From assembly GCA_033763315.1 (NCBI GenBank), contig JANRKS010000016.1, forward strand, positions 223,408 to 287,407: a DNA stretch of 64,000 bases. The letters are read 5' to 3'. The translations under genes were made by a program, and so were the position numbers. This DNA is from Deltaproteobacteria bacterium. Lineage in GTDB: Bacteria > Myxococcota_A > Polyangia > Fen-1088. This document shows, one piece after another, positions 1 through 64,000 of the stretch. A model generated the notes under the pieces. The model had not been told where the DNA came from and did not search any database. It was given only the letters and a program-made list of their open reading frames with translations. How positions within the stretch are numbered: position 1 is the first letter of the stretch; the number at the start of each line of letters is the position of its first letter.

Positions 1-259
1 GGATGTACTGGGTTTGCGGGTGTTGCTGCAAAAGCGCGCGCCAGCCTTCGTTGCGCGCGCGCGCCGCCGTGAACGGCCGGCTCAAATCTAAGTTCACCAC
101 CCGTGCGCCTTGCGCTTGCGCAAACGCAACGCTGTTGTCGCGCGAGCCAGAATCCACATACACAACCGCATCACAATCACGCGCCAACGATCGCAAGCAG
201 CGCTCAAGTCGTTCGCCTTCATTGCGTCCGATGGCCACGCAACCTGTTGCCGCTATCAT
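1..259 (-). CDS. Family 2 glycosyltransferase, N-terminal part (runs off the window edge)
   Basis: Not in the ORF track. Manual translation from ATG 259 gives MIAATGCVAIGRNEGERLERCLRSL...VVYVDSGSRDNSV...FTAARARNEG, a typical GT-A/GT2 N-terminus. ATGA overlap with the upstream gene's stop (256-259). Confidence 0.85.
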   Translation of the reverse strand, partial: MIAATGCVAIGRNEGERLERCLRSLARDCDAVVYVDSGSRDNSVAFAQAQGARVVNLDLSRPFTAARARNEGWRALLQQHPQTQYI

Positions 260-1053
260 GAAGAGACCGCTCCGCGACGGCGTCGCGTGCGCAACGCATG
301 CACAAACAACGATCCCACAAACGGCAAGTCATCGATCAGATATCGTTTGGCCAACCGCCCCGGCTCCTGCGCCATGCGATGCATCCATTCAAGCCCCAGC
401 TTTTGCATCCATGCAGGTGCCCGCTGCAACTCGCCGGCGATGAAACTGAAGGACACGCCAACGCCGATCATGAATGTGCTTGGAAAGTGCGCGCGCAAAC
501 GTTCGATCAGGTGTTCTTGTTTGGGCGAGCCCAGCCCCACCATAAGGATGCGTGGCTGCAGCGGTTGCAACGTGGCCACAAGCGCGTTGATCTCATCGTC
601 CGTGGGCGGGCTGTGCACCATGGGGCTGGACGTGCCGGCTACGATCAAGCCGGGATAACGGCTTTGCAACACCAGGGCGGCACGAGCGGCGGATTCGCCT
701 TGCCCGCCCAGCAAATAGATCGAATGACCCGTGGAGGCAGCGCGTTCCGCCAATAGCAACGCCAACGAGGATCCGGCCACGCGCTCAGGCACATCATCGC
801 CTTGCAACCGCGCCGCCCACACCAGTGGCATGCCATCAGCGACTCGCAGATCCGCCGCAGAATAAAGCGCGCGCATTTCGGGCTCTTTGGCCCACCGGCG
901 CAGAAAATCCAGGTTCGCCGTGATCAACCAACCGCCAGCGCCTGCGCGAAGGCGCGCGAAAATGGCGTCGACGAGACGAGCGGAGGTGACGCTGGCAACC
1001 TCCAACCCCATCAACTCACACCGCGGTATCCCCTGCCCCAACGACTCCGTCAT
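256..1053 (-). CDS. WecB/TagA/CpsF family glycosyltransferase (GT26)
   Basis: Motifs TANLD, ADGMPLVW, ERVAGS, VGLGSPKQE, GVGVSF, RAPAWMQKLGLEW.HR...EP.RL..RY. Confidence 0.92.
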   Translation of the reverse strand: MTESLGQGIPRCELMGLEVASVTSARLVDAIFARLRAGAGGWLITANLDFLRRWAKEPEMRALYSAADLRVADGMPLVWAARLQGDDVPERVAGSSLALLLAERAASTGHSIYLLGGQGESAARAALVLQSRYPGLIVAGTSSPMVHSPPTDDEINALVATLQPLQPRILMVGLGSPKQEHLIERLRAHFPSTFMIGVGVSFSFIAGELQRAPAWMQKLGLEWMHRMAQEPGRLAKRYLIDDLPFVGSLFVHALRTRRRRGAVSS

Positions 1054-2336
1054 GGTTTGCTCATAGCAGACGTAACATGCGCTTGGAAAATCTGTGCCAC
1101 CTGCGCAGGCGTGGCATTGGCCGCATTAAACAGCGCCGCCAACAAACGCGCTGATGTTTGAATGTTGTGCCTTTGCAACACGCGTGCGCGCCCTTCGGTT
1201 CCCATTTTCAACAAAGTCTGAGATTCGGTCTGCAAGGCGGCCTTCATCGCGGCAGCCAAGGCACCGGTGTCGCTGGCAGCCACGAGCCAACCGTTCTTGC
1301 CATGCTCCACAAGTTCAGGAATGCCTGCAACATAAGTGGTGATCACGGGCCGCCCCATGGCCAGCGCTTCCATGATCACCACCGGTAAACCCTCGGCAAA
1401 GCTGGGCAACACCAGCGCGCGCGCACCTTGTAAGGCCGCCTTTACGCCTGCTGTGTCTTTCCACCCGGCCAATGTGACTTGGCCTTGCAGGTTGTGTTCA
1501 GCGATCGTGGCTTCCACCAACCCACGCAGTTCACCGTCGCCGATAAACGTAACCGACAGGGGCGTGCCTTCGTTCGCCAAGGCGGCGATGCTTTTGCACA
1601 GGCTCACGTGCCCTTTTTGTTCAGATAGCCGCCCCACACACACGAGGCCGCCTTGAGGCGGAACAGGAACGGGTGATTCGTCGAGGAAACTCGCGTCCAG
1701 GCCGCAAGGCACAATCACCACCTTGTCCCAGTCTTCGCTGCGGCACAGGCGATAAAGTTGGCTGCGCCCAAAGTGGCTGATGACGGCCACAAACCGCGCC
1801 CGCGCCACTTTTTCGGCGAGCGACAGCAATGGGGCCTTATCAAACTCTTCGGGACCGTGGATCGTAAAGCTATACGTCACGCCGCCCAGCGCCGCGGCCA
1901 GCATGGCCACGGTGGCAGAGTTGGTCCCGAAATGGGCATGCACATGACCAACCCCGCCCCGCCGAAGCCAGCGCCGCAGCAAACACGCTTCGGCCAGATA
2001 AACCAGGTGATACAAACGACCTTTTTCGGATCGGCGCCCCACCCGTATGGCCAGCGCCACGGCTTTGCAAAACAGCAGAGGCACCGCAAGGGCCGTGAGC
2101 AAGACCCCCATGAGCAGGGCCCCCGCACCGGCTTCAAGGATGACCCGGGTTTGGGCCGCTTCCTCCGCGTCCGCCGCATCAGTCATCGGCTCGCCGCTGC
2201 GTCGCACGCTCACCCGGGTGACCCTGAAACCCAGCGCTTCTAGGGCGCGAATCTCGCGACGCACAAAGGTGTGGCTGCCTTTCGGGTATTGATTTACAAG
2301 GTAACCCACCAATTGGGAGCGCGAGGGGTATGTCAT
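1050..2336 (-). CDS. GT4 glycosyltransferase (WcaL-like)
   Basis: YP..SHTFVRREI, HVHAHFGTN, FTIHGPEEF, VGRLSEQKG, PSFAEGLPVVIMEALA. Start placed at ATG 2336; the ORF track extends to 2396. Confidence 0.9.
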   Translation of the reverse strand: MTYPSRSQLVGYLVNQYPKGSHTFVRREIRALEALGFRVTRVSVRRSGEPMTDAADAEEAAQTRVILEAGAGALLMGVLLTALAVPLLFCKAVALAIRVGRRSEKGRLYHLVYLAEACLLRRWLRRGGVGHVHAHFGTNSATVAMLAAALGGVTYSFTIHGPEEFDKAPLLSLAEKVARARFVAVISHFGRSQLYRLCRSEDWDKVVIVPCGLDASFLDESPVPVPPQGGLVCVGRLSEQKGHVSLCKSIAALANEGTPLSVTFIGDGELRGLVEATIAEHNLQGQVTLAGWKDTAGVKAALQGARALVLPSFAEGLPVVIMEALAMGRPVITTYVAGIPELVEHGKNGWLVAASDTGALAAAMKAALQTESQTLLKMGTEGRARVLQRHNIQTSARLLAALFNAANATPAQVAQIFQAHVTSAMSKP

Positions 2337-2488
2337 TTGCACAGTCCTTAACGGGTGGGAATACGAACGTACTTGCACGTCCCTTCTTTCACCCACACCT
2401 TACTTCCGCGGGGGGACGTGCGCATATCAGGGTAGGTTAGCGGCCCCTAGGCGGTGTGGACATACATCTTCCTTGTTTTTAGGGGCAA

Positions 2489-2542
2489 AAAAGTGTACTT
2501 TTCGTCGCGAAAAATAACGGGTCTGCATAAGGTCGACAGGAG
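2489..2542. promoter_or_regulatory. Divergent promoter region with two overlapping inverted repeats and an RBS for wcaJ
   Basis: AT-rich island between divergent operons: AAAAGTGTACTTTT (2489-2502, imperfect palindrome), TTTTCG-TCG-CGAAAA (2499-2513), and ACAGGAG just before ATG 2549. Confidence 0.4.
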
Positions 2543-2548
2543 CATCAC

Positions 2549-3961
2549 ATGAAGGGCGTTAGGGGCGGGGTTCTGAGGGGGCATGAGGACGCGGTGGGCG
2601 CGTTTCAGCGTGTGACCGACAGCGTCATCATCATTGCGACGCACTGGGCCGCATGCAAACTTTACGGCGAACTGTGGCGCCCGGCGATGACCAGCGCCAC
2701 GGCCATCGCTTTGGTGTTGTTCTTCTTCATCTCTGAGTTTCGCGGCCTTTACAAGCCATGGCGTGCAGAACGGTTGGGCAAAGAGGTGCAGGCGGCCACC
2801 GTGGCGTGGATCCTGGTTGTGCCATTGCTGGTGTTCGCCGCGTTCGCCACGAAGACCTCCACTCACTTTTCACGTGTCATCTCGGTGAGCTGGTTCTTAT
2901 CCACCGTGGTTGGCTTGGCCTTGGTGCGCGGGATCATTCGCTTGGTGCTGCGCGAGCTGCGGCGCATGGGCCACAACACCCGCACTTACGCGGTGCTGGG
3001 CGCCACCGAATGCGGCGAGCGCATCATCGAGGCATTTAACGACCGGCCCTGGATGGGATACCGCTTGGTCGGCACCTATGACGACCGTTCGCTTGATCGT
3101 CATCATCAGTTCACAAAAGTGGACGCAAAGCCCGGTGGGGGTGTGAACGAGCTGCTCAAGGCCGCCCATGACGGCAAGGTCGATGCCATCTACATCGCGC
3201 TGCCTTTGCGCGCCGAGGCGCGGGTGGGGGAGATCCTACGTGCGTTGGCTGACACCACGGTGACGGTTCACTTGATCGCCGACTTCTTCACCTTCGACTT
3301 GCTTCACGGACGTTGGGGCCAGGTCGGTTCGTTGCCGGTGGTCAGCATTTATGATTCGCCGTTTAGCGGCAACAACGGCTGGGTCAAACGCCTTGAAGAC
3401 ATCGTGTTGGGGTCCATCATCCTGGCCATCATCGCGGTGCCCATGCTGCTCGTGGCCATCGCCATCAAGCTTGAATCAAAGGGCCCGGTGTTCTTCCGCC
3501 AGCGGCGCTACGGGCTTAACGGCAAGAGCATCCGCGTGTTGAAGTTTCGCAGCATGACGGTTTGCGAAGACGGCCCGAACGTTGTGCAAGCCAAAGCCAA
3601 TGACGCGCGCGTCACAACCGTGGGGCGATTCATCCGCCGCACGTCGATCGATGAGCTTCCGCAATTCATCCAGGTGCTCACAGGCGAGATGTCAATCGTG
3701 GGTCCGCGCCCGCACGCCGTGGCTCACAACGAACAATACCGATCCTTGATCCATGGCTACATGCTGCGCCACAAGGTGAAGCCAGGCATCACGGGTTGGG
3801 CCCAGGTCAATGGCTTCCGCGGCGAAACCGATAAGATCGAAAAGATGGAAAACCGGGTGCGTCACGACCTGGATTACATCCATAACTGGGACCTGCTTTT
3901 GGACCTTAAGATCATTTTTCTCACAATCTTTGGGTCCAAAACGCGCAGCAACGCGCACTAG
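2549..3961 (+). CDS. wcaJ: Undecaprenyl-phosphate glucose phosphotransferase (priming glycosyltransferase)
   Basis: Four N-terminal TM helices and a CoA-binding-like middle domain. C-terminal Bac_transf motifs KRLEDI, GPVFFRQRRYG, KFRSM, RTSIDELPQF, MSIVGPRPHA, KPGITGWAQVNG.RGET, DLDYI.NW. Confidence 0.93.
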   Translation: MKGVRGGVLRGHEDAVGAFQRVTDSVIIIATHWAACKLYGELWRPAMTSATAIALVLFFFISEFRGLYKPWRAERLGKEVQAATVAWILVVPLLVFAAFATKTSTHFSRVISVSWFLSTVVGLALVRGIIRLVLRELRRMGHNTRTYAVLGATECGERIIEAFNDRPWMGYRLVGTYDDRSLDRHHQFTKVDAKPGGGVNELLKAAHDGKVDAIYIALPLRAEARVGEILRALADTTVTVHLIADFFTFDLLHGRWGQVGSLPVVSIYDSPFSGNNGWVKRLEDIVLGSIILAIIAVPMLLVAIAIKLESKGPVFFRQRRYGLNGKSIRVLKFRSMTVCEDGPNVVQAKANDARVTTVGRFIRRTSIDELPQFIQVLTGEMSIVGPRPHAVAHNEQYRSLIHGYMLRHKVKPGITGWAQVNGFRGETDKIEKMENRVRHDLDYIHNWDLLLDLKIIFLTIFGSKTRSNAH

Positions 3962-4002
3962 CGGGTTAATAAGGACGTCCTTATTTCGCAAGCGGGAACG
4001 CC

Positions 4003-5886
4003 ATGTCCAAGAAAGCTTCACCATCTGGAAGTCACGCGCTCACCACAGTGCGCGCGGGCGCGTTGGACGCTCAGCTGGACCGTGCCGTTCCTTCTGAATC
4101 GCCCACGGCCTTCTTGATGGCCACCAAAGGCGAGATGGTGGGGCGGGTGTTCCCGCTTAAGCACAACACCATCGTGGTGGGCCGCGGGGCCGAGTGCGAC
4201 ATTCAGCTTACAGACGCGTCCGTGTCCACACGTCACACCCGCTTGCTCAGCCGCCCGCACGGCTTCGACGTTGAAGATCTAGGCTCCACCAATGGCACCT
4301 TCGTGGACGATCATGCCGTCACTCGCGGCACGCTCACCTCAGGGCAACGGCTGCGCCTGGGTGCCGTTGAGTTCAAGCTGCTGTTGGATCAGCGATCGCA
4401 GCCCACGATGTTGCTTGTGCCAACGCTCGTGCAGCCAACCACGACATCGGGTGGCGCTGTGCCGCCGCGGCGCCGCTTGGAGCAAGACGTCGAGGCCGAT
4501 GAAGGCGTGTCGCTGCAGGAGATGCTGGGCAAAGGCATCCGCATTTACCGCGTGGTCCGCAAACACTTCATGGCAGCCGGGATCATCTTGGGCCTCAGCT
4601 TGCTGGCAGCGGCCATCAGTGTGATTTGGCTTCCCCCAGGCTCCAGCGCCATGTGCGAAGTGAAGCTGCACCCTGAGGAGCGCACGAACCCGGTGGATCC
4701 CACCACGTCAACAGCGCCCAAAAACAAGTCTTTGTTCGAGTCGCCTGAGCGGGCATTCATCAACCCCACATTGATCGAAACGACGCTTAAAACGTTAGGC
4801 AAGCCCGCGTACGTGGAAGAAGTTAACGCTGTGCAAGCGCGGCTCAAGCTTGAGCCTGTAAGCGAAAACGGCTACATCGCCTCCTTCAGTGAAGGGATGT
4901 TGACGCGCGGCCGGTATGATCTGGTGGCCCTGTTGACCACGCACGTGAAGACGTATGTGCAGAACGAAACGGACAAGGCCTTGAGCGTGTCGGTGGCGGA
5001 GACGGAGTTCTTGCGCGCGCAAACGGCACAAGCCGAGAAGGAACTGTCGAAGATCGATGCTGAATTGCGCACCTTCAAAGAAGAAAACCTCAGCTCGTTG
5101 CCCGAATCGGCCACACTGGCCTTGGGCTCGCGGGCGCAGATGGAAGCGCGCAAGCCAGAGCTGGTGGCGCAGCTAACGAGGCTTAAGGGCGAAATCGCCA
5201 GCGTGAAAAGCCAAATCGCCAGCGAGGGCCCCCTTTCCCAAGGCCGCACGCAATCGTCCACCGCCCACCGCACCCGGCTGGCCGCCATTAACGAAAAGCT
5301 GGCCGAATTGCGCGCCCGAAGTCTGACCGATGAACATCCCGAAGTTCGCGCGCTCGTGGAAGAGAAGAAGTTAACCGAAGGTTTGATCAACCAAGAGCTG
5401 AGCGCGGGCCAAAACGACCTTGAACGCAAGACGAGCCCGGAACTTCACGCCTTGGAAGTGAGGCTACAGAGCTTGGAGAGCCAAGAAGCAGCCTCGCGAA
5501 CCGAATTGTCTGAACTTTCGGATCGCATCCATGTGGCAAAGAAGCTGCTCACCGAGATGCCGAGGGTCGACGCTCGTCTGCAAGAACTTCTTCTCAAACA
5601 AGAAGATCAGCGCAAGCTGTATTCGCAGATGTTCGAGCAACTCAAGCGCGCCGAGGTGCGGCTGCAGCTTGAACGCGTATCGGTTTCCTCGCGTCATGAA
5701 ATCACCAGTCCGCCACGACTGTGGAAGGCACGCAAAAGCAAAGTGGCTTTGCAGCGTTTCGGATTGGCCGCCGGTTTGGCTTTCGTTGTCATTGGAATAA
5801 TGATTTTGGCTAAAGAGCTGCGTCCGATGGTGCAAGCGGCCTGGAACGCCGCCGAGGCCAACGAGCGCGGCGCCACGAGGAGTTGA
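4003..5886 (+). CDS. Polysaccharide co-polymerase (Wzc/GumC-like chain-length protein) with N-terminal FHA domain and no BY-kinase domain
   Basis: FHA motifs VVGRG..CDI.L.D.SVSTRH and DLGSTNGTFV. Then TM1, a long coiled-coil periplasmic region with LTDEHPEV, TM2, and a short cytoplasmic tail without Walker A. Confidence 0.8.
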   Translation: MSKKASPSGSHALTTVRAGALDAQLDRAVPSESPTAFLMATKGEMVGRVFPLKHNTIVVGRGAECDIQLTDASVSTRHTRLLSRPHGFDVEDLGSTNGTFVDDHAVTRGTLTSGQRLRLGAVEFKLLLDQRSQPTMLLVPTLVQPTTTSGGAVPPRRRLEQDVEADEGVSLQEMLGKGIRIYRVVRKHFMAAGIILGLSLLAAAISVIWLPPGSSAMCEVKLHPEERTNPVDPTTSTAPKNKSLFESPERAFINPTLIETTLKTLGKPAYVEEVNAVQARLKLEPVSENGYIASFSEGMLTRGRYDLVALLTTHVKTYVQNETDKALSVSVAETEFLRAQTAQAEKELSKIDAELRTFKEENLSSLPESATLALGSRAQMEARKPELVAQLTRLKGEIASVKSQIASEGPLSQGRTQSSTAHRTRLAAINEKLAELRARSLTDEHPEVRALVEEKKLTEGLINQELSAGQNDLERKTSPELHALEVRLQSLESQEAASRTELSELSDRIHVAKKLLTEMPRVDARLQELLLKQEDQRKLYSQMFEQLKRAEVRLQLERVSVSSRHEITSPPRLWKARKSKVALQRFGLAAGLAFVVIGIMILAKELRPMVQAAWNAAEANERGATRS

Positions 5887-6491
5887 ACTTGTTCGCAAAG
5901 CTTAGGTTCGCGGTGGTGGCGGTGGGGTCCGTGGTGGTGGGGTTGTGTTCTAGCTGTGCCGGATCGGGGCCGTACACGTGGGTAAGCGACGTGCGGCCCG
6001 AGGCGCCGGCGACGACACAAACGATTCAACCCCGCGATGTGTTGGCCATCAGTGTTGTGGGGCAGCCAACGCTCAGTGGTGAGTTCGCCGTGCGAGACGA
6101 TGGCGCTTTGACGGCGCCGCTCGTGGGCAGCGTGCCAGTGGCGAACTTGACGCCCACGTTGGCTGCCAACGCGCTGGCGCAAGCGTGGAAAAAGATGGTG
6201 GTGGATCCATCGGTTACCGTCACCGTGGCCAAAGCCGCCAACCCGCGCGTGAATGTGGTGGGTGAAGTGAAAACACCGGGCGTGTTCGAGCTTGTGCGCG
6301 ATCACACGGTGCTAGGTGCGTTGGCGGCCGCGGGCTGGGTCACCGATTTTGCCAGCAAAGATGGCATCTACGTGGTTCGCCGCGATCGACGCACGCCCAG
6401 GGTGCGGTTCCGCATCAGCGATCTCACCACCGCCGAGCCTCGCTCTGCCGCTTTCCTGCTGGCCGACGGCGACACCGTGGTTGTTGAATAG
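5883..6491 (+). CDS. Short OPX/Wza-family polysaccharide export lipoprotein (Poly_export + SLBB)
   Basis: Lipobox-like LCSSC; IQPRDVL.ISV, VRDDG.LT.PLVG.V, VNVVGEVKTPG; ends LADGDTVVVE with no C-terminal membrane helix. TTG start overlaps the co-polymerase stop. Confidence 0.88.
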   Translation: MNLFAKLRFAVVAVGSVVVGLCSSCAGSGPYTWVSDVRPEAPATTQTIQPRDVLAISVVGQPTLSGEFAVRDDGALTAPLVGSVPVANLTPTLAANALAQAWKKMVVDPSVTVTVAKAANPRVNVVGEVKTPGVFELVRDHTVLGALAAAGWVTDFASKDGIYVVRRDRRTPRVRFRISDLTTAEPRSAAFLLADGDTVVVE

Positions 6492-6505
6492 CGAAGGGGC
6501 CTCCC

Positions 6506-7822
6506 GTGCCCGCAATGATTTGGACCGCGCTCTTTTTAGCTCTCGAAACGCGGGGCGCCGCCGGGATCACAAGTGAAGTGCGCGCCGGACGCGCGCCTGT
6601 GTCGTGGGGCCAACCCGCTGAGACCACGGTGGCCTGGACCACGATTCCGTCGTTGAGCCTGTTCGCGTTTGATTCTGTGAAAAGCCTCAGCCTAAGCTAC
6701 ACGCCGCGGATTCTGTTGCGTGAGCCGAACATCGAACGCCGCTTGCGGCCGATCGTGTTGCATCAAGCCACGTTGCTGGGCTCTGCGCGGCTGACGCCCC
6801 GGATGCAAGGATCACTTTCCGCAATGGGCGCGGTGGGCGAGCTCGATTATTCAGCGTGGCAACAGGTGCTGGGCAACACGGGGCCGAACGTGCCGCGCAC
6901 CAACCGCTTGGCGCAAGCGGGGGCGCAGGGGCACCTGGACTTTAAGGCCTCGCCGTCGCTGACACTCGAAACCGACGCGCGCGCCTCCGTGTGGGCGCCC
7001 TTGTCGAAACAAACGCAAGCGACAGAGCAGCCTATCCCCGGACAAACAAGCTTCGTGTTGGCGCGGCAGACCAACCTCGGCTTGCAACAATCGTTGGTGG
7101 AGCAACTGTCGCGTCGAACGCGCGTCAACGCCGCAGTCGATGGTGCGTATTATCGATCGTCGGCAGGATTGCGCATATACACCATCACGCCCAGCGCAGG
7201 CTTTTCGCACTTGTTTTCGGCGCATGGAACCGTGAGCGCATCCTTGGGCATCACGATGGCTCATGAGAGCACGCCGTCCCAGCTTGGCCGCCCGGACAAC
7301 TGGCGTGTGGTGCCGGCGTCAAACTTCCGCGTCGCGAATCTTTTGGTGGGTGGCAGCGGCGGGCGTCGCCTTGAAGGAGAATTCGGCGGCTCGACGGCTT
7401 ATTTCGTGGATCCTGTTTTGGGGCGCGGGCGGTTGCGCGGCCTGGTGCTGGCGCGCTTGCGGGCGGTGTTTTCGCACGCGTGGAACGCGGCTTTGGAAGT
7501 GAATTTCTCCACGTCGCTGATGAAACATCCGTTGTTGCTGTCGAACGTGCCCACGGTGGATCCAATCACGCAGCAAGCGTTGGTCAACCAATATCCTTAC
7601 GAGACACAACTCATCGCCGTGCTGCCCGTGCGGTGGCAACCGTCGCCCGCGTATACGGTGGAGATGGGCCTGCGATTCACAGAGCGCGGTCCCCATTGGC
7701 GCGCACCCGGGTTTTCATTGCGTGAGCGAGAAACCTGGGGCTATGTGTTGGGCACGGCTTTGTTCGACTTTGGCGGCCACACGCCGGCCACCATACCCAC
7801 ACCCGCCACAACGGCGCGATAG
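6506..7822 (+). CDS. Putative outer-membrane beta-barrel protein of the polysaccharide export system
   Basis: Signal-peptide-like N-terminus, alternating amphipathic beta-strand pattern (SLSLSYTP, LGLQQSL, VSASLGIT, YTVEMGLRF), and position directly after the short OPX gene. Confidence 0.6.
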   Translation: MPAMIWTALFLALETRGAAGITSEVRAGRAPVSWGQPAETTVAWTTIPSLSLFAFDSVKSLSLSYTPRILLREPNIERRLRPIVLHQATLLGSARLTPRMQGSLSAMGAVGELDYSAWQQVLGNTGPNVPRTNRLAQAGAQGHLDFKASPSLTLETDARASVWAPLSKQTQATEQPIPGQTSFVLARQTNLGLQQSLVEQLSRRTRVNAAVDGAYYRSSAGLRIYTITPSAGFSHLFSAHGTVSASLGITMAHESTPSQLGRPDNWRVVPASNFRVANLLVGGSGGRRLEGEFGGSTAYFVDPVLGRGRLRGLVLARLRAVFSHAWNAALEVNFSTSLMKHPLLLSNVPTVDPITQQALVNQYPYETQLIAVLPVRWQPSPAYTVEMGLRFTERGPHWRAPGFSLRERETWGYVLGTALFDFGGHTPATIPTPATTAR

Positions 7823-7831
7823 ATCCACATT

Positions 7832-8419
7832 ATGAACATGAACGACAGCGCCGGCTGGGTGGGAGGCTGGACCCCGGGCATTGGGGATCCCAGCGTCGCG
7901 GGATGGGTGACTGTGTTTGCTTACGCCGCAGCCGCTTATCTATGCGGCCGCGCCTATCGACGTTCGAAGCATGCGCGCACGCCGCCCGCACAGCACCACG
8001 TGCATCGAGCGTGGGCAGCGCTGACGTTTGGCATGCTGGCCTTGGGCATCAATAAACAACTGGATCTGCAAACGGCGCTGACCGAGGCCGGGCGCGCCTT
8101 GGCGTTGCAGCAAGGTTGGTTCGAAGGGCGTCGCGTGGTGCAAGCGGCGTTCGTCCTGATCGTGGCCATCGTGGCTTTGGTGATGGCGGCTTGGCTGTGG
8201 CTGCAAACGAGGCACGGAACACCGCCTTTACGGCGGGCGTTTGTGGGCGCCGTGGCGCTGGGGGCATTCGTGGTGATTCGCGCGGCTTCATTTCACCACG
8301 TGGACCTGCTGCTGGGCCACGCCTTTGTGGGGCTGCGGCTCAACGTGCTTCTTGAGCTGGCGGGCATCGCCTGGGTGGCGTTTGGGGCCGCGAGCGAACG
8401 TGCTTTACGGCGCGTTTGA
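7832..8419 (+). CDS. Hypothetical integral membrane protein (about 5 TM)
   Basis: Hydrophobic helices with conserved-looking segments WTPGIGDP, GINKQLDLQT, RAASFHHVD. Last gene of the wcaJ operon. Confidence 0.7.
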   Translation: MNMNDSAGWVGGWTPGIGDPSVAGWVTVFAYAAAAYLCGRAYRRSKHARTPPAQHHVHRAWAALTFGMLALGINKQLDLQTALTEAGRALALQQGWFEGRRVVQAAFVLIVAIVALVMAAWLWLQTRHGTPPLRRAFVGAVALGAFVVIRAASFHHVDLLLGHAFVGLRLNVLLELAGIAWVAFGAASERALRRV

Positions 8420-10579
8420 GAGAGCGTCGGGCAAGGTGGCAGCAGCAGGCGCGGGATCCGGGGCTGCGGCGCGGCGCGAGGGAGACGTTGCGTTCATCGG
8501 CGCGGCGGCTGGCGCGGCAGCCGGCGTGGGTGCAGCGACAGGAGCCACATTGGCGACCGGCGCGGCGGGCGCAGCGGCCACGGGCGCCGATGGCGCAGGG
8601 GCTGCCGGCGATGGCGACGCCGCCGATGGCGCCGCGGGCACAGCGGCCACGGGCGCGGCGGCGGCGGGCGCGGACGTTTCAGTGTGTGGGGTGCGGCTGA
8701 GCACAATGGCCACCGCCACGGATCCCAGCGCCGCGCCGAGCAGCCCGGCCACAAACCACCCCAAGGCGAACGCCGGGCGGCCCTCCGCCTTCGAACGCCG
8801 CAATTCGGGGTCGGCGCCGTCGTTGATCTGGGGCACACCCATGCGCGGTGTGAATTGGCGCGGCAAAATCATCGTGCGTGTGGGCCCACCCGGCGGCCCC
8901 AACGGTAATTCTGCCGTGTCTTTCGGTTGCGCTTGCACCAGCGGCGCCGCGCCCTCGGTGTCGATGTCGGCGGCATCAAGCAGGATCAAGCGACGCCGCT
9001 CCGCGAACTGTTCGCTGCCGCTGTCACGAACCCAGGTGGACACTTGCCCCGACGTCGCAAACAGGCCATTGCCGGCCGCCGCCGTCTGCAGGGCCACACG
9101 CATTTCGTCGGCACTGCGAAAGCGCGTCTCCGGGTTGCGCGAAAGGGCTCGCAAACAAACATCGTCTAAGCACGCTGGCGCGCCAAATGAACTGGGGCGA
9201 TCGATCGGGCGCCGCAAAGTGTTCATCACGGTGGCCTCGAACGTTTCTTCGGCAAACAACGTTTTGCCGGTCAAAGCTGTCCACAGGACGATGCCCAGCG
9301 AGAACAGATCGGTGCGGCCGTCAATGCGCTGGCCCTGCATCTGCTCCGGCGCCATGAAGCCTGGCTTGCCCACCATGCCGCGTGCATCCAAAGACTGCAC
9401 GGCGCCGGCCGGCCTGACGCGGCCAAAGTCGGTGAGGCGCGCGCTGCCATCAACGCCAACCAAGATGTTGTCGGGCGATAAATCGCCGTGCACCAAGCGC
9501 AACGGGCGGCCGTCGTCGTCGATGAGATCGTGCAAATACTGAAGCCCCGAAAGCACATCGCACATGACCGAGACGATTGCGGCCGCCGGGGCCGGTCGGC
9601 CCGTGCCAAGCAGCTCCTGCAGGTTCAGACCCTCAACGTAGGGCATGATTAGATACGGCTGCTGTTCATAAAGCCCGGCATCAAGCACCCCGTTGAGTTG
9701 CGGGTGGGAAAGCTTGCCGCCAATGCGCGCCTCAGTCGCAAACGCGTGCTCGGCGTCGACGGTCTTATCCAGATGTTGACGTATCACCTTGAGCGCAAAC
9801 AAGCGCCGAAAACCGAAAGCGCCGGAGCGCGAACACAAATAGACAGAACCAACGCCACCTTTGGCCAAGCGCCCCACCACACGGTAAGGGCCCACGTGAA
9901 TGCGTTTCTCAAGCCCCGAGGGCGGTTCGGGCGGCGGAGCGTCCTCCACAGGAGGCTGGTTTTCCGGGTACACAAAGGAAACGTAGGGCGAGGCGCGGCG
10001 TGCCCGTGCAGCCGAAACCACTTCCATCTCGCCCGAGACGGAGCGCGGCCCGGGGGACGAGGGCGTCTCGGCGATGGGCGCCTCTGAAGGCGGGGGCGAT
10101 GCAACCTCCTCGGGCGGCACCGGCGCAGGCGCAGCGACAGCCGCCTCTGCGGCCGGCGCCTCAACCATCGGGCTCGGTGTCACCGCACGGGGGCGCGCTT
10201 CGGACGGGCCAGATCCCGCCACCTGGATGGGCGCGGGCATCGGCGAGGTGCTGCGCCCTTGGGCGCCCAAGCGGGCGCGGCGCTGCTCCAGCAGCTCGGT
10301 TAAATCCATGGTGGTGCTGCCCGCGGGCGCGCCGACGTTGCTGGGCAAAGGCTCTGCAATGCCACGATCCACCAAAGCCCGTAGGATGCGTGTGGTGGCA
10401 AAACCAGGCAAGCCGCTGGAGCTGAGGATTTCGTTCACGGTTCGCCTCCCATTGACCAGCGCGCAAACCCGCGATTCATCGGCATTCAGTGTGGAGCGCT
10501 CGGCAACATCGGCCCCGCGCAGTCGTAAAACGACGCTGCCGGGAAGGCGGTTCGATGTTGATTCGTTGGTGAGCTTCAT
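8405..10579 (-). CDS. Membrane-anchored Hanks-type Ser/Thr protein kinase
   Basis: LAKGGVGSVY, FALKVI, VHGDLSPDNILV, LTDFG, GKPGFMAPEQ, DLFSLG, P..RF.SA. C-terminal TM helix and Ala/Pro-rich tail; N-terminal winged-helix-like segment (LVNGRRTVNEI). Start at ATG 10579 (ORF track 10669). Confidence 0.92.
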   Translation of the reverse strand: MKLTNESTSNRLPGSVVLRLRGADVAERSTLNADESRVCALVNGRRTVNEILSSSGLPGFATTRILRALVDRGIAEPLPSNVGAPAGSTTMDLTELLEQRRARLGAQGRSTSPMPAPIQVAGSGPSEARPRAVTPSPMVEAPAAEAAVAAPAPVPPEEVASPPPSEAPIAETPSSPGPRSVSGEMEVVSAARARRASPYVSFVYPENQPPVEDAPPPEPPSGLEKRIHVGPYRVVGRLAKGGVGSVYLCSRSGAFGFRRLFALKVIRQHLDKTVDAEHAFATEARIGGKLSHPQLNGVLDAGLYEQQPYLIMPYVEGLNLQELLGTGRPAPAAAIVSVMCDVLSGLQYLHDLIDDDGRPLRLVHGDLSPDNILVGVDGSARLTDFGRVRPAGAVQSLDARGMVGKPGFMAPEQMQGQRIDGRTDLFSLGIVLWTALTGKTLFAEETFEATVMNTLRRPIDRPSSFGAPACLDDVCLRALSRNPETRFRSADEMRVALQTAAAGNGLFATSGQVSTWVRDSGSEQFAERRRLILLDAADIDTEGAAPLVQAQPKDTAELPLGPPGGPTRTMILPRQFTPRMGVPQINDGADPELRRSKAEGRPAFALGWFVAGLLGAALGSVAVAIVLSRTPHTETSAPAAAAPVAAVPAAPSAASPSPAAPAPSAPVAAAPAAPVANVAPVAAPTPAAAPAAAPMNATSPSRRAAAPDPAPAAATLPDALSNAP

Positions 10580-10711
10580 TGCGACACTGCGAGGGCCGGC
10601 GTCAAAATACCACGGCCTGAGGCACGTGGAATTATGTCGACTGACGCGCCGGGGCGCCGAAAGGGCCACCCACTATACAACACGTGAACCACGCGCGACC
10701 CGACCCGCAGG

Positions 10712-13291
10712 CTAAGGCCTTGACCGCTCTATGGTGAGGTAATGGCCGCGCGGGAATATGAAGCAGCTGCGATCGGCCTGCGCGCTCAGAGGGACCACAC
10801 CTTCCACCGCCCCGCTCGGACCGAGCGACTTAACAACAGCGCCAGCACCCGCATTGACACAAGCTTGGCCACGCACAGGTTCAGCCAGGTAAGGTAGCGC
10901 ATCGTTTTTCCCAGGCACAGCCTGCGCAACGTAGGAGACCAGCCAGCGGCGCGACTGTGCGAGCGGCAACCCATCCAAGCTGCTGAAGGCCACGGCCGCC
11001 TTCGCGGTGGTCAGCCGCAGTTCCACATCCCGCAGCGCGATCGTGCGGCCGCCAAGCCAGCCCGCGGCGGCTTGCGACAGCGGTGTGTCAACGGTGTGAA
11101 AGCCAGCCGCGAAGTCGCGCTTGAGCTCGCCCGTGTCGGACGTAATCTCGGACGCCCCGGGCGGGAGAAAATCTTTGTTGGGATCGTGGATGCGCTCGGG
11201 GCCCACCGCTTGGGCGCCGCGCTTGTCTTTGCCGGCAGGCTTGGGGCCCCCAGGCAATTCAATCGAGATGCGGCTTTGTTCGGTCAGTGTGCGCACAGCT
11301 GGGCACGCGGCATTGGTGCCGCCGTAAAGCTGATCCTTGGTCAGCGTCAGCGCGTAGCTGCGACGCGCTGGTTGCACGTGCCCTGCCCTAAACAGCAAAG
11401 CCGCCGCGGGCATCATGACCAGCAACGCAGGGTCCACGGCGCTGGCCCAGCGATCGCGGCGGTCGGGCGGATCGGCTGAGGTTTGTTGATAAGCGAAGTG
11501 CATGGCGGCGTTCCACCCCTGCAGCGAAGCCACAGCCGCAAAACGCAGGGGTACGGTGAAGCGATCGCGAATGAGCGGCCCATCGGCACCCCATTCGGAA
11601 ACGGCGAGGGGCAAGCCGCGCACGCGTGCGCCAGCGATCCAATCCAATAGGCCCGCGGCAAAGCGCGGGTTGCGAGATAACTCTTCTTCGTCGCCGTAGG
11701 CATGCACGTCGATGAGGTCACCGTGCAGGAGCGGCGGCAAAAACCAGAAGGCCGCTTGCCCCCAGGTGGGGCTGACAGCGATGAGCGACTTGCAGCCAAA
11801 ACCGCGCAAGTTCGCCACAGCACGGGAGAAGAAGCGGCCTTCAATGTCGGCCAACACTTGCTTGCCGTCGCCCGCCGCCCACGTGTCTTTGGCCCGCACA
11901 TGCGGCAGCGCCAAGCGCGTGCCAGCTTCGTTCACAACCTCTTCAAACAAACCCTCATGCAACGGATGGCCGCCGCCAGGATAGAGCATGGGGCCGAAGT
12001 GGCTGCCCAGATCCGCCTCATTGAGCACCTGCACAGCAAAGATGCCTGGATTGTCGGCGTAGCGCTTGCCCGTAAGCGTGCTCTTGCGATCTAGATATTG
12101 TTTTGCGAACTCGTGCATCAGCCGTTCAAGCGAGGGGTTCACAAACGCGAACGCGCGCGCTTGGTTCGCGTCCGTGATCTCAGCCACGCCGGCGGCTTTG
12201 TCGGCCCCCTTGAACAGGCGCCCCACGTGCAAATCGAGCCACACATAGATGCCTTCGTCGTTGAGGCATTTGACCCAGCGGTCGATCTTCGCCAAAGCCT
12301 CCGGCCGCAAGGAACGCGTAGAAGCGGGCGGCGCCGGAAACACATTGGGTTGCACCCAATCCGAATCGTGGTGATGCAAGCGCGCCAAGTTAAAACCGAG
12401 CGCGGCCAACCGCTTGGCCTGCGCACAGATGTTTTCATCCGACCCGCTGAACAACATGTAGCCCGTGAGATTGGTGCCCCACAACCGCAGCGGCTTTCCC
12501 GCACCATCAAGCAAGGCTTCACCGGCGGCCAAAATGCGCCCATGCACGCCGGCGGGGCGATCGTTGGCGTTGAGGAAGGAAACATCCACCGGAGCTTTTT
12601 CCCAAACGATCGTGTCGGCTTGCCACGCGCTTGAGTCGGTGGCGTAAGCAGCGTCGCGGGCGGGCACGGCTTTGCCGCCCTCGGGCAATTGCACAGTCAT
12701 GGTGAAACGGCTGCGCCCCACCGGCGTTTTGGGCCCCACAAAGAGGCAGCGAATGTGATCCTTGCCGCCGCCTTCAAAATACAAATCGGCCAGCGCGCGG
12801 CTGAATACCACTTGCAGGTTTTGGCCCTTGGCCGTTTGCCAGCGAAAACCTTTATTGCCGGGCAACAGCGTGGGTTCAGCATCGCCCAAGCTGCGTGTGA
12901 GAAAGAATTCGATGCCGCCACCCACGGCCTCGGCCACAGAACGCGCGGTGGTGACATCGTAATCAATTACGAGCCCCGTCTTTGTTGCGCTGGTGGTGCC
13001 CAAGATGGTGACGCCCAGGTCCGCCACGCCGATCGAAAACTTGGCCGCCGCTGGACCTGGAGGCAAAGCAGTGATCTTCACATCTTGCCAGCCCCAAGCA
13101 GGACCCCAAAACGCATAAGTGCTGCGCATGGCATCCGTGTATTGCGCCCGCGCCAACACGCCCCCGTCTTGCGCGGGTTGCACCGTCCACCCAGCGAAGG
13201 GCGCGACCGCTCCTGTAACTTCGCCGCCCCACAGTGGCGCGGCCGCAAGCAGCGCGGCCCCCACAACCAACCAAACCGTCCGTGTGCGCAT
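10712..13291 (-). CDS. Secreted clan GH-A glycoside hydrolase (GH5-like)
   Basis: Signal peptide; LRLWGTN, GFNLARLHH.D, GIYVWLDLH, acid/base VLNE, IDVHAY, nucleophile VSEWG. Confidence 0.75.
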   Translation of the reverse strand: MRTRTVWLVVGAALLAAAPLWGGEVTGAVAPFAGWTVQPAQDGGVLARAQYTDAMRSTYAFWGPAWGWQDVKITALPPGPAAAKFSIGVADLGVTILGTTSATKTGLVIDYDVTTARSVAEAVGGGIEFFLTRSLGDAEPTLLPGNKGFRWQTAKGQNLQVVFSRALADLYFEGGGKDHIRCLFVGPKTPVGRSRFTMTVQLPEGGKAVPARDAAYATDSSAWQADTIVWEKAPVDVSFLNANDRPAGVHGRILAAGEALLDGAGKPLRLWGTNLTGYMLFSGSDENICAQAKRLAALGFNLARLHHHDSDWVQPNVFPAPPASTRSLRPEALAKIDRWVKCLNDEGIYVWLDLHVGRLFKGADKAAGVAEITDANQARAFAFVNPSLERLMHEFAKQYLDRKSTLTGKRYADNPGIFAVQVLNEADLGSHFGPMLYPGGGHPLHEGLFEEVVNEAGTRLALPHVRAKDTWAAGDGKQVLADIEGRFFSRAVANLRGFGCKSLIAVSPTWGQAAFWFLPPLLHGDLIDVHAYGDEEELSRNPRFAAGLLDWIAGARVRGLPLAVSEWGADGPLIRDRFTVPLRFAAVASLQGWNAAMHFAYQQTSADPPDRRDRWASAVDPALLVMMPAAALLFRAGHVQPARRSYALTLTKDQLYGGTNAACPAVRTLTEQSRISIELPGGPKPAGKDKRGAQAVGPERIHDPNKDFLPPGASEITSDTGELKRDFAAGFHTVDTPLSQAAAGWLGGRTIALRDVELRLTTAKAAVAFSSLDGLPLAQSRRWLVSYVAQAVPGKNDALPYLAEPVRGQACVNAGAGAVVKSLGPSGAVEGVVPLSAQADRSCFIFPRGHYLTIERSRP

Positions 13292-13452
13292 GTTCAAGCT
13301 CCCGTGGGCTTCTTAGCGCGCCGCCGGTTTGGCGGCAGCCTGGCTGCTATGATAAAGACCGTGCGCCGCGTACGCCGGCACCAGGACATGAACGTGGCAA
13401 CGAACAACAACAGGGGCAGTGGGGGGCAGGGGATGGCACAAAGGGCGTTGCG

Positions 13453-14130
13453 ATGACGGCGGGCTATTACACAAGTTGCGCCCCAGGGGGATTGCACCGG
13501 GGTCTGCGCGCGCGGCTCACACGGCTGCAGGTGCAATGGGTGTTAAACAAACACGGCGTGCGCTTCCGGTTTGGCATCTTCGCCGATGCGGTGCCCCAGC
13601 TGCACTTTACGGATCTGCGGCGGCCCAACGTCGAGGTCAGCGATTTCGCCGGTAAGATCGTGCTCGGCGATGATTGCTGCTTGCTTTCTGCGGGCGTGTC
13701 GCCGTTTCCGGCGGGCCCCGTGCGGCTCACGGTTATCAAGTGGGGCGATGCCCCGGATGATTGTGGGCAAATCATTTGCAACTCGGGCTTGATTGGCACT
13801 TCGATCGTTTCAATGGCCAAAGTCACCATCGGCAGCCGCGTGCGGTTCGCGCCCCAGGTGGTCATCATGGATACGGACGGGCATGTGATCGATCCGGCCG
13901 ATCGGCACAATGACGCTGGTGTGCCACAAGCGCTGCCGATTGTGATCGAGGACGACGTGTGGGTGGGTTATGGCGCCACCATTTTAAAGGGCGTCACCTT
14001 GGGCCAGGGCGCCGTGGTGGGCGCGGGCTCCATCGTCACGAAGTCCGTCCCTCCCCACACCATCGTCGTGGGCAATCCCGCCAGGCCCGTGGGCTCGCGA
14101 CCCGTCAGCTTGACCAACATTGCGAGCTGA
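13453..14130 (+). CDS. Hexapeptide-repeat (LbH) O-acyltransferase
   Basis: IMDTDGH, PIVIEDDVWVGYGATILKGVTLGQGAVVGAGSIVTKSVPPHTIVVGNPAR. Start at ATG 13453. Confidence 0.88.
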   Translation: MTAGYYTSCAPGGLHRGLRARLTRLQVQWVLNKHGVRFRFGIFADAVPQLHFTDLRRPNVEVSDFAGKIVLGDDCCLLSAGVSPFPAGPVRLTVIKWGDAPDDCGQIICNSGLIGTSIVSMAKVTIGSRVRFAPQVVIMDTDGHVIDPADRHNDAGVPQALPIVIEDDVWVGYGATILKGVTLGQGAVVGAGSIVTKSVPPHTIVVGNPARPVGSRPVSLTNIAS

Positions 14131-14222
14131 GCCGTGCGAAACGCAGCCGTTGCATGCACCGCGTGCGCGTATGCAAACATTCCACGGTTTTTCTGGCGGC
14201 ATCGGCGGCCGCTCGGATAAAA

Positions 14223-15110
14223 ATGCCCAGGATGGAGTTTCCGAGCGTTTCCTTTTCTACTGACGAGGCGAACGCCGCTCAAGCGGACGCAGATAAGACC
14301 GACGCGGCGGTGCGCTTCTTTCGCGAGTGCGGTGCCGTGCGTTTGCTGAACGTGTTCACCGAGGGCTTTCGAGAGCGGCTTCGGCAACACTACATGGCCC
14401 AATACCGGCTGGAGATGGAGGCCACGCGCCAGGCGGACAAACGGCCGCTGTTCACCGTGCACGTGGAAGGCCCTGTGGCCGAAGAATCGTATCTGGCAAA
14501 CCCTTTGGTGGCGCCGATTGTTGAACGTCTGTTGGGCAAAGATTTCGTGCTGGGGGCGGTGAGCACGGTGATCTCTTTTCCCGGATCACCTCAACAATTT
14601 GTTCACCGCGATTCGCCGTCTTTGTGTGGCGACTACAGCGTCGACGCCACGCTGCCCCCTTACGCCCTCACAACGCTGATCCCGATGGTGGACGCGAACA
14701 CCGAAACGGGATCCACGCGGGTGTGGTTGGGCTCACACCGGCTGGCAAACGCGGACCAGCGCGAGACGTTGCCTTCGGATTCGCCCGACGTCCCATTCGG
14801 CTCCATGCTGATGACCGATTCACGCGTCTTGCATTGCGGCTCGCCCAACCAATCCCAGCGGGTGCGGCCTTTGCTTTACAACACGTACCATCGCAACTGG
14901 TTCCGTGATTTTTCTGGGTATGAGCGCCGGCAAGCGGTGAGCGTGAGCCGCAAAGTGCGGGCCCAGATGCCTCCGCATGTGGCGCAGCGGTTCCGCATTG
15001 CCGACGAGGCCAATGGCCAGCCCGAAGGGCCGCTGCCCTTGCCGGGGTTGCTCGCCAACGCTTTGCCGCCAGGCTTGCAAAAGCTTGTGGTCGGGAGGCG
15101 CAACGTATGA
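14223..15110 (+). CDS. Phytanoyl-CoA dioxygenase (PhyH) family Fe(II)/2-oxoglutarate oxygenase
   Basis: Q.VHRD (HxD), LIPMVD....GSTRVW.GSH, DSRVLHCG..N.S..VR (distal His and 2OG-binding Arg). Confidence 0.88.
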   Translation: MPRMEFPSVSFSTDEANAAQADADKTDAAVRFFRECGAVRLLNVFTEGFRERLRQHYMAQYRLEMEATRQADKRPLFTVHVEGPVAEESYLANPLVAPIVERLLGKDFVLGAVSTVISFPGSPQQFVHRDSPSLCGDYSVDATLPPYALTTLIPMVDANTETGSTRVWLGSHRLANADQRETLPSDSPDVPFGSMLMTDSRVLHCGSPNQSQRVRPLLYNTYHRNWFRDFSGYERRQAVSVSRKVRAQMPPHVAQRFRIADEANGQPEGPLPLPGLLANALPPGLQKLVVGRRNV

Positions 15111-15826
15111 GGGCCGTCGATTCTATTCGTGTGGCGCGAACCCTTGGCGAACACGGCGTGGCCGTGGCGGCGAACCTTTTTGCAGGCAAGATGGCGAGGC
15201 TCGCAAAACACGCTCAAACACAGGCGCCGGCGCTGTTGACGCCCGATCTCCTGGGCGACGACTTGTTGTCGAACGTGCCATTGATGGCGGTGGTCGACGG
15301 GGTGTTGGGGGTGGGAGCGATGGTCGCACGTGTGAACGTGGGTGCGGAGGCCGCGGCCTGCCTTGCCACCACGGCGGAACGGGCGCGCTTGTTTGAAGAT
15401 GACGCCGCCACGGCGGCGGTGCCCGTGTTCAGCGTGAGCGGCTTTGCGCCCCTGCAGGCGTGCACTGTGGTTGTCACCGCCCAGGGGCTGCAACAAGAGA
15501 TTGGCCTATCACCGGGCGACGCCTTGTTGATCGATTCCCGCTGTCACGCGCGCGTGACCGACGTGGCGGCCGCGGCGCTCTTCGTAACGTTCACGCGGCC
15601 GTGGTTCCGCGAGCCACAGGCCTCGCCACTGAATCCGCCGGTCCTGGTCTCATCGTTCGATTACCTGCGCCTGCCCCCCGCGCTGCAAGCCCGGCTGCAA
15701 TGGCGGTTCGATAGGTACCTCAAGCAACGTCCCCGCCTCATCGCGTATCGCGTGGCCGACAAGGTGCCGGCTGGGTTGGGCGCACCCGTAAAGCGTGCGC
15801 TGCGGGGCTGGGCCAGCAGCTATTGA
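15107..15826 (+). CDS. Degenerate PhyH-like paralogue lacking the iron-binding HxD motif
   Basis: Collinear similarity to the upstream gene: TLGEHGVAVAANLF/FFRECGAVRLLNVF, GDALLIDSR/GSMLMTDSR, FVTFTRPWFRE/YNTYHRNWFRD. ATGA-coupled to it. Confidence 0.65.
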   Translation: MRAVDSIRVARTLGEHGVAVAANLFAGKMARLAKHAQTQAPALLTPDLLGDDLLSNVPLMAVVDGVLGVGAMVARVNVGAEAAACLATTAERARLFEDDAATAAVPVFSVSGFAPLQACTVVVTAQGLQQEIGLSPGDALLIDSRCHARVTDVAAAALFVTFTRPWFREPQASPLNPPVLVSSFDYLRLPPALQARLQWRFDRYLKQRPRLIAYRVADKVPAGLGAPVKRALRGWASSY

Positions 15827-15879
15827 GCCGGCTCCGCGGGAATGTTTGACCCCTGCGGCGTCCCGTACCTCGGTGAGCC

Positions 15880-16701
15880 ATGTCGATTCTAGCTTTCATA
15901 AAACGCGCTCCAGCCCTTTGGTTGTTTGGCCTCGCATTGCCAGCGCAAGCGCTGTTGGTCTGGGCCGAGGCCACACAGCGTGCCCCGGCTTTGGCCGTGA
16001 AGGCGCGCATCTATATGCCGGCGGTGATTGCGTTGGCACTGACCGCGCTCGTTAAGGGCCGCAAGGGTTTACAAAAAACGTTCCGCTCCCTCGTAAATTT
16101 GCGCGTGAGGTGGCCGTGGTTTGTGGTGGCCTTGCTCTACGCCCCCGTGGTGGGGGTATTGCCGCTGCTCGCGTTTCGTGCGGCCGGCGCCATCGACCAC
16201 ATCGAATACGACACCAACCTGGTAGGCAGCACCGGCTGGTTGTTCTTCAAGTTCATCTTCACAATCTCGATTGTCGAGGAAATATCGTGGGTTGGTTTCG
16301 GCATTGAGCACTTAAAGCCGCGGTTTTCAGCGTTCGTCGCGGCGTTGCTGGGCGGCGCCGCGTGGGGGCTGTGGTACGTGCCACTGAACCTGGCGGGACT
16401 TCAGATGGCCGGCACGTTTCCGAACGTACCGCTCGTCATCAACTTCATGGCCATCGGCGCGTGTTGCAGCTGGGTCTACATTCACACGCAGAGCGCCCTG
16501 CTGGTGGCGCTGATGCAGGTGGTGACCAATTACACCAGCCTTGCCTTTCCCGTTTTGCCTAAGCCCGGCCACATGGGTGTTTACTATGGCTTCATTGCCA
16601 CCAAATTCGCCTTCGCGCTGGCGGTGTTCCTGTGGCGCGGTCCTTTGCCGCTTTGGAAACCACAAAGGCAGGCTCCCGAGGCCCGTCGGCAAGCGGCTTA
16701 A
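15880..16701 (+). CDS. CPBP (Abi/CAAX protease-like) intramembrane protein with degenerate catalytic motifs
   Basis: About 8 TM helices; EEISWVGF (EExxxR region), WGLWYVP (usually W..WH), LMQVVTN (usually HxxxN). Confidence 0.75.
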   Translation: MSILAFIKRAPALWLFGLALPAQALLVWAEATQRAPALAVKARIYMPAVIALALTALVKGRKGLQKTFRSLVNLRVRWPWFVVALLYAPVVGVLPLLAFRAAGAIDHIEYDTNLVGSTGWLFFKFIFTISIVEEISWVGFGIEHLKPRFSAFVAALLGGAAWGLWYVPLNLAGLQMAGTFPNVPLVINFMAIGACCSWVYIHTQSALLVALMQVVTNYTSLAFPVLPKPGHMGVYYGFIATKFAFALAVFLWRGPLPLWKPQRQAPEARRQAA

Positions 16702-16809
16702 ACATCCGTTAACAACGTGCCCGGTTTTTGCAGGAAAAGGTAAACAAATAAACATGCGCAGCCCCGCCCAGGGCTGGTAGTTTCGTGCGGCTCCCACGAA
16801 TGGATTATC

Positions 16810-19800
16810 TTGGCTTCGCAAGTTTCTGAACTTCTCGAAAAATGGCGTCGCGTCGGCGTGCAACTGCGCGCCGAGAACGGCAACATTGTGGTGGCGGGCA
16901 AAAAGGGCGCCCTGACCGCCGAGATTGCGTCGGAAATCAAACTCAACAAGGCCGAGCTGCTCACGTTCTTGGGCCAAGCCGACGCGGCGGCGCTCGACAA
17001 CGCGGGGCAGATCGAGCCCGCGCCGCGCAACCGCAGCCTGCCTTTGTCGTCCGCGCAGCACCGGCTTTGGTACATCGACCTGCTGGTGCCGGGCTCCTCG
17101 GCCTACAACATCCCGCTGATCGTGGATCTGCCGGGTGAGTTGGATGTGCCCGCCTTGGCCACCGCCATCAACGCCGTGATCGCGCGGCATGAGTCGCTGC
17201 GCACCACCTTCGCTTTGGACACCGACGGCGAGCCACGGCAGGTGATTGCGCCCGCCATCACGCGCGCGCTGCCGCTTGAGGACTTGTCTGGGTTGCCGGT
17301 CGAGGAACGCGACGCGGCCGCCGACCGCTGGCTGCAAGCGTGGTCGCGCGAGCCGTTCGACTTAGCCACGGGTCCGCTGTTGCGGCTGGGGCTCGTGCGG
17401 CTGGGCCCCACATCGCACGTATTGGCGGTGGTGGCCCACCACATCATCTACGACGGCCTTTCGCACGAGATCTTCATGCGCGAGTTGGCGATGTATTACC
17501 GCCACGCTGTCACGGGCAACGGGCCACTGCCTGAACCGCTGCCGATTCAATACGCCGACTATGCCGTGTGGCAGCGCCGCGCCCACGCCGACATTCATTT
17601 GGCCTTCTGGAAGGATTACCTGCGTGGGCCCCTGCCAGTGCTGGATCTGCCAACGATAGGGCCACGCCCCGCGGTGCAAACGTCCACCGGCGCCGTGGTG
17701 GATTTTATGTTACCCAACGCCATCGCTGAGGCATTGGCAGCCGAAGCACGAAAGAACGGCGCCACGTTCTTCATGTTGATCTTGGCTGCATGGAAAGCGG
17801 CGCTGGCACGCTTTAGTGGCCAAGACGATCTGATCGTGGGAACACCAATCGCCAACCGCCCCCGCCGCGAGACGGAAGCCATCATCGGCTTTTTCGCCAA
17901 CACGTTGGTGGTGCGCACCTCGCTGGCCGATGATCCCACGTTCACAGACGTCCTGGATCGCGTGCGCAAAGCCTGTTTGGCGGCGTTCTCGCATCAAGAA
18001 ACGCCGTTCGATAGTTTGGTCAAAGCCGTAAACCCCGTACGCGACACGAGCCGCACGCCGATTTATCAAACGATGTTTGCGATGGACGACGCCGCACCCG
18101 TGCCGTCTGCCGCAGAGCCTGGCGCGCTGAACATTGGTGGCCAACGCATCGGCAGCACAGGTTCCGCGCAAACGGACATCAGCTTGTCGTCACGCCGCAT
18201 GGGTGCGGGCCTGCGTTTTGCGATCGATTACAACGTCGATTTATACGAACGTGCGTTGGTTGAACAACTGGCGGGCGCGCTGCGCTTGATTCTGGAGCAC
18301 GTGGCGGCAGGCCACAACGCCAAGCTGTCTGAGTTGCCCGTGCTTACCCCACAGGCGCGTGACGAGCTGTTGCGCACGTTGTTCCCGGCGCCGTCGCCTT
18401 ACCCTGACAAAGCGCTGCACCAGTGGTTCGAAGAACAAGCCGCACAAAAGCCGCAAAAGGTGGCATTGCGCTGTGGTGATGAAACGCTGACGTTCGCCCA
18501 GCTTGAAGAACGCGCCAACCAAGTGGCGCATCAACTGCAAAGTTTGGGCGTGGGCCCGGAAAGCCGCGTGGCGGTGGCGGTGCCGCGATCGCTCAATCTC
18601 GTGGTGGCCTTGTTCGGCGTGTTGAAGGCCGGTGGCGCTTATGTGCCGCTTGATCCAGGATACCCAAGCGATCGCTTGGCGCATATGCTCGAGGATTCGC
18701 AGGCCACCGTGCTGGTGGTGGCGGATGGCACGAGCGGCTTGTTGCCTGACACCAGCGTGACACGTCTGTGCTTGGATAACGATGCCGGTGCGATTGCCGC
18801 GCGGCCAAACACGCGCCCTGCAGTTGCGTTTGCCCCTGCGCAATTGGCTTACGTGATCTACACGTCGGGATCCACGGGCAAGCCCAAGGGCGTGATGCTT
18901 GAGCATCGCAACACGGCGAACTTGTTTGTGGCGTTGGCCGAACAGCTGCAAGGCGGTGGCGTATGGTTTGCCGACACCAGCGTGTCGTTCGATATTTCAG
19001 TGCTTGAGTTGTTCGGCGCCTTGGGCCACGGCTTCGAGGTGGTGCTGCGCAAAGATCGATTGGCCGCGGGCGAAGATCTGCCCACACTATTTGCGCGTTT
19101 TGGTGTGACGCACTTTCAATGCACGCCTTCGCAGGTCAGCTTGCTGCTGGCCGATGCAGCTGGTTGCCAGGCGCTGGCGCAGCTTAAACAATTGATCGTG
19201 GGCGGTGAAGCGTTGCCACCGGCCTTGCTGGGCGGCCTGCGCGAACACCTTACCGGCCGTCTGTTTAATGATTATGGCCCCACGGAAACCACGGTGTGGT
19301 CAACCGCGATCGAACTGCCGCACGTGATGAACCCCGTTCCGATCGGTCGCCCCATCGCCAATACGCGCGCCTACGTGTTGGACGCCAAGGGCGCTTTGCT
19401 GCCGCGTGGGGTGATCGGTGAGCTGTGGCTTGCGGGCGCGGGTGTGGCGCGGGGATACCACAACCGCCCTGACTTGAACGAAGAACGGTTCGTGCCCGAT
19501 GTGTTCGCACATGAGCTTGGCATCGCACCACCCGGCCGCATGTATGCCACTGGCGATAAGGTGCGTTGGCGCGCCGATGGCACGCTTGAATACCGCGGGC
19601 GCGGCGATGCACAAGTGAAGATTCGCGGTCACCGCATTGAGCTTGGTGAAATCGAAAATGCATTGCGCGCGTGCGCCGGCGTGGAAGAAGCCGCCGTGAT
19701 CGTGCGCGAAGATTCGCCTGGTCTGCCTCGCATCGTCGCTTTTGTGACCACCGACAAGAAGCACGCCGATAACGTCACCGATTTGCGCGGCGCACTCAAA

Positions 19801-20994
19801 GCGCACTTGCCTGACGTGATGATTCCCGAAGCAATCGCACGCGTCGAGCGAATGCCCAAAACGCCCAACGGCAAAGTGGATCGCCGCGCTTTGTTGAACA
19901 TGGACGTGCCGCTTGCTCGCAGTGGCACGCCCACGGAGCGACCACGCAACGCGGTTGAAGCGGCGCTGGCTTCGGCGTTCGCCAGCGTGTTGCAACTGCC
20001 TGCGGTTGGCATCAACCAAAACTTCTTTGAATTGGGGGGCCACTCGTTGTTGGTGGTGAGCCTCGTGCGGCTGCTGCGCGATCAAAATGGCATCGAGATG
20101 TCGTTGGGCGCCTTGTTCGCGGCGCCCACCGTGGCCGACCTTGCCAAGCACGTGATGGCGGGCGACGTGAGTGCCCTTGATGGTTCTGTGGTGCCATTGC
20201 GCCGAACCGGAACGAACCTGCCCTTCTTTTGTATTTGCGGCATTCAGCTTTACCAGCCTTTGGTCAACGCGTTGGGTGAAGGGCAACCGGCATTCGGCGT
20301 GTTCGTGCCGGCTGAAGTCCGCGTGCTCACGGACGCCAAAGCACCGAAGACCTTGCAGGTGCGAAAACTGGCCGCCGATTACGTGCGTGTGATCCGGCGT
20401 CAGCAGGCACACGGGCCCTACTGCTTGGGCGGCATTTCGTTTGGCGGCGTGTTGGCGTTCGAGATCGCGCATCAGTTGGTGGCCGCCGGGGAAGAAGTGC
20501 GCGTATTGGCGTTATTCGATACGGTGTTACCGCGCGGCCTCACCTTCGCCGCCACGTCGTGGCTTACCGGGCATCTGAAACGTTTCGCCAAAGAAAGCCC
20601 GTGGCAGCGCATTGAACAACGACTGCGCCGCAGCGAGATCTCCACCGCCGAGAAGGACGAAGGGTTTTTCGGCAACGTCGAAGAGTTGGCAGAACTGCGC
20701 GAGAAGCTTTACTTAAAGGCGATGCAGGACTACGACCCCACGATCAAGCCGTTCCCAGGCAAGGGATTGCTGTTTCGAGCGCAAAACCAAGACGCATTCA
20801 TCGGTTACGAGATCGACAAAGCGTGTGGGTGGGGCGGCCTGTTTGAGCGCGGCCTCGACGTGCACACGGTGCCTGGCGATCACATCGGCATTATCAGCGA
20901 GGAGAACGTGGGGGCGCTGGCCTCAACTTTGCGTCGCCAGCTGGACGTCGCAAGTTCCAATACCCCTCGATACGAGCCCGGACAACAAAAATGA
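16810..20994 (+). CDS. NRPS termination module: TubC-type N-terminal docking domain-C-A(Gly-like)-PCP-TE
   Basis: N-terminal GVQLRAENGNI...K.NKAELL.FL; C domain HHIIYDG; A domain YTSGSTGKPKG, FDISVLE, YGPTETT, PKTPNGKVDR; PCP FFELGGHSLL; TE GISFGG and PGDH. Confidence 0.95.
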   Translation: MASQVSELLEKWRRVGVQLRAENGNIVVAGKKGALTAEIASEIKLNKAELLTFLGQADAAALDNAGQIEPAPRNRSLPLSSAQHRLWYIDLLVPGSSAYNIPLIVDLPGELDVPALATAINAVIARHESLRTTFALDTDGEPRQVIAPAITRALPLEDLSGLPVEERDAAADRWLQAWSREPFDLATGPLLRLGLVRLGPTSHVLAVVAHHIIYDGLSHEIFMRELAMYYRHAVTGNGPLPEPLPIQYADYAVWQRRAHADIHLAFWKDYLRGPLPVLDLPTIGPRPAVQTSTGAVVDFMLPNAIAEALAAEARKNGATFFMLILAAWKAALARFSGQDDLIVGTPIANRPRRETEAIIGFFANTLVVRTSLADDPTFTDVLDRVRKACLAAFSHQETPFDSLVKAVNPVRDTSRTPIYQTMFAMDDAAPVPSAAEPGALNIGGQRIGSTGSAQTDISLSSRRMGAGLRFAIDYNVDLYERALVEQLAGALRLILEHVAAGHNAKLSELPVLTPQARDELLRTLFPAPSPYPDKALHQWFEEQAAQKPQKVALRCGDETLTFAQLEERANQVAHQLQSLGVGPESRVAVAVPRSLNLVVALFGVLKAGGAYVPLDPGYPSDRLAHMLEDSQATVLVVADGTSGLLPDTSVTRLCLDNDAGAIAARPNTRPAVAFAPAQLAYVIYTSGSTGKPKGVMLEHRNTANLFVALAEQLQGGGVWFADTSVSFDISVLELFGALGHGFEVVLRKDRLAAGEDLPTLFARFGVTHFQCTPSQVSLLLADAAGCQALAQLKQLIVGGEALPPALLGGLREHLTGRLFNDYGPTETTVWSTAIELPHVMNPVPIGRPIANTRAYVLDAKGALLPRGVIGELWLAGAGVARGYHNRPDLNEERFVPDVFAHELGIAPPGRMYATGDKVRWRADGTLEYRGRGDAQVKIRGHRIELGEIENALRACAGVEEAAVIVREDSPGLPRIVAFVTTDKKHADNVTDLRGALKAHLPDVMIPEAIARVERMPKTPNGKVDRRALLNMDVPLARSGTPTERPRNAVEAALASAFASVLQLPAVGINQNFFELGGHSLLVVSLVRLLRDQNGIEMSLGALFAAPTVADLAKHVMAGDVSALDGSVVPLRRTGTNLPFFCICGIQLYQPLVNALGEGQPAFGVFVPAEVRVLTDAKAPKTLQVRKLAADYVRVIRRQQAHGPYCLGGISFGGVLAFEIAHQLVAAGEEVRVLALFDTVLPRGLTFAATSWLTGHLKRFAKESPWQRIEQRLRRSEISTAEKDEGFFGNVEELAELREKLYLKAMQDYDPTIKPFPGKGLLFRAQNQDAFIGYEIDKACGWGGLFERGLDVHTVPGDHIGIISEENVGALASTLRRQLDVASSNTPRYEPGQQK

Positions 20995-23900
20995 CGAACA
21001 ACGTTTCTGGTGGGACCACGATGATCAACGAACAAGGACCCTTGGCGCCTTACCCGAAGGCTCAAAGTCTGGCCGCGCTGTTCACCCAGGCCGCGATTTC
21101 CGCGCCTAATGCCGTGGCCTTGGTGTTGCCCACGTCAGCGGGCGTCACGCGGGTCACATACGCCGAACTAGAATCGCGATCGAACAAGTTGGCGGCTGAA
21201 CTGCTCAACCGTGGCGTCAAACCGGGGGCGTGTGTGGCGTTGTGCTTAAGCCGCAGCATCGAGACGATTGTGGGGATCTTGGGGGCGATCAAGGCGCGCG
21301 CGGCGTATCTACCGCTTGATCCGGCGTACCCTGCCGAACGTTTGCGTTTCATGCTGGATGACGCTGGCGCGAAAATCGTGCTGACCGATCCCGCGGGCCT
21401 CGCGCGCGTGCCCAGCCACGGCGGCGAAACGCTGACGCTTGAACCCGGTTGGGGTGCGGGTGCGCCCGTCAATGTGGTTCTGCCACAAGGCTCGGGCGAT
21501 GACGTGGCTTACGTCATGTACACCTCGGGCACCACCGGCACGCCCAAGGGTGTGGTGGTGCCACATCACGCCGTGAGCCGGCTGGTGCTGAACAATTGGT
21601 TCACGCCGATCGACAACCGCAGTGTGTTTTTGCAGCTGGCGCCCATATCGTTTGATGCGGCGACGTTGGAGATCTGGGGGCCGTTGCTCAACGGCGGCAC
21701 TTGTGTGCTTTACCCCGGCAGCGGTGTGCCTGACTTTGATGACTTGGGTCGCATCTTGCGTAAACACGACGTCACGCACTTGTGGCTCACGGCATCGCTG
21801 TTTAACTTGATCATCGATGAGCGGCCGGCGGCGCTCGGTTCCGTGCGCGAATTGTTAACGGGTGGCGAGGCGTTGAGCGTGCCACACATTCGCCGGGCGT
21901 TGACGTTACTCCCCAACACCCAATTGGTGAACGGGTATGGCCCCACCGAGAGCACCACATTTGCCTGCTGCTATCGCATTCCGCGCACCTTGCCCGATAA
22001 TTTGTCGTCGATTCCCATTGGCACGCCCATCGCGAACACCGCCGTTTATGTGCTGGATGAACAAGGAAAGCCTGTGGGCGTGGGCGTTCCTGGCGAGCTG
22101 TGCATCGGCGGCGACGGGTTGGCGCAAGGGTATTGGAAACGCGAACAATTGACGACCGAGCGCTTCATTATGGGCCCCGTGAGTGCTTCGAAGCCGCAGC
22201 GGCTTTACCGTACGGGTGATCGCGTGCAGTGGAAGCCCGATGGCACAATTGAATTTCTGGGACGCTTCGACGATCAGGTGAAGATCCGCGGGCATCGTAT
22301 TGAGTTGGGCGAAGTGGCGGCCGTGCTGTTGCAGCACCCGCAAGTGGAAAACGCGGTGGCGATCATTCGTGAGGATAAGCCTGGTGATCGGCGGCTCACG
22401 GCCTATATCACGGCCAAAGACGGGGGCGCACCCACGGCGGGCGCGCTGCGATCATTTATGGAAACGCGGGTGCCCGATCACTTGATCCCGGGGGCGTTCG
22501 TGGTACTGCCGCGACTGCCACTGACCGCAAACGGCAAGGTCGATAGGGCCGCGTTGCCAGCGCCAAGTGGGCAACGCCCTGAACTCGGCGCGCCCTTCGT
22601 GGCGCCGCGCACACCGCTTGAACAGCGGCTGGCGTCGTTGTGGTCCGAGCTGCTGGGCGTAGACGCTGTGGGCGTGCACGATCGCTTCTTTGAGCTCGGT
22701 GGCACGTCGATTTTGGCCGCGCGGTTCATTGAGATCTTGTCACGCCAGTTGGGCCATTCGATTCCGTTGGTGGCGCTGTTCGACGCGCCCACCGTCGCGC
22801 AAATTGTCCAGGTGCTGGTCAATGATTTCCCACAGGTTGTTGCGGCGCACTTTGATTTGGACGCCGAACGTGCGGTGGCCAATGACAGCGCCCGCGCCAA
22901 GCGACGGCAGCGTACCAACGATGGCGGTCGTGTGGAAATCGCCGTCGTGGGCCTCGGTGGCCGCTTCCCGAAGGCACCTGATCTGCAAACTTTCTGGCGC
23001 AACCTGGTGGAAGGCAAAGAGGGCGTGGTGGCAATCACGGCCGAGGATTTGATCGCACTTGGAAAAGATCCCGCGCTGCTTTCGAACCCTGACTATGTTC
23101 CGGCCACTTTCGCCCTTGAAGACGTGGAGAACTTCGACGCGAGCTTTTTTGGGTTTTCGCCACGCGAAGCCGAGGTGATGGATCCGCAGCTGCGTTTGTT
23201 TGTGGAAACCGCGTGGACCACGCTTGAGCACGCTGGTTACGATCCCGCGCAATACAAAGGCCGCATTGGCGTGTTCGGTGGCGTGGGGCGCAATTCGTAT
23301 TTGATGAATCACTTGGCGCCACACCCGCATTACCGCGAGATGTTGCACGAGTATCACATGCTGGTGGGCAACGAACGTGACTTCCCCACAACGCATGCGT
23401 CTTACCGCTTGAACCTCACGGGACCATCGGTGGATGTGCAAACGGCGTGTTCCACGTCGGGTGTGGCCATTCACCTCGCTTGCCAAAGTCTGCGCGCAGG
23501 CGACAGCGATATGGCGTTGGTGGGCGGCTGCAAAGTCATCTGCCCCAACCGCGAAGGCTATCATTACGTCGAAGGTGGCCCGTTGGCGCCCGAAGGCCAC
23601 ATCCGCGCGTTCAGCGATGACGCCAACGGCATGGTGCGTGGCAGTGGTTCGGCAATGCTGTTGCTAAAGCGTTTGGACGACGCGCTGGCCGACGGTGACA
23701 CCATCTATGGTCTCATCAAAGGCAGCGCCCTCAACAACGACGGCTCGGATAAGATTGGCTTCACCGCGCCCAGCGTGCGTGGCCAAGCCGAAGTCATCCG
23801 TGAAGCGTTGGAAGACGCGGGTGTCACGGCTGAAGAGATCAGTTATGTGGAAGCGCACGGCACAGGCACGAAGATGGGCGATCCGATCGAGATCGCCGGC

Positions 23901-26900
23901 CTCACGCGCGCTTACCGAGAAACCACGCAAGCCAAAGGCTACTGCGCGATTGGTTCGGTGAAAACCAACATCGGACACTTGGACGCGGGCGCAACGGCGG
24001 CGGGCGTCGTGAAAACGTTGCTGGCAATGACACATGAGCAGCTGCCGGCCAGCCTCAACTTCCGGGCGCCGAACCCTGAGATCGATTTTCCAAACTCGCC
24101 GTTCTATGTGAATGCGAAGCTAACGCCCTGGAAACGCGGAGCGAAGCCGCGCCGTGCAGGCGTGAGTTCGTTCGGTTTGGGCGGCACCAACGCGCACATC
24201 ATCTTGGAAGAGGCGCCGCCTTTGGCACCCACAAGCCCAGGGCGCGCGGATGAGCTGCTGGTGCTGTCGGCGCGCAGTGAAGCGGCGCTTGAAGCCGCCA
24301 CCGATCGGCTGGCCGCTTTCTTAAGCGAATCGCCGCACACGCCGTTGGCGGACGTTGCGCACACCTTGCAGCAAGGGCGCCGTGCGTTCACCTTTCGGCG
24401 GGCGCTTGCGGTGCAAACAACGGAAGACGCCGTGGTTTGCTTGCGCGGACGCGACAGAGCACGCTTGATCAGCGGCCCTCCCGTCACGGTGGCGCCCGAG
24501 GTGGCGTTCATGTTCCCGGGTGGCGGCGCGCAATACGCGAACATGGCGCGCGGCCTTTATGAAGCTGAAGCCGTGTTCCGTGCCGAGGTGGACGCGTGCG
24601 CCGCGATCTTGCAGCCGATCTTGGGTTTGGACATCCGCACGTTGATGTTCCCGCAGGGTGATGTGCAGGCCGCTTCGCAAAAGCTTGAAACGCCGTCGTT
24701 GGCGTTGCCAGCCTTGTTCACCACAGAGTATGCGCTGGCGCGGTTGTGGATGTCGTTCGGCGTTCGTCCCACGGCGCTCATCGGTCACAGCATGGGCGAA
24801 TACACGGCCGCATGTTTGGCGGGCGTGATGACGTTGGAAGATGGTTTGGCGTTGGTAAGCTGCCGCGGCCGGCTGTTCGAGAAGCTGCCCGCCGGTGGCA
24901 TGTTGAGCGTGCCGCTCGGCGAAGCGGAAGCGCGCAAACACTTAGGCGATGGCATCGACATCGCGGCCGTGAACCGCCCCAACCAATGTGTGGCTTCGGG
25001 CTCTGTCGAAGCGATCGACGCCGCCAAGAAACAACTGGACGCGGCAGGCATCGAATCGACGCGCATTCACATCAACGTGGCGGCGCACTCGCGGGTGGTG
25101 GAACCCATCTTGGAAGAGTTCCGCGCGTTCTTGCGCACGATCAAGCTTGCAGCGCCGCGCTTGCCAATCATCTCGAACACCACCGGCGCCGTGCTTACGG
25201 ATGCCGAGGCGATCGACACAGAATACTGGGCGCGGCACTTGCGCCACACGGTGCAGTTTTCGCAAGGGCTGCAAACGTTATTGACGCGCGGGCAATTTGC
25301 TTTGGTGGAAGTGGGCCCGGGCCAAACGCTGAGCACGTTTGCGCGCCAGCATCCCGCACGCACGCCGACCACCGCCGTGGTCTCGTCGCTGCGGCACCCG
25401 CAAGAGTCGCTGCCCGATGGCCGCTTCTTGGCCAGCGCGTTGGGCAAGTTGTGGGTGGCCGGCGTGCAGATCGATTGGACCGGTTACCGTAAAGGCCAAA
25501 AACGTCGACGGGTGGGCCTGCCCACGTATCCGTTCGAGCGCAAGCGGCACTGGGTGGACGCGAAGCCGTTTGTGAGCAACGCGGTGCCGGCTCAAGTGGC
25601 CGCGCCAGCGCTCCCAGCACCTGCGCTTGCGGCGCCCGCACCCGTCGCTGCGGCACCGGCGCCCGCGCCCTCGGGCTTGCCGCGCAAAGATCGCATCATC
25701 GCGGAACTGCAGCGCATCGTCTCTGATCTCAGCGGTTTGCCCGCAGCGTCCATCGATCCCAATGCAACGTTCTTGGAATTGGGCTTCGATTCGTTGTTCC
25801 TCACGCAAGCCAATGGCCAATTCCGCAGCGTGTTCGGTGTGCCGATGACTGTGCGGCAACTGCTTGAGAAAACACCCTCGCTGGGCGCCTTGGCCGCGCG
25901 GCTCGACGCCGAGTTGCCCGCCACCGCCTTTCCCGAAGAAGCGCCTGCGCCCGCCGCTGCGCCCGTGGCGTTGGCCCCAGGGGGCGCCGCGCCCGCAGGA
26001 CTTGAAGGCATAATGCAAGCGTTGATGGCGCTGCAGTCACAGGTGCTGGCGCTGGCTGGCGGCGCGCCCGCCGCTGCGCCTGCGCCCGCGGCGGCGAAAC
26101 CCGCAGCTACCACGGCTCCGGCGGCAGCGGCTCCCGACAAGACCAGCCCGTGGCAGCCCGTGCAAAAGGCCGCCGCTGGTTCCAGCGATGGCCTCACAGA
26201 TCGGCAACGCGCCCACCTAAAAGACTTGATGGCGCGCGTGCAGGCACGCACACCTGAATCAAAGCGCCTCACCGCGCTTAACCGCCCGCATCTGAGCGAT
26301 CCGCGCACCGTGCAAGGCTTCCGCAAGATGTGGAAGGACATGGTGTACCCCATCTTCTCTGATCGCGCGCAAGGCTCGCGCATATGGGATCTGGACGGCA
26401 ACGAGTACATCGATCTTGTGAGCGGTTACGGTGTGACGTTCTTCGGCCACACGCCCGACTTCATTATCCGCGAAGTGGAAGCGCAGCTGCGCAAGACGGT
26501 GGCGATTGGTCCACAAACGCCGCTGGCGGGCGAAGTCACCAAGATGGTGTGTGAAATGGTGGGCATGGATCGCGCCGCGCTTTGCAACACGGGATCTGAA
26601 GCCGTTCTTGCGGCCATTCGCATGGCACGCACGGTGACCGGCAAGCGTCGCTTGGCAACGTTCTCCGGCCACTACCACGGCATCTTTGACGAAGTGCTCG
26701 TCAAAGGCGTGAACGTGCGCGGTGAACGCAAAGCCTTGCCGATCTCGCCAGGCATCCGCGCCGACGTTGTGGCCGACGTGTTGGTTTTGGATTACGGCGA
26801 CTTCAAGTGCCTGGATCAAATCCGCGCCAAAGCGTCTGAATTGGCGTTGGTCATGGTTGAGCCCGTTCGCAGCCGCAACCCCAACAATCAACCCGTTGAA

Positions 26901-29900
26901 TTCATGCGCGCCTTGCGCAAGCTCACCGAAGAGTTGGGCATTCCGCTGTTGATGGACGAGATGGTCACAGGCTTCCGCACACACCCCGGTGGCGTGCAGG
27001 CTTTGTGGGGCATCAAAGCGGATCTGGCCACCTACGGCAAAGTTGTGGGCGGCGGTTTCCCGATCGGCATCGTGGCCGGCAGCCGCAAATACATGGACGC
27101 GCTTGACGGCGGCCAATGGGAGTATGGCGACGATTCGCAGCCCGAAGCTGATATGACCTGGTTTGCAGGCACGTTCGTGCGCCATCCGCCGGCGTTGGCC
27201 GCCGCCAAAGCCGTGTTGCAACGGCTCAAGGATGAAGGTCCGGCGTTGCAGGAAGCGATGGCCGCGCGTGTGAAAACCTTCGCTGACGGCTTGAACGCGC
27301 ACTTCCGCGCCACCTCCACGCCGATGATCATCGAGTACTTCAGCTCGTTCTTCGTGGTGAAGTTCGAGACTTACATCGAGCACTCGAATCTGCTCTTTTA
27401 TCATCTGCACAACCGCGGCGTTTACACCTACGAAGGCCGCCCCGCGTTCATCACCACCGAACACACCGACGCCGACCTGCAATTGGTGGCCGATGCTTTC
27501 AAAGAATCCATCGCCGAATTGCAACGGGCGGGCTTTATGCCCGGACGGCCTCTGCAAGGCCCCGACGAGATCATCACCATCCCGCTGTCTGAAGGGCAGC
27601 AAGAGATCTGGCTGGCCACGCGCTTTGGTGACGAAGCCTCAATGGCGTTCAACCTGGCCAGCACCCTTCACTTCCGCGGCAACTTGAACACGCCAGCGTT
27701 ACGCCAAGCGCTTGATGAGCTAGGCGCGCGCCACGAAGCCCTGCGTGCGGTTCCCAACAACGACGGCCAAACCCAGCGCATTCTCTCGCCCGTCAAAGCG
27801 CGCATACCGCTTGTTGAAGTGGATCTGTCCGCGCTCGACGGCGCCCAGCAAAGCGAGCTCGCGAAGCAGCGCGCCGCCGAAGTGAACACGCCCTTTGATC
27901 TGGATAAGGGCCCGCTTGTGCGTGCGCGTTTGTGCAAACTTGCGGCAAACGAGCACCTGTTCATTCTGACCGCGCACCACGTGGTGGCGGACGGCTGGTC
28001 GTGCGGCGTAATGCTGCGCGATTTGGGCGCGCTTTACGCCGCCGCGTGTGCAGGCGAAGTGGCCAAGCTGCCTTCGCCGCTGCAGCTCCCAGAGTGGGTG
28101 CAGCAACAAGCCGACGCGCGCGACGGGCAAGAGCGGCGTACCGCCATGGATTATTGGCTGGGGCAATACGAGGACACAGTGCCCGTGCTCGAGTTGCCCA
28201 CCGATCACCCTCGCCCCCCATTGAAAACTTATGGCGCGGCCCGCGTGAATTTGGATCTCGACGCCGACTTCACCAAGCAGATACGCGGCTTGGCGACCAA
28301 GCTTGGCGCCACCACGTTTGCCACGTTGCTGGGCGCGTTTCAAACAATGTTGCACCGGCTGTCGGGTCAAACCGACATCGTTGTCGGCTTCTCGCTGGCG
28401 GGGCAATCCAACTTGGGCGGCCGCGATCTGGTGGGCCACTGCGTGAACTTCTTGCCGTTGCGCATGAAGGTTGAGCCGCAAAGCACGTTCGCGGAGCAGG
28501 TGATGCAAGCGCGCGGCAAGGTGTTCGACGCGGTTGAACACCAACAGGTGGCGTTCGGAGAACTCATCAAGCGCCTCAACGTGCGGCGCGATCCAAGCCG
28601 CCTGCCGTTGATGAGCGTGGCGTTTAATTTGGATCCTTCGTCCAAAGGCATTGCGTTTGGCAACTTGGAAGTCACGCCGGGCTCGGTGCCGCGGCGCTAT
28701 GAGAACTTCGACATCTTCTTCAACGTGGTTGAGCTGACGGATCGGTTGCAGATCCAATGCACCTACAACGAAGCGATGTGGGACGCCGACACGATGGCGC
28801 ACCGGCTGCGCGAGTATCAAACGCTGTTGCAAAGCGCACTGGCGGATGCCTCGCGCAGCGTGGGCGCGTTGCCAATGTTGCCCGACGACGAACGGCACAC
28901 GCTGCTCGAAACGTGGAACCCACCCTACACGGCCACGCAACCTCTTGCGGGTGGCCTGCATGCGCGCGTGTCGGCGGCCGCGCAACGCACACCCAACGCC
29001 ATCGCCGTTGTGTGCGAGGGCGAGAGCCTGACCTATACTGAGCTTGAGTCGCGGTCGAACCAACTCGCGCACCAGCTGTGCGCGATGGGCGTACGTCCTG
29101 ACGATCTCGTGGGCATCTGCCTTGAACGCTCCACGGCGCTGATCGTGGGCCTGTTGGGCATCTTGAAGGCCGGCGGCGCCTACGTACCCGTGGATCCCGT
29201 GAACCCCGATGAACGCTTGTCGTTCATCATGCAAGACGCCCGCGTGCGCGTGCTATTGACACAAGAAAGCTTGCGCGGCCGCATCGATGCCAGTGGCGCC
29301 GCGGTGTTGTGCCTAGACAGCGGCTGGGATCGCGTGGCGGCCCAGCCAACCACACCCGTGCAGGTAAGCGTTAAACCCGAAAACCTGGCTTACGTGATCT
29401 ACACGTCAGGCTCGACGGGCACACCCAAGGGCGTGATGGTGGAGCACGCACAGGTGATGCGTTTGTTCGATGCCACACGCGCCTGGTTCAACTTCGGCCC
29501 GCACGATGTGTGGACGATGTTCCATTCGTTCGCCTTTGATTTTTCCGTTTGGGAAATCTGGGGCGCTTTGTGCGAAGGCGGCAAGTTGGTGGTCGTGCCC
29601 TATCTCACCAGCCGCGCGCCTGATCAAATGCTGCGCCTGCTGCAAGACGAAGGCGTGACGGTGTTAAACCAAACGCCATCCGCCTTCCGCCAGTTGATCG
29701 CCGTTGACGTGGCCGAGCCGCAAGTGCGGCCGTTGTCATTGCGCTTCGTGATCTTTGGTGGCGAGGCGCTTGAACTTGGGTCGCTGCGTCCGTGGGTGGC
29801 GCGCCGGGGCGACAAAGCGCCCGAGCTCATCAACATGTACGGCATCACGGAAACCACCGTGCACGTCACTTACCGTCCGATCCGCGCCGCCGACATTGAA

Positions 29901-32033
29901 GCCAACACGGGCAGCATGATTGGTGTGCCCATTCCTGATCTGCCGCTTTACATCGTGGACGCCGCGCTCAACCCGGTGCCGATCGGCGTGCCAGGCGAGA
30001 TCGTCGTGGGCGGCGCGGGTGTGGCGCGCGGCTACTTGAACCGGCCCGAACTGACAAGCGAGCGTTTCGTGCCGAGTCCGTTTAGGCAAGGCGATCGGCT
30101 CTACCGCAGCGGTGACATCGGCCGCTTCGTGGCCAACCGAGACATCGAGTACCTAGGCCGGGCCGATCGCCAAATTAAGATCCGCGGCTTCCGTATCGAG
30201 ACGGGCGAAATCGAAAACGCCTTGTGCCGCCACGCGGGCGTGGCCAACGCGGCGGTCGTGGCCCAAACCGCGCCCGATGGGCAAAAATCGCTGGTGGCGT
30301 ATCTTGTGCCCAAAACCGAAGGCGACGGTGATACGGCCCCGGCGGGCCGCCAAGAGCACAAGCAAGATTGGCAGGGCAAATGGGCGCTGCTTTACCAATC
30401 GGGCAAAGAAGCCTTGAAGTCCGCGGGCAAAGACGAGACGGCGCACTTGAACGACGAAGCCATTCTCGTTGGCTTGGCCGAACAACAAGATTTCCATGAA
30501 GAGTGGATCGAGTTCCAAGGTCAAACGCTTGAGCGCATCAACAAGCTGAACCTTGGCGATGTGATGGAGATTGGCTGCGGCACGGGGCAAGTGCTGCTGC
30601 GTGTGGCCCCCAAAGCCAAGTCTTACTACGGCACCGACTTCGCCGAGCTGGGCATCGCCGAGATTGAAAAGCAGATCGCGCTGGCAGGCGATGAACTATC
30701 GCGGACCCGCGTGGCGGTGCGTGAAGGCGTGGACTTTACCGATGTAAAGCCAAAGTCACTCGACACCGTGATCATCAATTCGGTGATTCAATACTTCCCC
30801 GACGCCGGCTACTTGCTGCGCGTGATGGACAACGCCGTGGAAGCGCTGCGCCCAGGTGGCTGCATGTATGTGGGCGACGTGCAAAGCCTCGCCTACTTAT
30901 ACGCGCACCACGTTCACGATCAGCTGCAACGTTCACCCGATGATATGCCCGTGGACCAAGTCAAACGCTTGGTGGATACGCGCGTATTGAACGAAGACGA
31001 GCTGGTGGTGGATCCTGAGTTGTTCTTGGCGTGGAAGGCCCGCAACCCGCGTGTCTCGCGCGTTGAGTTCCACCAGCGCCGCGGAAAGATCCTTAATGAG
31101 ACCACGCGCTTTCACTATGACGTTTTCGTGTTTGTCGACGCGGAAGCGGCGCCCAAAAATGTCGCGTTTGCGCCCTGGACTACGGGCCTTGATGCCGAGG
31201 CCATCGCGCACCAGCTGGAAAGCCAATCACCCAAAGTGTTTGCCTTGCAAAACGTGCCGAACGCGCGCGTGTTGCCCGAGCTGCGGGTGGCCACGCTGCT
31301 CAAGCGCGAAGGGGCCGACAACGCCCGCGGCCTGAAATCGGCCGGCGCCGTGGGCCCTGTGGGGATCGATCCCGAAGCGCTGTGGGCGCTTGAAAAGCGT
31401 CTGCCCTACCAGGTGGATGTGTTGTGGCCTGTGGGCAGCACGGGCACATTCGATGTGGTGTTCAGAAGGCTGGCGGATGGCGTTGCCGACCCTCTGCCGG
31501 CCAACCATCCGGATTTGCCGGCCAACACGTCGCCCACAGGATTTGCGAACAGCCCGCATCTCAAAGGCCTTTCGCGCTCCTTGATCAGCGACGTCAAAGA
31601 CTTCGTCAAGGACAAGCTGCCCGATTACATGGTGCCCGCGCAGTGGGTGCTGTTAAGCCGGCTGCCTCTGACGGCGAACGGCAAACTTGATACAAAGGCG
31701 TTGCCCGCACCTGAAAGCCAAGCCTCACGCGCCACGAACGATTTTGTGGCTCCGTCGAACGACATCGAGACCACCATAGCCAGTGTGTGGGCTGAAGTGT
31801 TGCGACTTGATCGCATCGGCGTGCACGACAACTTCTTCGAGGCCGGCGGTCACTCGTTGCTGGCGGTGCAGGCCATCATGAAGTTGCGAGACGTGCTTCA
31901 GGTGGACTTAAACCTGGGCTCCTTGTTCGTGGCGCCCACCATCGCACAGCTGGCGCAAACGGTGGCCGCCACGCGGTACTTGCGCGAGAGTGCCCCCGTC
32001 GGCGGCGACGACGTTGAAGAGGTTGTGATCTAA
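20991..32033 (+). CDS. Hybrid NRPS-PKS: A(Val)-PCP-KS-AT-ACP-aminotransferase-C-A(Thr, MT inserted)-PCP
   Basis: A1 code read by eye DALWLGGTFK; PCP LGGTS; KS QTACST/EAHGTGT/NIGHL; AT GHSMGE; ACP LGFDSL; class-III PLP aminotransferase DLDGNEYID, NTGSEA, DEMVTGFR, YGKVVGGG; C domain HHVVADG; A2 code DFWNIGMVHK; MT EIGCGTG/NSVIQYFP; PCP AGGHSLL; acidic tail DDVEEVVI. Confidence 0.95.
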   Translation: MTNNVSGGTTMINEQGPLAPYPKAQSLAALFTQAAISAPNAVALVLPTSAGVTRVTYAELESRSNKLAAELLNRGVKPGACVALCLSRSIETIVGILGAIKARAAYLPLDPAYPAERLRFMLDDAGAKIVLTDPAGLARVPSHGGETLTLEPGWGAGAPVNVVLPQGSGDDVAYVMYTSGTTGTPKGVVVPHHAVSRLVLNNWFTPIDNRSVFLQLAPISFDAATLEIWGPLLNGGTCVLYPGSGVPDFDDLGRILRKHDVTHLWLTASLFNLIIDERPAALGSVRELLTGGEALSVPHIRRALTLLPNTQLVNGYGPTESTTFACCYRIPRTLPDNLSSIPIGTPIANTAVYVLDEQGKPVGVGVPGELCIGGDGLAQGYWKREQLTTERFIMGPVSASKPQRLYRTGDRVQWKPDGTIEFLGRFDDQVKIRGHRIELGEVAAVLLQHPQVENAVAIIREDKPGDRRLTAYITAKDGGAPTAGALRSFMETRVPDHLIPGAFVVLPRLPLTANGKVDRAALPAPSGQRPELGAPFVAPRTPLEQRLASLWSELLGVDAVGVHDRFFELGGTSILAARFIEILSRQLGHSIPLVALFDAPTVAQIVQVLVNDFPQVVAAHFDLDAERAVANDSARAKRRQRTNDGGRVEIAVVGLGGRFPKAPDLQTFWRNLVEGKEGVVAITAEDLIALGKDPALLSNPDYVPATFALEDVENFDASFFGFSPREAEVMDPQLRLFVETAWTTLEHAGYDPAQYKGRIGVFGGVGRNSYLMNHLAPHPHYREMLHEYHMLVGNERDFPTTHASYRLNLTGPSVDVQTACSTSGVAIHLACQSLRAGDSDMALVGGCKVICPNREGYHYVEGGPLAPEGHIRAFSDDANGMVRGSGSAMLLLKRLDDALADGDTIYGLIKGSALNNDGSDKIGFTAPSVRGQAEVIREALEDAGVTAEEISYVEAHGTGTKMGDPIEIAGLTRAYRETTQAKGYCAIGSVKTNIGHLDAGATAAGVVKTLLAMTHEQLPASLNFRAPNPEIDFPNSPFYVNAKLTPWKRGAKPRRAGVSSFGLGGTNAHIILEEAPPLAPTSPGRADELLVLSARSEAALEAATDRLAAFLSESPHTPLADVAHTLQQGRRAFTFRRALAVQTTEDAVVCLRGRDRARLISGPPVTVAPEVAFMFPGGGAQYANMARGLYEAEAVFRAEVDACAAILQPILGLDIRTLMFPQGDVQAASQKLETPSLALPALFTTEYALARLWMSFGVRPTALIGHSMGEYTAACLAGVMTLEDGLALVSCRGRLFEKLPAGGMLSVPLGEAEARKHLGDGIDIAAVNRPNQCVASGSVEAIDAAKKQLDAAGIESTRIHINVAAHSRVVEPILEEFRAFLRTIKLAAPRLPIISNTTGAVLTDAEAIDTEYWARHLRHTVQFSQGLQTLLTRGQFALVEVGPGQTLSTFARQHPARTPTTAVVSSLRHPQESLPDGRFLASALGKLWVAGVQIDWTGYRKGQKRRRVGLPTYPFERKRHWVDAKPFVSNAVPAQVAAPALPAPALAAPAPVAAAPAPAPSGLPRKDRIIAELQRIVSDLSGLPAASIDPNATFLELGFDSLFLTQANGQFRSVFGVPMTVRQLLEKTPSLGALAARLDAELPATAFPEEAPAPAAAPVALAPGGAAPAGLEGIMQALMALQSQVLALAGGAPAAAPAPAAAKPAATTAPAAAAPDKTSPWQPVQKAAAGSSDGLTDRQRAHLKDLMARVQARTPESKRLTALNRPHLSDPRTVQGFRKMWKDMVYPIFSDRAQGSRIWDLDGNEYIDLVSGYGVTFFGHTPDFIIREVEAQLRKTVAIGPQTPLAGEVTKMVCEMVGMDRAALCNTGSEAVLAAIRMARTVTGKRRLATFSGHYHGIFDEVLVKGVNVRGERKALPISPGIRADVVADVLVLDYGDFKCLDQIRAKASELALVMVEPVRSRNPNNQPVEFMRALRKLTEELGIPLLMDEMVTGFRTHPGGVQALWGIKADLATYGKVVGGGFPIGIVAGSRKYMDALDGGQWEYGDDSQPEADMTWFAGTFVRHPPALAAAKAVLQRLKDEGPALQEAMAARVKTFADGLNAHFRATSTPMIIEYFSSFFVVKFETYIEHSNLLFYHLHNRGVYTYEGRPAFITTEHTDADLQLVADAFKESIAELQRAGFMPGRPLQGPDEIITIPLSEGQQEIWLATRFGDEASMAFNLASTLHFRGNLNTPALRQALDELGARHEALRAVPNNDGQTQRILSPVKARIPLVEVDLSALDGAQQSELAKQRAAEVNTPFDLDKGPLVRARLCKLAANEHLFILTAHHVVADGWSCGVMLRDLGALYAAACAGEVAKLPSPLQLPEWVQQQADARDGQERRTAMDYWLGQYEDTVPVLELPTDHPRPPLKTYGAARVNLDLDADFTKQIRGLATKLGATTFATLLGAFQTMLHRLSGQTDIVVGFSLAGQSNLGGRDLVGHCVNFLPLRMKVEPQSTFAEQVMQARGKVFDAVEHQQVAFGELIKRLNVRRDPSRLPLMSVAFNLDPSSKGIAFGNLEVTPGSVPRRYENFDIFFNVVELTDRLQIQCTYNEAMWDADTMAHRLREYQTLLQSALADASRSVGALPMLPDDERHTLLETWNPPYTATQPLAGGLHARVSAAAQRTPNAIAVVCEGESLTYTELESRSNQLAHQLCAMGVRPDDLVGICLERSTALIVGLLGILKAGGAYVPVDPVNPDERLSFIMQDARVRVLLTQESLRGRIDASGAAVLCLDSGWDRVAAQPTTPVQVSVKPENLAYVIYTSGSTGTPKGVMVEHAQVMRLFDATRAWFNFGPHDVWTMFHSFAFDFSVWEIWGALCEGGKLVVVPYLTSRAPDQMLRLLQDEGVTVLNQTPSAFRQLIAVDVAEPQVRPLSLRFVIFGGEALELGSLRPWVARRGDKAPELINMYGITETTVHVTYRPIRAADIEANTGSMIGVPIPDLPLYIVDAALNPVPIGVPGEIVVGGAGVARGYLNRPELTSERFVPSPFRQGDRLYRSGDIGRFVANRDIEYLGRADRQIKIRGFRIETGEIENALCRHAGVANAAVVAQTAPDGQKSLVAYLVPKTEGDGDTAPAGRQEHKQDWQGKWALLYQSGKEALKSAGKDETAHLNDEAILVGLAEQQDFHEEWIEFQGQTLERINKLNLGDVMEIGCGTGQVLLRVAPKAKSYYGTDFAELGIAEIEKQIALAGDELSRTRVAVREGVDFTDVKPKSLDTVIINSVIQYFPDAGYLLRVMDNAVEALRPGGCMYVGDVQSLAYLYAHHVHDQLQRSPDDMPVDQVKRLVDTRVLNEDELVVDPELFLAWKARNPRVSRVEFHQRRGKILNETTRFHYDVFVFVDAEAAPKNVAFAPWTTGLDAEAIAHQLESQSPKVFALQNVPNARVLPELRVATLLKREGADNARGLKSAGAVGPVGIDPEALWALEKRLPYQVDVLWPVGSTGTFDVVFRRLADGVADPLPANHPDLPANTSPTGFANSPHLKGLSRSLISDVKDFVKDKLPDYMVPAQWVLLSRLPLTANGKLDTKALPAPESQASRATNDFVAPSNDIETTIASVWAEVLRLDRIGVHDNFFEAGGHSLLAVQAIMKLRDVLQVDLNLGSLFVAPTIAQLAQTVAATRYLRESAPVGGDDVEEVVI

Positions 32034-32746
32034 AGCGTCCACGGATTGACGGCGATGTGCACCGGCTGGTCCGGTTGCACATGCGCCGCCACCGCCAGTA
32101 CGTGTGCTGGCGAAGGGCACTGCTGGAGAAACTGCCAACGAGCAGGGTCGTCGTCGATCGATTGTGAGAACGAAAGCCCAATGTCTCCGTCCGCCGACGG
32201 CGCAAATGAGAAGCCATCCAGCGGCAGCGCCAGGCCCACGCCGCGCGCCTTGAGATACGCTTCCTTCAACGTCCACAACTGCAAGAAGCTGTGCGGTTGC
32301 TGCGGGGCCGGCTGCGCGCGCAGCCACGCCACCTCGGCGCGCGAGAAAAATTGTTCAGCGATGCCAAGGCCATCGGTGGCCCGCGCTTGCCACTCCACAT
32401 CCACGCCCACCTGCCGATCGTAGGCCACGGCGCACGCCACCAGCCCCTTCGTGTGTGAAAGGCTAAACGTAAGCGGAGGCGCCCCCGCGGGCCCCGCCAC
32501 AACTGGCCGCCCGAACTCTTGTGGCCGAAACATCCATGCAAGAGGCTCCACCGCGGCAAAACGGGACAGCGCCAAACGCAAGAGCGCATGCGCCACGAGG
32601 TATTCGTGCGCGTTCGCCGCTGCAAAGAACCGACGCATGCGCGCGGTTTCATCGGCCGACAAGAGCGCCTGCAGAGCATCCGCATTGCGCACTTGATCTG
32701 TGCACGCAAAGAACACGTGCACCTCGTTTGGCGGCAGCGCAGTCAC
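32030..32746 (-). CDS. Sfp-type 4'-phosphopantetheinyl transferase
   Basis: LSADE..R..RF, FGRP, FSLSHT, VGVDVE, WTLKEAYLKARG.GL. Start placed at GTG 32746, which overlaps the GT4 stop (GTGA). Confidence 0.93.
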   Translation of the reverse strand: MTALPPNEVHVFFACTDQVRNADALQALLSADETARMRRFFAAANAHEYLVAHALLRLALSRFAAVEPLAWMFRPQEFGRPVVAGPAGAPPLTFSLSHTKGLVACAVAYDRQVGVDVEWQARATDGLGIAEQFFSRAEVAWLRAQPAPQQPHSFLQLWTLKEAYLKARGVGLALPLDGFSFAPSADGDIGLSFSQSIDDDPARWQFLQQCPSPAHVLAVAAHVQPDQPVHIAVNPWTL

Positions 32747-34014
32747 GTCAGCAACGGCAACAGCCAACGCAAGGGCCGCTTGCGGCTGTGGTAACGAGCC
32801 CACACGGACTCGAAATAATCCCAGGTCAGCGAGGCCACGCGTGCCGGCCCTAAACGCACAGCCATATCGTTCGCCGCGGCCTCACCGAAGGCAGCCGCGC
32901 GTGCAGGATCGTTGTAAAGCGCAACCACGGCCGCCGCCAAGGCCGCAGGATCTTCGGGCGTGAACAGCAGGCCTGTGTTTTGATCCAGCAGGATCTCCGG
33001 GTTGCCACCCGTGCGTGAGGCCACCGTCGGGCACCCAAACGACAACGCCTCCACCAACGCTAAACCGAAGTTCTCGTAGCGCGAAGCCACCACGGTCACG
33101 CAGGCCGATCGGCGCAAGGGCTCGATCGCATCGCCTGCCAGCGGCCCCCGCACATCCACGCGCGCTTGCACCGCAGGCGGCAACTTTGTGCGCACATACG
33201 TGGGCAGATCGAACTGCGTGCCAGAATCGTCTCGCAACCCACGATCGGGCCCCACAAACACCAACCGCGCTTGCGGACAAGCCGCAGCGATGTGCACAAA
33301 GGCATCCAGCATGATGTCGCCGCCCTTGTGGCGGTCGAAACGGCCCACGAACAAGATGGTTTGTTTGTCGCTCGTGGCGGGCGTCCAACGCCGCGCGGGT
33401 TCAATCGTGGGTCCGGGATTCGGAATCACGGCCGCGTTTGGCAAGGCAAGTCCATGCTTGCGTCTCACGGCCTCGAGCACATCACGCGATGGCGCCGTCA
33501 AACCATCGGCGTCCCGCATGCAGCGCCGCTCGGTGGCGTCACGTAACGCAAACGCCGCGTCCTGCTCAAGGCCCAACGCGTTGCCGTTCAAGAACCACGG
33601 GCCATGCAACCGCACCACCAGCGGCAGATCGATCATCTGCTGCAAATACCAAGCGGCCCCAAATGATTCTTCCACTTCCAACAAGCCGGGTTGCAGCCCT
33701 TTTGCTTGCAGGCCGCGCAAGCCGCTGGCGAGCTGTAACGCCAGCGCTGCGCCCGTTGGTTCCACGAACGGCACCTTGCCAAGCGCCCGCAGCAGCAAAC
33801 GAATCCGCTTACGGTTCGGCAGAGCCGCCATGTCGAACGTGGGTGCATTGTCCGCTGCGTCGGCCACGCTGGCCGACATCACGTGAACCTGTTTGCCTTG
33901 CGCCACAAGCGCGTCTTTGAGGGCGCCCACATAGGTGACGATGCCATTCGCCACACGCCCTGGCGGCCATCCCGGGCTGAAGAACGTCGCTGAGTTGTTA
34001 CTAGTGTCGGACAT
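32743..34014 (-). CDS. GT4 glycosyltransferase
   Basis: NGIVTY, VVRLHGP, VIPNP, LFVGRFDRHKG, SRYENFGLALVEA...G.P.V. Start at ATG 34014, overlapping the wzx end. Confidence 0.9.
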   Translation of the reverse strand: MSDTSNNSATFFSPGWPPGRVANGIVTYVGALKDALVAQGKQVHVMSASVADAADNAPTFDMAALPNRKRIRLLLRALGKVPFVEPTGAALALQLASGLRGLQAKGLQPGLLEVEESFGAAWYLQQMIDLPLVVRLHGPWFLNGNALGLEQDAAFALRDATERRCMRDADGLTAPSRDVLEAVRRKHGLALPNAAVIPNPGPTIEPARRWTPATSDKQTILFVGRFDRHKGGDIMLDAFVHIAAACPQARLVFVGPDRGLRDDSGTQFDLPTYVRTKLPPAVQARVDVRGPLAGDAIEPLRRSACVTVVASRYENFGLALVEALSFGCPTVASRTGGNPEILLDQNTGLLFTPEDPAALAAAVVALYNDPARAAAFGEAAANDMAVRLGPARVASLTWDYFESVWARYHSRKRPLRWLLPLLT

Positions 34015-35347
34015 GAATCCTCGGCAGCCACGGCAAGATTGCCAAACCCACACCCATGGCTGCAAGGAAGATGCCCACAGACAGCAGTTCACGCCGCAAT
34101 CTCAAAATCTTCAACGAACGCAACTTCGGCCACACAATGAAAAACGCGGGAACCTCCGCCAACACCGAGGCCCAAATCACGCCCACCACACCGCCAAAAT
34201 GCCAACCAAGGGGAATGCCCACCAGCGTGCTCACCAAGCGGCTCACGCTGCGCCAAAAGCCATAGCGGGTGTGGCCAAGCGAAAACAAGCACGTCTCACC
34301 GGGCCCCACGATGCAACTGACCGCCACACGCACACACAAGATACGCAATATCCACGCGGCGTCGGTGTAGCGATCGTCCCACAACGTTGTGATCACCCAA
34401 CCGCCCATGCCCACCAACAAGCCGGTGCCTGTCATCGACAAAGCGTCGAGGCGTAAACGCACGCGGTAATACATCGCCGACATGTCACTGCCGGGTTCGC
34501 GCGCCGCTTGGCTTAACACCGGATAAACGATGCCGCCGATCAAGCGGCCAATCACCGCCGATACCGCTTCGCTGAGATTTAGCGCCACTGAGTAGATGCC
34601 CAGCCATCCGGCGCCGAGGAAGCGACCCAACAAGATGCGATCGCTTTGGCCACCGAGAAAACCAACCGCGGTGCTACCAAAGATCCAGCGGCCAAAATGG
34701 CTGATCTCTTGATAAGCGGCTTTGTCCCACGCAAAGCGGTTGCGGTACGGGACGGGGAGAAAATGCGTGGCGATCGCATATGCCAGCGAAGCCGCGACGC
34801 CTCCGCCCACCAATGGCCACACGCCAGGGCGCGCCCAGGCCCACGGGATCATGATCACCAAGCTCAACACGCTTTGCCCCAACTCAAGCGCCGTGATCCA
34901 CCCCAGCGCCAAGCGACGCCGCAAAGTGTAGACCGACGTTGAGTGCAAACCACCAAACACCAGCTGCAGCGATCCAAAGCAAATGAGCGGCGCCAATTGC
35001 GGCTCTTTGTAAAACCACGCCGCCGGGTAAGCGAGCACGACCATAATGAACGCCAGCACGCAACCACGCACCGCCTGAAACGTGAACGCGGTGTTGACGA
35101 ACGTGGGCTCTTCGCCGCGCGGGCTTTGAATCAAGAACTGCTGCACGCCCACATCGGACAGCAGCACCAGGCCCATGATCAAAATGCTGACGAGCGTGGA
35201 CAGGCCAAACGCTTCAGGAAACAGCAAACGCGTGAGAATGAGGTTGCTGCCCAACCGCATGACTTGTTGGGCGCCGTAACCGCCCAACTCAAAGGCCGAC
35301 CCGCGCAGCACGCGCTTGCGCAAACTGCCGGGCGCCGCCGTTGTCAT
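34001..35347 (-). CDS. wzx: Wzx oligosaccharide flippase (MOP/PST family)
   Basis: RLGSNLILTRLLFPEAFG, LSDVG, DRILLGRFLG...LGIYSVA; multi-TM. Start at ATG 35347. Confidence 0.88.
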   Translation of the reverse strand: MTTAAPGSLRKRVLRGSAFELGGYGAQQVMRLGSNLILTRLLFPEAFGLSTLVSILIMGLVLLSDVGVQQFLIQSPRGEEPTFVNTAFTFQAVRGCVLAFIMVVLAYPAAWFYKEPQLAPLICFGSLQLVFGGLHSTSVYTLRRRLALGWITALELGQSVLSLVIMIPWAWARPGVWPLVGGGVAASLAYAIATHFLPVPYRNRFAWDKAAYQEISHFGRWIFGSTAVGFLGGQSDRILLGRFLGAGWLGIYSVALNLSEAVSAVIGRLIGGIVYPVLSQAAREPGSDMSAMYYRVRLRLDALSMTGTGLLVGMGGWVITTLWDDRYTDAAWILRILCVRVAVSCIVGPGETCLFSLGHTRYGFWRSVSRLVSTLVGIPLGWHFGGVVGVIWASVLAEVPAFFIVWPKLRSLKILRLRRELLSVGIFLAAMGVGLAILPWLPRIHVRH

Positions 35348-35447
35348 GCAAGCCCCTTGAAACAAGCGTGTTTCTGGCGAGCGAACAAACGAGCCGCGGC
35401 TTGGATGAGCATTTGCAAAGCGAGGGGCCCGACCATACCATTGCCAC

Positions 35448-36545
35448 GTGACAACGGCACCCCCACAGCACAAGCGCAGGCCACACCTCGCGGTCGTCAC
35501 GATGGCCCTGTGGCTGGTGTCGTGTGGCGGTGACGTTGCTTCGGGGGAAACAGACGGCTCAGGTGGTGGTGGTGGCGGCGGCGCGGCAACCAAGGGCGGC
35601 GGCGGTCAGCCAGCCGCAGGCGGCGTTGCAGGGAACGCCGCGGGAAACGAGGGTGGCGGCGGCGCTGCGTCCACGGGCGGCAGCGCAGGCGATCCGCTGC
35701 CTTCAGGCAAACCGATCTTCGTGGCTGTGGGCTATGGCGGTCACCGCACCCGGTCGCTTGATGGCAAACACTGGCAAGATCACGTCATCGACGATCCGAA
35801 CGGCGGTGACGACAAAACCCTGTTACGAGGCGTAAGCTTCGCCGATGGGGTGTTCGTTGCCGTGGGCGAGCGGGTCTTGACGTCAACGGATGGCGCTCAG
35901 TGGAAAAAGGCCGCCTACACACCCGCATCGTTTTTGAACCAAGCCTGCGCGCTCAATGGCTTGTGGGTGGCGGCGGGGGGCAATGGCTTGCGCGTGCGTT
36001 CGAGCGATAAAGCTGTGACGTGGGAGGTATCGGTCTCATACATGGACGGCCACTTTCGCGGCTTGGCGTGTGGCAAGGGCCGCTTTGTGGCGGTGGGCCA
36101 GCGCAACAGCACGGGCATGATGTCGTTCAGCACCGACGGCATGCAATGGAGCGAGCCCAGCCTTGGCGGCGCCAAGTTGGGCCGCGTTGCGTTCGGCAAT
36201 GGCGTGTTCGTCGCGGTGGGCGATGCAGGCCGCGTGGCCACATCAAGTGATGGGCAAGCCTGGAGCAACAGCACGCTAGGCACGGCCAACCGCGACATGA
36301 TCATGTTCAGCAACGGCTTGTTTGTGACCACCGAAGACGGCGGCTTTCAAACATCACCGGATGGTAAGACCTGGACCCGCGTGAAAAGCACCGGCAGCTT
36401 CACGGCCTTTGCAGGCGCACCTGGTGTATGGGTGGGCGTGCTTTATCCCGGCAAAATGCACCATGGCGCTGACTTGGCGAAGCTGACGCTGGGCGAATCA
36501 ACCGCCCCGGACTTCATTCAAATTGCCGTAGGCTTCTTGCCCTAA
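35448..36545 (+). CDS. Lipoprotein with Gly-rich linker and beta-propeller (Asp-box-like) repeats
   Basis: Lipobox LVSC, poly-Gly linker, repeated FVAVG and S.DG..W units (SLDGKHW, STDGAQW, STDGMQW, SSDGQAW, SPDGKTW). Confidence 0.75.
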   Translation: MTTAPPQHKRRPHLAVVTMALWLVSCGGDVASGETDGSGGGGGGGAATKGGGGQPAAGGVAGNAAGNEGGGGAASTGGSAGDPLPSGKPIFVAVGYGGHRTRSLDGKHWQDHVIDDPNGGDDKTLLRGVSFADGVFVAVGERVLTSTDGAQWKKAAYTPASFLNQACALNGLWVAAGGNGLRVRSSDKAVTWEVSVSYMDGHFRGLACGKGRFVAVGQRNSTGMMSFSTDGMQWSEPSLGGAKLGRVAFGNGVFVAVGDAGRVATSSDGQAWSNSTLGTANRDMIMFSNGLFVTTEDGGFQTSPDGKTWTRVKSTGSFTAFAGAPGVWVGVLYPGKMHHGADLAKLTLGESTAPDFIQIAVGFLP

Positions 36546-37889
36546 CGGTTGCGGCACTTGGGGATGCATGCCCGCCAAACAACCCAACATCATCGTGAGA
36601 TAGGGGCCCACGCCCGCATTCGGGATCAGATCCACGACGTAGATCACGCTCAAGATCAACACGCCTGCCGCCGCGTACCGCTCCTCTCCGGACATCGTCC
36701 GCAACACACGGCCGAACCGGATGATGGGCAACAACAGCAAACCAAAGATGCTCACAAAGCCCACGATGCCCGTGGCGCCCAGCACCGCAATCCAAAAGCC
36801 ATCCACCACGGTGGCTTGTTTGCCTGTAAATCGATCAAACACAAAGCTGCGCGCGTAGCCACCCCAGCCAAACCACGGACGCTCCACCGCGTGACGCAGC
36901 AAGGTTTGCTCGTTTACAAGCCGAAACTGCAACGATTGCGCGCGCTCGTCGCCCACGGCCGATTTGAAAAAGCTGATGACGCCATCCACGGGCACCCAAT
37001 CCCACGTCCGCAGCATCGGATACGCAAAAACAACAATTGCCACCACCATGGCAACGCGCGCTTGCAACCGCGGCCGCGCCCACATCAGCAACGGCAGAAA
37101 CGCCAAGGCATAGATCACCGCGCCCGTCGATCGACACAGCAACAACACCACTGCCAAGTAGATCGTCCAAGCCGTGGCCCCCACACGAAACACCTTCACC
37201 CTCGCCCGCCGCAGCGCCGCAGAAGCCATCAAGGCCATCAATATAAACAGCGCCACGTTGAGCCCGTGACGCATGAACACCTTCGGGCGGTACGCACCAA
37301 AACGGACGGTCTGCGCAAACTCGGATTGGTGATAGCCATAGATCCACATATTGAACTGAGGGCTCAGGCGGATCTCAATGAAGATGAAAAACGTATAGAT
37401 GAGACCGCCCACCACCAACGCGTGCAACAACACGCGCAGATCCTCGCTGTGGCAGAACAGCTTGCGCCCCAGGTAAAACGGCGTCCACCAGGCGAGCAGC
37501 AGCAAGATCGCGTCTGAGATGAAATCGTGAATCGTCTGGCCCGGCAGGTGTACAGGCCCGTATTGCAACGGATCACCGTTGGTCAGCGTCGTAAACAGGG
37601 CGCCCACCGCCAACAGCAGAAACAGCCAATTGTACCGGCCGCCGGGCGCCTTTTGTCGAAGCGCCCGCGGCTTGAACATCAGGCACCCAAGCAGGGCGGA
37701 AAGCGAAGCCACCAGATCTTTGTTCAGTGGTGGGATAAGTGGCAGATCAATCGAAAAATTGGGGGGCAGAAACATCTCGCCGCCCACCAGGCACACCACC
37801 AACGCCACACGCGCAGGCAAAGCGGCAAACAGCACCAACGAGGCCAAGGGCCAGGCGATCAGCGCGGCGTAAGCAATAAAGTTCGGCAC
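36498..37889 (-). CDS. Wzy-like polysaccharide polymerase / O-antigen ligase family protein
   Basis: About 12 TM helices; RPKVFMRHGL, LCRSTGA, RAQSLQFR, RPWFGWGGY, DGFWI..LG..G.VG. Start at GTG 37889. Confidence 0.8.
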   Translation of the reverse strand: MPNFIAYAALIAWPLASLVLFAALPARVALVVCLVGGEMFLPPNFSIDLPLIPPLNKDLVASLSALLGCLMFKPRALRQKAPGGRYNWLFLLLAVGALFTTLTNGDPLQYGPVHLPGQTIHDFISDAILLLLAWWTPFYLGRKLFCHSEDLRVLLHALVVGGLIYTFFIFIEIRLSPQFNMWIYGYHQSEFAQTVRFGAYRPKVFMRHGLNVALFILMALMASAALRRARVKVFRVGATAWTIYLAVVLLLCRSTGAVIYALAFLPLLMWARPRLQARVAMVVAIVVFAYPMLRTWDWVPVDGVISFFKSAVGDERAQSLQFRLVNEQTLLRHAVERPWFGWGGYARSFVFDRFTGKQATVVDGFWIAVLGATGIVGFVSIFGLLLLPIIRFGRVLRTMSGEERYAAAGVLILSVIYVVDLIPNAGVGPYLTMMLGCLAGMHPQVPQPLGQEAYGNLNEVRGG

Positions 37890-38120
37890 TAAGACAGAGT
37901 CCCCAGAGGGAAGATAGAATGGGGGGCACAGCCTGTGCACACAAATTTCGCGCCAACACCGCGCCGCCGTCCGCCCCTACAAAACCCGCGCTTTGCACTT
38001 AAGACGGCGTCCAATGCGGGAAGATGACGTATCCTCGCCGTAACCAACCTGACACGAAGATCCAGCAATGACTCATCCGCTACCTAGGGCCTTGATCAAC
38101 CCTTGTCGAACCATCGCGCC

Positions 38121-41100
38121 ATGAGCTCCAGCGTCATCATCGGCCGAGGCCCCCAGGCCGTTGCGTGCGGCGAGCTCTGGCTTGAGCGTGGGCACACCAT
38201 CCGCTGCGTGGTGACGGCCTGCCCTGAACTCCGTGCCTGGTGCCAAAAGAGGGGCTTGCAACACGTAGAGCCGCAGGCCGATCTTCTTGCGGTCCTTGCA
38301 AACCAGCCCTTCGACTACTTGTTCAGCATCGTCAACCACGCCATCACACAGCCCGCGGTTCTGGCTCTGCCCACGAAGGCGGCCATCAATTACCACGATT
38401 CACTGTTGCCCGCGTATGGCGGCTTTAACGCCACCGCGTGGGCGATTTTGGATGGCCAAGCCAACCACGGCATCACATGGCACCGCATGAGTGCAGATGT
38501 TGATGCGGGCGCTCCTCTGCTGCAAAAGGCGCTGCCGATCGCCGACGACGACACAGCCTTTGGCCTCGCGGCACGCGCGGGCGAATTGGCCGTGCGCGCC
38601 TTTGCGGAGCTTGTGGCTGCCCTTGAACAAGGTGACCTCGAAGAAGCGCCCGCGCGCCCGGTGCACGATTTTCATTTTCGCTCGCAACGTCCCGGCTTTG
38701 CGGTGCTCGACTTTACTGAGGGCAGCCCATCGTTGCTGCGGCTCGTGCGGGGCCTTGATTTTGGCAACGAAGACAATTGGATGACACGCGCGAAGGCACA
38801 GACGCCCACAGGGGAGTTTCTGTGCGTCGCCAGCGCCGCGCCGGCGTCCACGCCATCAGCATCGCCAGGCACCGTGATCGGCGTGGATGACGAAGGCTTT
38901 GTGGTGGCCACCCGCGATGGCGCGCTTCGCCTTGAACTCACTTCATTGTCCGGACAGGGAATGTCGCTTGCGCAGCTGCGCGCGCTGGGCGTTGTGGTTG
39001 GCGCGCACATGCCCACGCCCACATTGCGCGCGGTGGCTGAATCCTTCGACGCCGCGGTGACGAACAAAGAGCGTTACTGGGTCAAGCGCTTGCAACAGTT
39101 GGCGCCCGCTTGCTTTGGTGAATGCAAAACCACCGCAACCCCTGGGCCGCACCAACAAGTGACGGCCGTCCTGCCTGCAACGTTCACAGCGCTTCCCGTC
39201 GCGCAGCAAGAAGCAACGCTAGCGGCCGCCGTCGCCGCTTATCTGGCACGTGTAGGCGATGAGCTAACGCGGGTGGATCTAGGGCAGTTGGTGGCAGAGC
39301 TGCCGCAATCGCTTCAGCCGCTTTATGCCGACGTCGTTCCGTTGTGCATACCAGTGGCGCCTGAAACGTCATGGGCCTCGCTCGTGCAACAAACCCAGCA
39401 ACAACTGCACGCGAACGCCGAACGCAAAACGTACGCGCGCGATGTGTTCACGCGCTACGGTGCGTTGCGGGGGCGATCGGGTGAACTGCCCGTGGCCATC
39501 ACTTCCACGCTGCCGCAAAGCCTGCCCCGAGGCATCAAGGTACTTGTGGGTTGCACGGCAGATCGCGGCCATCTTGGCTTGTTGTTTGATTCGGCCGCGC
39601 TCTCGCGTGTGCACGCGGAACGATTGGCCGCGCGATTGACGCACGTGATTGCCGAGGCAACGCCGGACGCGCCCGTGTCTGCTTTGCCCATCGTGACGGC
39701 CGAGGAGCGCGAGCGCTTGCTTCATACGCTGCAAGACACCGAACGCGCCTTTACACCTGCCTGCATCCACCATCTTTTTGCCGCCCAAGCCGCGCGCACG
39801 CCGCAGGCCACGGCGCTTGTGTTCCGCAGTGAACGGCTGAGCTACGCTGAGCTTGACGAACGGTCAAACGCGTTGGCGCATCAGCTGGTGGCGATGGGTG
39901 TGGGACCTGATCAGCTGGTGGCCATATACATCGAACGCTCGCTGGAGATGGTGGTGGGTCTGCTCGCCATATTGAAGGCCGGCGGCGCGTATGTGCCGCT
40001 TGATCCCGCGTACCCGCAAGAGCGCCTGGCAATGATGTTGGAAGATTCGGGCGCGCGTTGGCTGCTGACGCAAAGCCATTTGGCCGCGCAGCTGCCGCAT
40101 CACAAAGCCGCGGTTGTGTTGGTGGGCGGGCTTGCGAACGAGACCGTGGCCACCACACGCGCGGCGCCGCAGGTTGATGTGCAGCCGCACCACTTGGCTT
40201 ATGTGATCTTCACATCGGGCTCCACAGGGCGCCCTAAGGGCGTGATGATCGAACACCGCAACGTGGCCAACTTCTTCGTTGGCATGGATGAACGTGTGGG
40301 CCAAACCGCGGGCACGTGGCTGGCGGTGACGAGCGTCTCGTTTGACATTTCCGTCCTTGAGTTGTTCTGGACGCTGTCGCGGGGCTTCAAAGTGGTGATT
40401 CAGGAGGAAGGCGATCGCGCCTCCCTTCTCAAGGCACAAACCACCACGCGCGCCACCAGCCGCCCGATGGGTTTTGGGTTGTTCTACTTCGCCGCCGACA
40501 GTGCGGTGGCAGGCAGCACCAACGCTTACCAGCTGATGCTTGAAGGCGCGCGGTTTGCCGACACACACGATTTTGTCGCCGTGTGGACACCTGAACGCCA
40601 CTTCCATGCGTTCGGTGGCCTTTATCCAAACGCGGCGGTCACCTCGGCCGCCATCGCCGCCATCACCAAGCACGTGCAGGTGCGCGCCGGCAGCGTTGTG
40701 ATCCCTTTGCACGATCCCATCCGCGTCGCGGAGGACTGGGCCGTGGTGGATAACCTTTCGGGCGGGCGCGTGGGTTTATCGTTCGCCTCAGGCTGGCACG
40801 CCAACGATTTCGCACTGAAACCAGAAAACTTCGCCAAGCGCCACGAAGTGATGCGGTCGTCGATCGAGACGGTGCTCAAGTTGTGGCGCGGCGAGAAGAT
40901 CGCCGCCACCAACGGCAACGGTGAAGCGATCGAGATCAGCGTCTTGCCACGCCCCGTGCGCGCCCGTCCGCCGATGTGGATCGCGTCCGCAGGGAACATC
41001 GAAACGTTTCGCATGGCAGGCCGCCAGGGCTATAACGTGCTCACCAACATGCTGGGCCAAGATCTCAAAGATCTGGCGCAAAAATTCGCCGCCTACCGCG

Positions 41101-43952
41101 AAGCGCGTGCTGAAAATGGCCACACCGGTGAAGGCACCATCTCGGTGATGTTGCACACATTCGTCACGGACAGCGACGACAAGGCACGCGCGCTTTCGCG
41201 ACAGCCCTTTGGCAATTACCTCAAGAGCTCCTATGACCTTGTCAAGGTGGCGCCGTGGATGTTCCCCGCCTTCAAAAAGCCCTCAAACGGTTCAGCGTCG
41301 CTTGCAGACAACGCGCTTGACGAAGGCGATCTGGAAGCGCTGCTCGATCATGCCTTCGATCGCTATTTCGATACCGCGGGGTTGTTCGGCACACCCGCGC
41401 GCGCGTTGCGATTGGTTGAACAGCTCAAAGACATCGGCGCCACGGAAGTGGCATGCCTGATTGATTTTGGCATCGATCCACAAGTGGTGCTCGCGAACCT
41501 GCAGCACCTGGATGAACTGCGCCGGATGGCCAACCCTGCGCCTGCCGATGATCTTCAAACGCAAGCGCCCGTATCCATACGTGAGCAGTTCGAGGCGCAC
41601 AAGATCACGCATTTTCAATGTACGCCTTCGATGGCCCGCATTTTGGTGGCTGACGGCACGATCGGTGTGATGGGCTCGTTGCAGAAGTGGCTCATTGGCG
41701 GGGAAGCCTTGCCCGCTGATTTGGCAGCCACCATCACCCGCGCCTTGCCTCACACAGAAGTCGTGAACATGTATGGCCCCACTGAAACCACAGTGTGGTC
41801 AACCACCGCGGTTGTTCGCGCCGACGCGCCCATCACCATCGGCACGCCAATCGCAAACACACAAATTCGCCTGCTGGATAAGAACCTGGCACTGGCGCCG
41901 CTTGGCACCGCGGCAGAGTTGTGCATCGGTGGCGCCAGCGTTGTGCGCGGCTACCTTCACCAACCGGAGCTCACGGCGTCGCGCTTCATCGCCGATCCCT
42001 TTGCACCAGGCAACCGCCTTTATCGCACGGGTGATCTCGCGCGTTACCGCGACGATGGGAACATCGAATACATCGGCCGCATGGATGGCCAGGTGAAGGT
42101 CAATGGGTACCGCATTGAGCTTGGCGAGATCGAAACGATTCTGGGCAAGCATCCGGCTGTCAAAGAAGGCGTGGTGGCCGTAAAACAGAATGCCAGTGGC
42201 CCTATGCTCGTGGCCTATGTGGTTCCGTCTGGGCAGGCCACCCAGAGCGCGGCCACCGAAGTGCAGCAGTGGCAAAAGCGCTGGGAAGAAGCGTACGCCA
42301 CCAAAGCGGGCGCGGCCCAAGCCACACCTCGTTTCGATACGTCGGGTTGGCTCAGCAGCTACACGGGCGAGCCCATTGCCGCGTCCCACATGCGAGCGTG
42401 GCTCGATGAAACCGTGACGCGGATCTTGGCATTGCAGCCAAAGCGCGTGTTGGAGATTGGCTGTGGAACGGGCATGTTGCTCTACGCGTGCTTGCCGCAT
42501 GTAGAACACTACACGGCGCTCGATCTTTCGTCGTTCGCGTTGGAATCCATCCGCGCCGAACTTACGCCCGCGGAACAACGGAAGGTGACTCTATTGAACC
42601 GCCCCGCGCACGAAATCGATGTTGTGCCCCAAGGCAGCTTTGATCTCGTGATCATCAATTCGGTGGCACAATACTTTCCGAACGCCGCCTACCTTGAAAA
42701 GGTGCTGCAACAGGCAGGGCAGGCGTTGGTGGACGGAGGCAAAGTGTTTTTGGGCGACGTGCGCAGCTTGGAAGAAGCGCAAACATTCGCCACCGTGGTG
42801 CAGCTGCACAAGGCTCCCGGGCAAATGGACGCTCAGACGCTCGCCGCACGCATCGCCGAACGGGTGCAATTGGATCCTGAGCTGTTGTTGGCGGGTGGGT
42901 TCTTTGCGCAGCTGCCAACGCGCGTGCCGCGCCTCACGTGCATCTCAATTGAGCTTAAGCGCGGGCAACACGCAAACGAGATGCGTGACTTTCGCAGCGA
43001 CGTTGTCTTGCAGGCTGGTTCACCGCCGCCAACCTTGCCTCGCGCCGTCACAATAGGCGCGCCCGATTCTTTGGCCGCCCTGCAGGCCGCTGTGGGCACC
43101 CAACCGCTTGTGCTGTGTGAAGGCATCACCAACGCGCGGTTGGCCGCCGTGCATGAAGTGTTGCGCACCCTTGATGCCAAGGCTGACACCACAGTGGACG
43201 CTTTGCGCGCGGCGCTGGAACGGCCTCGCGGCGCTGGCCTCGATCCAACCGCCTTGCCGCCGGCGTTTGGGGCCTATGAGGTGCACTTACGCTTCGGCGC
43301 GCAGCCAGGCACATTCGACGCCTTGTTCCGCCACAAACAATCGGCGCCAGCAGGGGTGTGGCCACCCAAGGCCAGTGGCAACGCACCCGTGTGCAGCACA
43401 CCTCACAGCGCGGACGACACGGCAACTTTGGCGCCCAAACTTAAAGCGCACATTCGAGATTTCCTGCCGGAATACATGGTGCCAGCGGCCTTTGTCTTCA
43501 TGCCCGTCTTTCCGCTGACACCCAATGGCAAGATCGATCGAAAGGCGTTGCCGTTGCCCGCAGAGACTTCAGCGCCGCAGGCAGCCGTTGATTACGTGGT
43601 GCCTGCGAACGAGCTTGAACGGCAGATCGCGCAGATGTGGAGCGAAATGCTTGGCGTGCCGCGCGTGGGCCGCAAAGACAACATCTTCGACCTTGGCGCC
43701 AGTTCACTGCTCACCGTGGAAGCCAATGGCCGGTTGCAAAAGACGTTGGGCCGCAAAATCCCGCTCGTCACGATGTTCCGTTATCCAACCATCGAATCGC
43801 TTGCGTCTCATCTCGCCAAAGCCATCGCTGCAGAAGCGCCGGCCGGCGCCCCGACGGCACCGTCCGCCGAAGATGCCGCCGAGCTAGAACGCAAAAGCCG
43901 TCTGCAAGCCGCGGCCGATCGGCGCCGGCAAGCCCGCACGCGAAGCACGTAA
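38121..43952 (+). CDS. NRPS loading module: formyltransferase-degenerate C-like region-A(Gly) interrupted by an LLM monooxygenase and an MT-PCP
   Basis: Formyltransferase INYHDSLLP.YGG, HGITWH, DVDAG. A domain FTSGSTGRPKG and FDISVLE, then LLM (FGLFYF, VWTPERHFHAFGGLYPN, SGWHANDF), then THFQCTPS and NMYGPTETTVW (code DILQLGMVWK). MT LEIGCGTG/NSVAQYFP; PLTPNGKIDR; PCP FDLGASSL. Confidence 0.93.
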   Translation: MSSSVIIGRGPQAVACGELWLERGHTIRCVVTACPELRAWCQKRGLQHVEPQADLLAVLANQPFDYLFSIVNHAITQPAVLALPTKAAINYHDSLLPAYGGFNATAWAILDGQANHGITWHRMSADVDAGAPLLQKALPIADDDTAFGLAARAGELAVRAFAELVAALEQGDLEEAPARPVHDFHFRSQRPGFAVLDFTEGSPSLLRLVRGLDFGNEDNWMTRAKAQTPTGEFLCVASAAPASTPSASPGTVIGVDDEGFVVATRDGALRLELTSLSGQGMSLAQLRALGVVVGAHMPTPTLRAVAESFDAAVTNKERYWVKRLQQLAPACFGECKTTATPGPHQQVTAVLPATFTALPVAQQEATLAAAVAAYLARVGDELTRVDLGQLVAELPQSLQPLYADVVPLCIPVAPETSWASLVQQTQQQLHANAERKTYARDVFTRYGALRGRSGELPVAITSTLPQSLPRGIKVLVGCTADRGHLGLLFDSAALSRVHAERLAARLTHVIAEATPDAPVSALPIVTAEERERLLHTLQDTERAFTPACIHHLFAAQAARTPQATALVFRSERLSYAELDERSNALAHQLVAMGVGPDQLVAIYIERSLEMVVGLLAILKAGGAYVPLDPAYPQERLAMMLEDSGARWLLTQSHLAAQLPHHKAAVVLVGGLANETVATTRAAPQVDVQPHHLAYVIFTSGSTGRPKGVMIEHRNVANFFVGMDERVGQTAGTWLAVTSVSFDISVLELFWTLSRGFKVVIQEEGDRASLLKAQTTTRATSRPMGFGLFYFAADSAVAGSTNAYQLMLEGARFADTHDFVAVWTPERHFHAFGGLYPNAAVTSAAIAAITKHVQVRAGSVVIPLHDPIRVAEDWAVVDNLSGGRVGLSFASGWHANDFALKPENFAKRHEVMRSSIETVLKLWRGEKIAATNGNGEAIEISVLPRPVRARPPMWIASAGNIETFRMAGRQGYNVLTNMLGQDLKDLAQKFAAYREARAENGHTGEGTISVMLHTFVTDSDDKARALSRQPFGNYLKSSYDLVKVAPWMFPAFKKPSNGSASLADNALDEGDLEALLDHAFDRYFDTAGLFGTPARALRLVEQLKDIGATEVACLIDFGIDPQVVLANLQHLDELRRMANPAPADDLQTQAPVSIREQFEAHKITHFQCTPSMARILVADGTIGVMGSLQKWLIGGEALPADLAATITRALPHTEVVNMYGPTETTVWSTTAVVRADAPITIGTPIANTQIRLLDKNLALAPLGTAAELCIGGASVVRGYLHQPELTASRFIADPFAPGNRLYRTGDLARYRDDGNIEYIGRMDGQVKVNGYRIELGEIETILGKHPAVKEGVVAVKQNASGPMLVAYVVPSGQATQSAATEVQQWQKRWEEAYATKAGAAQATPRFDTSGWLSSYTGEPIAASHMRAWLDETVTRILALQPKRVLEIGCGTGMLLYACLPHVEHYTALDLSSFALESIRAELTPAEQRKVTLLNRPAHEIDVVPQGSFDLVIINSVAQYFPNAAYLEKVLQQAGQALVDGGKVFLGDVRSLEEAQTFATVVQLHKAPGQMDAQTLAARIAERVQLDPELLLAGGFFAQLPTRVPRLTCISIELKRGQHANEMRDFRSDVVLQAGSPPPTLPRAVTIGAPDSLAALQAAVGTQPLVLCEGITNARLAAVHEVLRTLDAKADTTVDALRAALERPRGAGLDPTALPPAFGAYEVHLRFGAQPGTFDALFRHKQSAPAGVWPPKASGNAPVCSTPHSADDTATLAPKLKAHIRDFLPEYMVPAAFVFMPVFPLTPNGKIDRKALPLPAETSAPQAAVDYVVPANELERQIAQMWSEMLGVPRVGRKDNIFDLGASSLLTVEANGRLQKTLGRKIPLVTMFRYPTIESLASHLAKAIAAEAPAGAPTAPSAEDAAELERKSRLQAAADRRRQARTRST

Positions 43953-43955
43953 CCC

Positions 43956-46900
43956 ATGGATCCCACCAACACCACCATATCTGCCTCGGACGATGACGGC
44001 GCCATCGCCATCATAGGTATGGCCTGTCGTTTTCCCGGCGCCCGCAACCTTGACGAATACTGGGCCAACCTTGTGGCCGGCAAAGAATCCATTCGTACGC
44101 TCAGCGGCGATGAGCTGATCAAAGCAGGCGTTCCGCGCCGCTTCTTAGACGATCCCACATACGTCAAAGCCTGCCCCGTGTTGGACGACATCGATAAGTT
44201 CGACGCCGCGTTTTTCGGCATCAGCCCCCGCGATGCCGCCGTGATGGATCCCGCGCACCGCTTCTTTTTGGAAGTGGCATGGCAAGCGTTGGAAAACGCC
44301 GGCAACACAGGGCTTGCCGATGAATCAACCGTGGGCGTGTTCGCATCCTCAGGCGCTCCGCTTTATTGGATGAACAACGTGCGCAGCCACCATCAATTGG
44401 TGGAAGCGATGGGCGAGTTCTTGGTGCGCCACACCGGCAACGACATGAACTTTCTGGCCACGCGCGCCTCATATGATTTGGATTTGCGCGGCCCCAGCCT
44501 GAACGTGCAAACCGCCTGTTCCTCCGCGCTGGCGGCGGCACACCTGGCGCGCCAAAGCCTGCTCGCACGCGAATGCGATATGGCCTTGATTGGCGGATCC
44601 ACAATCTTGGTGCCCATGGCACACGGCTATCATTGGAAAGAAGGCGAAATCCTTTCCCCCGATGGCCACTGCCGCCCCTTCGATCATCGCAGCGCCGGCA
44701 CAGTATTTGGAAGCGGCACGGGCTGCTTGGTGTTAAAGCGCCTCACCGACGCCTTGGACAATGGCGACACGATCTATGCCGTCATCAAAGGATCCGCGAT
44801 CAACAACGACGGCTCCGTGAAAGTGGGCTTCTTGGCCCCCGGGGTGGAAGGCCAAGCCGACGTGATCAAAAAAGCATTGGCGTCGGCCAACGTCAGTGCA
44901 CGCAGCATAAGTTACGTGGAAGCTCACGGCACGGGCACCAGCGTGGGTGATCCGATCGAACTTACGGCCCTTGAACAAGCCTTTGCCGAGCAAACCACTG
45001 ACAAGCAGTTCTGTGGCATCGGATCGGTGAAATCCAACATCGGCCACCTGGGTGAAGCGGCCGCCGCCGCCGCTCTGATCAAGCTTGCCTTGTCATTGAA
45101 GCACCGCACATTGCCCCCTTCGCTTGGTTTCGAGGCACCGAACCCGCGCTTCGATATGGCGAATAGCCCCTTCTATGTGAACGCATCGTGCCGGCCTTGG
45201 CAAAGCAGCGAGCCGTTGCGCGCAGGCATCACGGCCTTGGGCGCGGGTGGCACCAACGTGCACTTGGTGCTTGAAGAGCCACCTGCATTTTTGGAAGGCG
45301 AAGGCGGCCGCACGCGCAATTTGCTGGTTTTGTCGGCGAAATCGAAGCCCGCGCTTGAGCGCATGAGCGCGAACCTGGCCGCGCACATCGAGAGCCACGC
45401 CTCAGACCATCTCGCTGACGTGGCCTTTACGTTGGCCATGGGACGCCGATCGCTTTGCTACCGCCGCGTGTTGGTGGCGCGAGATCGGGCCGATGCCGTT
45501 GCCCTTCTCAAAGGCCTTCACCCCACGCGCCTCGCCACGCTCGCGGCTGATCAAAGTGATCCAAGTGTGGTCTATACGTTCCCAGGCGGCGGCGCACAGT
45601 ACGCGCGCATGTGCTTGGATCTGTACGAGGCCGAGCCGGCGTTCAGATCCGCTCTCGACGATTGTTTTGCCATCATCGATGCCGAGATCGATCCCAACAT
45701 ACGCTCGCTGCTTTTTGCGCCCGCGGCGCAAGTCGACGTGGCAACCAAAGCATTGCAGCGCCCCGCGGCCTCGTTGCCCACGCTGTTCTCGGTGGAGTAC
45801 GCGTTGGCGCGTTTGTTTGATGCCTTCGGCCTGCGCCCCGCCGCCTACGTGGGCCACAGCATGGGCGAGTATGTGGCCGCGTGTTTGGCGGGCGTGTTCT
45901 CGCTGCGCGATGGCTTGCGGCTTGTGGCGCTGCGTGGCCGCCTGTTTGAAACCACGCAAAAAGGTAAAATGGTGGGCGTGTCGCTGTCGGAAGCGCAAAC
46001 GCGGGCGATCATGCCCGCGGGGCTCAGCATCGCCGCCGTCAACGCCCCCACCTTATGCGTGGCCTCTGGGCCCAGCGAGCTCATCGACGAACTTACGCGC
46101 ACGCTCACAGCGCAACAGGTGGATTGGACGCCGATCCACATCGACGTCGCCGCGCATTCGTCGCTGCTTGAGCCCATCCTTGATGAGTTCAGGCGCTTTT
46201 GCCGCACGATCAGCTTTCGTGCGCCACAAAAGCCCGTGGCATCGAATCTCACAGGCCGTTGGCTCACGCCCGCCGAAGCCACGGATCCCGAATATTGGGT
46301 CCGCCATCTGCGCGGCACGGTACGCTTTTCAGATTGTGTGGAAACCGTTTTGGCCGATGGCAACCGTGTTTTCCTTGAAATTGGTCCAGGCCGCACACTC
46401 ACCACGCTGGTGGCCGCACAAGCCACCTCCGTGCGCCATGCGTTCAATTCCGTTCGTCATCCCAAGGAGGAGGCGAACGACGTTGACTATGCGCTGCAAA
46501 CGTTAGGAAAAGTGTGGGCCGCTGGCGCGAAAGTGGACTGGACGGCGCTTTACGATGGCCAGCTTCGCAACCGCATCCCCCTGCCCGTTTATCCCTTTGA
46601 AGGTCAATCTTATTGGGTGGACGGCCAAGCGGTGCACACCACATCAAGCACCGAACTTGTAAAGCGCGAGAACATCGACGAATGGTTCTATGCAGCGACA
46701 TGGCAGCCTGCGCCGATCTTGCATGCGCACCCCACACAAGCCGCGCACTGGTTGATCTTTGCCAACGACGCGGTGGCCTCGCAACTTCTTGCGGAACAGC
46801 TGCAACAGCATGGCGCCAGTGACGTGGTGATCGTTTCGCCGGGCGCAGCATTCAATCAAAGAGATCTCGCCCGCTTTGAGCTTGTCGAAGGCAACACAGA

Positions 46901-49900
46901 GCACTACCGCCAACTTCTGGAACAACTTAAGTCTGAAGGCCGTGCGCCACAACACATCGTGATGCTGCTCGACGGCCATAACGCTGCCGCGCTTGTTCCG
47001 GTGCCCCGCACGGTGCGGGATCGCCTGTTTCCCAAACGCCTGCAGGCCAACGCCGCCCCCAGCGTTGAGCAACAGTTAACACGTCAATTCTTCGCGCCCG
47101 TGCATTTGGCGCAAGCCATCGCCGGAACGCTTGAGGCCTGTGCGTTGACGCTGGTGACCCACAGCGCATTCGCCTTGCCTGGCACAGCCCCCAACCCGTG
47201 GGCGCGCTTGACCGCCGGCCCCGCCCAAGTGATCCCGCGCGAGTTGCCCGAGCTGGCCACACGCTTGATCGATCTGGATGCCGCATTCTCAGCCACAACG
47301 GCCGCCGAACGCCTCGCGCATGAACTGCTCAATGGTGATGCCACGTCGCCGCTGCTCTTGCGTGGCAACACGCGGCTTACCCAACAGCTGTGTGCCACGC
47401 GCCTGCCGCCGCCAAATTTATCGTGGCTGTCCGACGGCGACTTGGTGCTGATCACCGGTGGCCTCGGTGGCTTGGGTTTGGCCATCGCGCAACACCTTGT
47501 GGGCCTTCGCAAAGGCCTCAAGCTTGTGTTGCTATCCCGTGAAGGGTTACCGCCATCATCGCGGTGGCAAGCGCAGCTCGCATCTGCGCACACCTCGGCG
47601 CAAACCAAGCGCCGCTTGGCCGCTGTGTCAGCGTTGCAAGCGCACGGCGCGCAGGTGATGGCCGTGGCCGCCGACGTCACCGACGCGGCCAGCCTTCGCA
47701 TTGCGCTTGCACAGGTGCGCGCGCAGCTTGGCCCCTTGCACGTGGTGATTCACGCCGCCGGCATCATGGATGATGAGCCGCTGCAAACCAAACCAGACGA
47801 AAAAATGCGGCGCGTGTTGGATGCCAAGGTCAAGGGCACCGTCAACTTGGATGACCTCATTCACGAGCCGCTCAAAGCGTTCGTCTTAATGTCCTCGGTG
47901 GCATCGTTTTTGGGCCTACCAGGCCAAGTGGATTACACCGCGGCCAACGCCTTTCAAGACGCGTTCGCAGCCCAACGCCAAGCCCACAAGCCGGGACGAT
48001 CGCTCTCCATCAACTGGAACGCGTGGCGCGAGGTGGGCATGGTGGTCAACGTCGAGCAACACACGCCCTTATCCGCCCTGCCCACAGGCACCACAAACCA
48101 TCCCTGGTTGCAAGCCAGCGAGGAGACGCCGCAAGGTCGCCGCTATTTCACTGATTTTTCCACGCACACCCACTGGCTGCTGCGCGAACATCACATCAAG
48201 GGCGCGCAGTCGCTCATACCGGGCACAGGGTTTATCGAGCTGGCGCGTGCCGCGTTCACAGATGCAGCTTCTCATCACATGCCAGCGGCCCCAGCCAACG
48301 CCGCCATCGAGTTTCGTCAAGTAACGTTCTTGCACCCGTTTCAGGTCGCGGGCGATCAGACGCGGAGGCTGCAGATCGACGTGCAGTGGGAGAACGATGT
48401 GGCCTCGGTTGAACTGCGCACCACAGGCACCAACGAGACGCACATGACCGCTGAAATACGGCTTGTGTCTGCCAAACCACAAACACACGACCTTGCAAAG
48501 ATCCGCGCGGCGTGCGTTCACGCCGGCCCCACGCGCGATGGCTTTTTGGATCAAGACTTCGTGCAGTTTGGGCCGCGCTGGCAAAACATCGCGGAGCTGC
48601 ACTTTGGGACAACTGACGCGCTCATTAACCTGCAGTTGCCCCAGCCATTTTCTTCCGACCTGCCCACGTTTGCCTTTCACCCCGCGCTGGCCGATATGGC
48701 CACCGGTGCCGCGCAAAAGCTGATCCCAGGCTTCCGCCCCCACGAAGACTTCTATGTGCCGTTCGGCTACGATCGGATCACCTTGTTGGCACCGCTTGAG
48801 CCACAAATGATCAGCCACGTCACCTTGCGCCCTGAAACCACGGGCGACGTCGCCGCGTTCGACGTGCACATTTGCACCCCGGCAGGCACGCCATTGGTGA
48901 CGATCCAAGGCTTCACCATGAAGCGCGTCCACGCCCAGGCCACCATCACACAAAGCGCCCCCACCAGCGAGGCAGCCAAGCCCACGGCAGCCATGGCCGC
49001 CATTTTGCGCGAAGCGATCACTCCCGCCGAAGGCGTCGTGGCCTTCGAGCGGGCGCTTTCCCAGTCGGCGTTGGCCAACGTTGTGATCTCATCTGTCGAC
49101 GTGAACCTGTGGCTGCGCAAACTTGCCGCCGATTCGCAACGCCTCAAGGGTGATGACGCGGCCGATGCCACGCCCAGTTTTTCACGCCCCGATCTTAACA
49201 GCGAATATGTGGCCCCCGCGGGCGCGCTGCAAACAAGTTTGGCGGCGATTTGGTCCCGCCTTTTGGGCGTGGGTAACGTGGGCGCCATGGACGATTTTTT
49301 CGAACTCGGCGGCAATTCACTCACAGCCGTACGTTTGTTTGCCCGCATCAAGAAAGACTTCGGCATTTCACTACCGCTTTCCACACTGTTTGCTGCACCC
49401 AGCATAACCCTGTTGGCTGAAGTCTTGCGCAGCCACGGCTTTGTGGCCGAGGCTGAATCCCAGGGCGCAACGCCTCCCGCGCCAACCATCGAAGTGCAAA
49501 CCATGCCCGCCCCGCCGCACATCGCGCCGCCGCTGTTGATCCGGCCGGGCAAAACTCCGTTGTTCTTCGTGCACGACGGCCTGGGCGAAGTGTTGCTTTA
49601 CCGAAACCTGGCCATGCTCATCTCACCAGAGTACGCGGTCTATGGCTTGGCACCCGAGACCGCTGGCGGCCAATTTATACACACGCGCATCACGGATATG
49701 GCGGCCGCCAAGGTGCAACGCGTCCGCAGCGTGCAACCACACGGCCCGTATCTTTTGGCAGGTCTGTGCGCCGGCGGCATCATTGCCTTCGAGATGGCGC
49801 GCCAACTAGAAGACGCAGGCGAAGAGACGCACTTCGTGGGCATCATCGACGCAGCCGACGTGCACGCGGAAGAGCGCAAGCTGCGCAGCACCCGCGCCCG

Positions 49901-50444
49901 CCTGAACCGCGCACTGCACACGCTTCGCCGCCCCACAGATCAAACGTTGCTCACACACGTCAGTGGCACCACAACCACCATGCTGCGCAAAACGCTCAAC
50001 GTGATGAACTATGAGGTATCCAAGCGTTTGGAACGCATCGCCAACCAAAAGCGCGTTGACCAATTGCAAACGCACGCGGCGCAGGGCGTGGCCGAGCCCG
50101 TCATCGAGTTTTTGAAACTATATGAACTCGCACACAAACAGCACACACCACAGGGCGTTTTTCGCAGTGGAAATGTGGTGCTGTTCCGCGCCACCCAAGG
50201 CACGGGTGATGTGGCCGACGTCCCTTTTCGAGAAGTCTATAGCGATCCATTGCTGGGCTGGTCGCCTCGCGTGCAGGGGCCAGTGACCGTCGTGGATATC
50301 CCTGGCGGCCATTCAAGCGCGCTACAAATGCCACACGTTGAGCAACTCGCCAAAGTGTTTCAAGATCAACTCGACCGCGCCGTTTTGCAGCACATGACGT
50401 TGGCCCCATTTACGCCCACCACATCCCTAGGGTTTCTGCAATGA
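43956..50444 (+). CDS. Type I PKS module: KS-AT-KR-DH-ACP-TE
   Basis: KS QTACSS/EAHGTGT/NIGHL; AT GHSMGE and VAAHS; KR ITGGLGGLG, HAAGIMDD, YTAAN; DH HHIKGAQSLIPG and HPALAD, located after the KR; ACP FFELGGNSL; TE GLCAGG and PGGH. Confidence 0.94.
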   Translation: MDPTNTTISASDDDGAIAIIGMACRFPGARNLDEYWANLVAGKESIRTLSGDELIKAGVPRRFLDDPTYVKACPVLDDIDKFDAAFFGISPRDAAVMDPAHRFFLEVAWQALENAGNTGLADESTVGVFASSGAPLYWMNNVRSHHQLVEAMGEFLVRHTGNDMNFLATRASYDLDLRGPSLNVQTACSSALAAAHLARQSLLARECDMALIGGSTILVPMAHGYHWKEGEILSPDGHCRPFDHRSAGTVFGSGTGCLVLKRLTDALDNGDTIYAVIKGSAINNDGSVKVGFLAPGVEGQADVIKKALASANVSARSISYVEAHGTGTSVGDPIELTALEQAFAEQTTDKQFCGIGSVKSNIGHLGEAAAAAALIKLALSLKHRTLPPSLGFEAPNPRFDMANSPFYVNASCRPWQSSEPLRAGITALGAGGTNVHLVLEEPPAFLEGEGGRTRNLLVLSAKSKPALERMSANLAAHIESHASDHLADVAFTLAMGRRSLCYRRVLVARDRADAVALLKGLHPTRLATLAADQSDPSVVYTFPGGGAQYARMCLDLYEAEPAFRSALDDCFAIIDAEIDPNIRSLLFAPAAQVDVATKALQRPAASLPTLFSVEYALARLFDAFGLRPAAYVGHSMGEYVAACLAGVFSLRDGLRLVALRGRLFETTQKGKMVGVSLSEAQTRAIMPAGLSIAAVNAPTLCVASGPSELIDELTRTLTAQQVDWTPIHIDVAAHSSLLEPILDEFRRFCRTISFRAPQKPVASNLTGRWLTPAEATDPEYWVRHLRGTVRFSDCVETVLADGNRVFLEIGPGRTLTTLVAAQATSVRHAFNSVRHPKEEANDVDYALQTLGKVWAAGAKVDWTALYDGQLRNRIPLPVYPFEGQSYWVDGQAVHTTSSTELVKRENIDEWFYAATWQPAPILHAHPTQAAHWLIFANDAVASQLLAEQLQQHGASDVVIVSPGAAFNQRDLARFELVEGNTEHYRQLLEQLKSEGRAPQHIVMLLDGHNAAALVPVPRTVRDRLFPKRLQANAAPSVEQQLTRQFFAPVHLAQAIAGTLEACALTLVTHSAFALPGTAPNPWARLTAGPAQVIPRELPELATRLIDLDAAFSATTAAERLAHELLNGDATSPLLLRGNTRLTQQLCATRLPPPNLSWLSDGDLVLITGGLGGLGLAIAQHLVGLRKGLKLVLLSREGLPPSSRWQAQLASAHTSAQTKRRLAAVSALQAHGAQVMAVAADVTDAASLRIALAQVRAQLGPLHVVIHAAGIMDDEPLQTKPDEKMRRVLDAKVKGTVNLDDLIHEPLKAFVLMSSVASFLGLPGQVDYTAANAFQDAFAAQRQAHKPGRSLSINWNAWREVGMVVNVEQHTPLSALPTGTTNHPWLQASEETPQGRRYFTDFSTHTHWLLREHHIKGAQSLIPGTGFIELARAAFTDAASHHMPAAPANAAIEFRQVTFLHPFQVAGDQTRRLQIDVQWENDVASVELRTTGTNETHMTAEIRLVSAKPQTHDLAKIRAACVHAGPTRDGFLDQDFVQFGPRWQNIAELHFGTTDALINLQLPQPFSSDLPTFAFHPALADMATGAAQKLIPGFRPHEDFYVPFGYDRITLLAPLEPQMISHVTLRPETTGDVAAFDVHICTPAGTPLVTIQGFTMKRVHAQATITQSAPTSEAAKPTAAMAAILREAITPAEGVVAFERALSQSALANVVISSVDVNLWLRKLAADSQRLKGDDAADATPSFSRPDLNSEYVAPAGALQTSLAAIWSRLLGVGNVGAMDDFFELGGNSLTAVRLFARIKKDFGISLPLSTLFAAPSITLLAEVLRSHGFVAEAESQGATPPAPTIEVQTMPAPPHIAPPLLIRPGKTPLFFVHDGLGEVLLYRNLAMLISPEYAVYGLAPETAGGQFIHTRITDMAAAKVQRVRSVQPHGPYLLAGLCAGGIIAFEMARQLEDAGEETHFVGIIDAADVHAEERKLRSTRARLNRALHTLRRPTDQTLLTHVSGTTTTMLRKTLNVMNYEVSKRLERIANQKRVDQLQTHAAQGVAEPVIEFLKLYELAHKQHTPQGVFRSGNVVLFRATQGTGDVADVPFREVYSDPLLGWSPRVQGPVTVVDIPGGHSSALQMPHVEQLAKVFQDQLDRAVLQHMTLAPFTPTTSLGFLQ

Positions 50445-51712
50445 CTAAGAACGATGGATCGAAACAAACCTATCTGATGGTGTTGCCTGTGCCCGCGCGC
50501 CGGCTCAACGATCACCAGTTCGCGATCGAAAGCGCCTTTGCCGACCACCTGCGTTTGCTGCGGCGCAAACTGGGCGATTTGGCCTCAACGCTCGTGGTGG
50601 CGCTTCCTCAAATGAGCGACGCCAGGTATCAGGCGTTAAAAGCGAGCCTGGCCACCGTCGATGAGACCACCGACAACATCCACTTCGCGGCGATGTACTC
50701 TGAAGACCTGGGCCGGCTCGGTTATTTCAAAGCCTTTCCCGGCATCATGCGGGCCCTGTACAAAGAGGTGCGCCAAGCCTCGGTTGTCCACGCGGGCTGT
50801 TCAGAGCTGTTCCGCCCCTATGAATTTGCGTCGTTGTTGATGGGTCGAGCGCTTGGACGCAAGACCATCAGCGTGACCGACATCGACAACCGCAAAAGCC
50901 CTGAAATGAACCTGAAATCGGGGCGTTGGTCGAAACGCGAATACCTCAGCACCATCTTGCTTCACCGCCCCACCAAGCGTTTGCAGCAGACCGTGGCCGC
51001 GCGTACGTGTTCACTCGTTCTGCTCAAAGGCGCAAAGATGGCCCATGACTACGGCAAAGGTCGCCCCAACGTCAAAAACTTCCTCGACTCAGCTTTCTCG
51101 GCTGAGCACATCATCCCTTTCGCCCAGCTTGAACAAAAGTGCGCCGCTCTTTCCGATCCCGCAACGCCCCTTGATCTCACCTACTTCGGCCGCTTGGTTG
51201 GCTACAAAGGCGTCGACCACATGCTGCGCGCCCTCGCACACGCAAAAACACTGGGCCTGCAAAACTTCCGCTTTCACATCATCGGCGGCGGCGAAGAAGA
51301 GTCCGCGCTAAAGGCGCTGACGGACACATTGGGGCTGCAACACGAAGTCATCTTTCACGGGTCTGTCCCCTTCGGCAAGACGCTGTTCGAGCGCCTGCAC
51401 AATTGCCACGTGCTCCTCGCTGCACCGCTGAGCGAAGACACCCCTCGCAGCGCGCTGGACGCCCTAGCCAGTGGCCAAGCGATCGTTGCCTACAACACGT
51501 ACTACTACGAAGAGCTCAAGTCCGCCGGCGCGCCCGTCACCACCGTTGCGTGGCCAGACGAAAAGGCACTTGGACAAGCCATCGCAAAACTCGCCCGCGA
51601 TCGTAACCAGCTGGCGATGCGATTGCGCGACGCCGTGACCTTCGCGCAAGAGAACACCCAGGAGATCTGGCTTGACCGGCGCGTCGAGTGGACACGCGCG
51701 TTGTTTGGCTAA
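50441..51712 (+). CDS. GT4-like glycosyltransferase
   Basis: YFGRLVGYKGVD, FHIIGGGEE, VIFHG.V, SEDTPRS.LDA.ASG. ATGA-coupled to the PKS stop. Confidence 0.82.
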   Translation: MTKNDGSKQTYLMVLPVPARRLNDHQFAIESAFADHLRLLRRKLGDLASTLVVALPQMSDARYQALKASLATVDETTDNIHFAAMYSEDLGRLGYFKAFPGIMRALYKEVRQASVVHAGCSELFRPYEFASLLMGRALGRKTISVTDIDNRKSPEMNLKSGRWSKREYLSTILLHRPTKRLQQTVAARTCSLVLLKGAKMAHDYGKGRPNVKNFLDSAFSAEHIIPFAQLEQKCAALSDPATPLDLTYFGRLVGYKGVDHMLRALAHAKTLGLQNFRFHIIGGGEEESALKALTDTLGLQHEVIFHGSVPFGKTLFERLHNCHVLLAAPLSEDTPRSALDALASGQAIVAYNTYYYEELKSAGAPVTTVAWPDEKALGQAIAKLARDRNQLAMRLRDAVTFAQENTQEIWLDRRVEWTRALFG

Positions 51713-51768
51713 GTGAACCGACACCACGCCGCTCCGCGCCAATCGATGGGCCGACGAGCCAGCGGGCA

Positions 51769-51854
51769 CAATCAACGCGTTGTTTATGCTCAGTAACGAC
51801 ATTATAAACGCGTTGTTTATCACCGCAAGGCTGTCAATCAACGCGTTTATATTG
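51769..51854. repeat. Three direct repeats with palindromic core AACGCGTT at 33-bp period (probable operator array)
   Basis: Cores at 51774, 51807 and 51840, in contexts CAATCAACGCGTTGTTTAT, TATAAACGCGTTGTTTAT and CAATCAACGCGTTTATATT. Confidence 0.8.
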
Positions 51855-53251
51855 TGAGAACGCTGTTCCTGGGTCACACTCGTGCCGTGGAAAGAGAAGT
51901 AGAAGGCTGGCTCCGTCAGTGGCTCGACGAAAAGGGCAAACCCCTCGTCCTCAGAGGGGCTCGGCAGGTGGGCAAAACCTGGGCGGTCAGGCGGCTCGCG
52001 GAACAGACGGGACGAGATCTGATCGAGCTCAACTTCGAACGCACCCCCCAGCATCAGTCATTGTTTCACCAGAACGATGCCCACCGCACCCTCGACCTGC
52101 TTGAGATCCACCTGGGCCGCGAAGTTGTGCCGGAGAAGTCACTTCTGTTCCTCGATGAGATTCAGGCCGCGCCGTCTTTGCTTGGGAAGCTGCGGTGGTT
52201 TGCAGAGGATCTGCCCCACCTGCCAGTCGTAGCGGCCGGTTCGCTACTGGAGTTCGCGCTTAGGGATCACTCCTACTCGATGCCTGTGGGACGCATTTCG
52301 TTTCGACATGTGCGGCCAATGACTTTTCCTGAATACTTGTCCGCCCACGACCAACGCCGTCTGCTCTCTTTGTTGTCACTTCACAATGTTCGCGACGCTA
52401 TGCCCACAGTCGTGCACGAAGCCGCAAGCAAGTGGTTTCATCGGTTCTCCATGGTGGGTGGCATGCCTGCTGTTGTGAATCTCGATGTCAGCCACGGGCT
52501 CGCCCGGCAGTGCAGAGACGCGCAACGCGACTTAATGGCGGGGTATAGGGCAGACTTCCCAAAGTATAAAGGCCGAATCGAGCAAGCTGCGCTCGAGCGC
52601 GTTTTGGCCCGTGTGGCCGCGTCTGTGGGCAAGAAGTTCACTTACGCTGAGCAAGAGCTTGCAGGGACAACCTCCAAACGAGCACTTGAACTCTTGCAAG
52701 CCGCGGGGCTGTGCAACGTCGTTAAACATTCGGCGGCGAACGGCTTACCTCTAGCTGCCGAGGAAAAGGATCGCTCCAGAAAAGTTCTCCTTCTCGACGT
52801 TGGGTTGTGGCATGCCATCATCGGAACGCCCGCGGCACGCATCTTCCCTGACCCTGAAAATCTTTCGCCGGAGGCGAGAAGCTCAATCTCAGAGCAGATG
52901 CTCGGCCAGCAGTTGCTTGCAGCGGGCGAGCAAACTGGCGATGGGCCAACCCTTCATTACTGGCACCGCGAAGGAGGGCGTCCGGGCGAGATAGATTACG
53001 TTTTGTCCATCCAAGGCAAAGTGGTGCCGATTGAACTTAAGTCTGGTGCCACCGGCGCAATGAAAAGCCTGCACCAATTCATGTTCGACAAGCAGTTAAA
53101 AATCGCCGTGCGCGTGGACAACAATCCGCCCAGCACGCAGACCATCGATTTGAAGACGGCGCAAGGCAATCCAGTGAAGTATCAGTTGCTTTCGGTGCCT
53201 CACTATTTGGCTTGGAACATCGGTTCCTTGGTTGCCAAAGAACTATCCTAG
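51854..53251 (+). CDS. AAA_14 family ATPase with C-terminal DUF4143 (PD-(D/E)XK-like) domain
   Basis: Walker A GARQVGKT, Walker B LFLDEIQ, AAGSLL, VGGMP, EIDYV...PIELKSG. The real start may be GTG 51887. Confidence 0.88.
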   Translation: MRTLFLGHTRAVEREVEGWLRQWLDEKGKPLVLRGARQVGKTWAVRRLAEQTGRDLIELNFERTPQHQSLFHQNDAHRTLDLLEIHLGREVVPEKSLLFLDEIQAAPSLLGKLRWFAEDLPHLPVVAAGSLLEFALRDHSYSMPVGRISFRHVRPMTFPEYLSAHDQRRLLSLLSLHNVRDAMPTVVHEAASKWFHRFSMVGGMPAVVNLDVSHGLARQCRDAQRDLMAGYRADFPKYKGRIEQAALERVLARVAASVGKKFTYAEQELAGTTSKRALELLQAAGLCNVVKHSAANGLPLAAEEKDRSRKVLLLDVGLWHAIIGTPAARIFPDPENLSPEARSSISEQMLGQQLLAAGEQTGDGPTLHYWHREGGRPGEIDYVLSIQGKVVPIELKSGATGAMKSLHQFMFDKQLKIAVRVDNNPPSTQTIDLKTAQGNPVKYQLLSVPHYLAWNIGSLVAKELS

Positions 53252-53290
53252 AGGACGCGGCGATCACGACTGAAGGGATGTGCACCAAGT

Positions 53291-54346
53291 CTAAGGGCAC
53301 GCGCCCCGCATCAGCACCAAGTCGTCGACGAAAGCGCGCGCTTCGTTGGGCTTGCGCACAGAATTGTCCGCGCCGACTACAAGTTGCAAGGCCCGTGTGC
53401 CGGGGGGTGCGACGAAGGCTTTCTTATAACGTCGCCACGCCGATGTATCTGCAAGGGCCACCAAAGGCGCCAACTTTTGATCATCAGCCGAAGCTTGTGT
53501 GGCGGCCGGGCCGATGGCGCGGCTGGTGGATAGCAAAGCACCGGCATCGTCATAACGATCAACGGCAACGAAGGGGGCTGGACCGCCCAACCAACGAATG
53601 CTCGCCGCGAGGCAATAGCTTTGGCCCGGCTCCACGGAGGCTAGATCAAACCAAGACGATTGCACCGAAGCCGCGGCGGATGCGGCGGTGGAAGCAAGCG
53701 ACAACACCCGTGCACCGGCGCTGGATGAACAGGCCGCCCAGCTCGCATCACTCGCGTAGGTGGCCTCCACGCCGTTGGCGCTTTGCCACGCGGGTCCGCA
53801 CGATTCAAAGGTTTGCTGGGAAACAACATCCGCAGGACGTGGCTCTTCATGCACAAAGCCTGCGCACGTTTCATCGGTGCTTGTGCATGGCACGCCCACA
53901 ATAAGCCCTGCGCATGCATATCCCTGCAAGGGCGTTTCGTTGTCACCGATGTTCTTGCTGTGACCCGTGGCCAGTTGGCCTTGATCATTGGCGCCCCAGC
54001 AACGAATGTTGCCATCGCGAAGCAGCGCACATGTGAAGTCACCACCCGCATCGATCTGCACAGCGTCGGCACCCACATCCACAAGCGCGCCGGCCCCTGC
54101 GGGCTCGTCGTCGCCGATGTTGCTGGTGCTCGCGATGCCAAGTTGCCCCGACTCATTCCAACCCCAGCAGCGAACCCGCCCGCCAGCAAGCAAGGCACAC
54201 GTGTGGTCTCGTCCCGTGGTCACTTGCACCGCCGCTTCACCAATGGGAACCACCGCAGAGGCACCGGGCGTGCCCTGCGTACCAATGTTGGCGGTGTTTC
54301 CGTACCCCAGCTGATGCACCGACTCGGTGCTGTTTGCGAGGCTCAC
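53291..54346 (-). CDS. RCC1-repeat protein with C-terminal carbohydrate-binding-like domain, probably 5'-truncated
   Basis: GRDHTCALL..G.VRCWG.N..GQLG and GGDFTCALLRDGNIRCWG.N..GQL repeats. Begins mid-repeat (HQLGYG) with no signal peptide. Confidence 0.7.
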   Translation of the reverse strand: MSLANSTESVHQLGYGNTANIGTQGTPGASAVVPIGEAAVQVTTGRDHTCALLAGGRVRCWGWNESGQLGIASTSNIGDDEPAGAGALVDVGADAVQIDAGGDFTCALLRDGNIRCWGANDQGQLATGHSKNIGDNETPLQGYACAGLIVGVPCTSTDETCAGFVHEEPRPADVVSQQTFESCGPAWQSANGVEATYASDASWAACSSSAGARVLSLASTAASAAASVQSSWFDLASVEPGQSYCLAASIRWLGGPAPFVAVDRYDDAGALLSTSRAIGPAATQASADDQKLAPLVALADTSAWRRYKKAFVAPPGTRALQLVVGADNSVRKPNEARAFVDDLVLMRGACP

Positions 54347-54419
54347 TCGTCAAATTGCCCACCGCTCTTCTGTGCACGTCAATTCTGCGCTTTTTGTTAC
54401 GCGCCGTTAATCGCTGGCT

Positions 54420-56378
54420 TTGTATCATGCACGAATGTCACCGTTGCCCACGGTCCTCAATGTTAGTCCCAAGCCTTTCTCTAAGCGATTGTCGCGCTGC
54501 TTACGTGGCCTGCAGGCCATCGCCATCGCTTTTGCGGTGAACTGCGGCGGCAGCGATGACAACCGCATCGACAACACGGACGCCTCCACCGCTTTGGGCG
54601 ACGCAGCTACATTCGGGGGCGAAGATTCCTTCGCTCAGGATGCGCCCCCATCGCTTGATACGGGCAGCCCCCTACCCGACATGGGCCTCCCAGCCTCCGA
54701 TGACACAGGCCCTGACGTGCAGATCGAGACCTCCGACGCTCGGGCAGATGCACCCGTGGCCCGCAGCCTGTTGCTGGTTCCAGGGGCGCTTAACCTCGGA
54801 GCCGTGTCTGTGGGCAGCAACAGCGGCCTTGTTAGCTTGAGCGTTACAAACAATGGGATGGCTCTCGTGGGGCCTTTCGCCCTTACAATAGCGGGCGAAC
54901 ACAAATCCGATTTTGCCATCGCGGCGAACGGCTGCATCATCGCACTGGCCGCGGGAAAAACCTGCGATATCTCAGCGGTGTTCAAGCCAAGCGGCGCGGG
55001 CGAACGCTCAGCTGTTCTTAAGCTGGTTGATGCATACGGCACCGAAGAACTAGTGACGCTCACCGGGCGAGGCAATTCACCCAGTGCTTTGGCTTGGTCG
55101 AGCGGAACAGGCATGGCATTCGGAAACGTCATCACCGATACGAACGGCCCCACCATCAACTTTGTGGTCACGAACACAGGGGGCGACGTGACCGGCGTGC
55201 CAACGGTTGCGAAAGATGGTGATCACCCCAGCGACTTCAACATCGTCAACAGCTCGTGCGTGGCGGCGTTACGACCAAACGCAACTTGCACGATTAGCGT
55301 GCAACTTAAGCCCTTGGGCCTCGGAGAAAGGAAGGCCCGATTGTTGGTGTCAACTTTGCCCGGCGGCATGCTTACCGCCGAACTTACAGGTACAGGTACT
55401 GTTGCGCCCATCCTCACATTGTCGCCCACCACACATAACTTCGGCACGTTCGCGCCGGGTCAAAGCTCTGATAAGAAGGCATTCACTGTCACGGCTAGCG
55501 GCGCACCCGCGGACATATCGACCGGGGCCATCGTCATCAATGTGCCTGCGCCGTTCACGCTCTCATCTAACGAATGCGCTGCCGGTTTGCAGGGCAATGG
55601 GGCTTCATGCACTTTCCAGGTGCAGCTTTTAAATGCGGAGCTCGGCGACAAGATGGCCAACCTTAGCGCCTCAGCAAACACCGGCAGTAGCACCATGGCC
55701 ACTGTCACCGCAAAAGTAACGCCGTCAGGTGGCGCCGGGCTCGTCGGTTATTGGCCGCTTGATCGCGACGCTCAAGATATGTCAGGCAACGGCAACCATG
55801 GCGTCGTTGTTCGAGGCGCAACAAATCCCCAAACTGTGGCTGGGACCTTTTCATACGGCAAGAAAGATAAAGCGCTGCGCCTTGAGAACCCTGCCCCCGC
55901 TGCCAGCCCAACCTGGGTGACGATTCCTTCGACTTCGTCCATCAACGAGATTGGAGCAAACAACAAATTTACCGCGATGGCTTGGGTTGCTGCCGCAAGC
56001 GTCGACAGTCAAAAGTTCAATTTCGCCATAAATCGTAGGGAGACTGACGGCTTCGACCTTTTCGGCTTAGGCCTTTATGGGGGCAAGCCGTCCGCGGTCG
56101 TGCATTTCTTTTTTGCGACCGCCCAAACCGTATCCCAAGGCTCCTGGACCCACCTGGCCACCACTTACGACGGACTCACGCTCACACTATACGTAAACGG
56201 AGTGAAGGCATCGTCCATGGACATCGGCTGGACGCTCACCGCACACACCACTGAAACGACGATTGGTGCTAGAAATTCCGATCTGGGCGCTAGGGAAGTC
56301 TGGGATGGATCAATCGACGAAGTGAAGCTGTTTTCATCTGTGCTCACGCCGGCCCAAATCGCAGCCGAAGCGAAGTAG
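54420..56378 (+). CDS. Surface lipoprotein with tandem ASH/choice-of-anchor-D-like Ig domains and a C-terminal LamG domain
   Basis: Lipobox-like FAVNC, Asp/Pro-rich linker, three repeats of F(L)G.V...TN.G...C...L....TC...V, then LVGYWPLD..D.SGNGNHG, WTHLA.TYDG...LYVNG, G.IDEV. Confidence 0.8.
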   Translation: MYHARMSPLPTVLNVSPKPFSKRLSRCLRGLQAIAIAFAVNCGGSDDNRIDNTDASTALGDAATFGGEDSFAQDAPPSLDTGSPLPDMGLPASDDTGPDVQIETSDARADAPVARSLLLVPGALNLGAVSVGSNSGLVSLSVTNNGMALVGPFALTIAGEHKSDFAIAANGCIIALAAGKTCDISAVFKPSGAGERSAVLKLVDAYGTEELVTLTGRGNSPSALAWSSGTGMAFGNVITDTNGPTINFVVTNTGGDVTGVPTVAKDGDHPSDFNIVNSSCVAALRPNATCTISVQLKPLGLGERKARLLVSTLPGGMLTAELTGTGTVAPILTLSPTTHNFGTFAPGQSSDKKAFTVTASGAPADISTGAIVINVPAPFTLSSNECAAGLQGNGASCTFQVQLLNAELGDKMANLSASANTGSSTMATVTAKVTPSGGAGLVGYWPLDRDAQDMSGNGNHGVVVRGATNPQTVAGTFSYGKKDKALRLENPAPAASPTWVTIPSTSSINEIGANNKFTAMAWVAAASVDSQKFNFAINRRETDGFDLFGLGLYGGKPSAVVHFFFATAQTVSQGSWTHLATTYDGLTLTLYVNGVKASSMDIGWTLTAHTTETTIGARNSDLGAREVWDGSIDEVKLFSSVLTPAQIAAEAK

Positions 56379-56505
56379 ACACTGCACCGATTGAATTTAC
56401 GCGCCATCTTGCCGATGGATACATAATTGGGTCAATGCAATACGTCCGCAAGGCCGATCCGACTGCAGTCGACATCCCAAAATCGCTGCAACGACGCTAG
56501 CGGTC

Positions 56506-56527
56506 GACATGCACATGCATGCATGTC
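56506..56527. promoter_or_regulatory. Palindromic operator upstream of vapBC
   Basis: GACATGCA-N6-TGCATGTC, 11 nt before the antitoxin ATG. TA operons typically autoregulate through such palindromes. Confidence 0.55.
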
Positions 56528-56538
56528 ATCCTGTGACC

Positions 56539-56775
56539 ATGCGAACCACAATCGAACTACCCGACGAGCAGCGGGCTCGTCTGCTGGAAATCGCAGCGCG
56601 TCGCGGAGAAAAGGGCTTCTCTGGGATCATCCAAGAGGCGCTTGAGCTTTACCTGCGAAGCCAGCAGCAGTCGTCGGCGCTGGAACAGGCGCTGAAATCT
56701 CGTGGCAAGTTTAGTGAGGACGAGGCTGACGCCTTGGAACAGTCGGCCCGAGCGTTGCGGTCGAGGTGGCGATGA
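56539..56775 (+). CDS. VapB-like antitoxin (ribbon-helix-helix)
   Basis: MRTTIELPDE...L..IA..RG...S.II.EAL..YL. ATGA-coupled to a PIN gene. Confidence 0.82.
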   Translation: MRTTIELPDEQRARLLEIAARRGEKGFSGIIQEALELYLRSQQQSSALEQALKSRGKFSEDEADALEQSARALRSRWR

Positions 56776-57155
56776 TCATCGCCGACACTGATGTGCTCAT
56801 CGACTTCTTGAAGGGAGCCCAGCCCCACGCAGACAGAGTTGAGCTTGAGTTAAAAACAGGGGGCTTTGCCACCACGGCCGTCACGGTCTTCGAGTTGCTC
56901 TCCGGCGCCCGCACAGAGCGGCAGCGAAAAGCTATCGAATCGCTGCTCGCCGCAATGACCGTACTTCCCTTTGGCGTTCAAGAAGCCCAAACGGCCACAA
57001 AGCTACGGTTGCAACTGGAGGCAGAAGGCCAAACGATCGGCATGGCTGACTTCATGATAGCCAGCGTCTGCCTCGAACGTTCTTCAACCTTACTGACGAG
57101 GAACGTCAAACATTTCTCTCGCATACCCGGACTAAAAATCAGCGGGAGGTATTAG
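56772..57155 (+). CDS. vapC: VapC PIN-domain toxin
   Basis: IADTDVLID, T.FEL..G, IGMADFMIA, LLTRN.KHF.RI.GL. Confidence 0.9.
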   Translation: MIIADTDVLIDFLKGAQPHADRVELELKTGGFATTAVTVFELLSGARTERQRKAIESLLAAMTVLPFGVQEAQTATKLRLQLEAEGQTIGMADFMIASVCLERSSTLLTRNVKHFSRIPGLKISGRY

Positions 57156-57159
57156 CACC

Positions 57160-58500
57160 ATGCTTATTCTCCCCTGCACGCCTTCTCACAGCGTTCCTTC
57201 TGGCCAAGTCACACTGCTTGGCGCCATCACCAGCGTTACGGGCGCGATGACGTTGGTTGAAATGGGCGGAGCCCGGCTGCTCGTGGATTGTGGCGTCGCG
57301 CAGGGCCGCGAAGCCGAGACGTGGCGCTTTCCGAAAACTTCGTTGCAAAAGCTCGACGCCGTCATCCTCACGCACGGCCACAACGACCATGTGGGCTCGC
57401 TGCCCGCGTTGATCGAAAGCGGCTTTTCGGGCCGCATTTATGGCACGCGCGCCACTTTAGATCTCGCGCGCCTTGTGATCGAAGATGGTCTGCGCTTGCA
57501 ACGTGCCTCCTCACGCGACACGCAAGCGTTCCTCACCGCCTTCGATAAGCAACGAACGCAAGTGCCTTACAACGAGGCGTTCGTGCCCGATGGTTTCAAG
57601 GGCAGCGTCAACATGCAGGAGGCAGGACACATCCTTGGCTCTTGCAGCGTGGAGCTGCACACGAGCGATGGCCGCGTGATCTGCTCAGGCGATCTGGGCC
57701 GACCGAACTCGCCCATTCTGCGCGACTTCAACAAACAGTGGAACACGTCCCGTCCCGTGGATCTCGTTGTCATGGAAAGCACCTACGGCGACGACGAACA
57801 CAATATGACCCACGAAGACGTTGAAGCCCGGCTCGAAACCATCGTGAACCGCGCTGTGGCCGACGGTGGACACATCTTGGTGCCCGCGTTCGCGATCGGC
57901 CGCACGCAAACGCTAATTTATCATCTCAATACACTGATCGAGGCCAAACGCATTCCAGACATTGGCGTCGCCATCGATTCGCCGCTTGGCCTGCGTGTCA
58001 CCGAACTTTATCAACGAGGCCGCTCCTTGTTCGATAAAGAAGCCTTAGACAAATTCCAACAAGGCGACAACCCACTTGATTTCAACACCCTTTACGCCGT
58101 GAACCGCGCCGCTGATTCAGCGCGCTTGCGTGACGTCAAAGAGCCGCTGCTGATCATCGCGGGCAGTGGCATGTGCACGGGCGGCCGCATCGTGGGACAC
58201 CTGAAAGATCTATTGCCACTGCCACAGACGTGCGTTGTCTTCGTCGGATTCCAAGCGCCCGGCACCCCCGGCGCCGCCATCCAAGCGGCCAAACGCACCC
58301 GTGACACCGTGTGGCTGGATCACGAAGCTGTGCCCGTCAACGCGCACATCGAATCCCTAAGCGGCCTTTCGGCCCACGCCGATCGCAAAGAATTGTGGCA
58401 ATGGCTCAGCGCCATTCCGCACGTCAAACGCGTGGCCTTGCATCACGGAGAAATCAAAGCGCAAGAGTCTTTCGCCGCATGGGCGGCGCGGCGCCTATAA
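57160..58500 (+). CDS. MBL-fold beta-CASP metallo-hydrolase (RNA-processing nuclease family)
   Basis: LVDCG, THGHNDHVG, AGHILGS, SGDLG, MESTYG, PAFAIGRTQ, SGMCTGGRI, SAHAD, HGE. Confidence 0.92.
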   Translation: MLILPCTPSHSVPSGQVTLLGAITSVTGAMTLVEMGGARLLVDCGVAQGREAETWRFPKTSLQKLDAVILTHGHNDHVGSLPALIESGFSGRIYGTRATLDLARLVIEDGLRLQRASSRDTQAFLTAFDKQRTQVPYNEAFVPDGFKGSVNMQEAGHILGSCSVELHTSDGRVICSGDLGRPNSPILRDFNKQWNTSRPVDLVVMESTYGDDEHNMTHEDVEARLETIVNRAVADGGHILVPAFAIGRTQTLIYHLNTLIEAKRIPDIGVAIDSPLGLRVTELYQRGRSLFDKEALDKFQQGDNPLDFNTLYAVNRAADSARLRDVKEPLLIIAGSGMCTGGRIVGHLKDLLPLPQTCVVFVGFQAPGTPGAAIQAAKRTRDTVWLDHEAVPVNAHIESLSGLSAHADRKELWQWLSAIPHVKRVALHHGEIKAQESFAAWAARRL

Positions 58501-58631
58501 CCTACCAAGCACCACTCGGTGGTATTCGCCCAAAGAACGCAACGTTCTTCGCCTGTTTGCGTTTACTTTTACTGCTCGACGTGTTAGCAGCAGTACTTAT
58601 GCGTCATCGCGCTGCGCAGCAAAAAACACCC

Positions 58632-58982
58632 ATGGAGATTTGGCTCCTATCAATCGCGCTGTCCGGCCTCGCACTCGCGGCCTGCGGAACCACGGCGCCC
58701 GCTGTGGTGTTAAGACCTGGCGCCAATGCCGTCAAGGTAGCCAAAGCCGAGCCGCCCGACGGTTGTGTTGAGGTAGGCCCCATCGAAGCCATACATGGCA
58801 GCGGGTGCGGCGGGTTCGGCCGCGAGGGCACTTATGAGGGCGCCTATATGACCCTTAAGAACAAAGCCGACGAAAGGCAGGCCAACTTCGTCCGTGCTGA
58901 TCAGCAAATTCCTCCCCACTCTGAGAACGGGTGCTTCGATCAGCGCTTCGTAATCAGGGGTGTGGCCTTTGCGTGCCGTTAG
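58632..58982 (+). CDS. Small lipoprotein, DUF4156-like
   Basis: Lipobox LAAC; GA..VKV....P.GC..VG, LKNKA....AN.V, G.AF.C. Confidence 0.65.
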   Translation: MEIWLLSIALSGLALAACGTTAPAVVLRPGANAVKVAKAEPPDGCVEVGPIEAIHGSGCGGFGREGTYEGAYMTLKNKADERQANFVRADQQIPPHSENGCFDQRFVIRGVAFACR

Positions 58983-59032
58983 GTAGACGTTTCGGCACAC
59001 CCCGAACCCACCGCGCTCATGCTTTGCAAACA

Positions 59033-59542
59033 TCAACGCAATAGGTGAGCCTTCACGATCTTCACGAATTGTTCATCTGAGCGCACGCTGCCACCTTGGG
59101 CATGCGCCAGCGTCTTCGGATGCGTCAGGATCGTATACGTTTGAAGATCCGCCGTGATCAAGCCGTAACACTTCGTGTAAGGCGTGTCGCCAATGAAATC
59201 ACTTGGTCTGAACTCAAACACGTTCTTGCAGTTTGCCTTCAGTTGGTCCCAAGCTGGCTTGCAATCGCCATAATCAGCGCCCGTTGAAATGTGTGCCACT
59301 TTCGTCACACCGCCCTCGCTGTAAGCCGCCATGATGCAGCCGGTGAAGTTGGCACTGATCACGTCCTGCCCTTGTGAAGCCACCCAGTTGATCCCATTGG
59401 CCACGAACGGCAAGAACTTATGTTGGCCCTTCAAGAACCCGTGGATCACCCCCTGCGAGCACGGCCCGCCCCCTCCACCCCCAATAAGCGGGCTGTACGG
59501 AAAGAAGCTTGGGGTTCCGACACGCACGAGATCTTCCAACAT
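59033..59542 (-). CDS. Hypothetical protein with CNF1/CheD/YfiH-like Cys-His motif (putative deamidase)
   Basis: VISANFTGCIMAAYSEGGVTKVAHIST, with Cys and His 15 residues apart. GGAGG-like RBS upstream of the ATG. Confidence 0.55.
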   Translation of the reverse strand: MLEDLVRVGTPSFFPYSPLIGGGGGGPCSQGVIHGFLKGQHKFLPFVANGINWVASQGQDVISANFTGCIMAAYSEGGVTKVAHISTGADYGDCKPAWDQLKANCKNVFEFRPSDFIGDTPYTKCYGLITADLQTYTILTHPKTLAHAQGGSVRSDEQFVKIVKAHLLR

Positions 59543-59659
59543 GGGGCCTCCTGTTTTTGCGACGAAAGTTCCCTTCCATGGGACGGCCAGATGACCGCCG
59601 TGTCAAGGCCCCGGCAAGCAGCGGCGGAAAGTCGCCAACGCCCCACTGAAAAATCGATT

Positions 59660-60295
59660 TCACATGTTCAACATCGAAAGACCCTGCAGGGTTTGACTGC
59701 AAGTGTCGTTGTCCCAAATTCCGGCATCAGCGAACGTCTCAACCACACCGCCATCAGCAGCGGGGGCCGTATCCAGCACAGTGATGGTGAGGGTCATACG
59801 CAAATGCGTTGCCTTGCCCGTAGCGGCAATAATCAACGGTTTGTCGGTCACAGCGGGCGCATTGTGAGGGGTCGCCAAAATGATCGTTCCAACGGAAGCC
59901 CCAGCTTCGATGTGGGACGACGCAAAGCCCACTCTGAAGGGACCTTCTCCAGAGCCCAATGTGATCGCCCCTGTGAAATCAGGACGACGATTTGCGACCA
60001 CGCGTAGTTCACGGCACGTGCCGCGTCGCAATTGCACAGACATGGGCTCAACGCTCCAGCTGAACTCTGGCAAGGCGACGTCGGGCCCCAGGGATGCCCC
60101 ATCAAACGCGGACGCCAAAGCATCGGATCCTGCGTCTGAACGAGGCCATTCGGCGGCGGACGCAGCGTCGACGATCGCATCGACCGCGGCATCCTTCGCT
60201 TGGCCGATCTCGTTCGCGTCTTCGCATCCCGCAAGACTGCCGAGAGCTGCAAGCGCAGGTATTAAAGAACGCAGAATTGAGCAACGTTTGTCCAT
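59660..60295 (-). CDS. Hypothetical lipoprotein
   Basis: Lipobox LAGC, DAA/DAG-rich linker, one Ig-like beta-rich segment. Confidence 0.6.
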   Translation of the reverse strand: MDKRCSILRSLIPALAALGSLAGCEDANEIGQAKDAAVDAIVDAASAAEWPRSDAGSDALASAFDGASLGPDVALPEFSWSVEPMSVQLRRGTCRELRVVANRRPDFTGAITLGSGEGPFRVGFASSHIEAGASVGTIILATPHNAPAVTDKPLIIAATGKATHLRMTLTITVLDTAPAADGGVVETFADAGIWDNDTCSQTLQGLSMLNM

Positions 60296-60427
60296 TTCGG
60301 CGGCACACTACCAAAACCATTCACGCCGTGACACCGTCGAGGAAAAGATCGCGGGCTGCGAGAATTGAGGAGCTTTTCAGTTAGGAAACCCAAGGCCAAA
60401 CTCAAGCTCGTTTATGCCCTGTCGCAG

Positions 60428-60859
60428 TTAGGCGCTGCGCTTGTGCTGCAGCCACCGCGCAACGTCTGCGGCGAAGGCCTTTAAGTCAGCGATGCCCACG
60501 GTGGCGGCTTGGTAAACCATGTTCGGATCAATGCGTTCGTAGCCGTGCGCCACGACGTTTCTTAAACCAACGGCCCGTTGTATTGGGCCCACAACTGCGT
60601 CGCCAATCACCCCGTGTTCATGCAGGCGGGCGAAACTTTGCGCCAGGTTCGGAGCCGGCGGCAGTCCTTCGTCCGAAATGAGATGCGCGGCAACATCCGC
60701 ACAAACCTGCACCGCCAAGAGCAGGTTGAACGACAGCAGATCCAATGCATCCCTGTTGGCCGCAAGAGCTGCCAACGATGCGGGGCGATGCTGTTCAATC
60801 CGGTCTATGCGATCGGCAAGCTGCGCAAGCTTGGCTGCAACCAATTCGGCCTTCACCAT
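60428..60859 (-). CDS. hepT: HepT/DUF86 HEPN ribonuclease toxin
   Basis: HEPN motif GLRNVVAHGY.RID. The start overlaps the stop of the upstream nucleotidyltransferase. Confidence 0.85.
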   Translation of the reverse strand: MVKAELVAAKLAQLADRIDRIEQHRPASLAALAANRDALDLLSFNLLLAVQVCADVAAHLISDEGLPPAPNLAQSFARLHEHGVIGDAVVGPIQRAVGLRNVVAHGYERIDPNMVYQAATVGIADLKAFAADVARWLQHKRSA

Positions 60860-61308
60860 CACAGCCCCCTTTGTGCCACACGCGCGAGCCAAGATCGCTC
60901 CTGCCGCTGGTACCAAGGAAGGTCATCTTCCAATTGCCACATCGTCCTCGACAGCCATTGCGCGTAGGCGCCCGGCACACGCTCGTAAAGCGGCACAGCC
61001 TCACGCACAAGCTCGGCCAGCAGAACCACAGAAGGATCGTCAAGATGCACCACTTGCACCTGTGCGGGCAGGCGGCCCTCTAACGCCGCCGTGATTGCTA
61101 AAGTATCAAGACCGCGGCCTACGACGGCCACGTCAATGTCAGACGCCGCTGTGGCCTCGCCCCGGGCCACCGATCCAAACACCATTGCCAGCTCAAGCCC
61201 CGTCGCCTGCGGCCACAAGTCGGCAACCTGATTCTTCAAATGATCGAGGCTCGGGCGCACCCATTGACGGTACCACAACCAGCTACGCCGTCGTACCGGC
61301 GTTGCCAA
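60859..61308 (-). CDS. mntA: MntA-type minimal nucleotidyltransferase antitoxin
   Basis: VFGSVARGEATAASDIDVAV (GSx10DxD), paired with the HEPN gene. The true start may be near 61260. Confidence 0.85.
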   Translation of the reverse strand: MATPVRRRSWLWYRQWVRPSLDHLKNQVADLWPQATGLELAMVFGSVARGEATAASDIDVAVVGRGLDTLAITAALEGRLPAQVQVVHLDDPSVVLLAELVREAVPLYERVPGAYAQWLSRTMWQLEDDLPWYQRQERSWLARVAQRGL

Positions 61309-61364
61309 CCACCTGAAAAACGACTCGCTGCATTGCGATTTGTGCGGATTTACTTTTTGGCGAC

Positions 61365-62684
61365 GTGGTGTTACTGCTGCTCCTCATGGGTCTTAAGCAC
61401 GCGCAAACTAGACTAGGTATCACCGGCCTGCTGTTGGCGATCACGCTCGCCGGCTGCAACAGCGAGACGCCTTCGGGCGACGACCATAAGGTGTTCTTCG
61501 CCGGCTACGTCTACGACGGAGCCTCGGGCGCTCGCCTCACAAAGGCTCAGCTCACCGGCGTTAGCATCAAGTATCGCGAGAAGGTCATCGTGGCCGACAT
61601 TGAAGCTGATGGTCGCTTCCTCACGAAGACCCCGTTGCCCACCTGGCAAGACTATTCCGTATACATCGCTGCGGCAGGCTTTCGTCCGTTCGTCTCACAA
61701 AACCCCGGCATTGATGTGCCCGCGTCTGTGGCAATGACAGATGGGTTGGTGGCCGGCAGCACGACGCAAACATTTGTGATGGAGGCGCGGCTGTTTCCCG
61801 TGGCGCTCAAAGCGCCGAAGGTCACTTTGACGATCGACCAAGCTGACTTTGCCTCGCTACCGCCCGGAACGCCGCGCGTGGCCGGCCAAGTTCGCTTCGC
61901 GCCGCGCTCACTTTCGTTCCTGGAAGCATCGCCTTCCACTTCAAGCTCATCCGTGCGCACACGCCGTTGGTTGAACGACGAAGATCTCAACAACCAATCG
62001 ATCACCAAGCCCTTCGTCGATGGCCTGCTCGAAGTGGCCGAGGGTGAACTGGTTTATGGCGTGTCCTATGAGGTGACTGTGTTCAATGTGCCTGGGTATC
62101 AAGCCAAGGCGTTCCCTGATTTGCTGATCGCTGGCCAAGTTGCCAGTCGAACGTTCGTGTTGTCCAAAGAGCAAAAAGATCCGCTGCGCATCTTGGCCAC
62201 CAACGTGGACACGTGCCTGCCGCCCGCCGGCAACAGCACTGAGTTTGGCGCCGCCATCTTCCTTGATTTTAACGAGCCCATCGAATTCGTCAGCGCCACG
62301 GCCGCCGAAGACATCGACAACGGCATCACCGTGGGCCCCACAGGTCCCTTAACGTATCCGCAAACAGGTTCGTACTGCAGCCTCCGCCCCTCGGCCAGTT
62401 CCACCGTTCAAGAGCGCGGCAGCAAAGCGACGATCGCCGCCAGCCGTCTCACGCTTTCATTCAACCCCTCGATCGGTTTGGCCACGGGCACCATCAGTTT
62501 CCCCTGCATGCCGCCGGCAAACCTATCCTTCGTCGCGTACGGCAACCTTCAGAACGTGTCCGTACGTCCCATCGGCGACAACACCCGCAAAAGAACCTTA
62601 TCGGAATTGTTCGCCGCCTTCGCAAGCGCTTCGGGTTTCTCCACACAGCAGATCGTGTGCGGGTCGAAGCTCAACCAATTTTGA
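61365..62684 (+). CDS. Hypothetical lipoprotein with beta-sandwich domains
   Basis: Lipobox LAGC; G.VYDG.SG, carboxypeptidase-regulatory-like segment, FNEPI (Ig-like). Confidence 0.7.
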   Translation: MVLLLLLMGLKHAQTRLGITGLLLAITLAGCNSETPSGDDHKVFFAGYVYDGASGARLTKAQLTGVSIKYREKVIVADIEADGRFLTKTPLPTWQDYSVYIAAAGFRPFVSQNPGIDVPASVAMTDGLVAGSTTQTFVMEARLFPVALKAPKVTLTIDQADFASLPPGTPRVAGQVRFAPRSLSFLEASPSTSSSSVRTRRWLNDEDLNNQSITKPFVDGLLEVAEGELVYGVSYEVTVFNVPGYQAKAFPDLLIAGQVASRTFVLSKEQKDPLRILATNVDTCLPPAGNSTEFGAAIFLDFNEPIEFVSATAAEDIDNGITVGPTGPLTYPQTGSYCSLRPSASSTVQERGSKATIAASRLTLSFNPSIGLATGTISFPCMPPANLSFVAYGNLQNVSVRPIGDNTRKRTLSELFAAFASASGFSTQQIVCGSKLNQF

Positions 62685-62749
62685 AGGCGCGTTGATCACA
62701 GGCACGCAGTCCTTCGCGCAGTGGTCGGCGCGGAAGGTTTAGCTCTGCA

Positions 62750-63145
62750 TCAAATGGTCACCACTTCGCAGCCGGGGATACGAACGAAATCTCTAGGCTT
62801 GCGGGTCACCACCTTGAGGCCGTGCGCGACCGCTGTGCTCCCGATTTGCAGGTCGTGTGCACCGATGGGTGTGCCGCTCCGAGCCAGTGCGGCAGATAGA
62901 TGCGCGTGCACACGGGCAACGCGGGTGTCAAAGGCAAGCGTGATCGCGTCTTCAAGAATCATTTCAACAAAGGCTGCACGCCTCATCCGGTGTTTCGCAT
63001 CGGCGCGGTGAACGCCATGGAGTAGTTCCGACACGCTGATCGCTGACAACACGAGCGGGGCGTCAGCTATCGAACCTAGCTCCGACAAGGACAGCTGCCC
63101 CCGCTCCATCGCGATGATGACGCTGGAATCAGTCAGGGCTTCCAT
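62750..63145 (-). CDS. vapC: VapC PIN-domain toxin
   Basis: LTDSSVII..ER, SAISVSEL.HG, IGAHDL.I..TA, VVTR..RDF.RIPG. Confidence 0.9.
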   Translation of the reverse strand: MEALTDSSVIIAMERGQLSLSELGSIADAPLVLSAISVSELLHGVHRADAKHRMRRAAFVEMILEDAITLAFDTRVARVHAHLSAALARSGTPIGAHDLQIGSTAVAHGLKVVTRKPRDFVRIPGCEVVTI

Positions 63146-63345
63146 GGGTCCTCAGGCACCCGAGGCACGTTGCCAAGCCTGATGGCCTCCTCGACATCGT
63201 CAGCGAAGCGCGCCTCGCCCCCACGGGCGGCAACCCGTCGCGCGAGTTCGCCAAGGGTCAAACGCCGCTTACCCTCCACCGGCACGATCCGGCAAAAGGG
63301 GACACCACCCCGTTCCACCAGAAATTGCCGCCTGACTTTGAAAGT
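63133..63345 (-). pseudogene. Phd/YefM-like antitoxin, apparently missing its N-terminus
   Basis: FLVERGGVPFCRIVP...PEDPW overlapping the vapC start. An in-frame TGA at 63346-63348 removes the usual N-terminal DNA-binding segment. Confidence 0.55.
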
Positions 63346-63550
63346 TCAGTTGGACAGCTCCGGCGTTCGCGTTGATCTTGCCCGAGATCATCTGGCCCTT
63401 GGGGCTGATCACAACCTCATCTGTCGCGGAAGTGAAGGCCCCCTACGGTATCCTCTTAGCGACAACAGTCTTCGTCAGGAGAACAACCCGCTGCATTCTC
63501 CACGCAACACTTGGAGCAGGGGCGCCGATAGGGGAATCCAGGCCCCTTCC

Positions 63551-64000
63551 ATGGCTGATGCAAAATCCCCTCACGATTCGCTATTTAAGAAGGTGTTCTC
63601 CAACGCCTCCCACTCGGCGGCAGCCTTGCGAACCGCCTTGCCGCTTGCGGTGTCCAACCACGTTGATTGGCAGTCCCTCTCGCTTGAGCCCGGCTCCTTT
63701 GTTGACGAGCACCTCGTCAGCTCACATTCCGATCTGTTGTTCAGCGCCAACATCAAGCAAACCCGCGGTCTCATTTACTGCCTTTTCGAGCACCAAAGCT
63801 CCGTGGATCGATGGATGCCGCTGCGTCTCCTCAAATACGTTCTGCGCATCCTCGATCGTCACATCGAAACCACCCATGACGAGTTTTTGCCCATCGTTCT
63901 GCCCGTTGTCTTGCACCACAGCGACACGGGCTGGACAGCCTCCACCACAATTCAAGCGCTCTTCGGTCCACACGCGCAGGAGGCCGCTTTCTCACCCTTC
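63551..64000 (+). CDS. Rpn (YhgA-like) recombination-promoting nuclease / putative transposase, partial
   Basis: Not in the ORF track. Manual translation gives MADAKSPHDSLFKKVFS...LSLEPGSFVD..L...HSDLLFS...IYCLFEHQS..D.WMPLRLL.Y...LP.V.P.V..H. Runs off the window. Confidence 0.9.
   Translation, partial: MADAKSPHDSLFKKVFSNASHSAAALRTALPLAVSNHVDWQSLSLEPGSFVDEHLVSSHSDLLFSANIKQTRGLIYCLFEHQSSVDRWMPLRLLKYVLRILDRHIETTHDEFLPIVLPVVLHHSDTGWTASTTIQALFGPHAQEAAFSPF

Follow-up and report, generated by a model that had tools for sequence, protein, structure and literature searches.

The analysed window, a stretch of 64,000 nucleotides from a Deltaproteobacteria bacterium (its genome is labelled G000, other genomes and loci carry G or L numbers), was found to hold between positions 256 and 51712 a Wzx/Wzy pathway, four megasynthases and the only Sfp-type PPTase of the genome. 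The assignments come from ORFs and from Pfam, NCBIfam and ESM Atlas searches, where the profile scans covered the window ORFs of at least 150 aa. The megasynthases form two assembly lines (line 1 and line 2), and the features are the following.

256..1053 (-): g01, WecG/TagA/CpsF-family glycosyltransferase (Pfam PF03808, E 7.9e-57)
1050..2396 (-): g02, GT4a glycosyltransferase, used as marker for the glycan cassette linked to the NRPS (Pfam Glyco_trans_1_4 and Glycos_transf_1)
2549..3961 (+): g03, initiating polyprenyl-phosphate hexose-1-phosphate transferase (PHPT), WbaP/WcaJ-like (Pfam Bac_transf and CoA_binding_3)
4003..5886 (+): g04, FHA-domain protein whose C-terminal part resembles a PCP (chain-length determinant) (Pfam FHA)
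5883..6491 (+): g05, short OPX export protein, EpsY-like (Pfam Poly_export and SLBB, above cut-off)
6506..7822 (+): g06, putative EpsX-like outer-membrane beta-barrel, 438 aa (ESM Atlas EpsX cluster)
7832..8419 (+): g07, 195-aa ORF (no family at E up to 0.001)
8405..10669 (-): g08, Ser/Thr protein kinase, conserved in the family EPS locus (Pfam Pkinase)
10712..13297 (-): g09, GH5-like 861-aa protein, conserved in the family EPS locus (Pfam Cellulase, E 8.1e-6)
13234..14130 (+): g10, hexapeptide-repeat acyltransferase, opening the co-directional line 1 block (Pfam Hexapep)
13959..15110 (+): g11, PhyH-family Fe/2OG dioxygenase (Pfam PhyH, E 3.5e-8)
15107..15826 (+): g12, 239-aa ORF (no family match)
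15880..16701 (+): g13, CPBP/CAAX-type membrane protease (Pfam Rce1-like; NCBIfam CPBP under cut-off)
16810..20994 (+): g14, line 1 terminal NRPS, TubC_N dock-C-A-T-TE (Pfam)
20991..32033 (+): g15, line 1 hybrid A-T-KS-AT-T-aminotransferase-C-A(MT)-T, 3680 aa (Pfam)
32030..32803 (-): g16, Sfp-type PPTase, likely start GTG 32746 (Pfam ACPS and AASDHPPT_N)
32743..34092 (-): g17, GT4b glycosyltransferase, likely start ATG 34014 (Pfam)
34001..35593 (-): g18, Wzx flippase (Pfam Polysacc_synt_3, above cut-off)
35448..36545 (+): g19, 365-aa ORF between wzx and wzy, gene status uncertain (weak DUF6242 match under cut-off)
36498..37940 (-): g20, polymerase (or ligase) of the Wzy_C family, transcribed away from the F-NRPS (35.2 bits with Pfam Wzy_C, above cut-off)
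38103..43952 (+): g21, line 2 initiation NRPS (F-NRPS), F-A(LLM monooxygenase insert, MT insert)-T, likely start ATG 38121 (Pfam)
43956..50444 (+): g22, line 2 PKS, KS-AT-KR-DH-T-TE, Cys in the TE nucleophile motif (Pfam)
50441..51712 (+): g23, GT4c glycosyltransferase (Pfam)

PHPT, Wzx and Wzy_C of the Wzx/Wzy pathway all scored above the Pfam cut-offs, as did the OPX protein, the Wzy_C model being one that does not separate polymerase from ligase. An earlier note on this DNA had described such a pathway with four interleaved megasynthases, and every component could be located by ORF and family searches; its count of five glycosyltransferases has to be lowered to four (WecG and GT4a-c) besides the PHPT, as no fifth was present among the ORFs of at least 150 aa. 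Residues 313-612 of g04 matched the XrtA chain-length determinant model TIGR03007 of NCBIfam (E 1.7e-22, 79 bits, cut-off 279), and g05 matched the EpsY model with 143 bits (E 8.7e-42), under the equivalog cut-off. The g06 protein had no Pfam or NCBIfam match and fell into the EpsX cluster of the ESM Atlas (feature score 0.97, TM 0.78) as well as into beta-barrel porin clusters, so that its identity as an EpsX-like barrel is a lead taken from Atlas features and predicted structure, with no alignment. Paralogues of g03 (78%) and g19 (36%) were found in the window's genome on G000:C8 and G000:C24, and with the window PPTase as query no second PPTase was matched there.

The junctions were read in the sequence. 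The wzx stop overlaps the ATG of GT4b by 14 nt (34014..34001) and GT4b shares GTGA with the PPTase (32746-32743), which confirms the PPTase as the last gene of a wzx-GT4-PPTase unit; PKS and GT4c share ATGA at 50441 and are thereby translationally coupled, g14 and g15 share ATGA at 20991, g15 and the PPTase are convergent with a 4-nt overlap, and wzy and the F-NRPS are divergent with a spacing of about 160-180 nt. The 14-nt, GTGA and 50441 overlaps and the wzy/F-NRPS divergence are thus as the note had quoted them, and its remark that no exporter was visible agrees with our scan, where no ABC, MFS or RND family was matched among the window ORFs of at least 150 aa.

Attachment and catalytic motifs, as commonly defined for NRPS and PKS enzymes, were present in both lines, with T-domain serines in LGGHSL, LGFDSL, LGASSL and LGGNSL. 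In line 2, g21 has the formyltransferase motifs N-x-H, SLLP and D, the T-domain motif LGASSL and an LLM domain (residues 789-1114) between both AMP-binding halves; its A-domain code, DILQLGMVW, we take to specify Gly, the position mapping being likewise our assumption. The g22 motifs are TACSS, HGTGT and NIGH in KS, GHSMG in AT, the Rossmann motif GGLGGLG in KR, LGGNSL in T and GLCAG in TE. In line 1, g14 contains HHxxxDG, LGGHSL, the TE motif GISFG and the motif-anchored code DILQIGDVW, and g15 has HHxxxDG in its C domain and the codes DAL?LGGTF and DFWNIGMVH, giving in order Val-like, C2/beta-amino, MeThr-like and Gly-like units.

Apart from the window, the orthologous EPS locus of its own family was found to hold an NRPS-type (Gly-type A) enzyme on four of five long contigs. 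The locus reads PHPT-X-A(MOx)-T-PPTase-FHA-OPX-barrel in G014, an A-T-TE enzyme stands between WecG and GT4a in G015 and adjoins wzx and wzy in G008, G010 has a free A domain with AsnB and MT, and the G016 locus has no NRPS-type enzyme. The A domains of line 2 and of these family enzymes have the DILQxG.[IV]W signature in common. Orthologues of GT4a (51-54%) and wzy (36-52%) occur in the family EPS loci, and those of the PHPT (55-62%) stand first in the FHA-OPX-barrel operon of relatives, where a g04-type FHA gene adjoins the OPX gene in G014, G015, G016 and G010 and homologues of the g08 kinase (45-51%) lie between PHPT and FHA gene in G015 and G016. Homologues of g09 (44%) adjoin wzx/wzy/WecG in G010 and G003, those of GT4b (39-52%) adjoin wzx and GT4a in G022 and G007, and the EPS locus of G014 has a GT4c homologue (49%) at a distance of 2.3 kb from wzy. 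Compared with relatives, where the GH5 gene adjoins wzx (G010) and the GT4c-type gene stands beside wzy (G014), both lines lie inside the EPS locus. The same-genus genome G002 has GT4a, wzy and PHPT homologues and lacks the F-NRPS. Among 40 relatives the cassette was present in 4/7 A(MOx)-NRPS-positive versus 7/33 negative genomes, a weak association, and none of the orthologues of the EPS-linked A-T-TE enzyme in three other families lay inside such a cassette (0/3).

The earlier note had mentioned a formyl-NRPS/PKS/glycosyltransferase/PPTase locus from Roseobacter-group bacteria, and such a locus indeed exists and is homologous to line 2: PMC4337385 gives an NRPS/PKS/glycosyltransferase/PPTase cluster in 28/57 genomes with an uncharacterised product, and PMC10584327 later still lists it as an unknown NRPS-T1PKS hybrid. 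The line 2 proteins matched it in full length, with 40-48% (NRPS) and 36-40% (PKS) identity; Rhodobacterales NRPSs, including that of Leisingera, align to g21 residues 9-1389 and 1726-1904, and the PKSs to about residues 9-2150 of the 2162 of g22. The window and the Roseobacter cluster have in common an F-A(LLM monooxygenase)-T NRPS with a collinear KS-AT-KR-DH-T-TE PKS, a Gly-like A-domain signature and flanking WecG, GT4a, wzx and wzy orthologues. The window NRPS differs by its additional MT insert and its place in a sister clade, and the PKS by a Cys instead of a Ser as TE nucleophile; two members of the four-gene core described in the literature are missing, namely the GT2 that separates PKS and NRPS and the PPTase of 4PPT_N type that follows the NRPS (Leisingera GT2b and this PPTase gave no tblastn match in the window at E 1e-3). 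In the window the PKS is followed by a GT4 instead, and the PPTase, of AASDHPPT_N type, stands elsewhere in the locus. A second line and export genes (PCP-like, OPX and EpsX-like) are further additions of the window; homologues of its PCP-like, OPX and barrel proteins were found in none of the 80 loci.

Full-length homologues of g21 were present in 52 of these 80 loci. In 39 of the 42 full-flank loci (F-type, at least 8 kb on both sides) collinear homologues of g22 (36-53%) stand beside F-NRPS genes, and at least one homologue of the window WecG, GT4a, PHPT, wzx or wzy (at least 80 bits, within 10 kb) was found in 34/42 and at least two in 26/42, versus 0/10 non-F control loci with any; the eight full-flank loci devoid of them include 5/5 from Chloroflexota, Rhodothermota, Gammaproteobacteria, Actinomycetota and Acidobacteriota. 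WecG homologues of 34-38% identity (Rhodobacterales) and 54% identity (Myxococcota) adjoin the F-NRPS/PKS pairs, wzx homologues (33-40%) occur in Rhodobacterales F-NRPS loci, and Leisingera WecG and wzx match g01 and g18 reciprocally. The best genome-wide match of GT4a lay in the F-NRPS locus in 5/5 genomes (238-372 bits versus at most 132 for the next), and wzy was matched in 2/5 (Leisingera and Paracoccus), each time as the sole genome-wide match and inside the NRPS/PKS locus. In 121 Leisingera-family genomes the GT4a orthologue was present in 35/37 NRPS-positive versus 2/84 NRPS-negative genomes, and the wzy orthologue in 35/37 versus 4/84; NRPS/PKS and glycan genes are co-inherited in these lineages, although related genomes do not count as independent observations. 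Because of the cross-phylum synteny, the best-hit orthology of GT4a and wzy and the near-perfect phyletic co-occurrence in this one Roseobacter-group family, a link between line 2 and a Wzx/Wzy glycan is supported at the protein-family level. Line 2 belongs to a widespread orphan NRPS/PKS family which these sugar-assembly genes also accompany in marine Roseobacter bacteria, and this points to an undescribed glycine-derived sugar conjugate.

It should be added that in a FastTree analysis of 85 A(MOx) cores (one run, local supports only) the window NRPS belongs to an MT-bearing clade of eight sequences (support 99), which is sister to a glycan-linked clade of 57 (support 100), and falls outside the clade holding the Rhodobacterales proteins. 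Glycan genes were found beside none of the three other F-type members of the small clade that were examined: the neighbours of the G019 pair are TruB, PNPase and ASD in one direction and SDR and SNF2 genes in the opposite one, the G016 pair is on contig C36 and the EPS locus on C83, and the L049 pair has no adjacent glycan genes. Both this position and these neighbourhoods count against a decorating function of line 2 in the window.

We tentatively read the window as a single Wzx/Wzy exopolysaccharide locus of the EpsX/EpsY type, from a Myxococcota-like genome, with carrier-protein chemistry built in, where line 2 might make a glycine-derived acyl unit that decorates a repeat-unit sugar of the polymer, line 1 being separate. 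Substrate, product and transfer to the glycan would then be as follows. The line 2 A domain would load glycine on its T domain, the F domain would N-formylate the glycine amine, and the LLM monooxygenase and methyltransferase inserts would add oxygen and a methyl group to this unit; the one PKS module would add one malonate, reduce and dehydrate it to an enoyl thioester, from which the Cys-type TE would transfer the short acyl group to one of the sugars in the undecaprenyl-linked repeat unit. This repeat unit would be assembled by PHPT, WecG, GT4a, GT4b and GT4c. Wzx would flip the decorated unit, Wzy together with the FHA-PCP protein would polymerise it, and the polymer would be exported by OPX and the EpsX barrel. 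Acyl-handling candidates in the scanned ORFs of the window are limited to the TE domains and the hexapeptide transferase. A dedicated acyl-to-sugar transferase was not found there, AlmG or MBOAT kinds being absent from the Pfam matches of the scanned ORFs.

Participation of line 1 as well, with peptide/polyketide units of both lines decorating the repeat unit, seems to us very improbable. In its favour, line 1 is framed by conserved EPS genes (GH5 to the left, PPTase-GT4b-wzx to the right), its block opens with a hexapeptide acyltransferase akin to sugar O-acetyltransferases (the NCBIfam matches of g10 were to sugar and antibiotic O-acetyltransferases, each under cut-off), and g14, with its DILQ.G..VW-type signature, is the best match in G000 of the A-T-TE enzymes found in the G015 and G008 EPS loci, whose signature is of the same type (36%, 354-381 bits). 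This identity is, however, ordinary for NRPS modules, and the TE nucleophile is Ser in g14 and Cys in the EPS-linked enzymes; moreover the EPS loci of relatives lack homologues of g10-g13, and in the 15-25 kb examined around the collinear g15 homologues of five genomes (38-45% identity) there are no EPS genes (0/5 loci). Since these homologues lack EPS genes, line 1 is probably a lineage-specific insertion between GH5 and wzx, a separate cluster whose product is probably a separate small peptide and which has only the PPTase in common with line 2. The coupling of megasynthases and glycan proposed in the earlier note is supported in part, for line 2 at the family level; the homologues of line 1 occur apart from polysaccharide genes, just the finding that the note had named as speaking against it.

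The same five loci, together with the three F-type pairs devoid of glycan neighbours and the A-T-TE orthologues outside the cassette, would suit an arrangement of mere neighbours, in which both lines release free metabolites via the TE domain that ends each of them (a formylglycine-derived enoic acid in the case of line 2, a small peptide with a beta-amino acid in that of line 1), the EPS locus is a permissive site or co-regulated neighbourhood and the PPTase alone is shared. F-A(Gly)-T starters do serve free metabolites, namely conglobatin, oxazolomycin and rhizopodin (PMC4504003), and a TE domain is likewise used for free metabolites such as conglobatin. We consider this arrangement unlikely, given the GT4a co-occurrence, the specificity of the GT4a and wzy orthologues for the NRPS locus, the NRPS-type genes and a PPTase within EPS operons of G014, G015 and G008, the ATGA coupling of PKS to GT4c and GTGA coupling of GT4b to PPTase, and the lack of matched exporter families in the scanned ORFs. 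The Wzy_C family also includes ligases, and the NRPS/PKS product, or an iteratively made lipid, could itself be the glycan acceptor, yielding a glycolipid or glycosylated small molecule, either by glycosyltransferases building an oligosaccharide on it or by the Wzy_C protein moving a flipped Und-PP-glycan as a WaaL/PglL-like ligase. The Wzy_C gene of Rhodobacterales lies directly before the PKS in one co-directional unit, the 80 loci yielded no homologues of the PCP-like, OPX and barrel proteins, and the unusual KS-AT-KR-DH order is compatible with iterative use; nevertheless such an acceptor role looks decidedly unlikely, since the PCP-like, OPX and barrel genes that a polymer pathway requires lie within the same locus both here and in the family, the PKS is one module with a B-type-looking KR and a DH, and no lipid-handling gene was seen. 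The decoration of the polymer by line 2 remains our preferred, tentative reading.

The export part resembles the Myxococcus xanthus EPS pathway in its EpsY-like OPX, separate EpsX-like barrel, PHPT, Wzx and Wzy, and differs in that the scores are under equivalog cut-offs, the PCP-like protein has an FHA domain and a BY-kinase was not seen; to our knowledge EPS-type loci of M. xanthus include no assembly line. A type I PKS lies inside a surface-polysaccharide locus also in the case of WcbR (Burkholderia) and RkpA (Sinorhizobium), whose loci are ABC-transporter-type capsule loci without an NRPS partner; the window, compared by these general descriptions, has an NRPS partner and is of the Wzx/Wzy type. 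Iturin/mycosubtilin-type hybrids have a KS-aminotransferase unit, and the A-T-KS-AT-T-AMT-C-A-T order of line 1 would similarly make a beta-amino acyl unit for NRPS modules, although its first A domain looks Val-like and not like a fatty-acyl ligase, and just two further modules follow.

The terminal modules MtaG and MelG of myxothiazol and melithiazol are C-A-MOX-A-T-TE, with MOX proposed to hydroxylate the glycine alpha-carbon (PMC11411415). Compared by description only, line 2 would resemble them in an A domain of putative Gly-type signature split by a monooxygenase, but its module starts the chain (F and no C domain), a PKS follows and there is no terminal-amide logic. Conglobatin, oxazolomycin and rhizopodin also start on F-A(Gly)-PCP modules, where a formyltransferase is fused to a glycine-type A-T and a PKS comes next; these lines pass N-formylglycine to a malonate-using PKS module and need a cyclodehydratase (CongE/OzmP) for the oxazole and many further modules (PMC4504003). 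No CongE/OzmP-type cyclodehydratase was matched in the window, and line 2 differs in ending after one PKS module and in its MOx and MT inserts. Carrier-based aminoacylation of a cell-surface glycoconjugate is known from Dlt D-alanylation. It is comparable to AlmEFG of Vibrio cholerae, which brings adenylated glycine on a phosphopantetheinyl carrier to lipid A (PMC4278540). The formylation, oxygenation and PKS extension predicted for line 2 have no counterpart in AlmEFG or Dlt, and the window, having no AlmG/DltB-type transferase in its scanned ORFs, would use the TE for the transfer instead; the logic is otherwise the same as that proposed for the Gly-type A-T(-TE) enzymes of these EPS loci.

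On gene order, both assembly lines of the window are placed inside its exopolysaccharide (EPS) locus and not beside it, since in related genomes the GH5-like gene adjoins wzx and wzy (G010) and GT4c lies 2.3 kb from wzy (G014).

Gene map of the window (ORFs of at least 150 aa; ORF listing plus family scans, for the 195-aa ORF the ORF listing)
256-1053, -, WecG-family glycosyltransferase, GT (g01)
1050-2396, -, GT4a (g02)
2549-3961, +, PHPT (g03)
4003-5886, +, FHA protein, C-terminal part PCP-like (g04)
5883-6491, +, short OPX, EpsY-like (g05)
6506-7822, +, EpsX-like barrel (g06)
3' of the barrel, +, 195-aa ORF
8405-10669, -, Ser/Thr kinase (STK)
10712-13297, -, GH5-like protein
13234-32033, +, co-directional block (g10-g15): hexapeptide acyltransferase, PhyH dioxygenase, 239-aa ORF, CPBP protease and the two line 1 megasynthases (g14, g15)
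32030-35593, -, PPTase (g16), GT4b (g17), wzx (g18)
36498-37940, -, Wzy_C protein, wzy (g20)
38103-43952, +, formyl-NRPS, F-NRPS (g21, line 2)
43956-50444, +, PKS (g22, line 2)
50441-51712, +, GT4c (g23)

Every junction overlap cited in the earlier note was present in the sequence, and exporter families were unmatched among the scanned window ORFs of at least 150 aa; its count of five GTs had to be lowered to four. In a scan of 31500-38500 the promoter and terminator sites did not rise above shuffled sequence, and g07, g12, g19 and the right-hand window ORFs gave no usable Pfam match at E up to 0.5. Between wzx and wzy, overlapping both at its ends, there is a 365-aa ORF (35448-36545, +), a putative gene with a weak DUF6242 match and a 36% paralogue on contig C24. 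The EPS locus seems to end at 51712, as judged from gene content, since the proteins encoded next, at 51854-56378, lack homologues in the relatives' EPS loci; they are an AAA_14/DUF4143 ATPase, a protein with RCC1 repeats and one of the Ig-like/LamG kind. The window covers positions 223408-287407 of contig C16, and its right end coincides with that of the contig, where a YhgA-like transposase (Transposase_31, 63170-64000) runs off.

Orthologues of the whole EPS locus were found in the window's family in G002, G003, G007, G008, G010, G014, G015, G016, G019, G022 and G034, and the conserved set comprises PHPT, FHA-PCP, OPX, barrel, STK, GH5, WecG, GT4a, wzx, GT4b and wzy. Five contigs had the length needed for a judgement, and on four of them an NRPS-type gene is located within the EPS locus. 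In G014 the genes of PHPT, an X-A(MOx)-T NRPS (an adenylation domain with a luciferase-like monooxygenase insert), PPTase, FHA, OPX and barrel follow each other on the same strand; in G015, WecG and GT4a enclose an A-T-TE enzyme, the 57%-identical orthologue of which adjoins wzx and wzy in G008; G010 carries a free A domain together with AsnB-like and methyltransferase (MT) genes, and G016 has no NRPS-type gene within its EPS locus. The G014 PPTase (L022:16719-17435, on G014:C304) is of the 4PPT_N type, and its gene is part of the EPS operon, with the A(MOx)-T NRPS gene on one side of it and the FHA-PCP gene on the other; for the first 258 aa of this NRPS, Pfam gave no usable match at E up to 0.5. 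The idea that Gly-type A-T-TE enzymes always reside in EPS loci was rejected, since none of three orthologues from three other families was found in such a locus.

We read the 18.8-kb block g10-g15 as having been inserted between GH5 and wzx. Its first four genes (g10-g13) lack homologues in the relatives' EPS loci, and collinear homologues of g15 (38-45% identity) occur in 12 of the 150 other genomes of the class that were searched; in five g15-homologue contexts no homologue of any window polysaccharide gene was present (0/5). Within the window's own genome, the NRPS C domains, the NRPS-type A domains and the Sfp-type PPTase are confined to the window. That the window also holds the sole PKS-like genes was rejected, since KS-AT-like genes with about 30% identity to parts of the window PKS lie at C8:51219-58630 and C21:96453-99248; they may encode type I synthases, of the PUFA type or another, that do not belong to the locus. 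Contig C8 also bears a PHPT paralogue (90690-92102, 78% identical) and, about 2.4 kb from it, an AMP-binding-like gene (94480-96126, 25% identity to NRPS A domains), and the two may mark a further glycan locus, one that includes an adenylating enzyme.

The predicted domain orders are A-T-KS-AT-T-aminotransferase-C-A(MT)-T in g15, TubC_N dock-C-A-T-TE in g14, formyltransferase-A-T in g21 and KS-AT-KR-DH-T-TE in g22, where the KR precedes the DH; putative catalytic motifs were recognized throughout the four proteins. Two inserts interrupt the A domain of g21, a luciferase-like monooxygenase at residues 789-1114 and a methyltransferase at about 1430-1565. The formyltransferase domain of g21 (38121-39000) matched, among solved structures, best the sugar N-formyltransferases (GDP-perosamine formyltransferase, ArnA) and then Fmt, and the LgrA F domain was not among the matches at E 1e-5. 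The putative specificity codes, taken from motif anchors and not from 1AMU-aligned Stachelhaus positions, are DILQLGMVW for g21, DILQIGDVW for g14, DAL?LGGTF for g15-A1 and DFWNIGMVH for g15-A2, which we tentatively take to be Gly-like, Gly-like, Val-like and Thr-like, respectively; the A-T-TE enzymes of G015 and G008 share the Gly-like signature with g21 and g14. The TE of g22 (49536-50441) has a cysteine-type nucleophile motif, GLCAG, at protein residue 1938. When 46 PKS TE domains were aligned serine was found in 44, and cysteine only in L046 (GLCAG; its TE 46% identical to that of g22) and L070 (GYCFG). A Cys-type motif (GLCFG) is likewise present in the TE of the EPS-linked enzymes of G015 and G008; their identity to the g22 TE, 29-42% and partial, was judged too low to support a common origin.

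A scan of one genome per species yielded 80 loci with A(MOx) homologues, many of them from the Roseobacter group, and the window proteins were run against these by tblastn. A locus counted as full-flank when 8 kb or more was available to either side of it, and a match of at least 80 bits to WecG, GT4a, PHPT, wzx or wzy counted as a glycan homologue. At least one glycan homologue was detected in 34 of the 42 full-flank F-type loci and at least two in 26, and the PKS adjoins the F-NRPS in 39. By record titles, the loci with a glycan homologue are distributed as Rhodobacterales 24/25, Hyphomicrobiales 3/3, Burkholderiales 2/3, unclassified Pseudomonadota 2/2, Myxococcota 2/3, Cyanobacteria 1/1 (PHPT only) and other phyla 0/5. 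The non-F homologues (C-A(MOx)... modules) had one in 0/10 full-flank loci and in 1/28 loci overall. The synteny of NRPS/PKS with polysaccharide genes, proposed earlier as a check for the whole locus, is supported for the family of line 2 and was absent from the five line 1 contexts.

In Leisingera the order is GT2, an unknown gene and WecG (-), then wzy-PKS-GT2-F-NRPS-PPTase-314 aa-834 aa-GT2, then GT4a (-) and finally wzx. Its WecG, wzy, GT4a and wzx pick out g01, g20, g02 and g18, respectively, in the window; its GT2s and PPTase have no match in the window. The 314-aa and 834-aa proteins that follow the PPTase (L039:17446-20891) have no family assignment, and Pfam yielded nothing usable for them at E up to 0.5. 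Among the 80 loci the former recurs in 10 and the latter in 18, and they are candidates for the parts still missing in transfer or export. In the Hydrogenophaga-labelled MAG (L038) gene transfer or a binning error is pointed to, since the NRPS nests in the Rhodobacterales clade and the genes of the locus are ordered as in Rhodobacterales.

The top genome-wide match of GT4a was the copy in the NRPS locus in all five genomes tried (Leisingera, Paracoccus, Agrobacterium, the Hydrogenophaga-labelled MAG and Aureimonas), with 238-372 bits versus at most 132 for the runner-up; wzy was matched in two of the five, each time by a sole match situated in the NRPS locus. Among 121 genomes of the Leisingera family, related genomes and hence not independent observations, the NRPS is present in 37, a GT4a orthologue in 37 and a wzy orthologue in 39. 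GT4a and wzy each accompany the NRPS in 35 of the 37 positive genomes, and occur in 2 and 4, respectively, of the 84 negative ones. GT4a is missing from the positive genomes G477 and G540, and the negative genomes with both GT4a and wzy are G518 and G546. NRPS, GT4a and wzy are here best read, on this distribution, as one inherited unit, because the cluster is found in less than one third of the family, yet is closely matched by two glycan genes.

Several results count against a simple transfer of this link to the window. In a FastTree phylogeny of 85 A(MOx) cores, g21 groups with MT-bearing modules in a clade of 8 rows (support 99); the sister clade, of 57 rows (support 100), contains all glycan-linked loci. 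Adjacent glycan genes were found in none of the other three F-type members of the MT clade that were examined: the pair in G019 has TruB, PNPase and ASD as neighbours to one side and, to the other, an SDR together with an SNF2 helicase, the pair in G016 lies on C36 with the EPS locus on C83, and L049 has no glycan genes beside its NRPS. Both G016 and G019 possess the glycan cassette elsewhere in the genome. Among 40 relatives searched the association is weak, GT4a or wzy orthologues occurring in 4 of 7 A(MOx)-NRPS-positive versus 7 of 33 negative genomes; the same-genus G002 has the glycan genes and lacks this NRPS, and G001, also of the same genus, has neither. These results, together with the line 1 contexts, are what would be expected if the assembly lines and the EPS genes were mere neighbours; the synteny and co-inheritance in the line 2 family speak for a functional connection, and we regard mere neighbourhood as unlikely.

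Architecture, motifs, orthology, synteny and co-inheritance were directly observable; for the mechanism we infer by analogy. Glycine is reportedly incorporated into the spore coat of M. xanthus, a lead taken from a title and not used as evidence. Line 2 would make a short formylglycine-derived enoyl unit that passes to the glycan repeat unit, with the TE domain as the transferase, a reading that we tentatively prefer as possible, somewhat short of probable. It is improbable in our judgement that the NRPS/PKS product is the acceptor of the glycan. As models for the supply of the unit by line 2, the conglobatin paper describes F-A(Gly)-T starters giving N-formylglycyl thioesters, to which PKS modules add malonate (PMC4504003), and hydroxylation of the glycine alpha-carbon is proposed for the A-MOX-A modules of MtaG/MelG in PMC11411415. 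In AlmEFG, according to PMC4278540, an adenylation and carrier pair glycinylates a surface glycolipid. At its widest, the proposal would be an undescribed class of surface glycoconjugates, in which a short N-formylglycine-derived oxygenated enoyl unit made by NRPS-PKS is covalently linked to a Wzx/Wzy-handled glycan. Its genes would form a mobile cassette (F-A(Gly,MOx)-T, KS-AT-KR-DH-T-TE, PPTase, WecG, GT4a, wzx, wzy) common to marine Roseobacters, Rhizobiales, some Burkholderiales and Myxococcota. In the window the chemistry would be elaborated by a methyltransferase, by the Cys-TE and by a further peptide line also ending on the polymer; as a whole we hold this with considerable doubt.

If cluster and Wzx/Wzy cassette do form one functional unit, the place to look for the product would be the cell surface or the polysaccharide fraction and not organic extracts of supernatants, and the question would be open to simple knock-outs in tractable strains. 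Substituents made by NRPS/PKS would then have to be counted among the decorations of polysaccharides, the Gly-type A-T(-TE) enzymes of myxobacterial EPS operons would be a minimal form of the same principle, and there would be a rationale for the sharing of one EPS locus by the only NRPS C domains, A domains and Sfp-type PPTase of the window's genome.

The cluster type is a known orphan: a conserved Roseobacter NRPS/PKS/GT/PPTase cluster with an uncharacterised product, which roughly every second sequenced Roseobacter genome was reported to carry (PMC4337385), is still listed with unknown product in PMC10584327. Our literature search, which covered material outside subscription papers and supplements, returned no characterised product of this cluster and no published link to wzx/wzy, and its union with the Wzx/Wzy cassette is not found in the literature searched. 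Compared with the Roseobacter cluster, the window is without the GT2 and the 4PPT_N-type PPTase, and adds the MT insert, the Cys-TE, the EpsX/EpsY export genes and the second line.

Follow-up and report, generated by a model that had tools for sequence, protein, structure and literature searches.

How is a polysaccharide co-polymerase (PCP) controlled that carries a cytoplasmic FHA domain and no BY-kinase, and does the membrane Hanks-type Ser/Thr kinase encoded close by take part? This question is raised by a locus in the window, that is, the whole stretch of 64,000 nucleotides that was analysed. The reading that we favour, with reasonable but not high confidence and on the basis of sequence, is that a complete Wzx/Wzy EPS pathway is encoded here—PHPT, glycosyltransferases, Wzx, Wzy, PCP, short OPX, and outer-membrane beta-barrel—and that its PCP belongs to an undescribed regulatory type, which features an FHA domain together with a dedicated, co-evolved non-RD Hanks kinase and does without a BY-kinase.

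The export pathway of the locus

The following genes are considered:

2549..3961, + strand: priming phosphoglycosyl transferase (PHPT), a WcaJ-type undecaprenyl-phosphate glucose phosphotransferase (TIGR03023, 534.4 bits; cut-off 410.75)
4003..5886, + strand: FHA-PCP, a 627-aa polysaccharide co-polymerase whose cytoplasmic N-terminus carries an FHA domain and which lacks a BY-kinase domain
5883..6491, + strand: short class-3-like OPX lipoprotein of 202 aa without a Wza_C pore domain (Pfam Poly_export 67.6 bits, SLBB 37.9 bits)
6506..7822, + strand: outer-membrane beta-barrel of about 18 strands, OPX partner with an EpsX-like role (AF2, Foldseek)
7832..8419, + strand: 195-aa membrane protein with three hydrophobic segments, role unassigned; its last nucleotides are shared with the convergent kinase gene
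8405..10669, - strand: membrane Hanks-type Ser/Thr kinase (Pkinase 111.4 bits); start possibly M31 at 10579
10712..13297, - strand: 861-aa protein with an N-terminal hydrophobic segment, weakly similar to GH5 cellulases (Pfam Cellulase 26 bits; cut-off 23.5)
34001..35593, - strand: Wzx-type flippase of the same pathway (Pfam Polysacc_synt_3, 161.6 bits), with NRPS genes between it and the core
36498..37940, - strand: Wzy-type polymerase candidate (Pfam Wzy_C, 35.2 bits; cut-off 31.7)

The PHPT is also matched by Pfam Bac_transf and CoA_binding_3 and has a homologue in 33 of the 41 FHA-PCP loci compared. The OPX gene starts before the FHA-PCP gene ends, overlapping its stop, and is the sole Poly_export match in a genome with one PCP and one OPX. 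The beta-barrel protein is matched by no Pfam or NCBIfam family; its AF2 model is all beta (pLDDT 84.4, pTM 0.79), with the OccK/OprD porins and the alginate exporter AlgE as Foldseek matches (E about 1e-8), and homologues occur in 32/41 loci. This order of a ~200-aa OPX lacking Wza_C followed by the gene of an 18-stranded beta-barrel is shared with the EpsY/EpsX translocon, as described in the available parts of PMC9601211, PMC9603273, and PMC12819527, whereas the OPX of this locus stays below the cut-off of NF041843 EpsY (142.7 bits; cut-off 320). FHA, forkhead, or threonine are not mentioned in the main texts of the three papers.

The 195-aa protein, for which no Pfam or NCBIfam family lies above cut-off, has homologues in only 3/41 loci. 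The GH5-like gene is located directly upstream of the kinase gene on the same strand, and this pair recurs in four loci of family f11 (L076, L079, L080, and L081), with fragments in L077. The flippase and that of other FHA-PCP loci are homologues (527 bits), and the Wzy candidate is homologous (225 bits) to a multi-TM protein conserved in 16/41 loci.

Architecture of the FHA-PCP

The cytoplasmic and C-terminal parts of the FHA-PCP comprise:

4108..4386, + strand: FHA domain, residues 36–128, with R61, S75, H78, and N97 (Pfam, AF2, Foldseek)
4393..4509, + strand: disordered cytoplasmic linker, residues 131–169, with T135 and the stretch QPTTTSGG (pLDDT <50)
5743..5883, + strand: TM2 and a C-terminal cytoplasmic tail of 24 aa with neither a Tyr nor a Walker motif

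The preliminary description had seen a Wzc/GumC-like protein with an intact-looking FHA domain ahead of TM1 and a tail of about 25 aa devoid of Walker A and Tyr after TM2, and on both points the protein is as described. Residues 57–120 match Pfam FHA (E 2e-15, 57.4 bits; cut-off 20.7), the AlphaFold2 model features a confident beta-sandwich at residues 36–128 (block pLDDT 77–90), and G60-R61, S75-x-x-H78, and N97-G98 are invariant in all 27 full-length homologues found (alignment A1). The best Pfam score belongs to Yop-YscD_cpl (residues 42–126, 66.6 bits), but the closest solved folds as judged by Foldseek are GarA, OdhI, and FhaA (31–34% identity, rmsd 1.1–1.6 Å; GarA/OdhI PDB 6i2p, 4qcj, and 2kb3), which outrank YscD and PscD. 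The tail after TM2 is basic.

The membrane helices, TM1 (~187–209) and TM2 (~581–603), enclose a long helical, Wzc-like periplasmic coiled coil. Neither Wzz nor GNVR of Pfam is matched, and the chain-length determinant model TIGR03007 reaches 79.3 bits over residues 313–612, below its cut-off of 278.85; by structure, Wzc of the Wza–Wzc complex (9r68_I) is matched over 530 columns with an E of 2e-9. The FHA-PCP and the PCP-2a Wzc of E. coli (PDB 9r68) have in common two TMs around a long helical periplasmic domain, an HMM of Wzc built from this class matches the periplasmic part and TM2 in 17/41 loci, and both genes adjoin OPX and PHPT in a Wzx/Wzy pathway. However, Wzc features a C-terminal BY-kinase with Walker motifs and a Tyr cluster, whereas the FHA-PCP lacks these and carries the N-terminal FHA domain instead, at an identity of ~12%.

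The membrane Hanks-type kinase

Within the kinase, three parts are of interest:

9035..9904, - strand: kinase domain
8873..8875, - strand: juxtamembrane T599
8717..8773, - strand: the one TM, residues 633–651, a C-terminal anchor

Pfam Pkinase covers residues 262–490, and the catalytic residues—K294, D396 in a non-RD loop (H-G-D), N401, and D414-F-G—are invariant across 21 orthologues; judged by these residues, the kinase is catalytically intact. Its activation loop contains no Thr. The position given to the kinase beforehand, convergent and 2.5 kb downstream of the PCP stop, is confirmed, as are the TM and the overlap with the operon, the kinase gene and the 195-aa ORF 7832–8419 sharing 15 nt at their 3' ends.

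Kinase linkage and conservation of the FHA domain

Across 401 genomes of the class, 72 contain a full-length FHA-PCP match; these belong to families f1, f11, f16, and f7. Among the 150 top-ranking cluster representatives (clustered at 50% identity), ~130 are of the PCP type (E ≤ 1e-67). An orthologue of the kinase lies within ±9 kb of the FHA-PCP gene in 22 of the 41 loci, which stem from four taxonomic families; 19/41 loci are without a linked kinase, and in another four genomes the orthologue is present but not linked. The arrangement varies: 10 loci have the kinase immediately upstream in the same orientation, the order is kinase–PHPT–PCP in three, and in six the GH5-like gene and the kinase gene run divergently from PHPT. 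Against the kinase domain of this locus, the linked kinases score 216–303 bits and the best paralogue of its own genome 175 bits, the threshold for orthology having been set after the data were seen. In the FastTree phylogeny, the 21 intact linked and four unlinked kinases group together in a clade that has no other member (25 sequences, support 0.997); outside it fall 30 paralogues from this genome and the top hits from 10 genomes without the kinase. The comparison supports an association of FHA-PCP and Ser/Thr kinase that exceeds mere adjacency, with kinase and FHA domain belonging together.

The residues that contact phosphothreonine (pThr) follow the kinase. R61, S75, H78, and N97 are all present in 26/26 loci whose genome has a kinase orthologue, and the set is complete in 0/12 loci from 10 genomes without one (best kinase hit 158–193 bits, or none reaching E 1e-50). 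The changes are N97 to E (five loci), R61 to S (five loci), and loss of the FHA domain (two loci). Because the loci are related, this contrast of 26 against 0 rests on perhaps three to four independent losses (g10 with g2, g5, and g38). In genus g10, where no kinase orthologue was found, the FHA domain persists with R, S, and H kept and N97E—hence, the domain may also have a phospho-independent role. Taken as comparative evidence, the pattern suggests that the kinase has co-evolved with the FHA-PCP.

For the phosphorylated Thr itself, the QPTTTSGG stretch of the linker had been put forward; it exists but falls in a gapped, unconserved part of the family alignment. T135 (nt 4405–4407, in S-Q-P-T-M-L-L-V) directly follows the last FHA strand in a segment of pLDDT <50 and is invariant in 27/27 A1 sequences; its position is T in 22/26 kinase-positive loci, the exceptions being L074, L078, L083, and L084. 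The juxtamembrane Thr of the kinase is T in 21/21 aligned orthologues, nearly invariant as T599 (alignment A2), and a strict T-phi-phi-phi motif, defined after the data were seen, occurs in 17/21 kinase linkers compared with 2.0 expected from shuffles. T135 and T599 are the better candidate phospho-sites, and the ligand preference of FHA domains agrees with T-phi-x-phi motifs.

BY-kinases and phosphatases

That FHA domain and kinase replace the Wzc tyrosine kinase, as proposed beforehand, holds per locus: A BYK-only HMM matches in 0/41 FHA-PCP loci, with the limit that HMMs would miss a strongly diverged BY pseudokinase partner such as one of the EcpK type (PMC12004946). The conserved neighbours include no P-loop protein and, as judged from the neighbour listing rather than a dedicated search, no PP2C-type phosphatase. 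In this genome (91% complete), TIGR01007 and TIGR03018 give no match above cut-off and no BY-kinase was detected; the BYK-like matches are only ORFs that read as MinD/ParA/Mrp/FlhG-type from Walker A and size. Per genome, the proposal does not hold, since 61/72 FHA-PCP genomes have a canonical Wzc-type BY-kinase hit elsewhere; 11/72 have no BYK hit at E ≤ 1e-20. Most of the hits listed for the relatives fall within open frames of ~720–840 aa, suggesting Wzc proteins with a PCP part of their own. As most relatives carry such a separate Wzc elsewhere, the FHA-PCP is a parallel system.

Relation to known systems

EpsV–EcpK of M. xanthus and HfsA–HfsB of Caulobacter likewise contain PCPs without a kinase domain, and they share with the FHA-PCP the myxobacterial-type EPS pathway with short OPX and beta-barrel as well as the departure from control by Tyr phosphorylation, as far as the available text of PMC12004946 goes. 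There, the system is described as phosphorylation-independent and relies on a P-loop pseudokinase partner; for the FHA-PCP, no partner of this kind was detected, whereas a Hanks kinase and an FHA reader are conserved. The main text of PMC12004946 contains no mention of FHA, forkhead, or threonine.

GarA and OdhI are soluble metabolic regulators with the Thr motif N-terminal to the FHA domain, whereas here the FHA domain is fused to a membrane PCP and the candidate Thr is C-terminal to it. Both feature a single FHA domain, and their phosphorylatable Thr motif in a flexible extension can bind the FHA domain of the same protein. The phosphatase PppA belongs to the threonine-phosphorylation module of the T6SS. 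This system, PpkA–TssL–Fha, is a precedent for FHA/Ser-Thr-kinase control of an envelope machine: As with the proposal made here, the assembly of a trans-envelope secretion machine is gated, via a pThr on an inner-membrane component, by a membrane-bound Hanks kinase acting with an FHA reader, but the FHA protein is separate and soluble and the cargo is protein, whereas here FHA is fused to the PCP (PMC3953482, seen in part). A further precedent is PknF–Rv1747 of M. tuberculosis, which in the available parts of PMC3138270 and PMC8339232 is an envelope exporter with cytoplasmic FHA, Thr sites in an unstructured linker, and a cognate Hanks kinase gene beside the exporter gene, all as in the FHA-PCP. 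Rv1747, however, is an actinobacterial ABC transporter with two FHA domains, in contrast to a Wzx/Wzy co-polymerase; Foldseek also matched its FHA-1 structure (6ccd). No printed description of a PCP controlled by FHA and a Hanks kinase was found.

Alternative readings

FHA domain and Hanks kinase might be an added input only, with the PCP still dependent on an unlinked BY-kinase or pseudokinase scaffold on its short tail, like EcpK–EpsV and HfsB–HfsA. A PCP-2 without kinase domain and with an unlinked BY pseudokinase is documented, and such pseudokinases lack Walker motifs and Tyr tail and are, therefore, hard to detect (PMC12004946, available part); the short basic tail is kept in the FHA-PCP, and a BY-kinase hit occurs somewhere in most of the FHA-PCP genomes. 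The apparent MinD/ParA-like nature of the only BYK-like ORFs in this genome, the lack of a P-loop protein among the conserved neighbours, the frame length of the relatives' hits, and the 11 genomes without a hit speak against this scaffold, which we regard as unlikely. About equally doubtful is a chiefly structural or adaptor role of the FHA domain that does not depend on phosphorylation, like that of the FHA-like cytoplasmic domain of T3SS SctD/YscD, the kinase having its target elsewhere—for example PHPT or transcription—and the PCP tethering the kinase or not binding it at all. The top Pfam score for Yop-YscD_cpl and the persistence of N97E domains in genus g10 suit this account, as does the position of the kinase next to PHPT in several arrangements, with EPS of M. 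xanthus being regulated at the PHPT level according to the part of PMC12802240 available. Yet the four pThr-contact residues are kept wherever the kinase is present and degraded where it is missing, the nearest folds are genuine pThr readers, and the T-phi-x-phi motifs conserved in both partners agree with what FHA domains prefer.

A chance neighbourhood in a kinase-rich genome, with the FHA domain reading phosphorylation by unrelated kinases, is strongly disfavoured and by far the least probable account. This genome does contain 111 Hanks-kinase ORFs in 7.63 Mb, ~1 per 69 kb, and the kinase is here convergent and not co-transcribed; nevertheless, one orthologue clade is linked in over half of the loci across four families and several gene orders, and the pattern of co-loss is difficult to attribute to chance.

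Proposed mechanism

FHA-PCP and kinase are, on the comparisons above, probably a new regulatory PCP variant that works as an FHA/Hanks-kinase phosphothreonine switch. In the scheme that we infer, from each phosphorylation and each binding event to the consequences for the polymer, the kinase would autophosphorylate at juxtamembrane T599 ([R/Q/K]-T-phi-phi-phi) and thereby create a docking site for the FHA domain of the PCP. The docked kinase would then phosphorylate the disordered PCP linker at T135 (D/P-A/P-T-phi-x-phi) or a neighbouring component of the machine. Contacts between pThr and FHA, in cis or between protomers, would determine the assembly state of the ring that the PCP forms and, with it, polymerisation and export—a cycle that would be the functional analogue of the Tyr-cluster cycle of Wzc. 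A PCP that has an FHA reader, lacks a tyrosine kinase, and has apparently co-evolved with its own membrane Ser/Thr kinase suggests a mode of switching polysaccharide secretion that has not been described.

The FHA-bearing co-polymerase

The co-polymerase encoded at window 4003–5886(+) (FHA-PCP, 627 aa) features an N-terminal FHA domain, two transmembrane helices (TM1, residues ~187–209; TM2, ~581–603) with a helical periplasmic domain between them, and a tail of 24 residues after TM2 that holds neither a Tyr nor a P-loop. This is the layout proposed in the preliminary description: an FHA domain on a two-TM, Wzc-like body with a short tail. The FHA domain scores 57.4 bits against the Pfam FHA model (cut-off 20.7) and carries G60-R61, S75-x-x-H78, and N97-G98 in full; the AlphaFold2 (AF2) model and Foldseek both return the 11-strand β-sandwich of the FHA fold. 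In FHA domains, the Arg of G-R, the Ser and His of S-x-x-H, and the Asn of N-G have roles in phosphothreonine (pThr) contact, and R61, S75, H78, and N97 are invariant in 27/27 homologues. As judged by domain match, fold, and contact residues, the domain is a predicted phosphothreonine reader.

The periplasmic helices span residues 307–562 according to AF2 secondary structure and hydropathy, and Foldseek aligns the periplasmic domain with Wzc (9r68_I, E 2e-9). The Pfam models Wzz (PF02706) and GNVR (PF13807) give no match in FHA-PCP, TIGR03007 reaches 79.3 bits and stays under its cut-off of 278.85, and a Wzc HMM derived from the surveyed class matches relatives in 17 loci (E down to 1.8e-14), the window's protein not among them. 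Because no curated PCP threshold is reached, the assignment to the PCPs is based on fold and topology together with weak homology and context.

Such proteins are not rare: 72/401 genomes of the class contain a full-length match (best E ≤ 1e-60), and among the best 150 cluster representatives at 50% identity, ~130 are PCP-type at E ≤ 1e-67, the remainder being FHA-only proteins or fragments; at E ≤ 1e-30 there are 1230 proteins, multi-FHA proteins and fragments included. Database labels read "FHA domain-containing protein," "hypothetical protein," and, twice, uncharacterized EPS-biosynthesis protein.

Ahead of the FHA domain lies a short N-terminal helix (L-D-A-x-L-D-R-A-V-P, residues 20–30, window 4060–4092), which is nearly invariant in 27 close homologues, recognizable in family f11 as G-L-D-x-M-L-E-V-V, and diverged in kinase-less lineages.

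Locus organization and export pathway

The genes around the FHA-PCP are the following (strand in parentheses where given).

Genes of the window around the FHA-PCP
2–259 (−), GT2 fragment
256–1053 (−), WecG-type glycosyltransferase
1050–2396 (−), GT4
2549–3961 (+), WcaJ-type priming phosphoglycosyl transferase (PHPT), above the TIGR03023 cut-off
4003–5886 (+), FHA-PCP
5883–6491 (+), short outer-membrane polysaccharide export protein (OPX), 202 aa, Poly_export and SLBB only, without the Wza_C pore domain
6506–7822 (+), 438-aa protein, predicted ~18-strand barrel, matching no family
7832–8419 (+), 195-aa membrane protein
8405–10669 (−), Hanks kinase
10712–13297 (−), 861-aa GH5-like protein
34001–35593, Wzx flippase beyond an NRPS block, homologue of the flippase in other FHA-PCP loci
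36498–37940, Wzy_C protein beyond the NRPS block, homologue of the polymerase in other FHA-PCP loci

The FHA-PCP is thus encoded together with an OPX, a PHPT, Wzx, and Wzy, the context expected of a PCP. The OPX without Wza_C adjoins the gene of a predicted outer-membrane β-barrel, whose model (pLDDT 84.4) resembles AlgE and OccK porins. The Wzx and Wzy_C homologies and the barrel model point to a complete Wzx/Wzy system with a predicted composite translocon of short OPX and β-barrel. Left of the window lie genes for a UDP-glucose pyrophosphorylase-family protein, a GT4, an acyltransferase, and GT2s, and no kinase was found among the genes of this flank. The GC content of the genome is ~61%; with this, its 111 Hanks-kinase ORFs, the TubC docking domain of an NRPS, and PCP homologues whose database names include "Polyangia bacterium," the genome is probably that of a Polyangia-type myxobacterium. 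In a scan of 2300–13500, no promoter-like site turned up, and terminator-like ones numbered 12 versus 14.1 expected.

The NRPS block (16810–32803, ~15 kb) contains genes for a PPTase and for two NRPSs of 1394 and 3680 aa, the first NRPS featuring TubC docking and C-A-T-TE domains. It separates the EPS core genes from the Wzx/Wzy genes of the pathway (34001–37940), so that the polysaccharide locus is split. The 195-aa protein, whose gene sits between those of barrel and kinase, has three hydrophobic segments and no family match; its gene overlaps the 3′ end of the kinase gene by 15 nt, and homologues occur in just 3/41 loci.

The associated Ser/Thr kinase

The kinase of this locus is a membrane Hanks-type Ser/Thr kinase (STK) of the non-RD type (H-G/C/A-D). 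Its Pkinase domain (111.4 bits) retains all catalytic residues: across 21 orthologues there is no change at K294, E313, D396, N401, or D414-F-G. As the preliminary description states, its gene is convergent with the PCP operon. A single TM (633–651) lies C-terminal to the kinase domain and is followed by an Ala/Pro-rich tail. DUF4388 was detected in 3/8 scanned orthologues.

Linkage was surveyed within ±9 kb of 40 FHA-PCP genes from 38 genomes (families f1, f7, f11, and f16), with neighborhood ORFs searched by the window's proteins and the window's own locus added to give 41 loci. A kinase domain is linked in 22/41 of these loci, in the following arrangements.

Position of the linked kinase (L numbers denote FHA-PCP loci)
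Directly upstream on the same strand as the PCP (10 loci): L046, L050, L053–L057, L071, L083, L084 (the kinase stop codon of L084 overlaps the PCP start codon)
Upstream of the PCP with a gap: L048, L052
Order STK-PHPT-PCP: L047, L049, L051
GH5-like-STK, divergent from the PHPT: L076, L077, L079–L082 (in L082, the GH5-like gene falls outside the fetched stretch)
Downstream, convergent: the window's own locus

Against the window's kinase domain, the linked kinases score 216–303 bits, and unlinked orthologues in four genomes (G262, G290, G132, and G297) score 226–260 bits; the window's genome holds 111 Hanks-kinase ORFs, and the top scorer among the 110 others reaches 175 bits. In a FastTree phylogeny, 21 intact linked and the 4 unlinked kinases group in one clade with no further member, 25 in all (support 0.997); 30 paralogues from the window's genome fall outside it, as do the best hits of ten genomes in which no orthologue was found. 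The kinase of L077, which is split into two ORFs, was left out of the tree and of the motif counts. Given the orthologue scores and the exclusive clade, chance adjacency does not explain the linkage. Kinase/FHA gating modules of envelope machines may include a cognate PP2C phosphatase; general annotation of the window's genes and of those conserved neighbor clusters that were annotated returned no phosphatase family.

The 861-aa protein (10712–13297(−)) matches GH5 weakly and has a hydrophobic segment at its N-terminus. Its gene lies directly upstream of the kinase in the window, L076, L079, L080, and L081, with fragments in L077, and the pair is kept across families; the protein may act as a hydrolase that trims EPS or belong to the input that the kinase senses. 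In f11, ten loci carry a small PilZ-domain protein (L072–L074, L076–L079, L081, L082, and L085) and five an FHA-HisKA-HATPase-receiver hybrid (L074, L078–L080, and L082), which suggests c-di-GMP and two-component inputs into the same machine.

Joint loss of kinase and FHA pocket

No kinase orthologue turned up in ten genomes with fetched loci (G190, G215, G365, G172, G397, G230, G275, G031, G020, and G041): the top matches reach 158–193 bits, with nothing in G041 at E 1e-50, under a bit-score boundary that was set after the gap had been seen. G210, outside the fetched loci, also has none. The FHA pocket is intact in 0/12 loci of the ten kinase-less genomes versus 26/26 loci of genomes with an orthologue, all of which keep R61, S75, H78, and N97 (L065, L073, and L085 left out); since the loci are related, the contrast represents some three or four independent events rather than 38 independent observations. 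The kinase-less loci feature N97 to E in five cases, R61 to S together with S75 to A or E in another five, and complete absence of the FHA domain in two. By linkage in the neighborhoods, the orthologue clade, and this co-loss, the kinase is genetically coupled to its FHA component, as in the kinase/FHA gating modules PpkA–Fha of the T6SS and PknF–Rv1747. The inventory of components and the joint evolution of kinase and FHA-PCP are what is shown here.

In nine loci (L058, L059, L060, L062, L063, L064, L067, L069, and L070; genera g10, g2, and g38) PCP and short OPX form one open frame of 833–959 aa with no intervening stop, for example, L062:8393–10891(−). PCP-type proteins of such length also occur in the representative library (P0127, 840 aa; P0138, 849 aa). 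The fusions are found where the kinase orthologue has been lost and the FHA pocket has decayed or disappeared; a fused protein would need its OPX signal peptide either to serve as a third TM or to be cleaved off.

Candidate phosphorylation sites

The linker between kinase domain and TM is unalignable apart from one column that is Thr in 21/21 kinases, followed by hydrophobic residues. In the window's kinase this juxtamembrane residue is T599 (G-P-T-R-T599-M-I-L-P), nearly invariant also in the global kinase alignment. A strict T-φ-φ-φ pattern, defined post hoc, occurs in 17/21 linkers versus 2.0 expected from composition-preserving shuffles. The PCP features a comparable residue: T135 (S-Q-P-T-M-L-L-V) is invariant in 27 close homologues, is Thr in 22/26 kinase-positive loci, and lies directly after the last FHA strand in a segment (131–169) that is disordered in AlphaFold2. 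Many FHA domains prefer a hydrophobic residue at +3, and both motifs have one there. The stretch QPTTTSGG, put forward in the preliminary description as the phosphorylated part of the linker, lies in its variable portion and was dropped as unconserved. Binding of the FHA domain to the kinase is expected to require a phosphate; a complex prediction, in which none can be placed, of the FHA domain (residues 18–132 of the PCP alignment) with the kinase juxtamembrane segment (residues 578–630 of the kinase alignment) gave a score of 0.00 (mark 0.32), which speaks neither for nor against the interaction.

Relation to BY-kinases

PCP-2a and PCP-2b depend on a fused or partner BY-kinase with Walker A/A′/B motifs and a C-terminal Tyr cluster. 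With its 24-aa tail free of Tyr, the FHA-PCP carries no fused BY-kinase, and with no partner of this kind detected it would fall under neither PCP-2a nor PCP-2b. In the window's genome, TIGR01007 and TIGR03018 give no match over cut-off, an absence that is not proven at 91% completeness (90.85%). Each model returns six sub-threshold matches, the best at 67 bits, which by their KGGxGK[ST] Walker A and size read as MinD, ParA, FlhG, Mrp, and two ParA-like proteins. Nine Wzc proteins from the surveyed class served to build an HMM of the bacterial tyrosine kinase domain only; in this genome it finds just the ParA-like ORFs (≤52.6 bits), and it matches 0/41 FHA-PCP neighborhoods at E ≤ 0.01. Exactly one TIGR03007-like PCP and a single Poly_export OPX are encoded in the genome, both at the FHA-PCP locus. 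A very divergent BY pseudokinase partner of the EcpK kind may act with the FHA-PCP, but no EcpK-equivalent partner was detected with it.

The best sub-threshold hits (G000:C22:113538–114962 and G000:C16:180085–181479 of the window's genome) are ParA/MinD-like ATPases of ~465–475 aa with long C-terminal extensions, one of them 43 kb left of the window (G000:C16:223408–287407).

Across the class, 334/401 genomes have a BY-kinase match over cut-off. A BY-kinase (E ≤ 1e-20) is encoded elsewhere in 61/72 FHA-PCP genomes and absent from 11, the window's genome included; these tallies and the count of 72 include the unpublished genomes G332 and G364, on neither of which any fetched locus or specific claim depends. 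Among the BY-kinase matches listed, most lie in open frames of ~720–840 aa and look like fused Wzc proteins with a PCP part of their own. The notion that the FHA-PCP replaces Wzc therefore fails when taken genome-wide, and was abandoned on this cross-tabulation; the companion BY-kinases, mostly in Wzc-sized frames, mark the FHA-PCP as a system parallel to Wzc.

Proposed mechanism

All biochemical steps of the mechanism are ones that we infer by analogy with the GarA/OdhI FHA-regulator mechanism and with the PknF–Rv1747 and PpkA–TssL–Fha modules. PknF–Rv1747 is a kinase/FHA module of an envelope exporter (PMC3138270, PMC8339232) and PpkA–TssL–Fha one of the T6SS (PMC3953482). The membrane kinase would sense a signal, either with its extracytoplasmic tail or with the DUF4388-like region at its N-terminus, and autophosphorylate at T599. 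The FHA domain of the PCP would dock onto pT599, and the docked kinase would then phosphorylate T135 or another component. FHA–pThr contacts would finally set the assembly state of the PCP and, with it, polymerization and export.

A bolder version, which we consider rather unlikely as a whole, makes the FHA-PCPs a fourth mode of co-polymerase control, in which pThr runs a cycle of ring assembly and disassembly that drives Wzy polymerization and OPX coupling. The tethered kinase, docked by its own pT599, would phosphorylate linker residue T135 in each protomer, and the FHA domain of either the neighboring or the same protomer would take up pT135—a Ser/Thr reinvention of the Tyr-cluster mechanism of Wzc. 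In lineages without the kinase, the FHA pocket would have decayed and PCP and OPX would have fused.

Comparison with known systems

The modes set beside the FHA-PCP are the Wzz type, the BY-kinase type, and the BY-pseudokinase type, the last recognized only in 2025. The periplasmic body of the FHA-PCP resembles that of Wzc, but those BY-kinase features that define PCP-2 were looked for and not found. The nearest described departure from BY-kinase control of PCP-2 is EpsV–EcpK, a phosphorylation-independent arrangement with a P-loop pseudokinase (PMC12004946). No FHA-bearing PCP was found in the literature searched, myxobacterial PCP/OPX papers included, mention in supplements or subscription journals being possible. 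We rate the FHA-PCP as a candidate new regulatory class of PCP built from known modules.

To our knowledge, the coupling of polymerization to export by PCPs is still explained almost entirely through BY-kinases. If the proposed control holds true, the regulatory head of PCPs would be modular, and eukaryote-like Ser/Thr signaling could gate a Wzx/Wzy machine directly—a natural system with a different chemistry, in which the oligomerization-cycle model would become testable.
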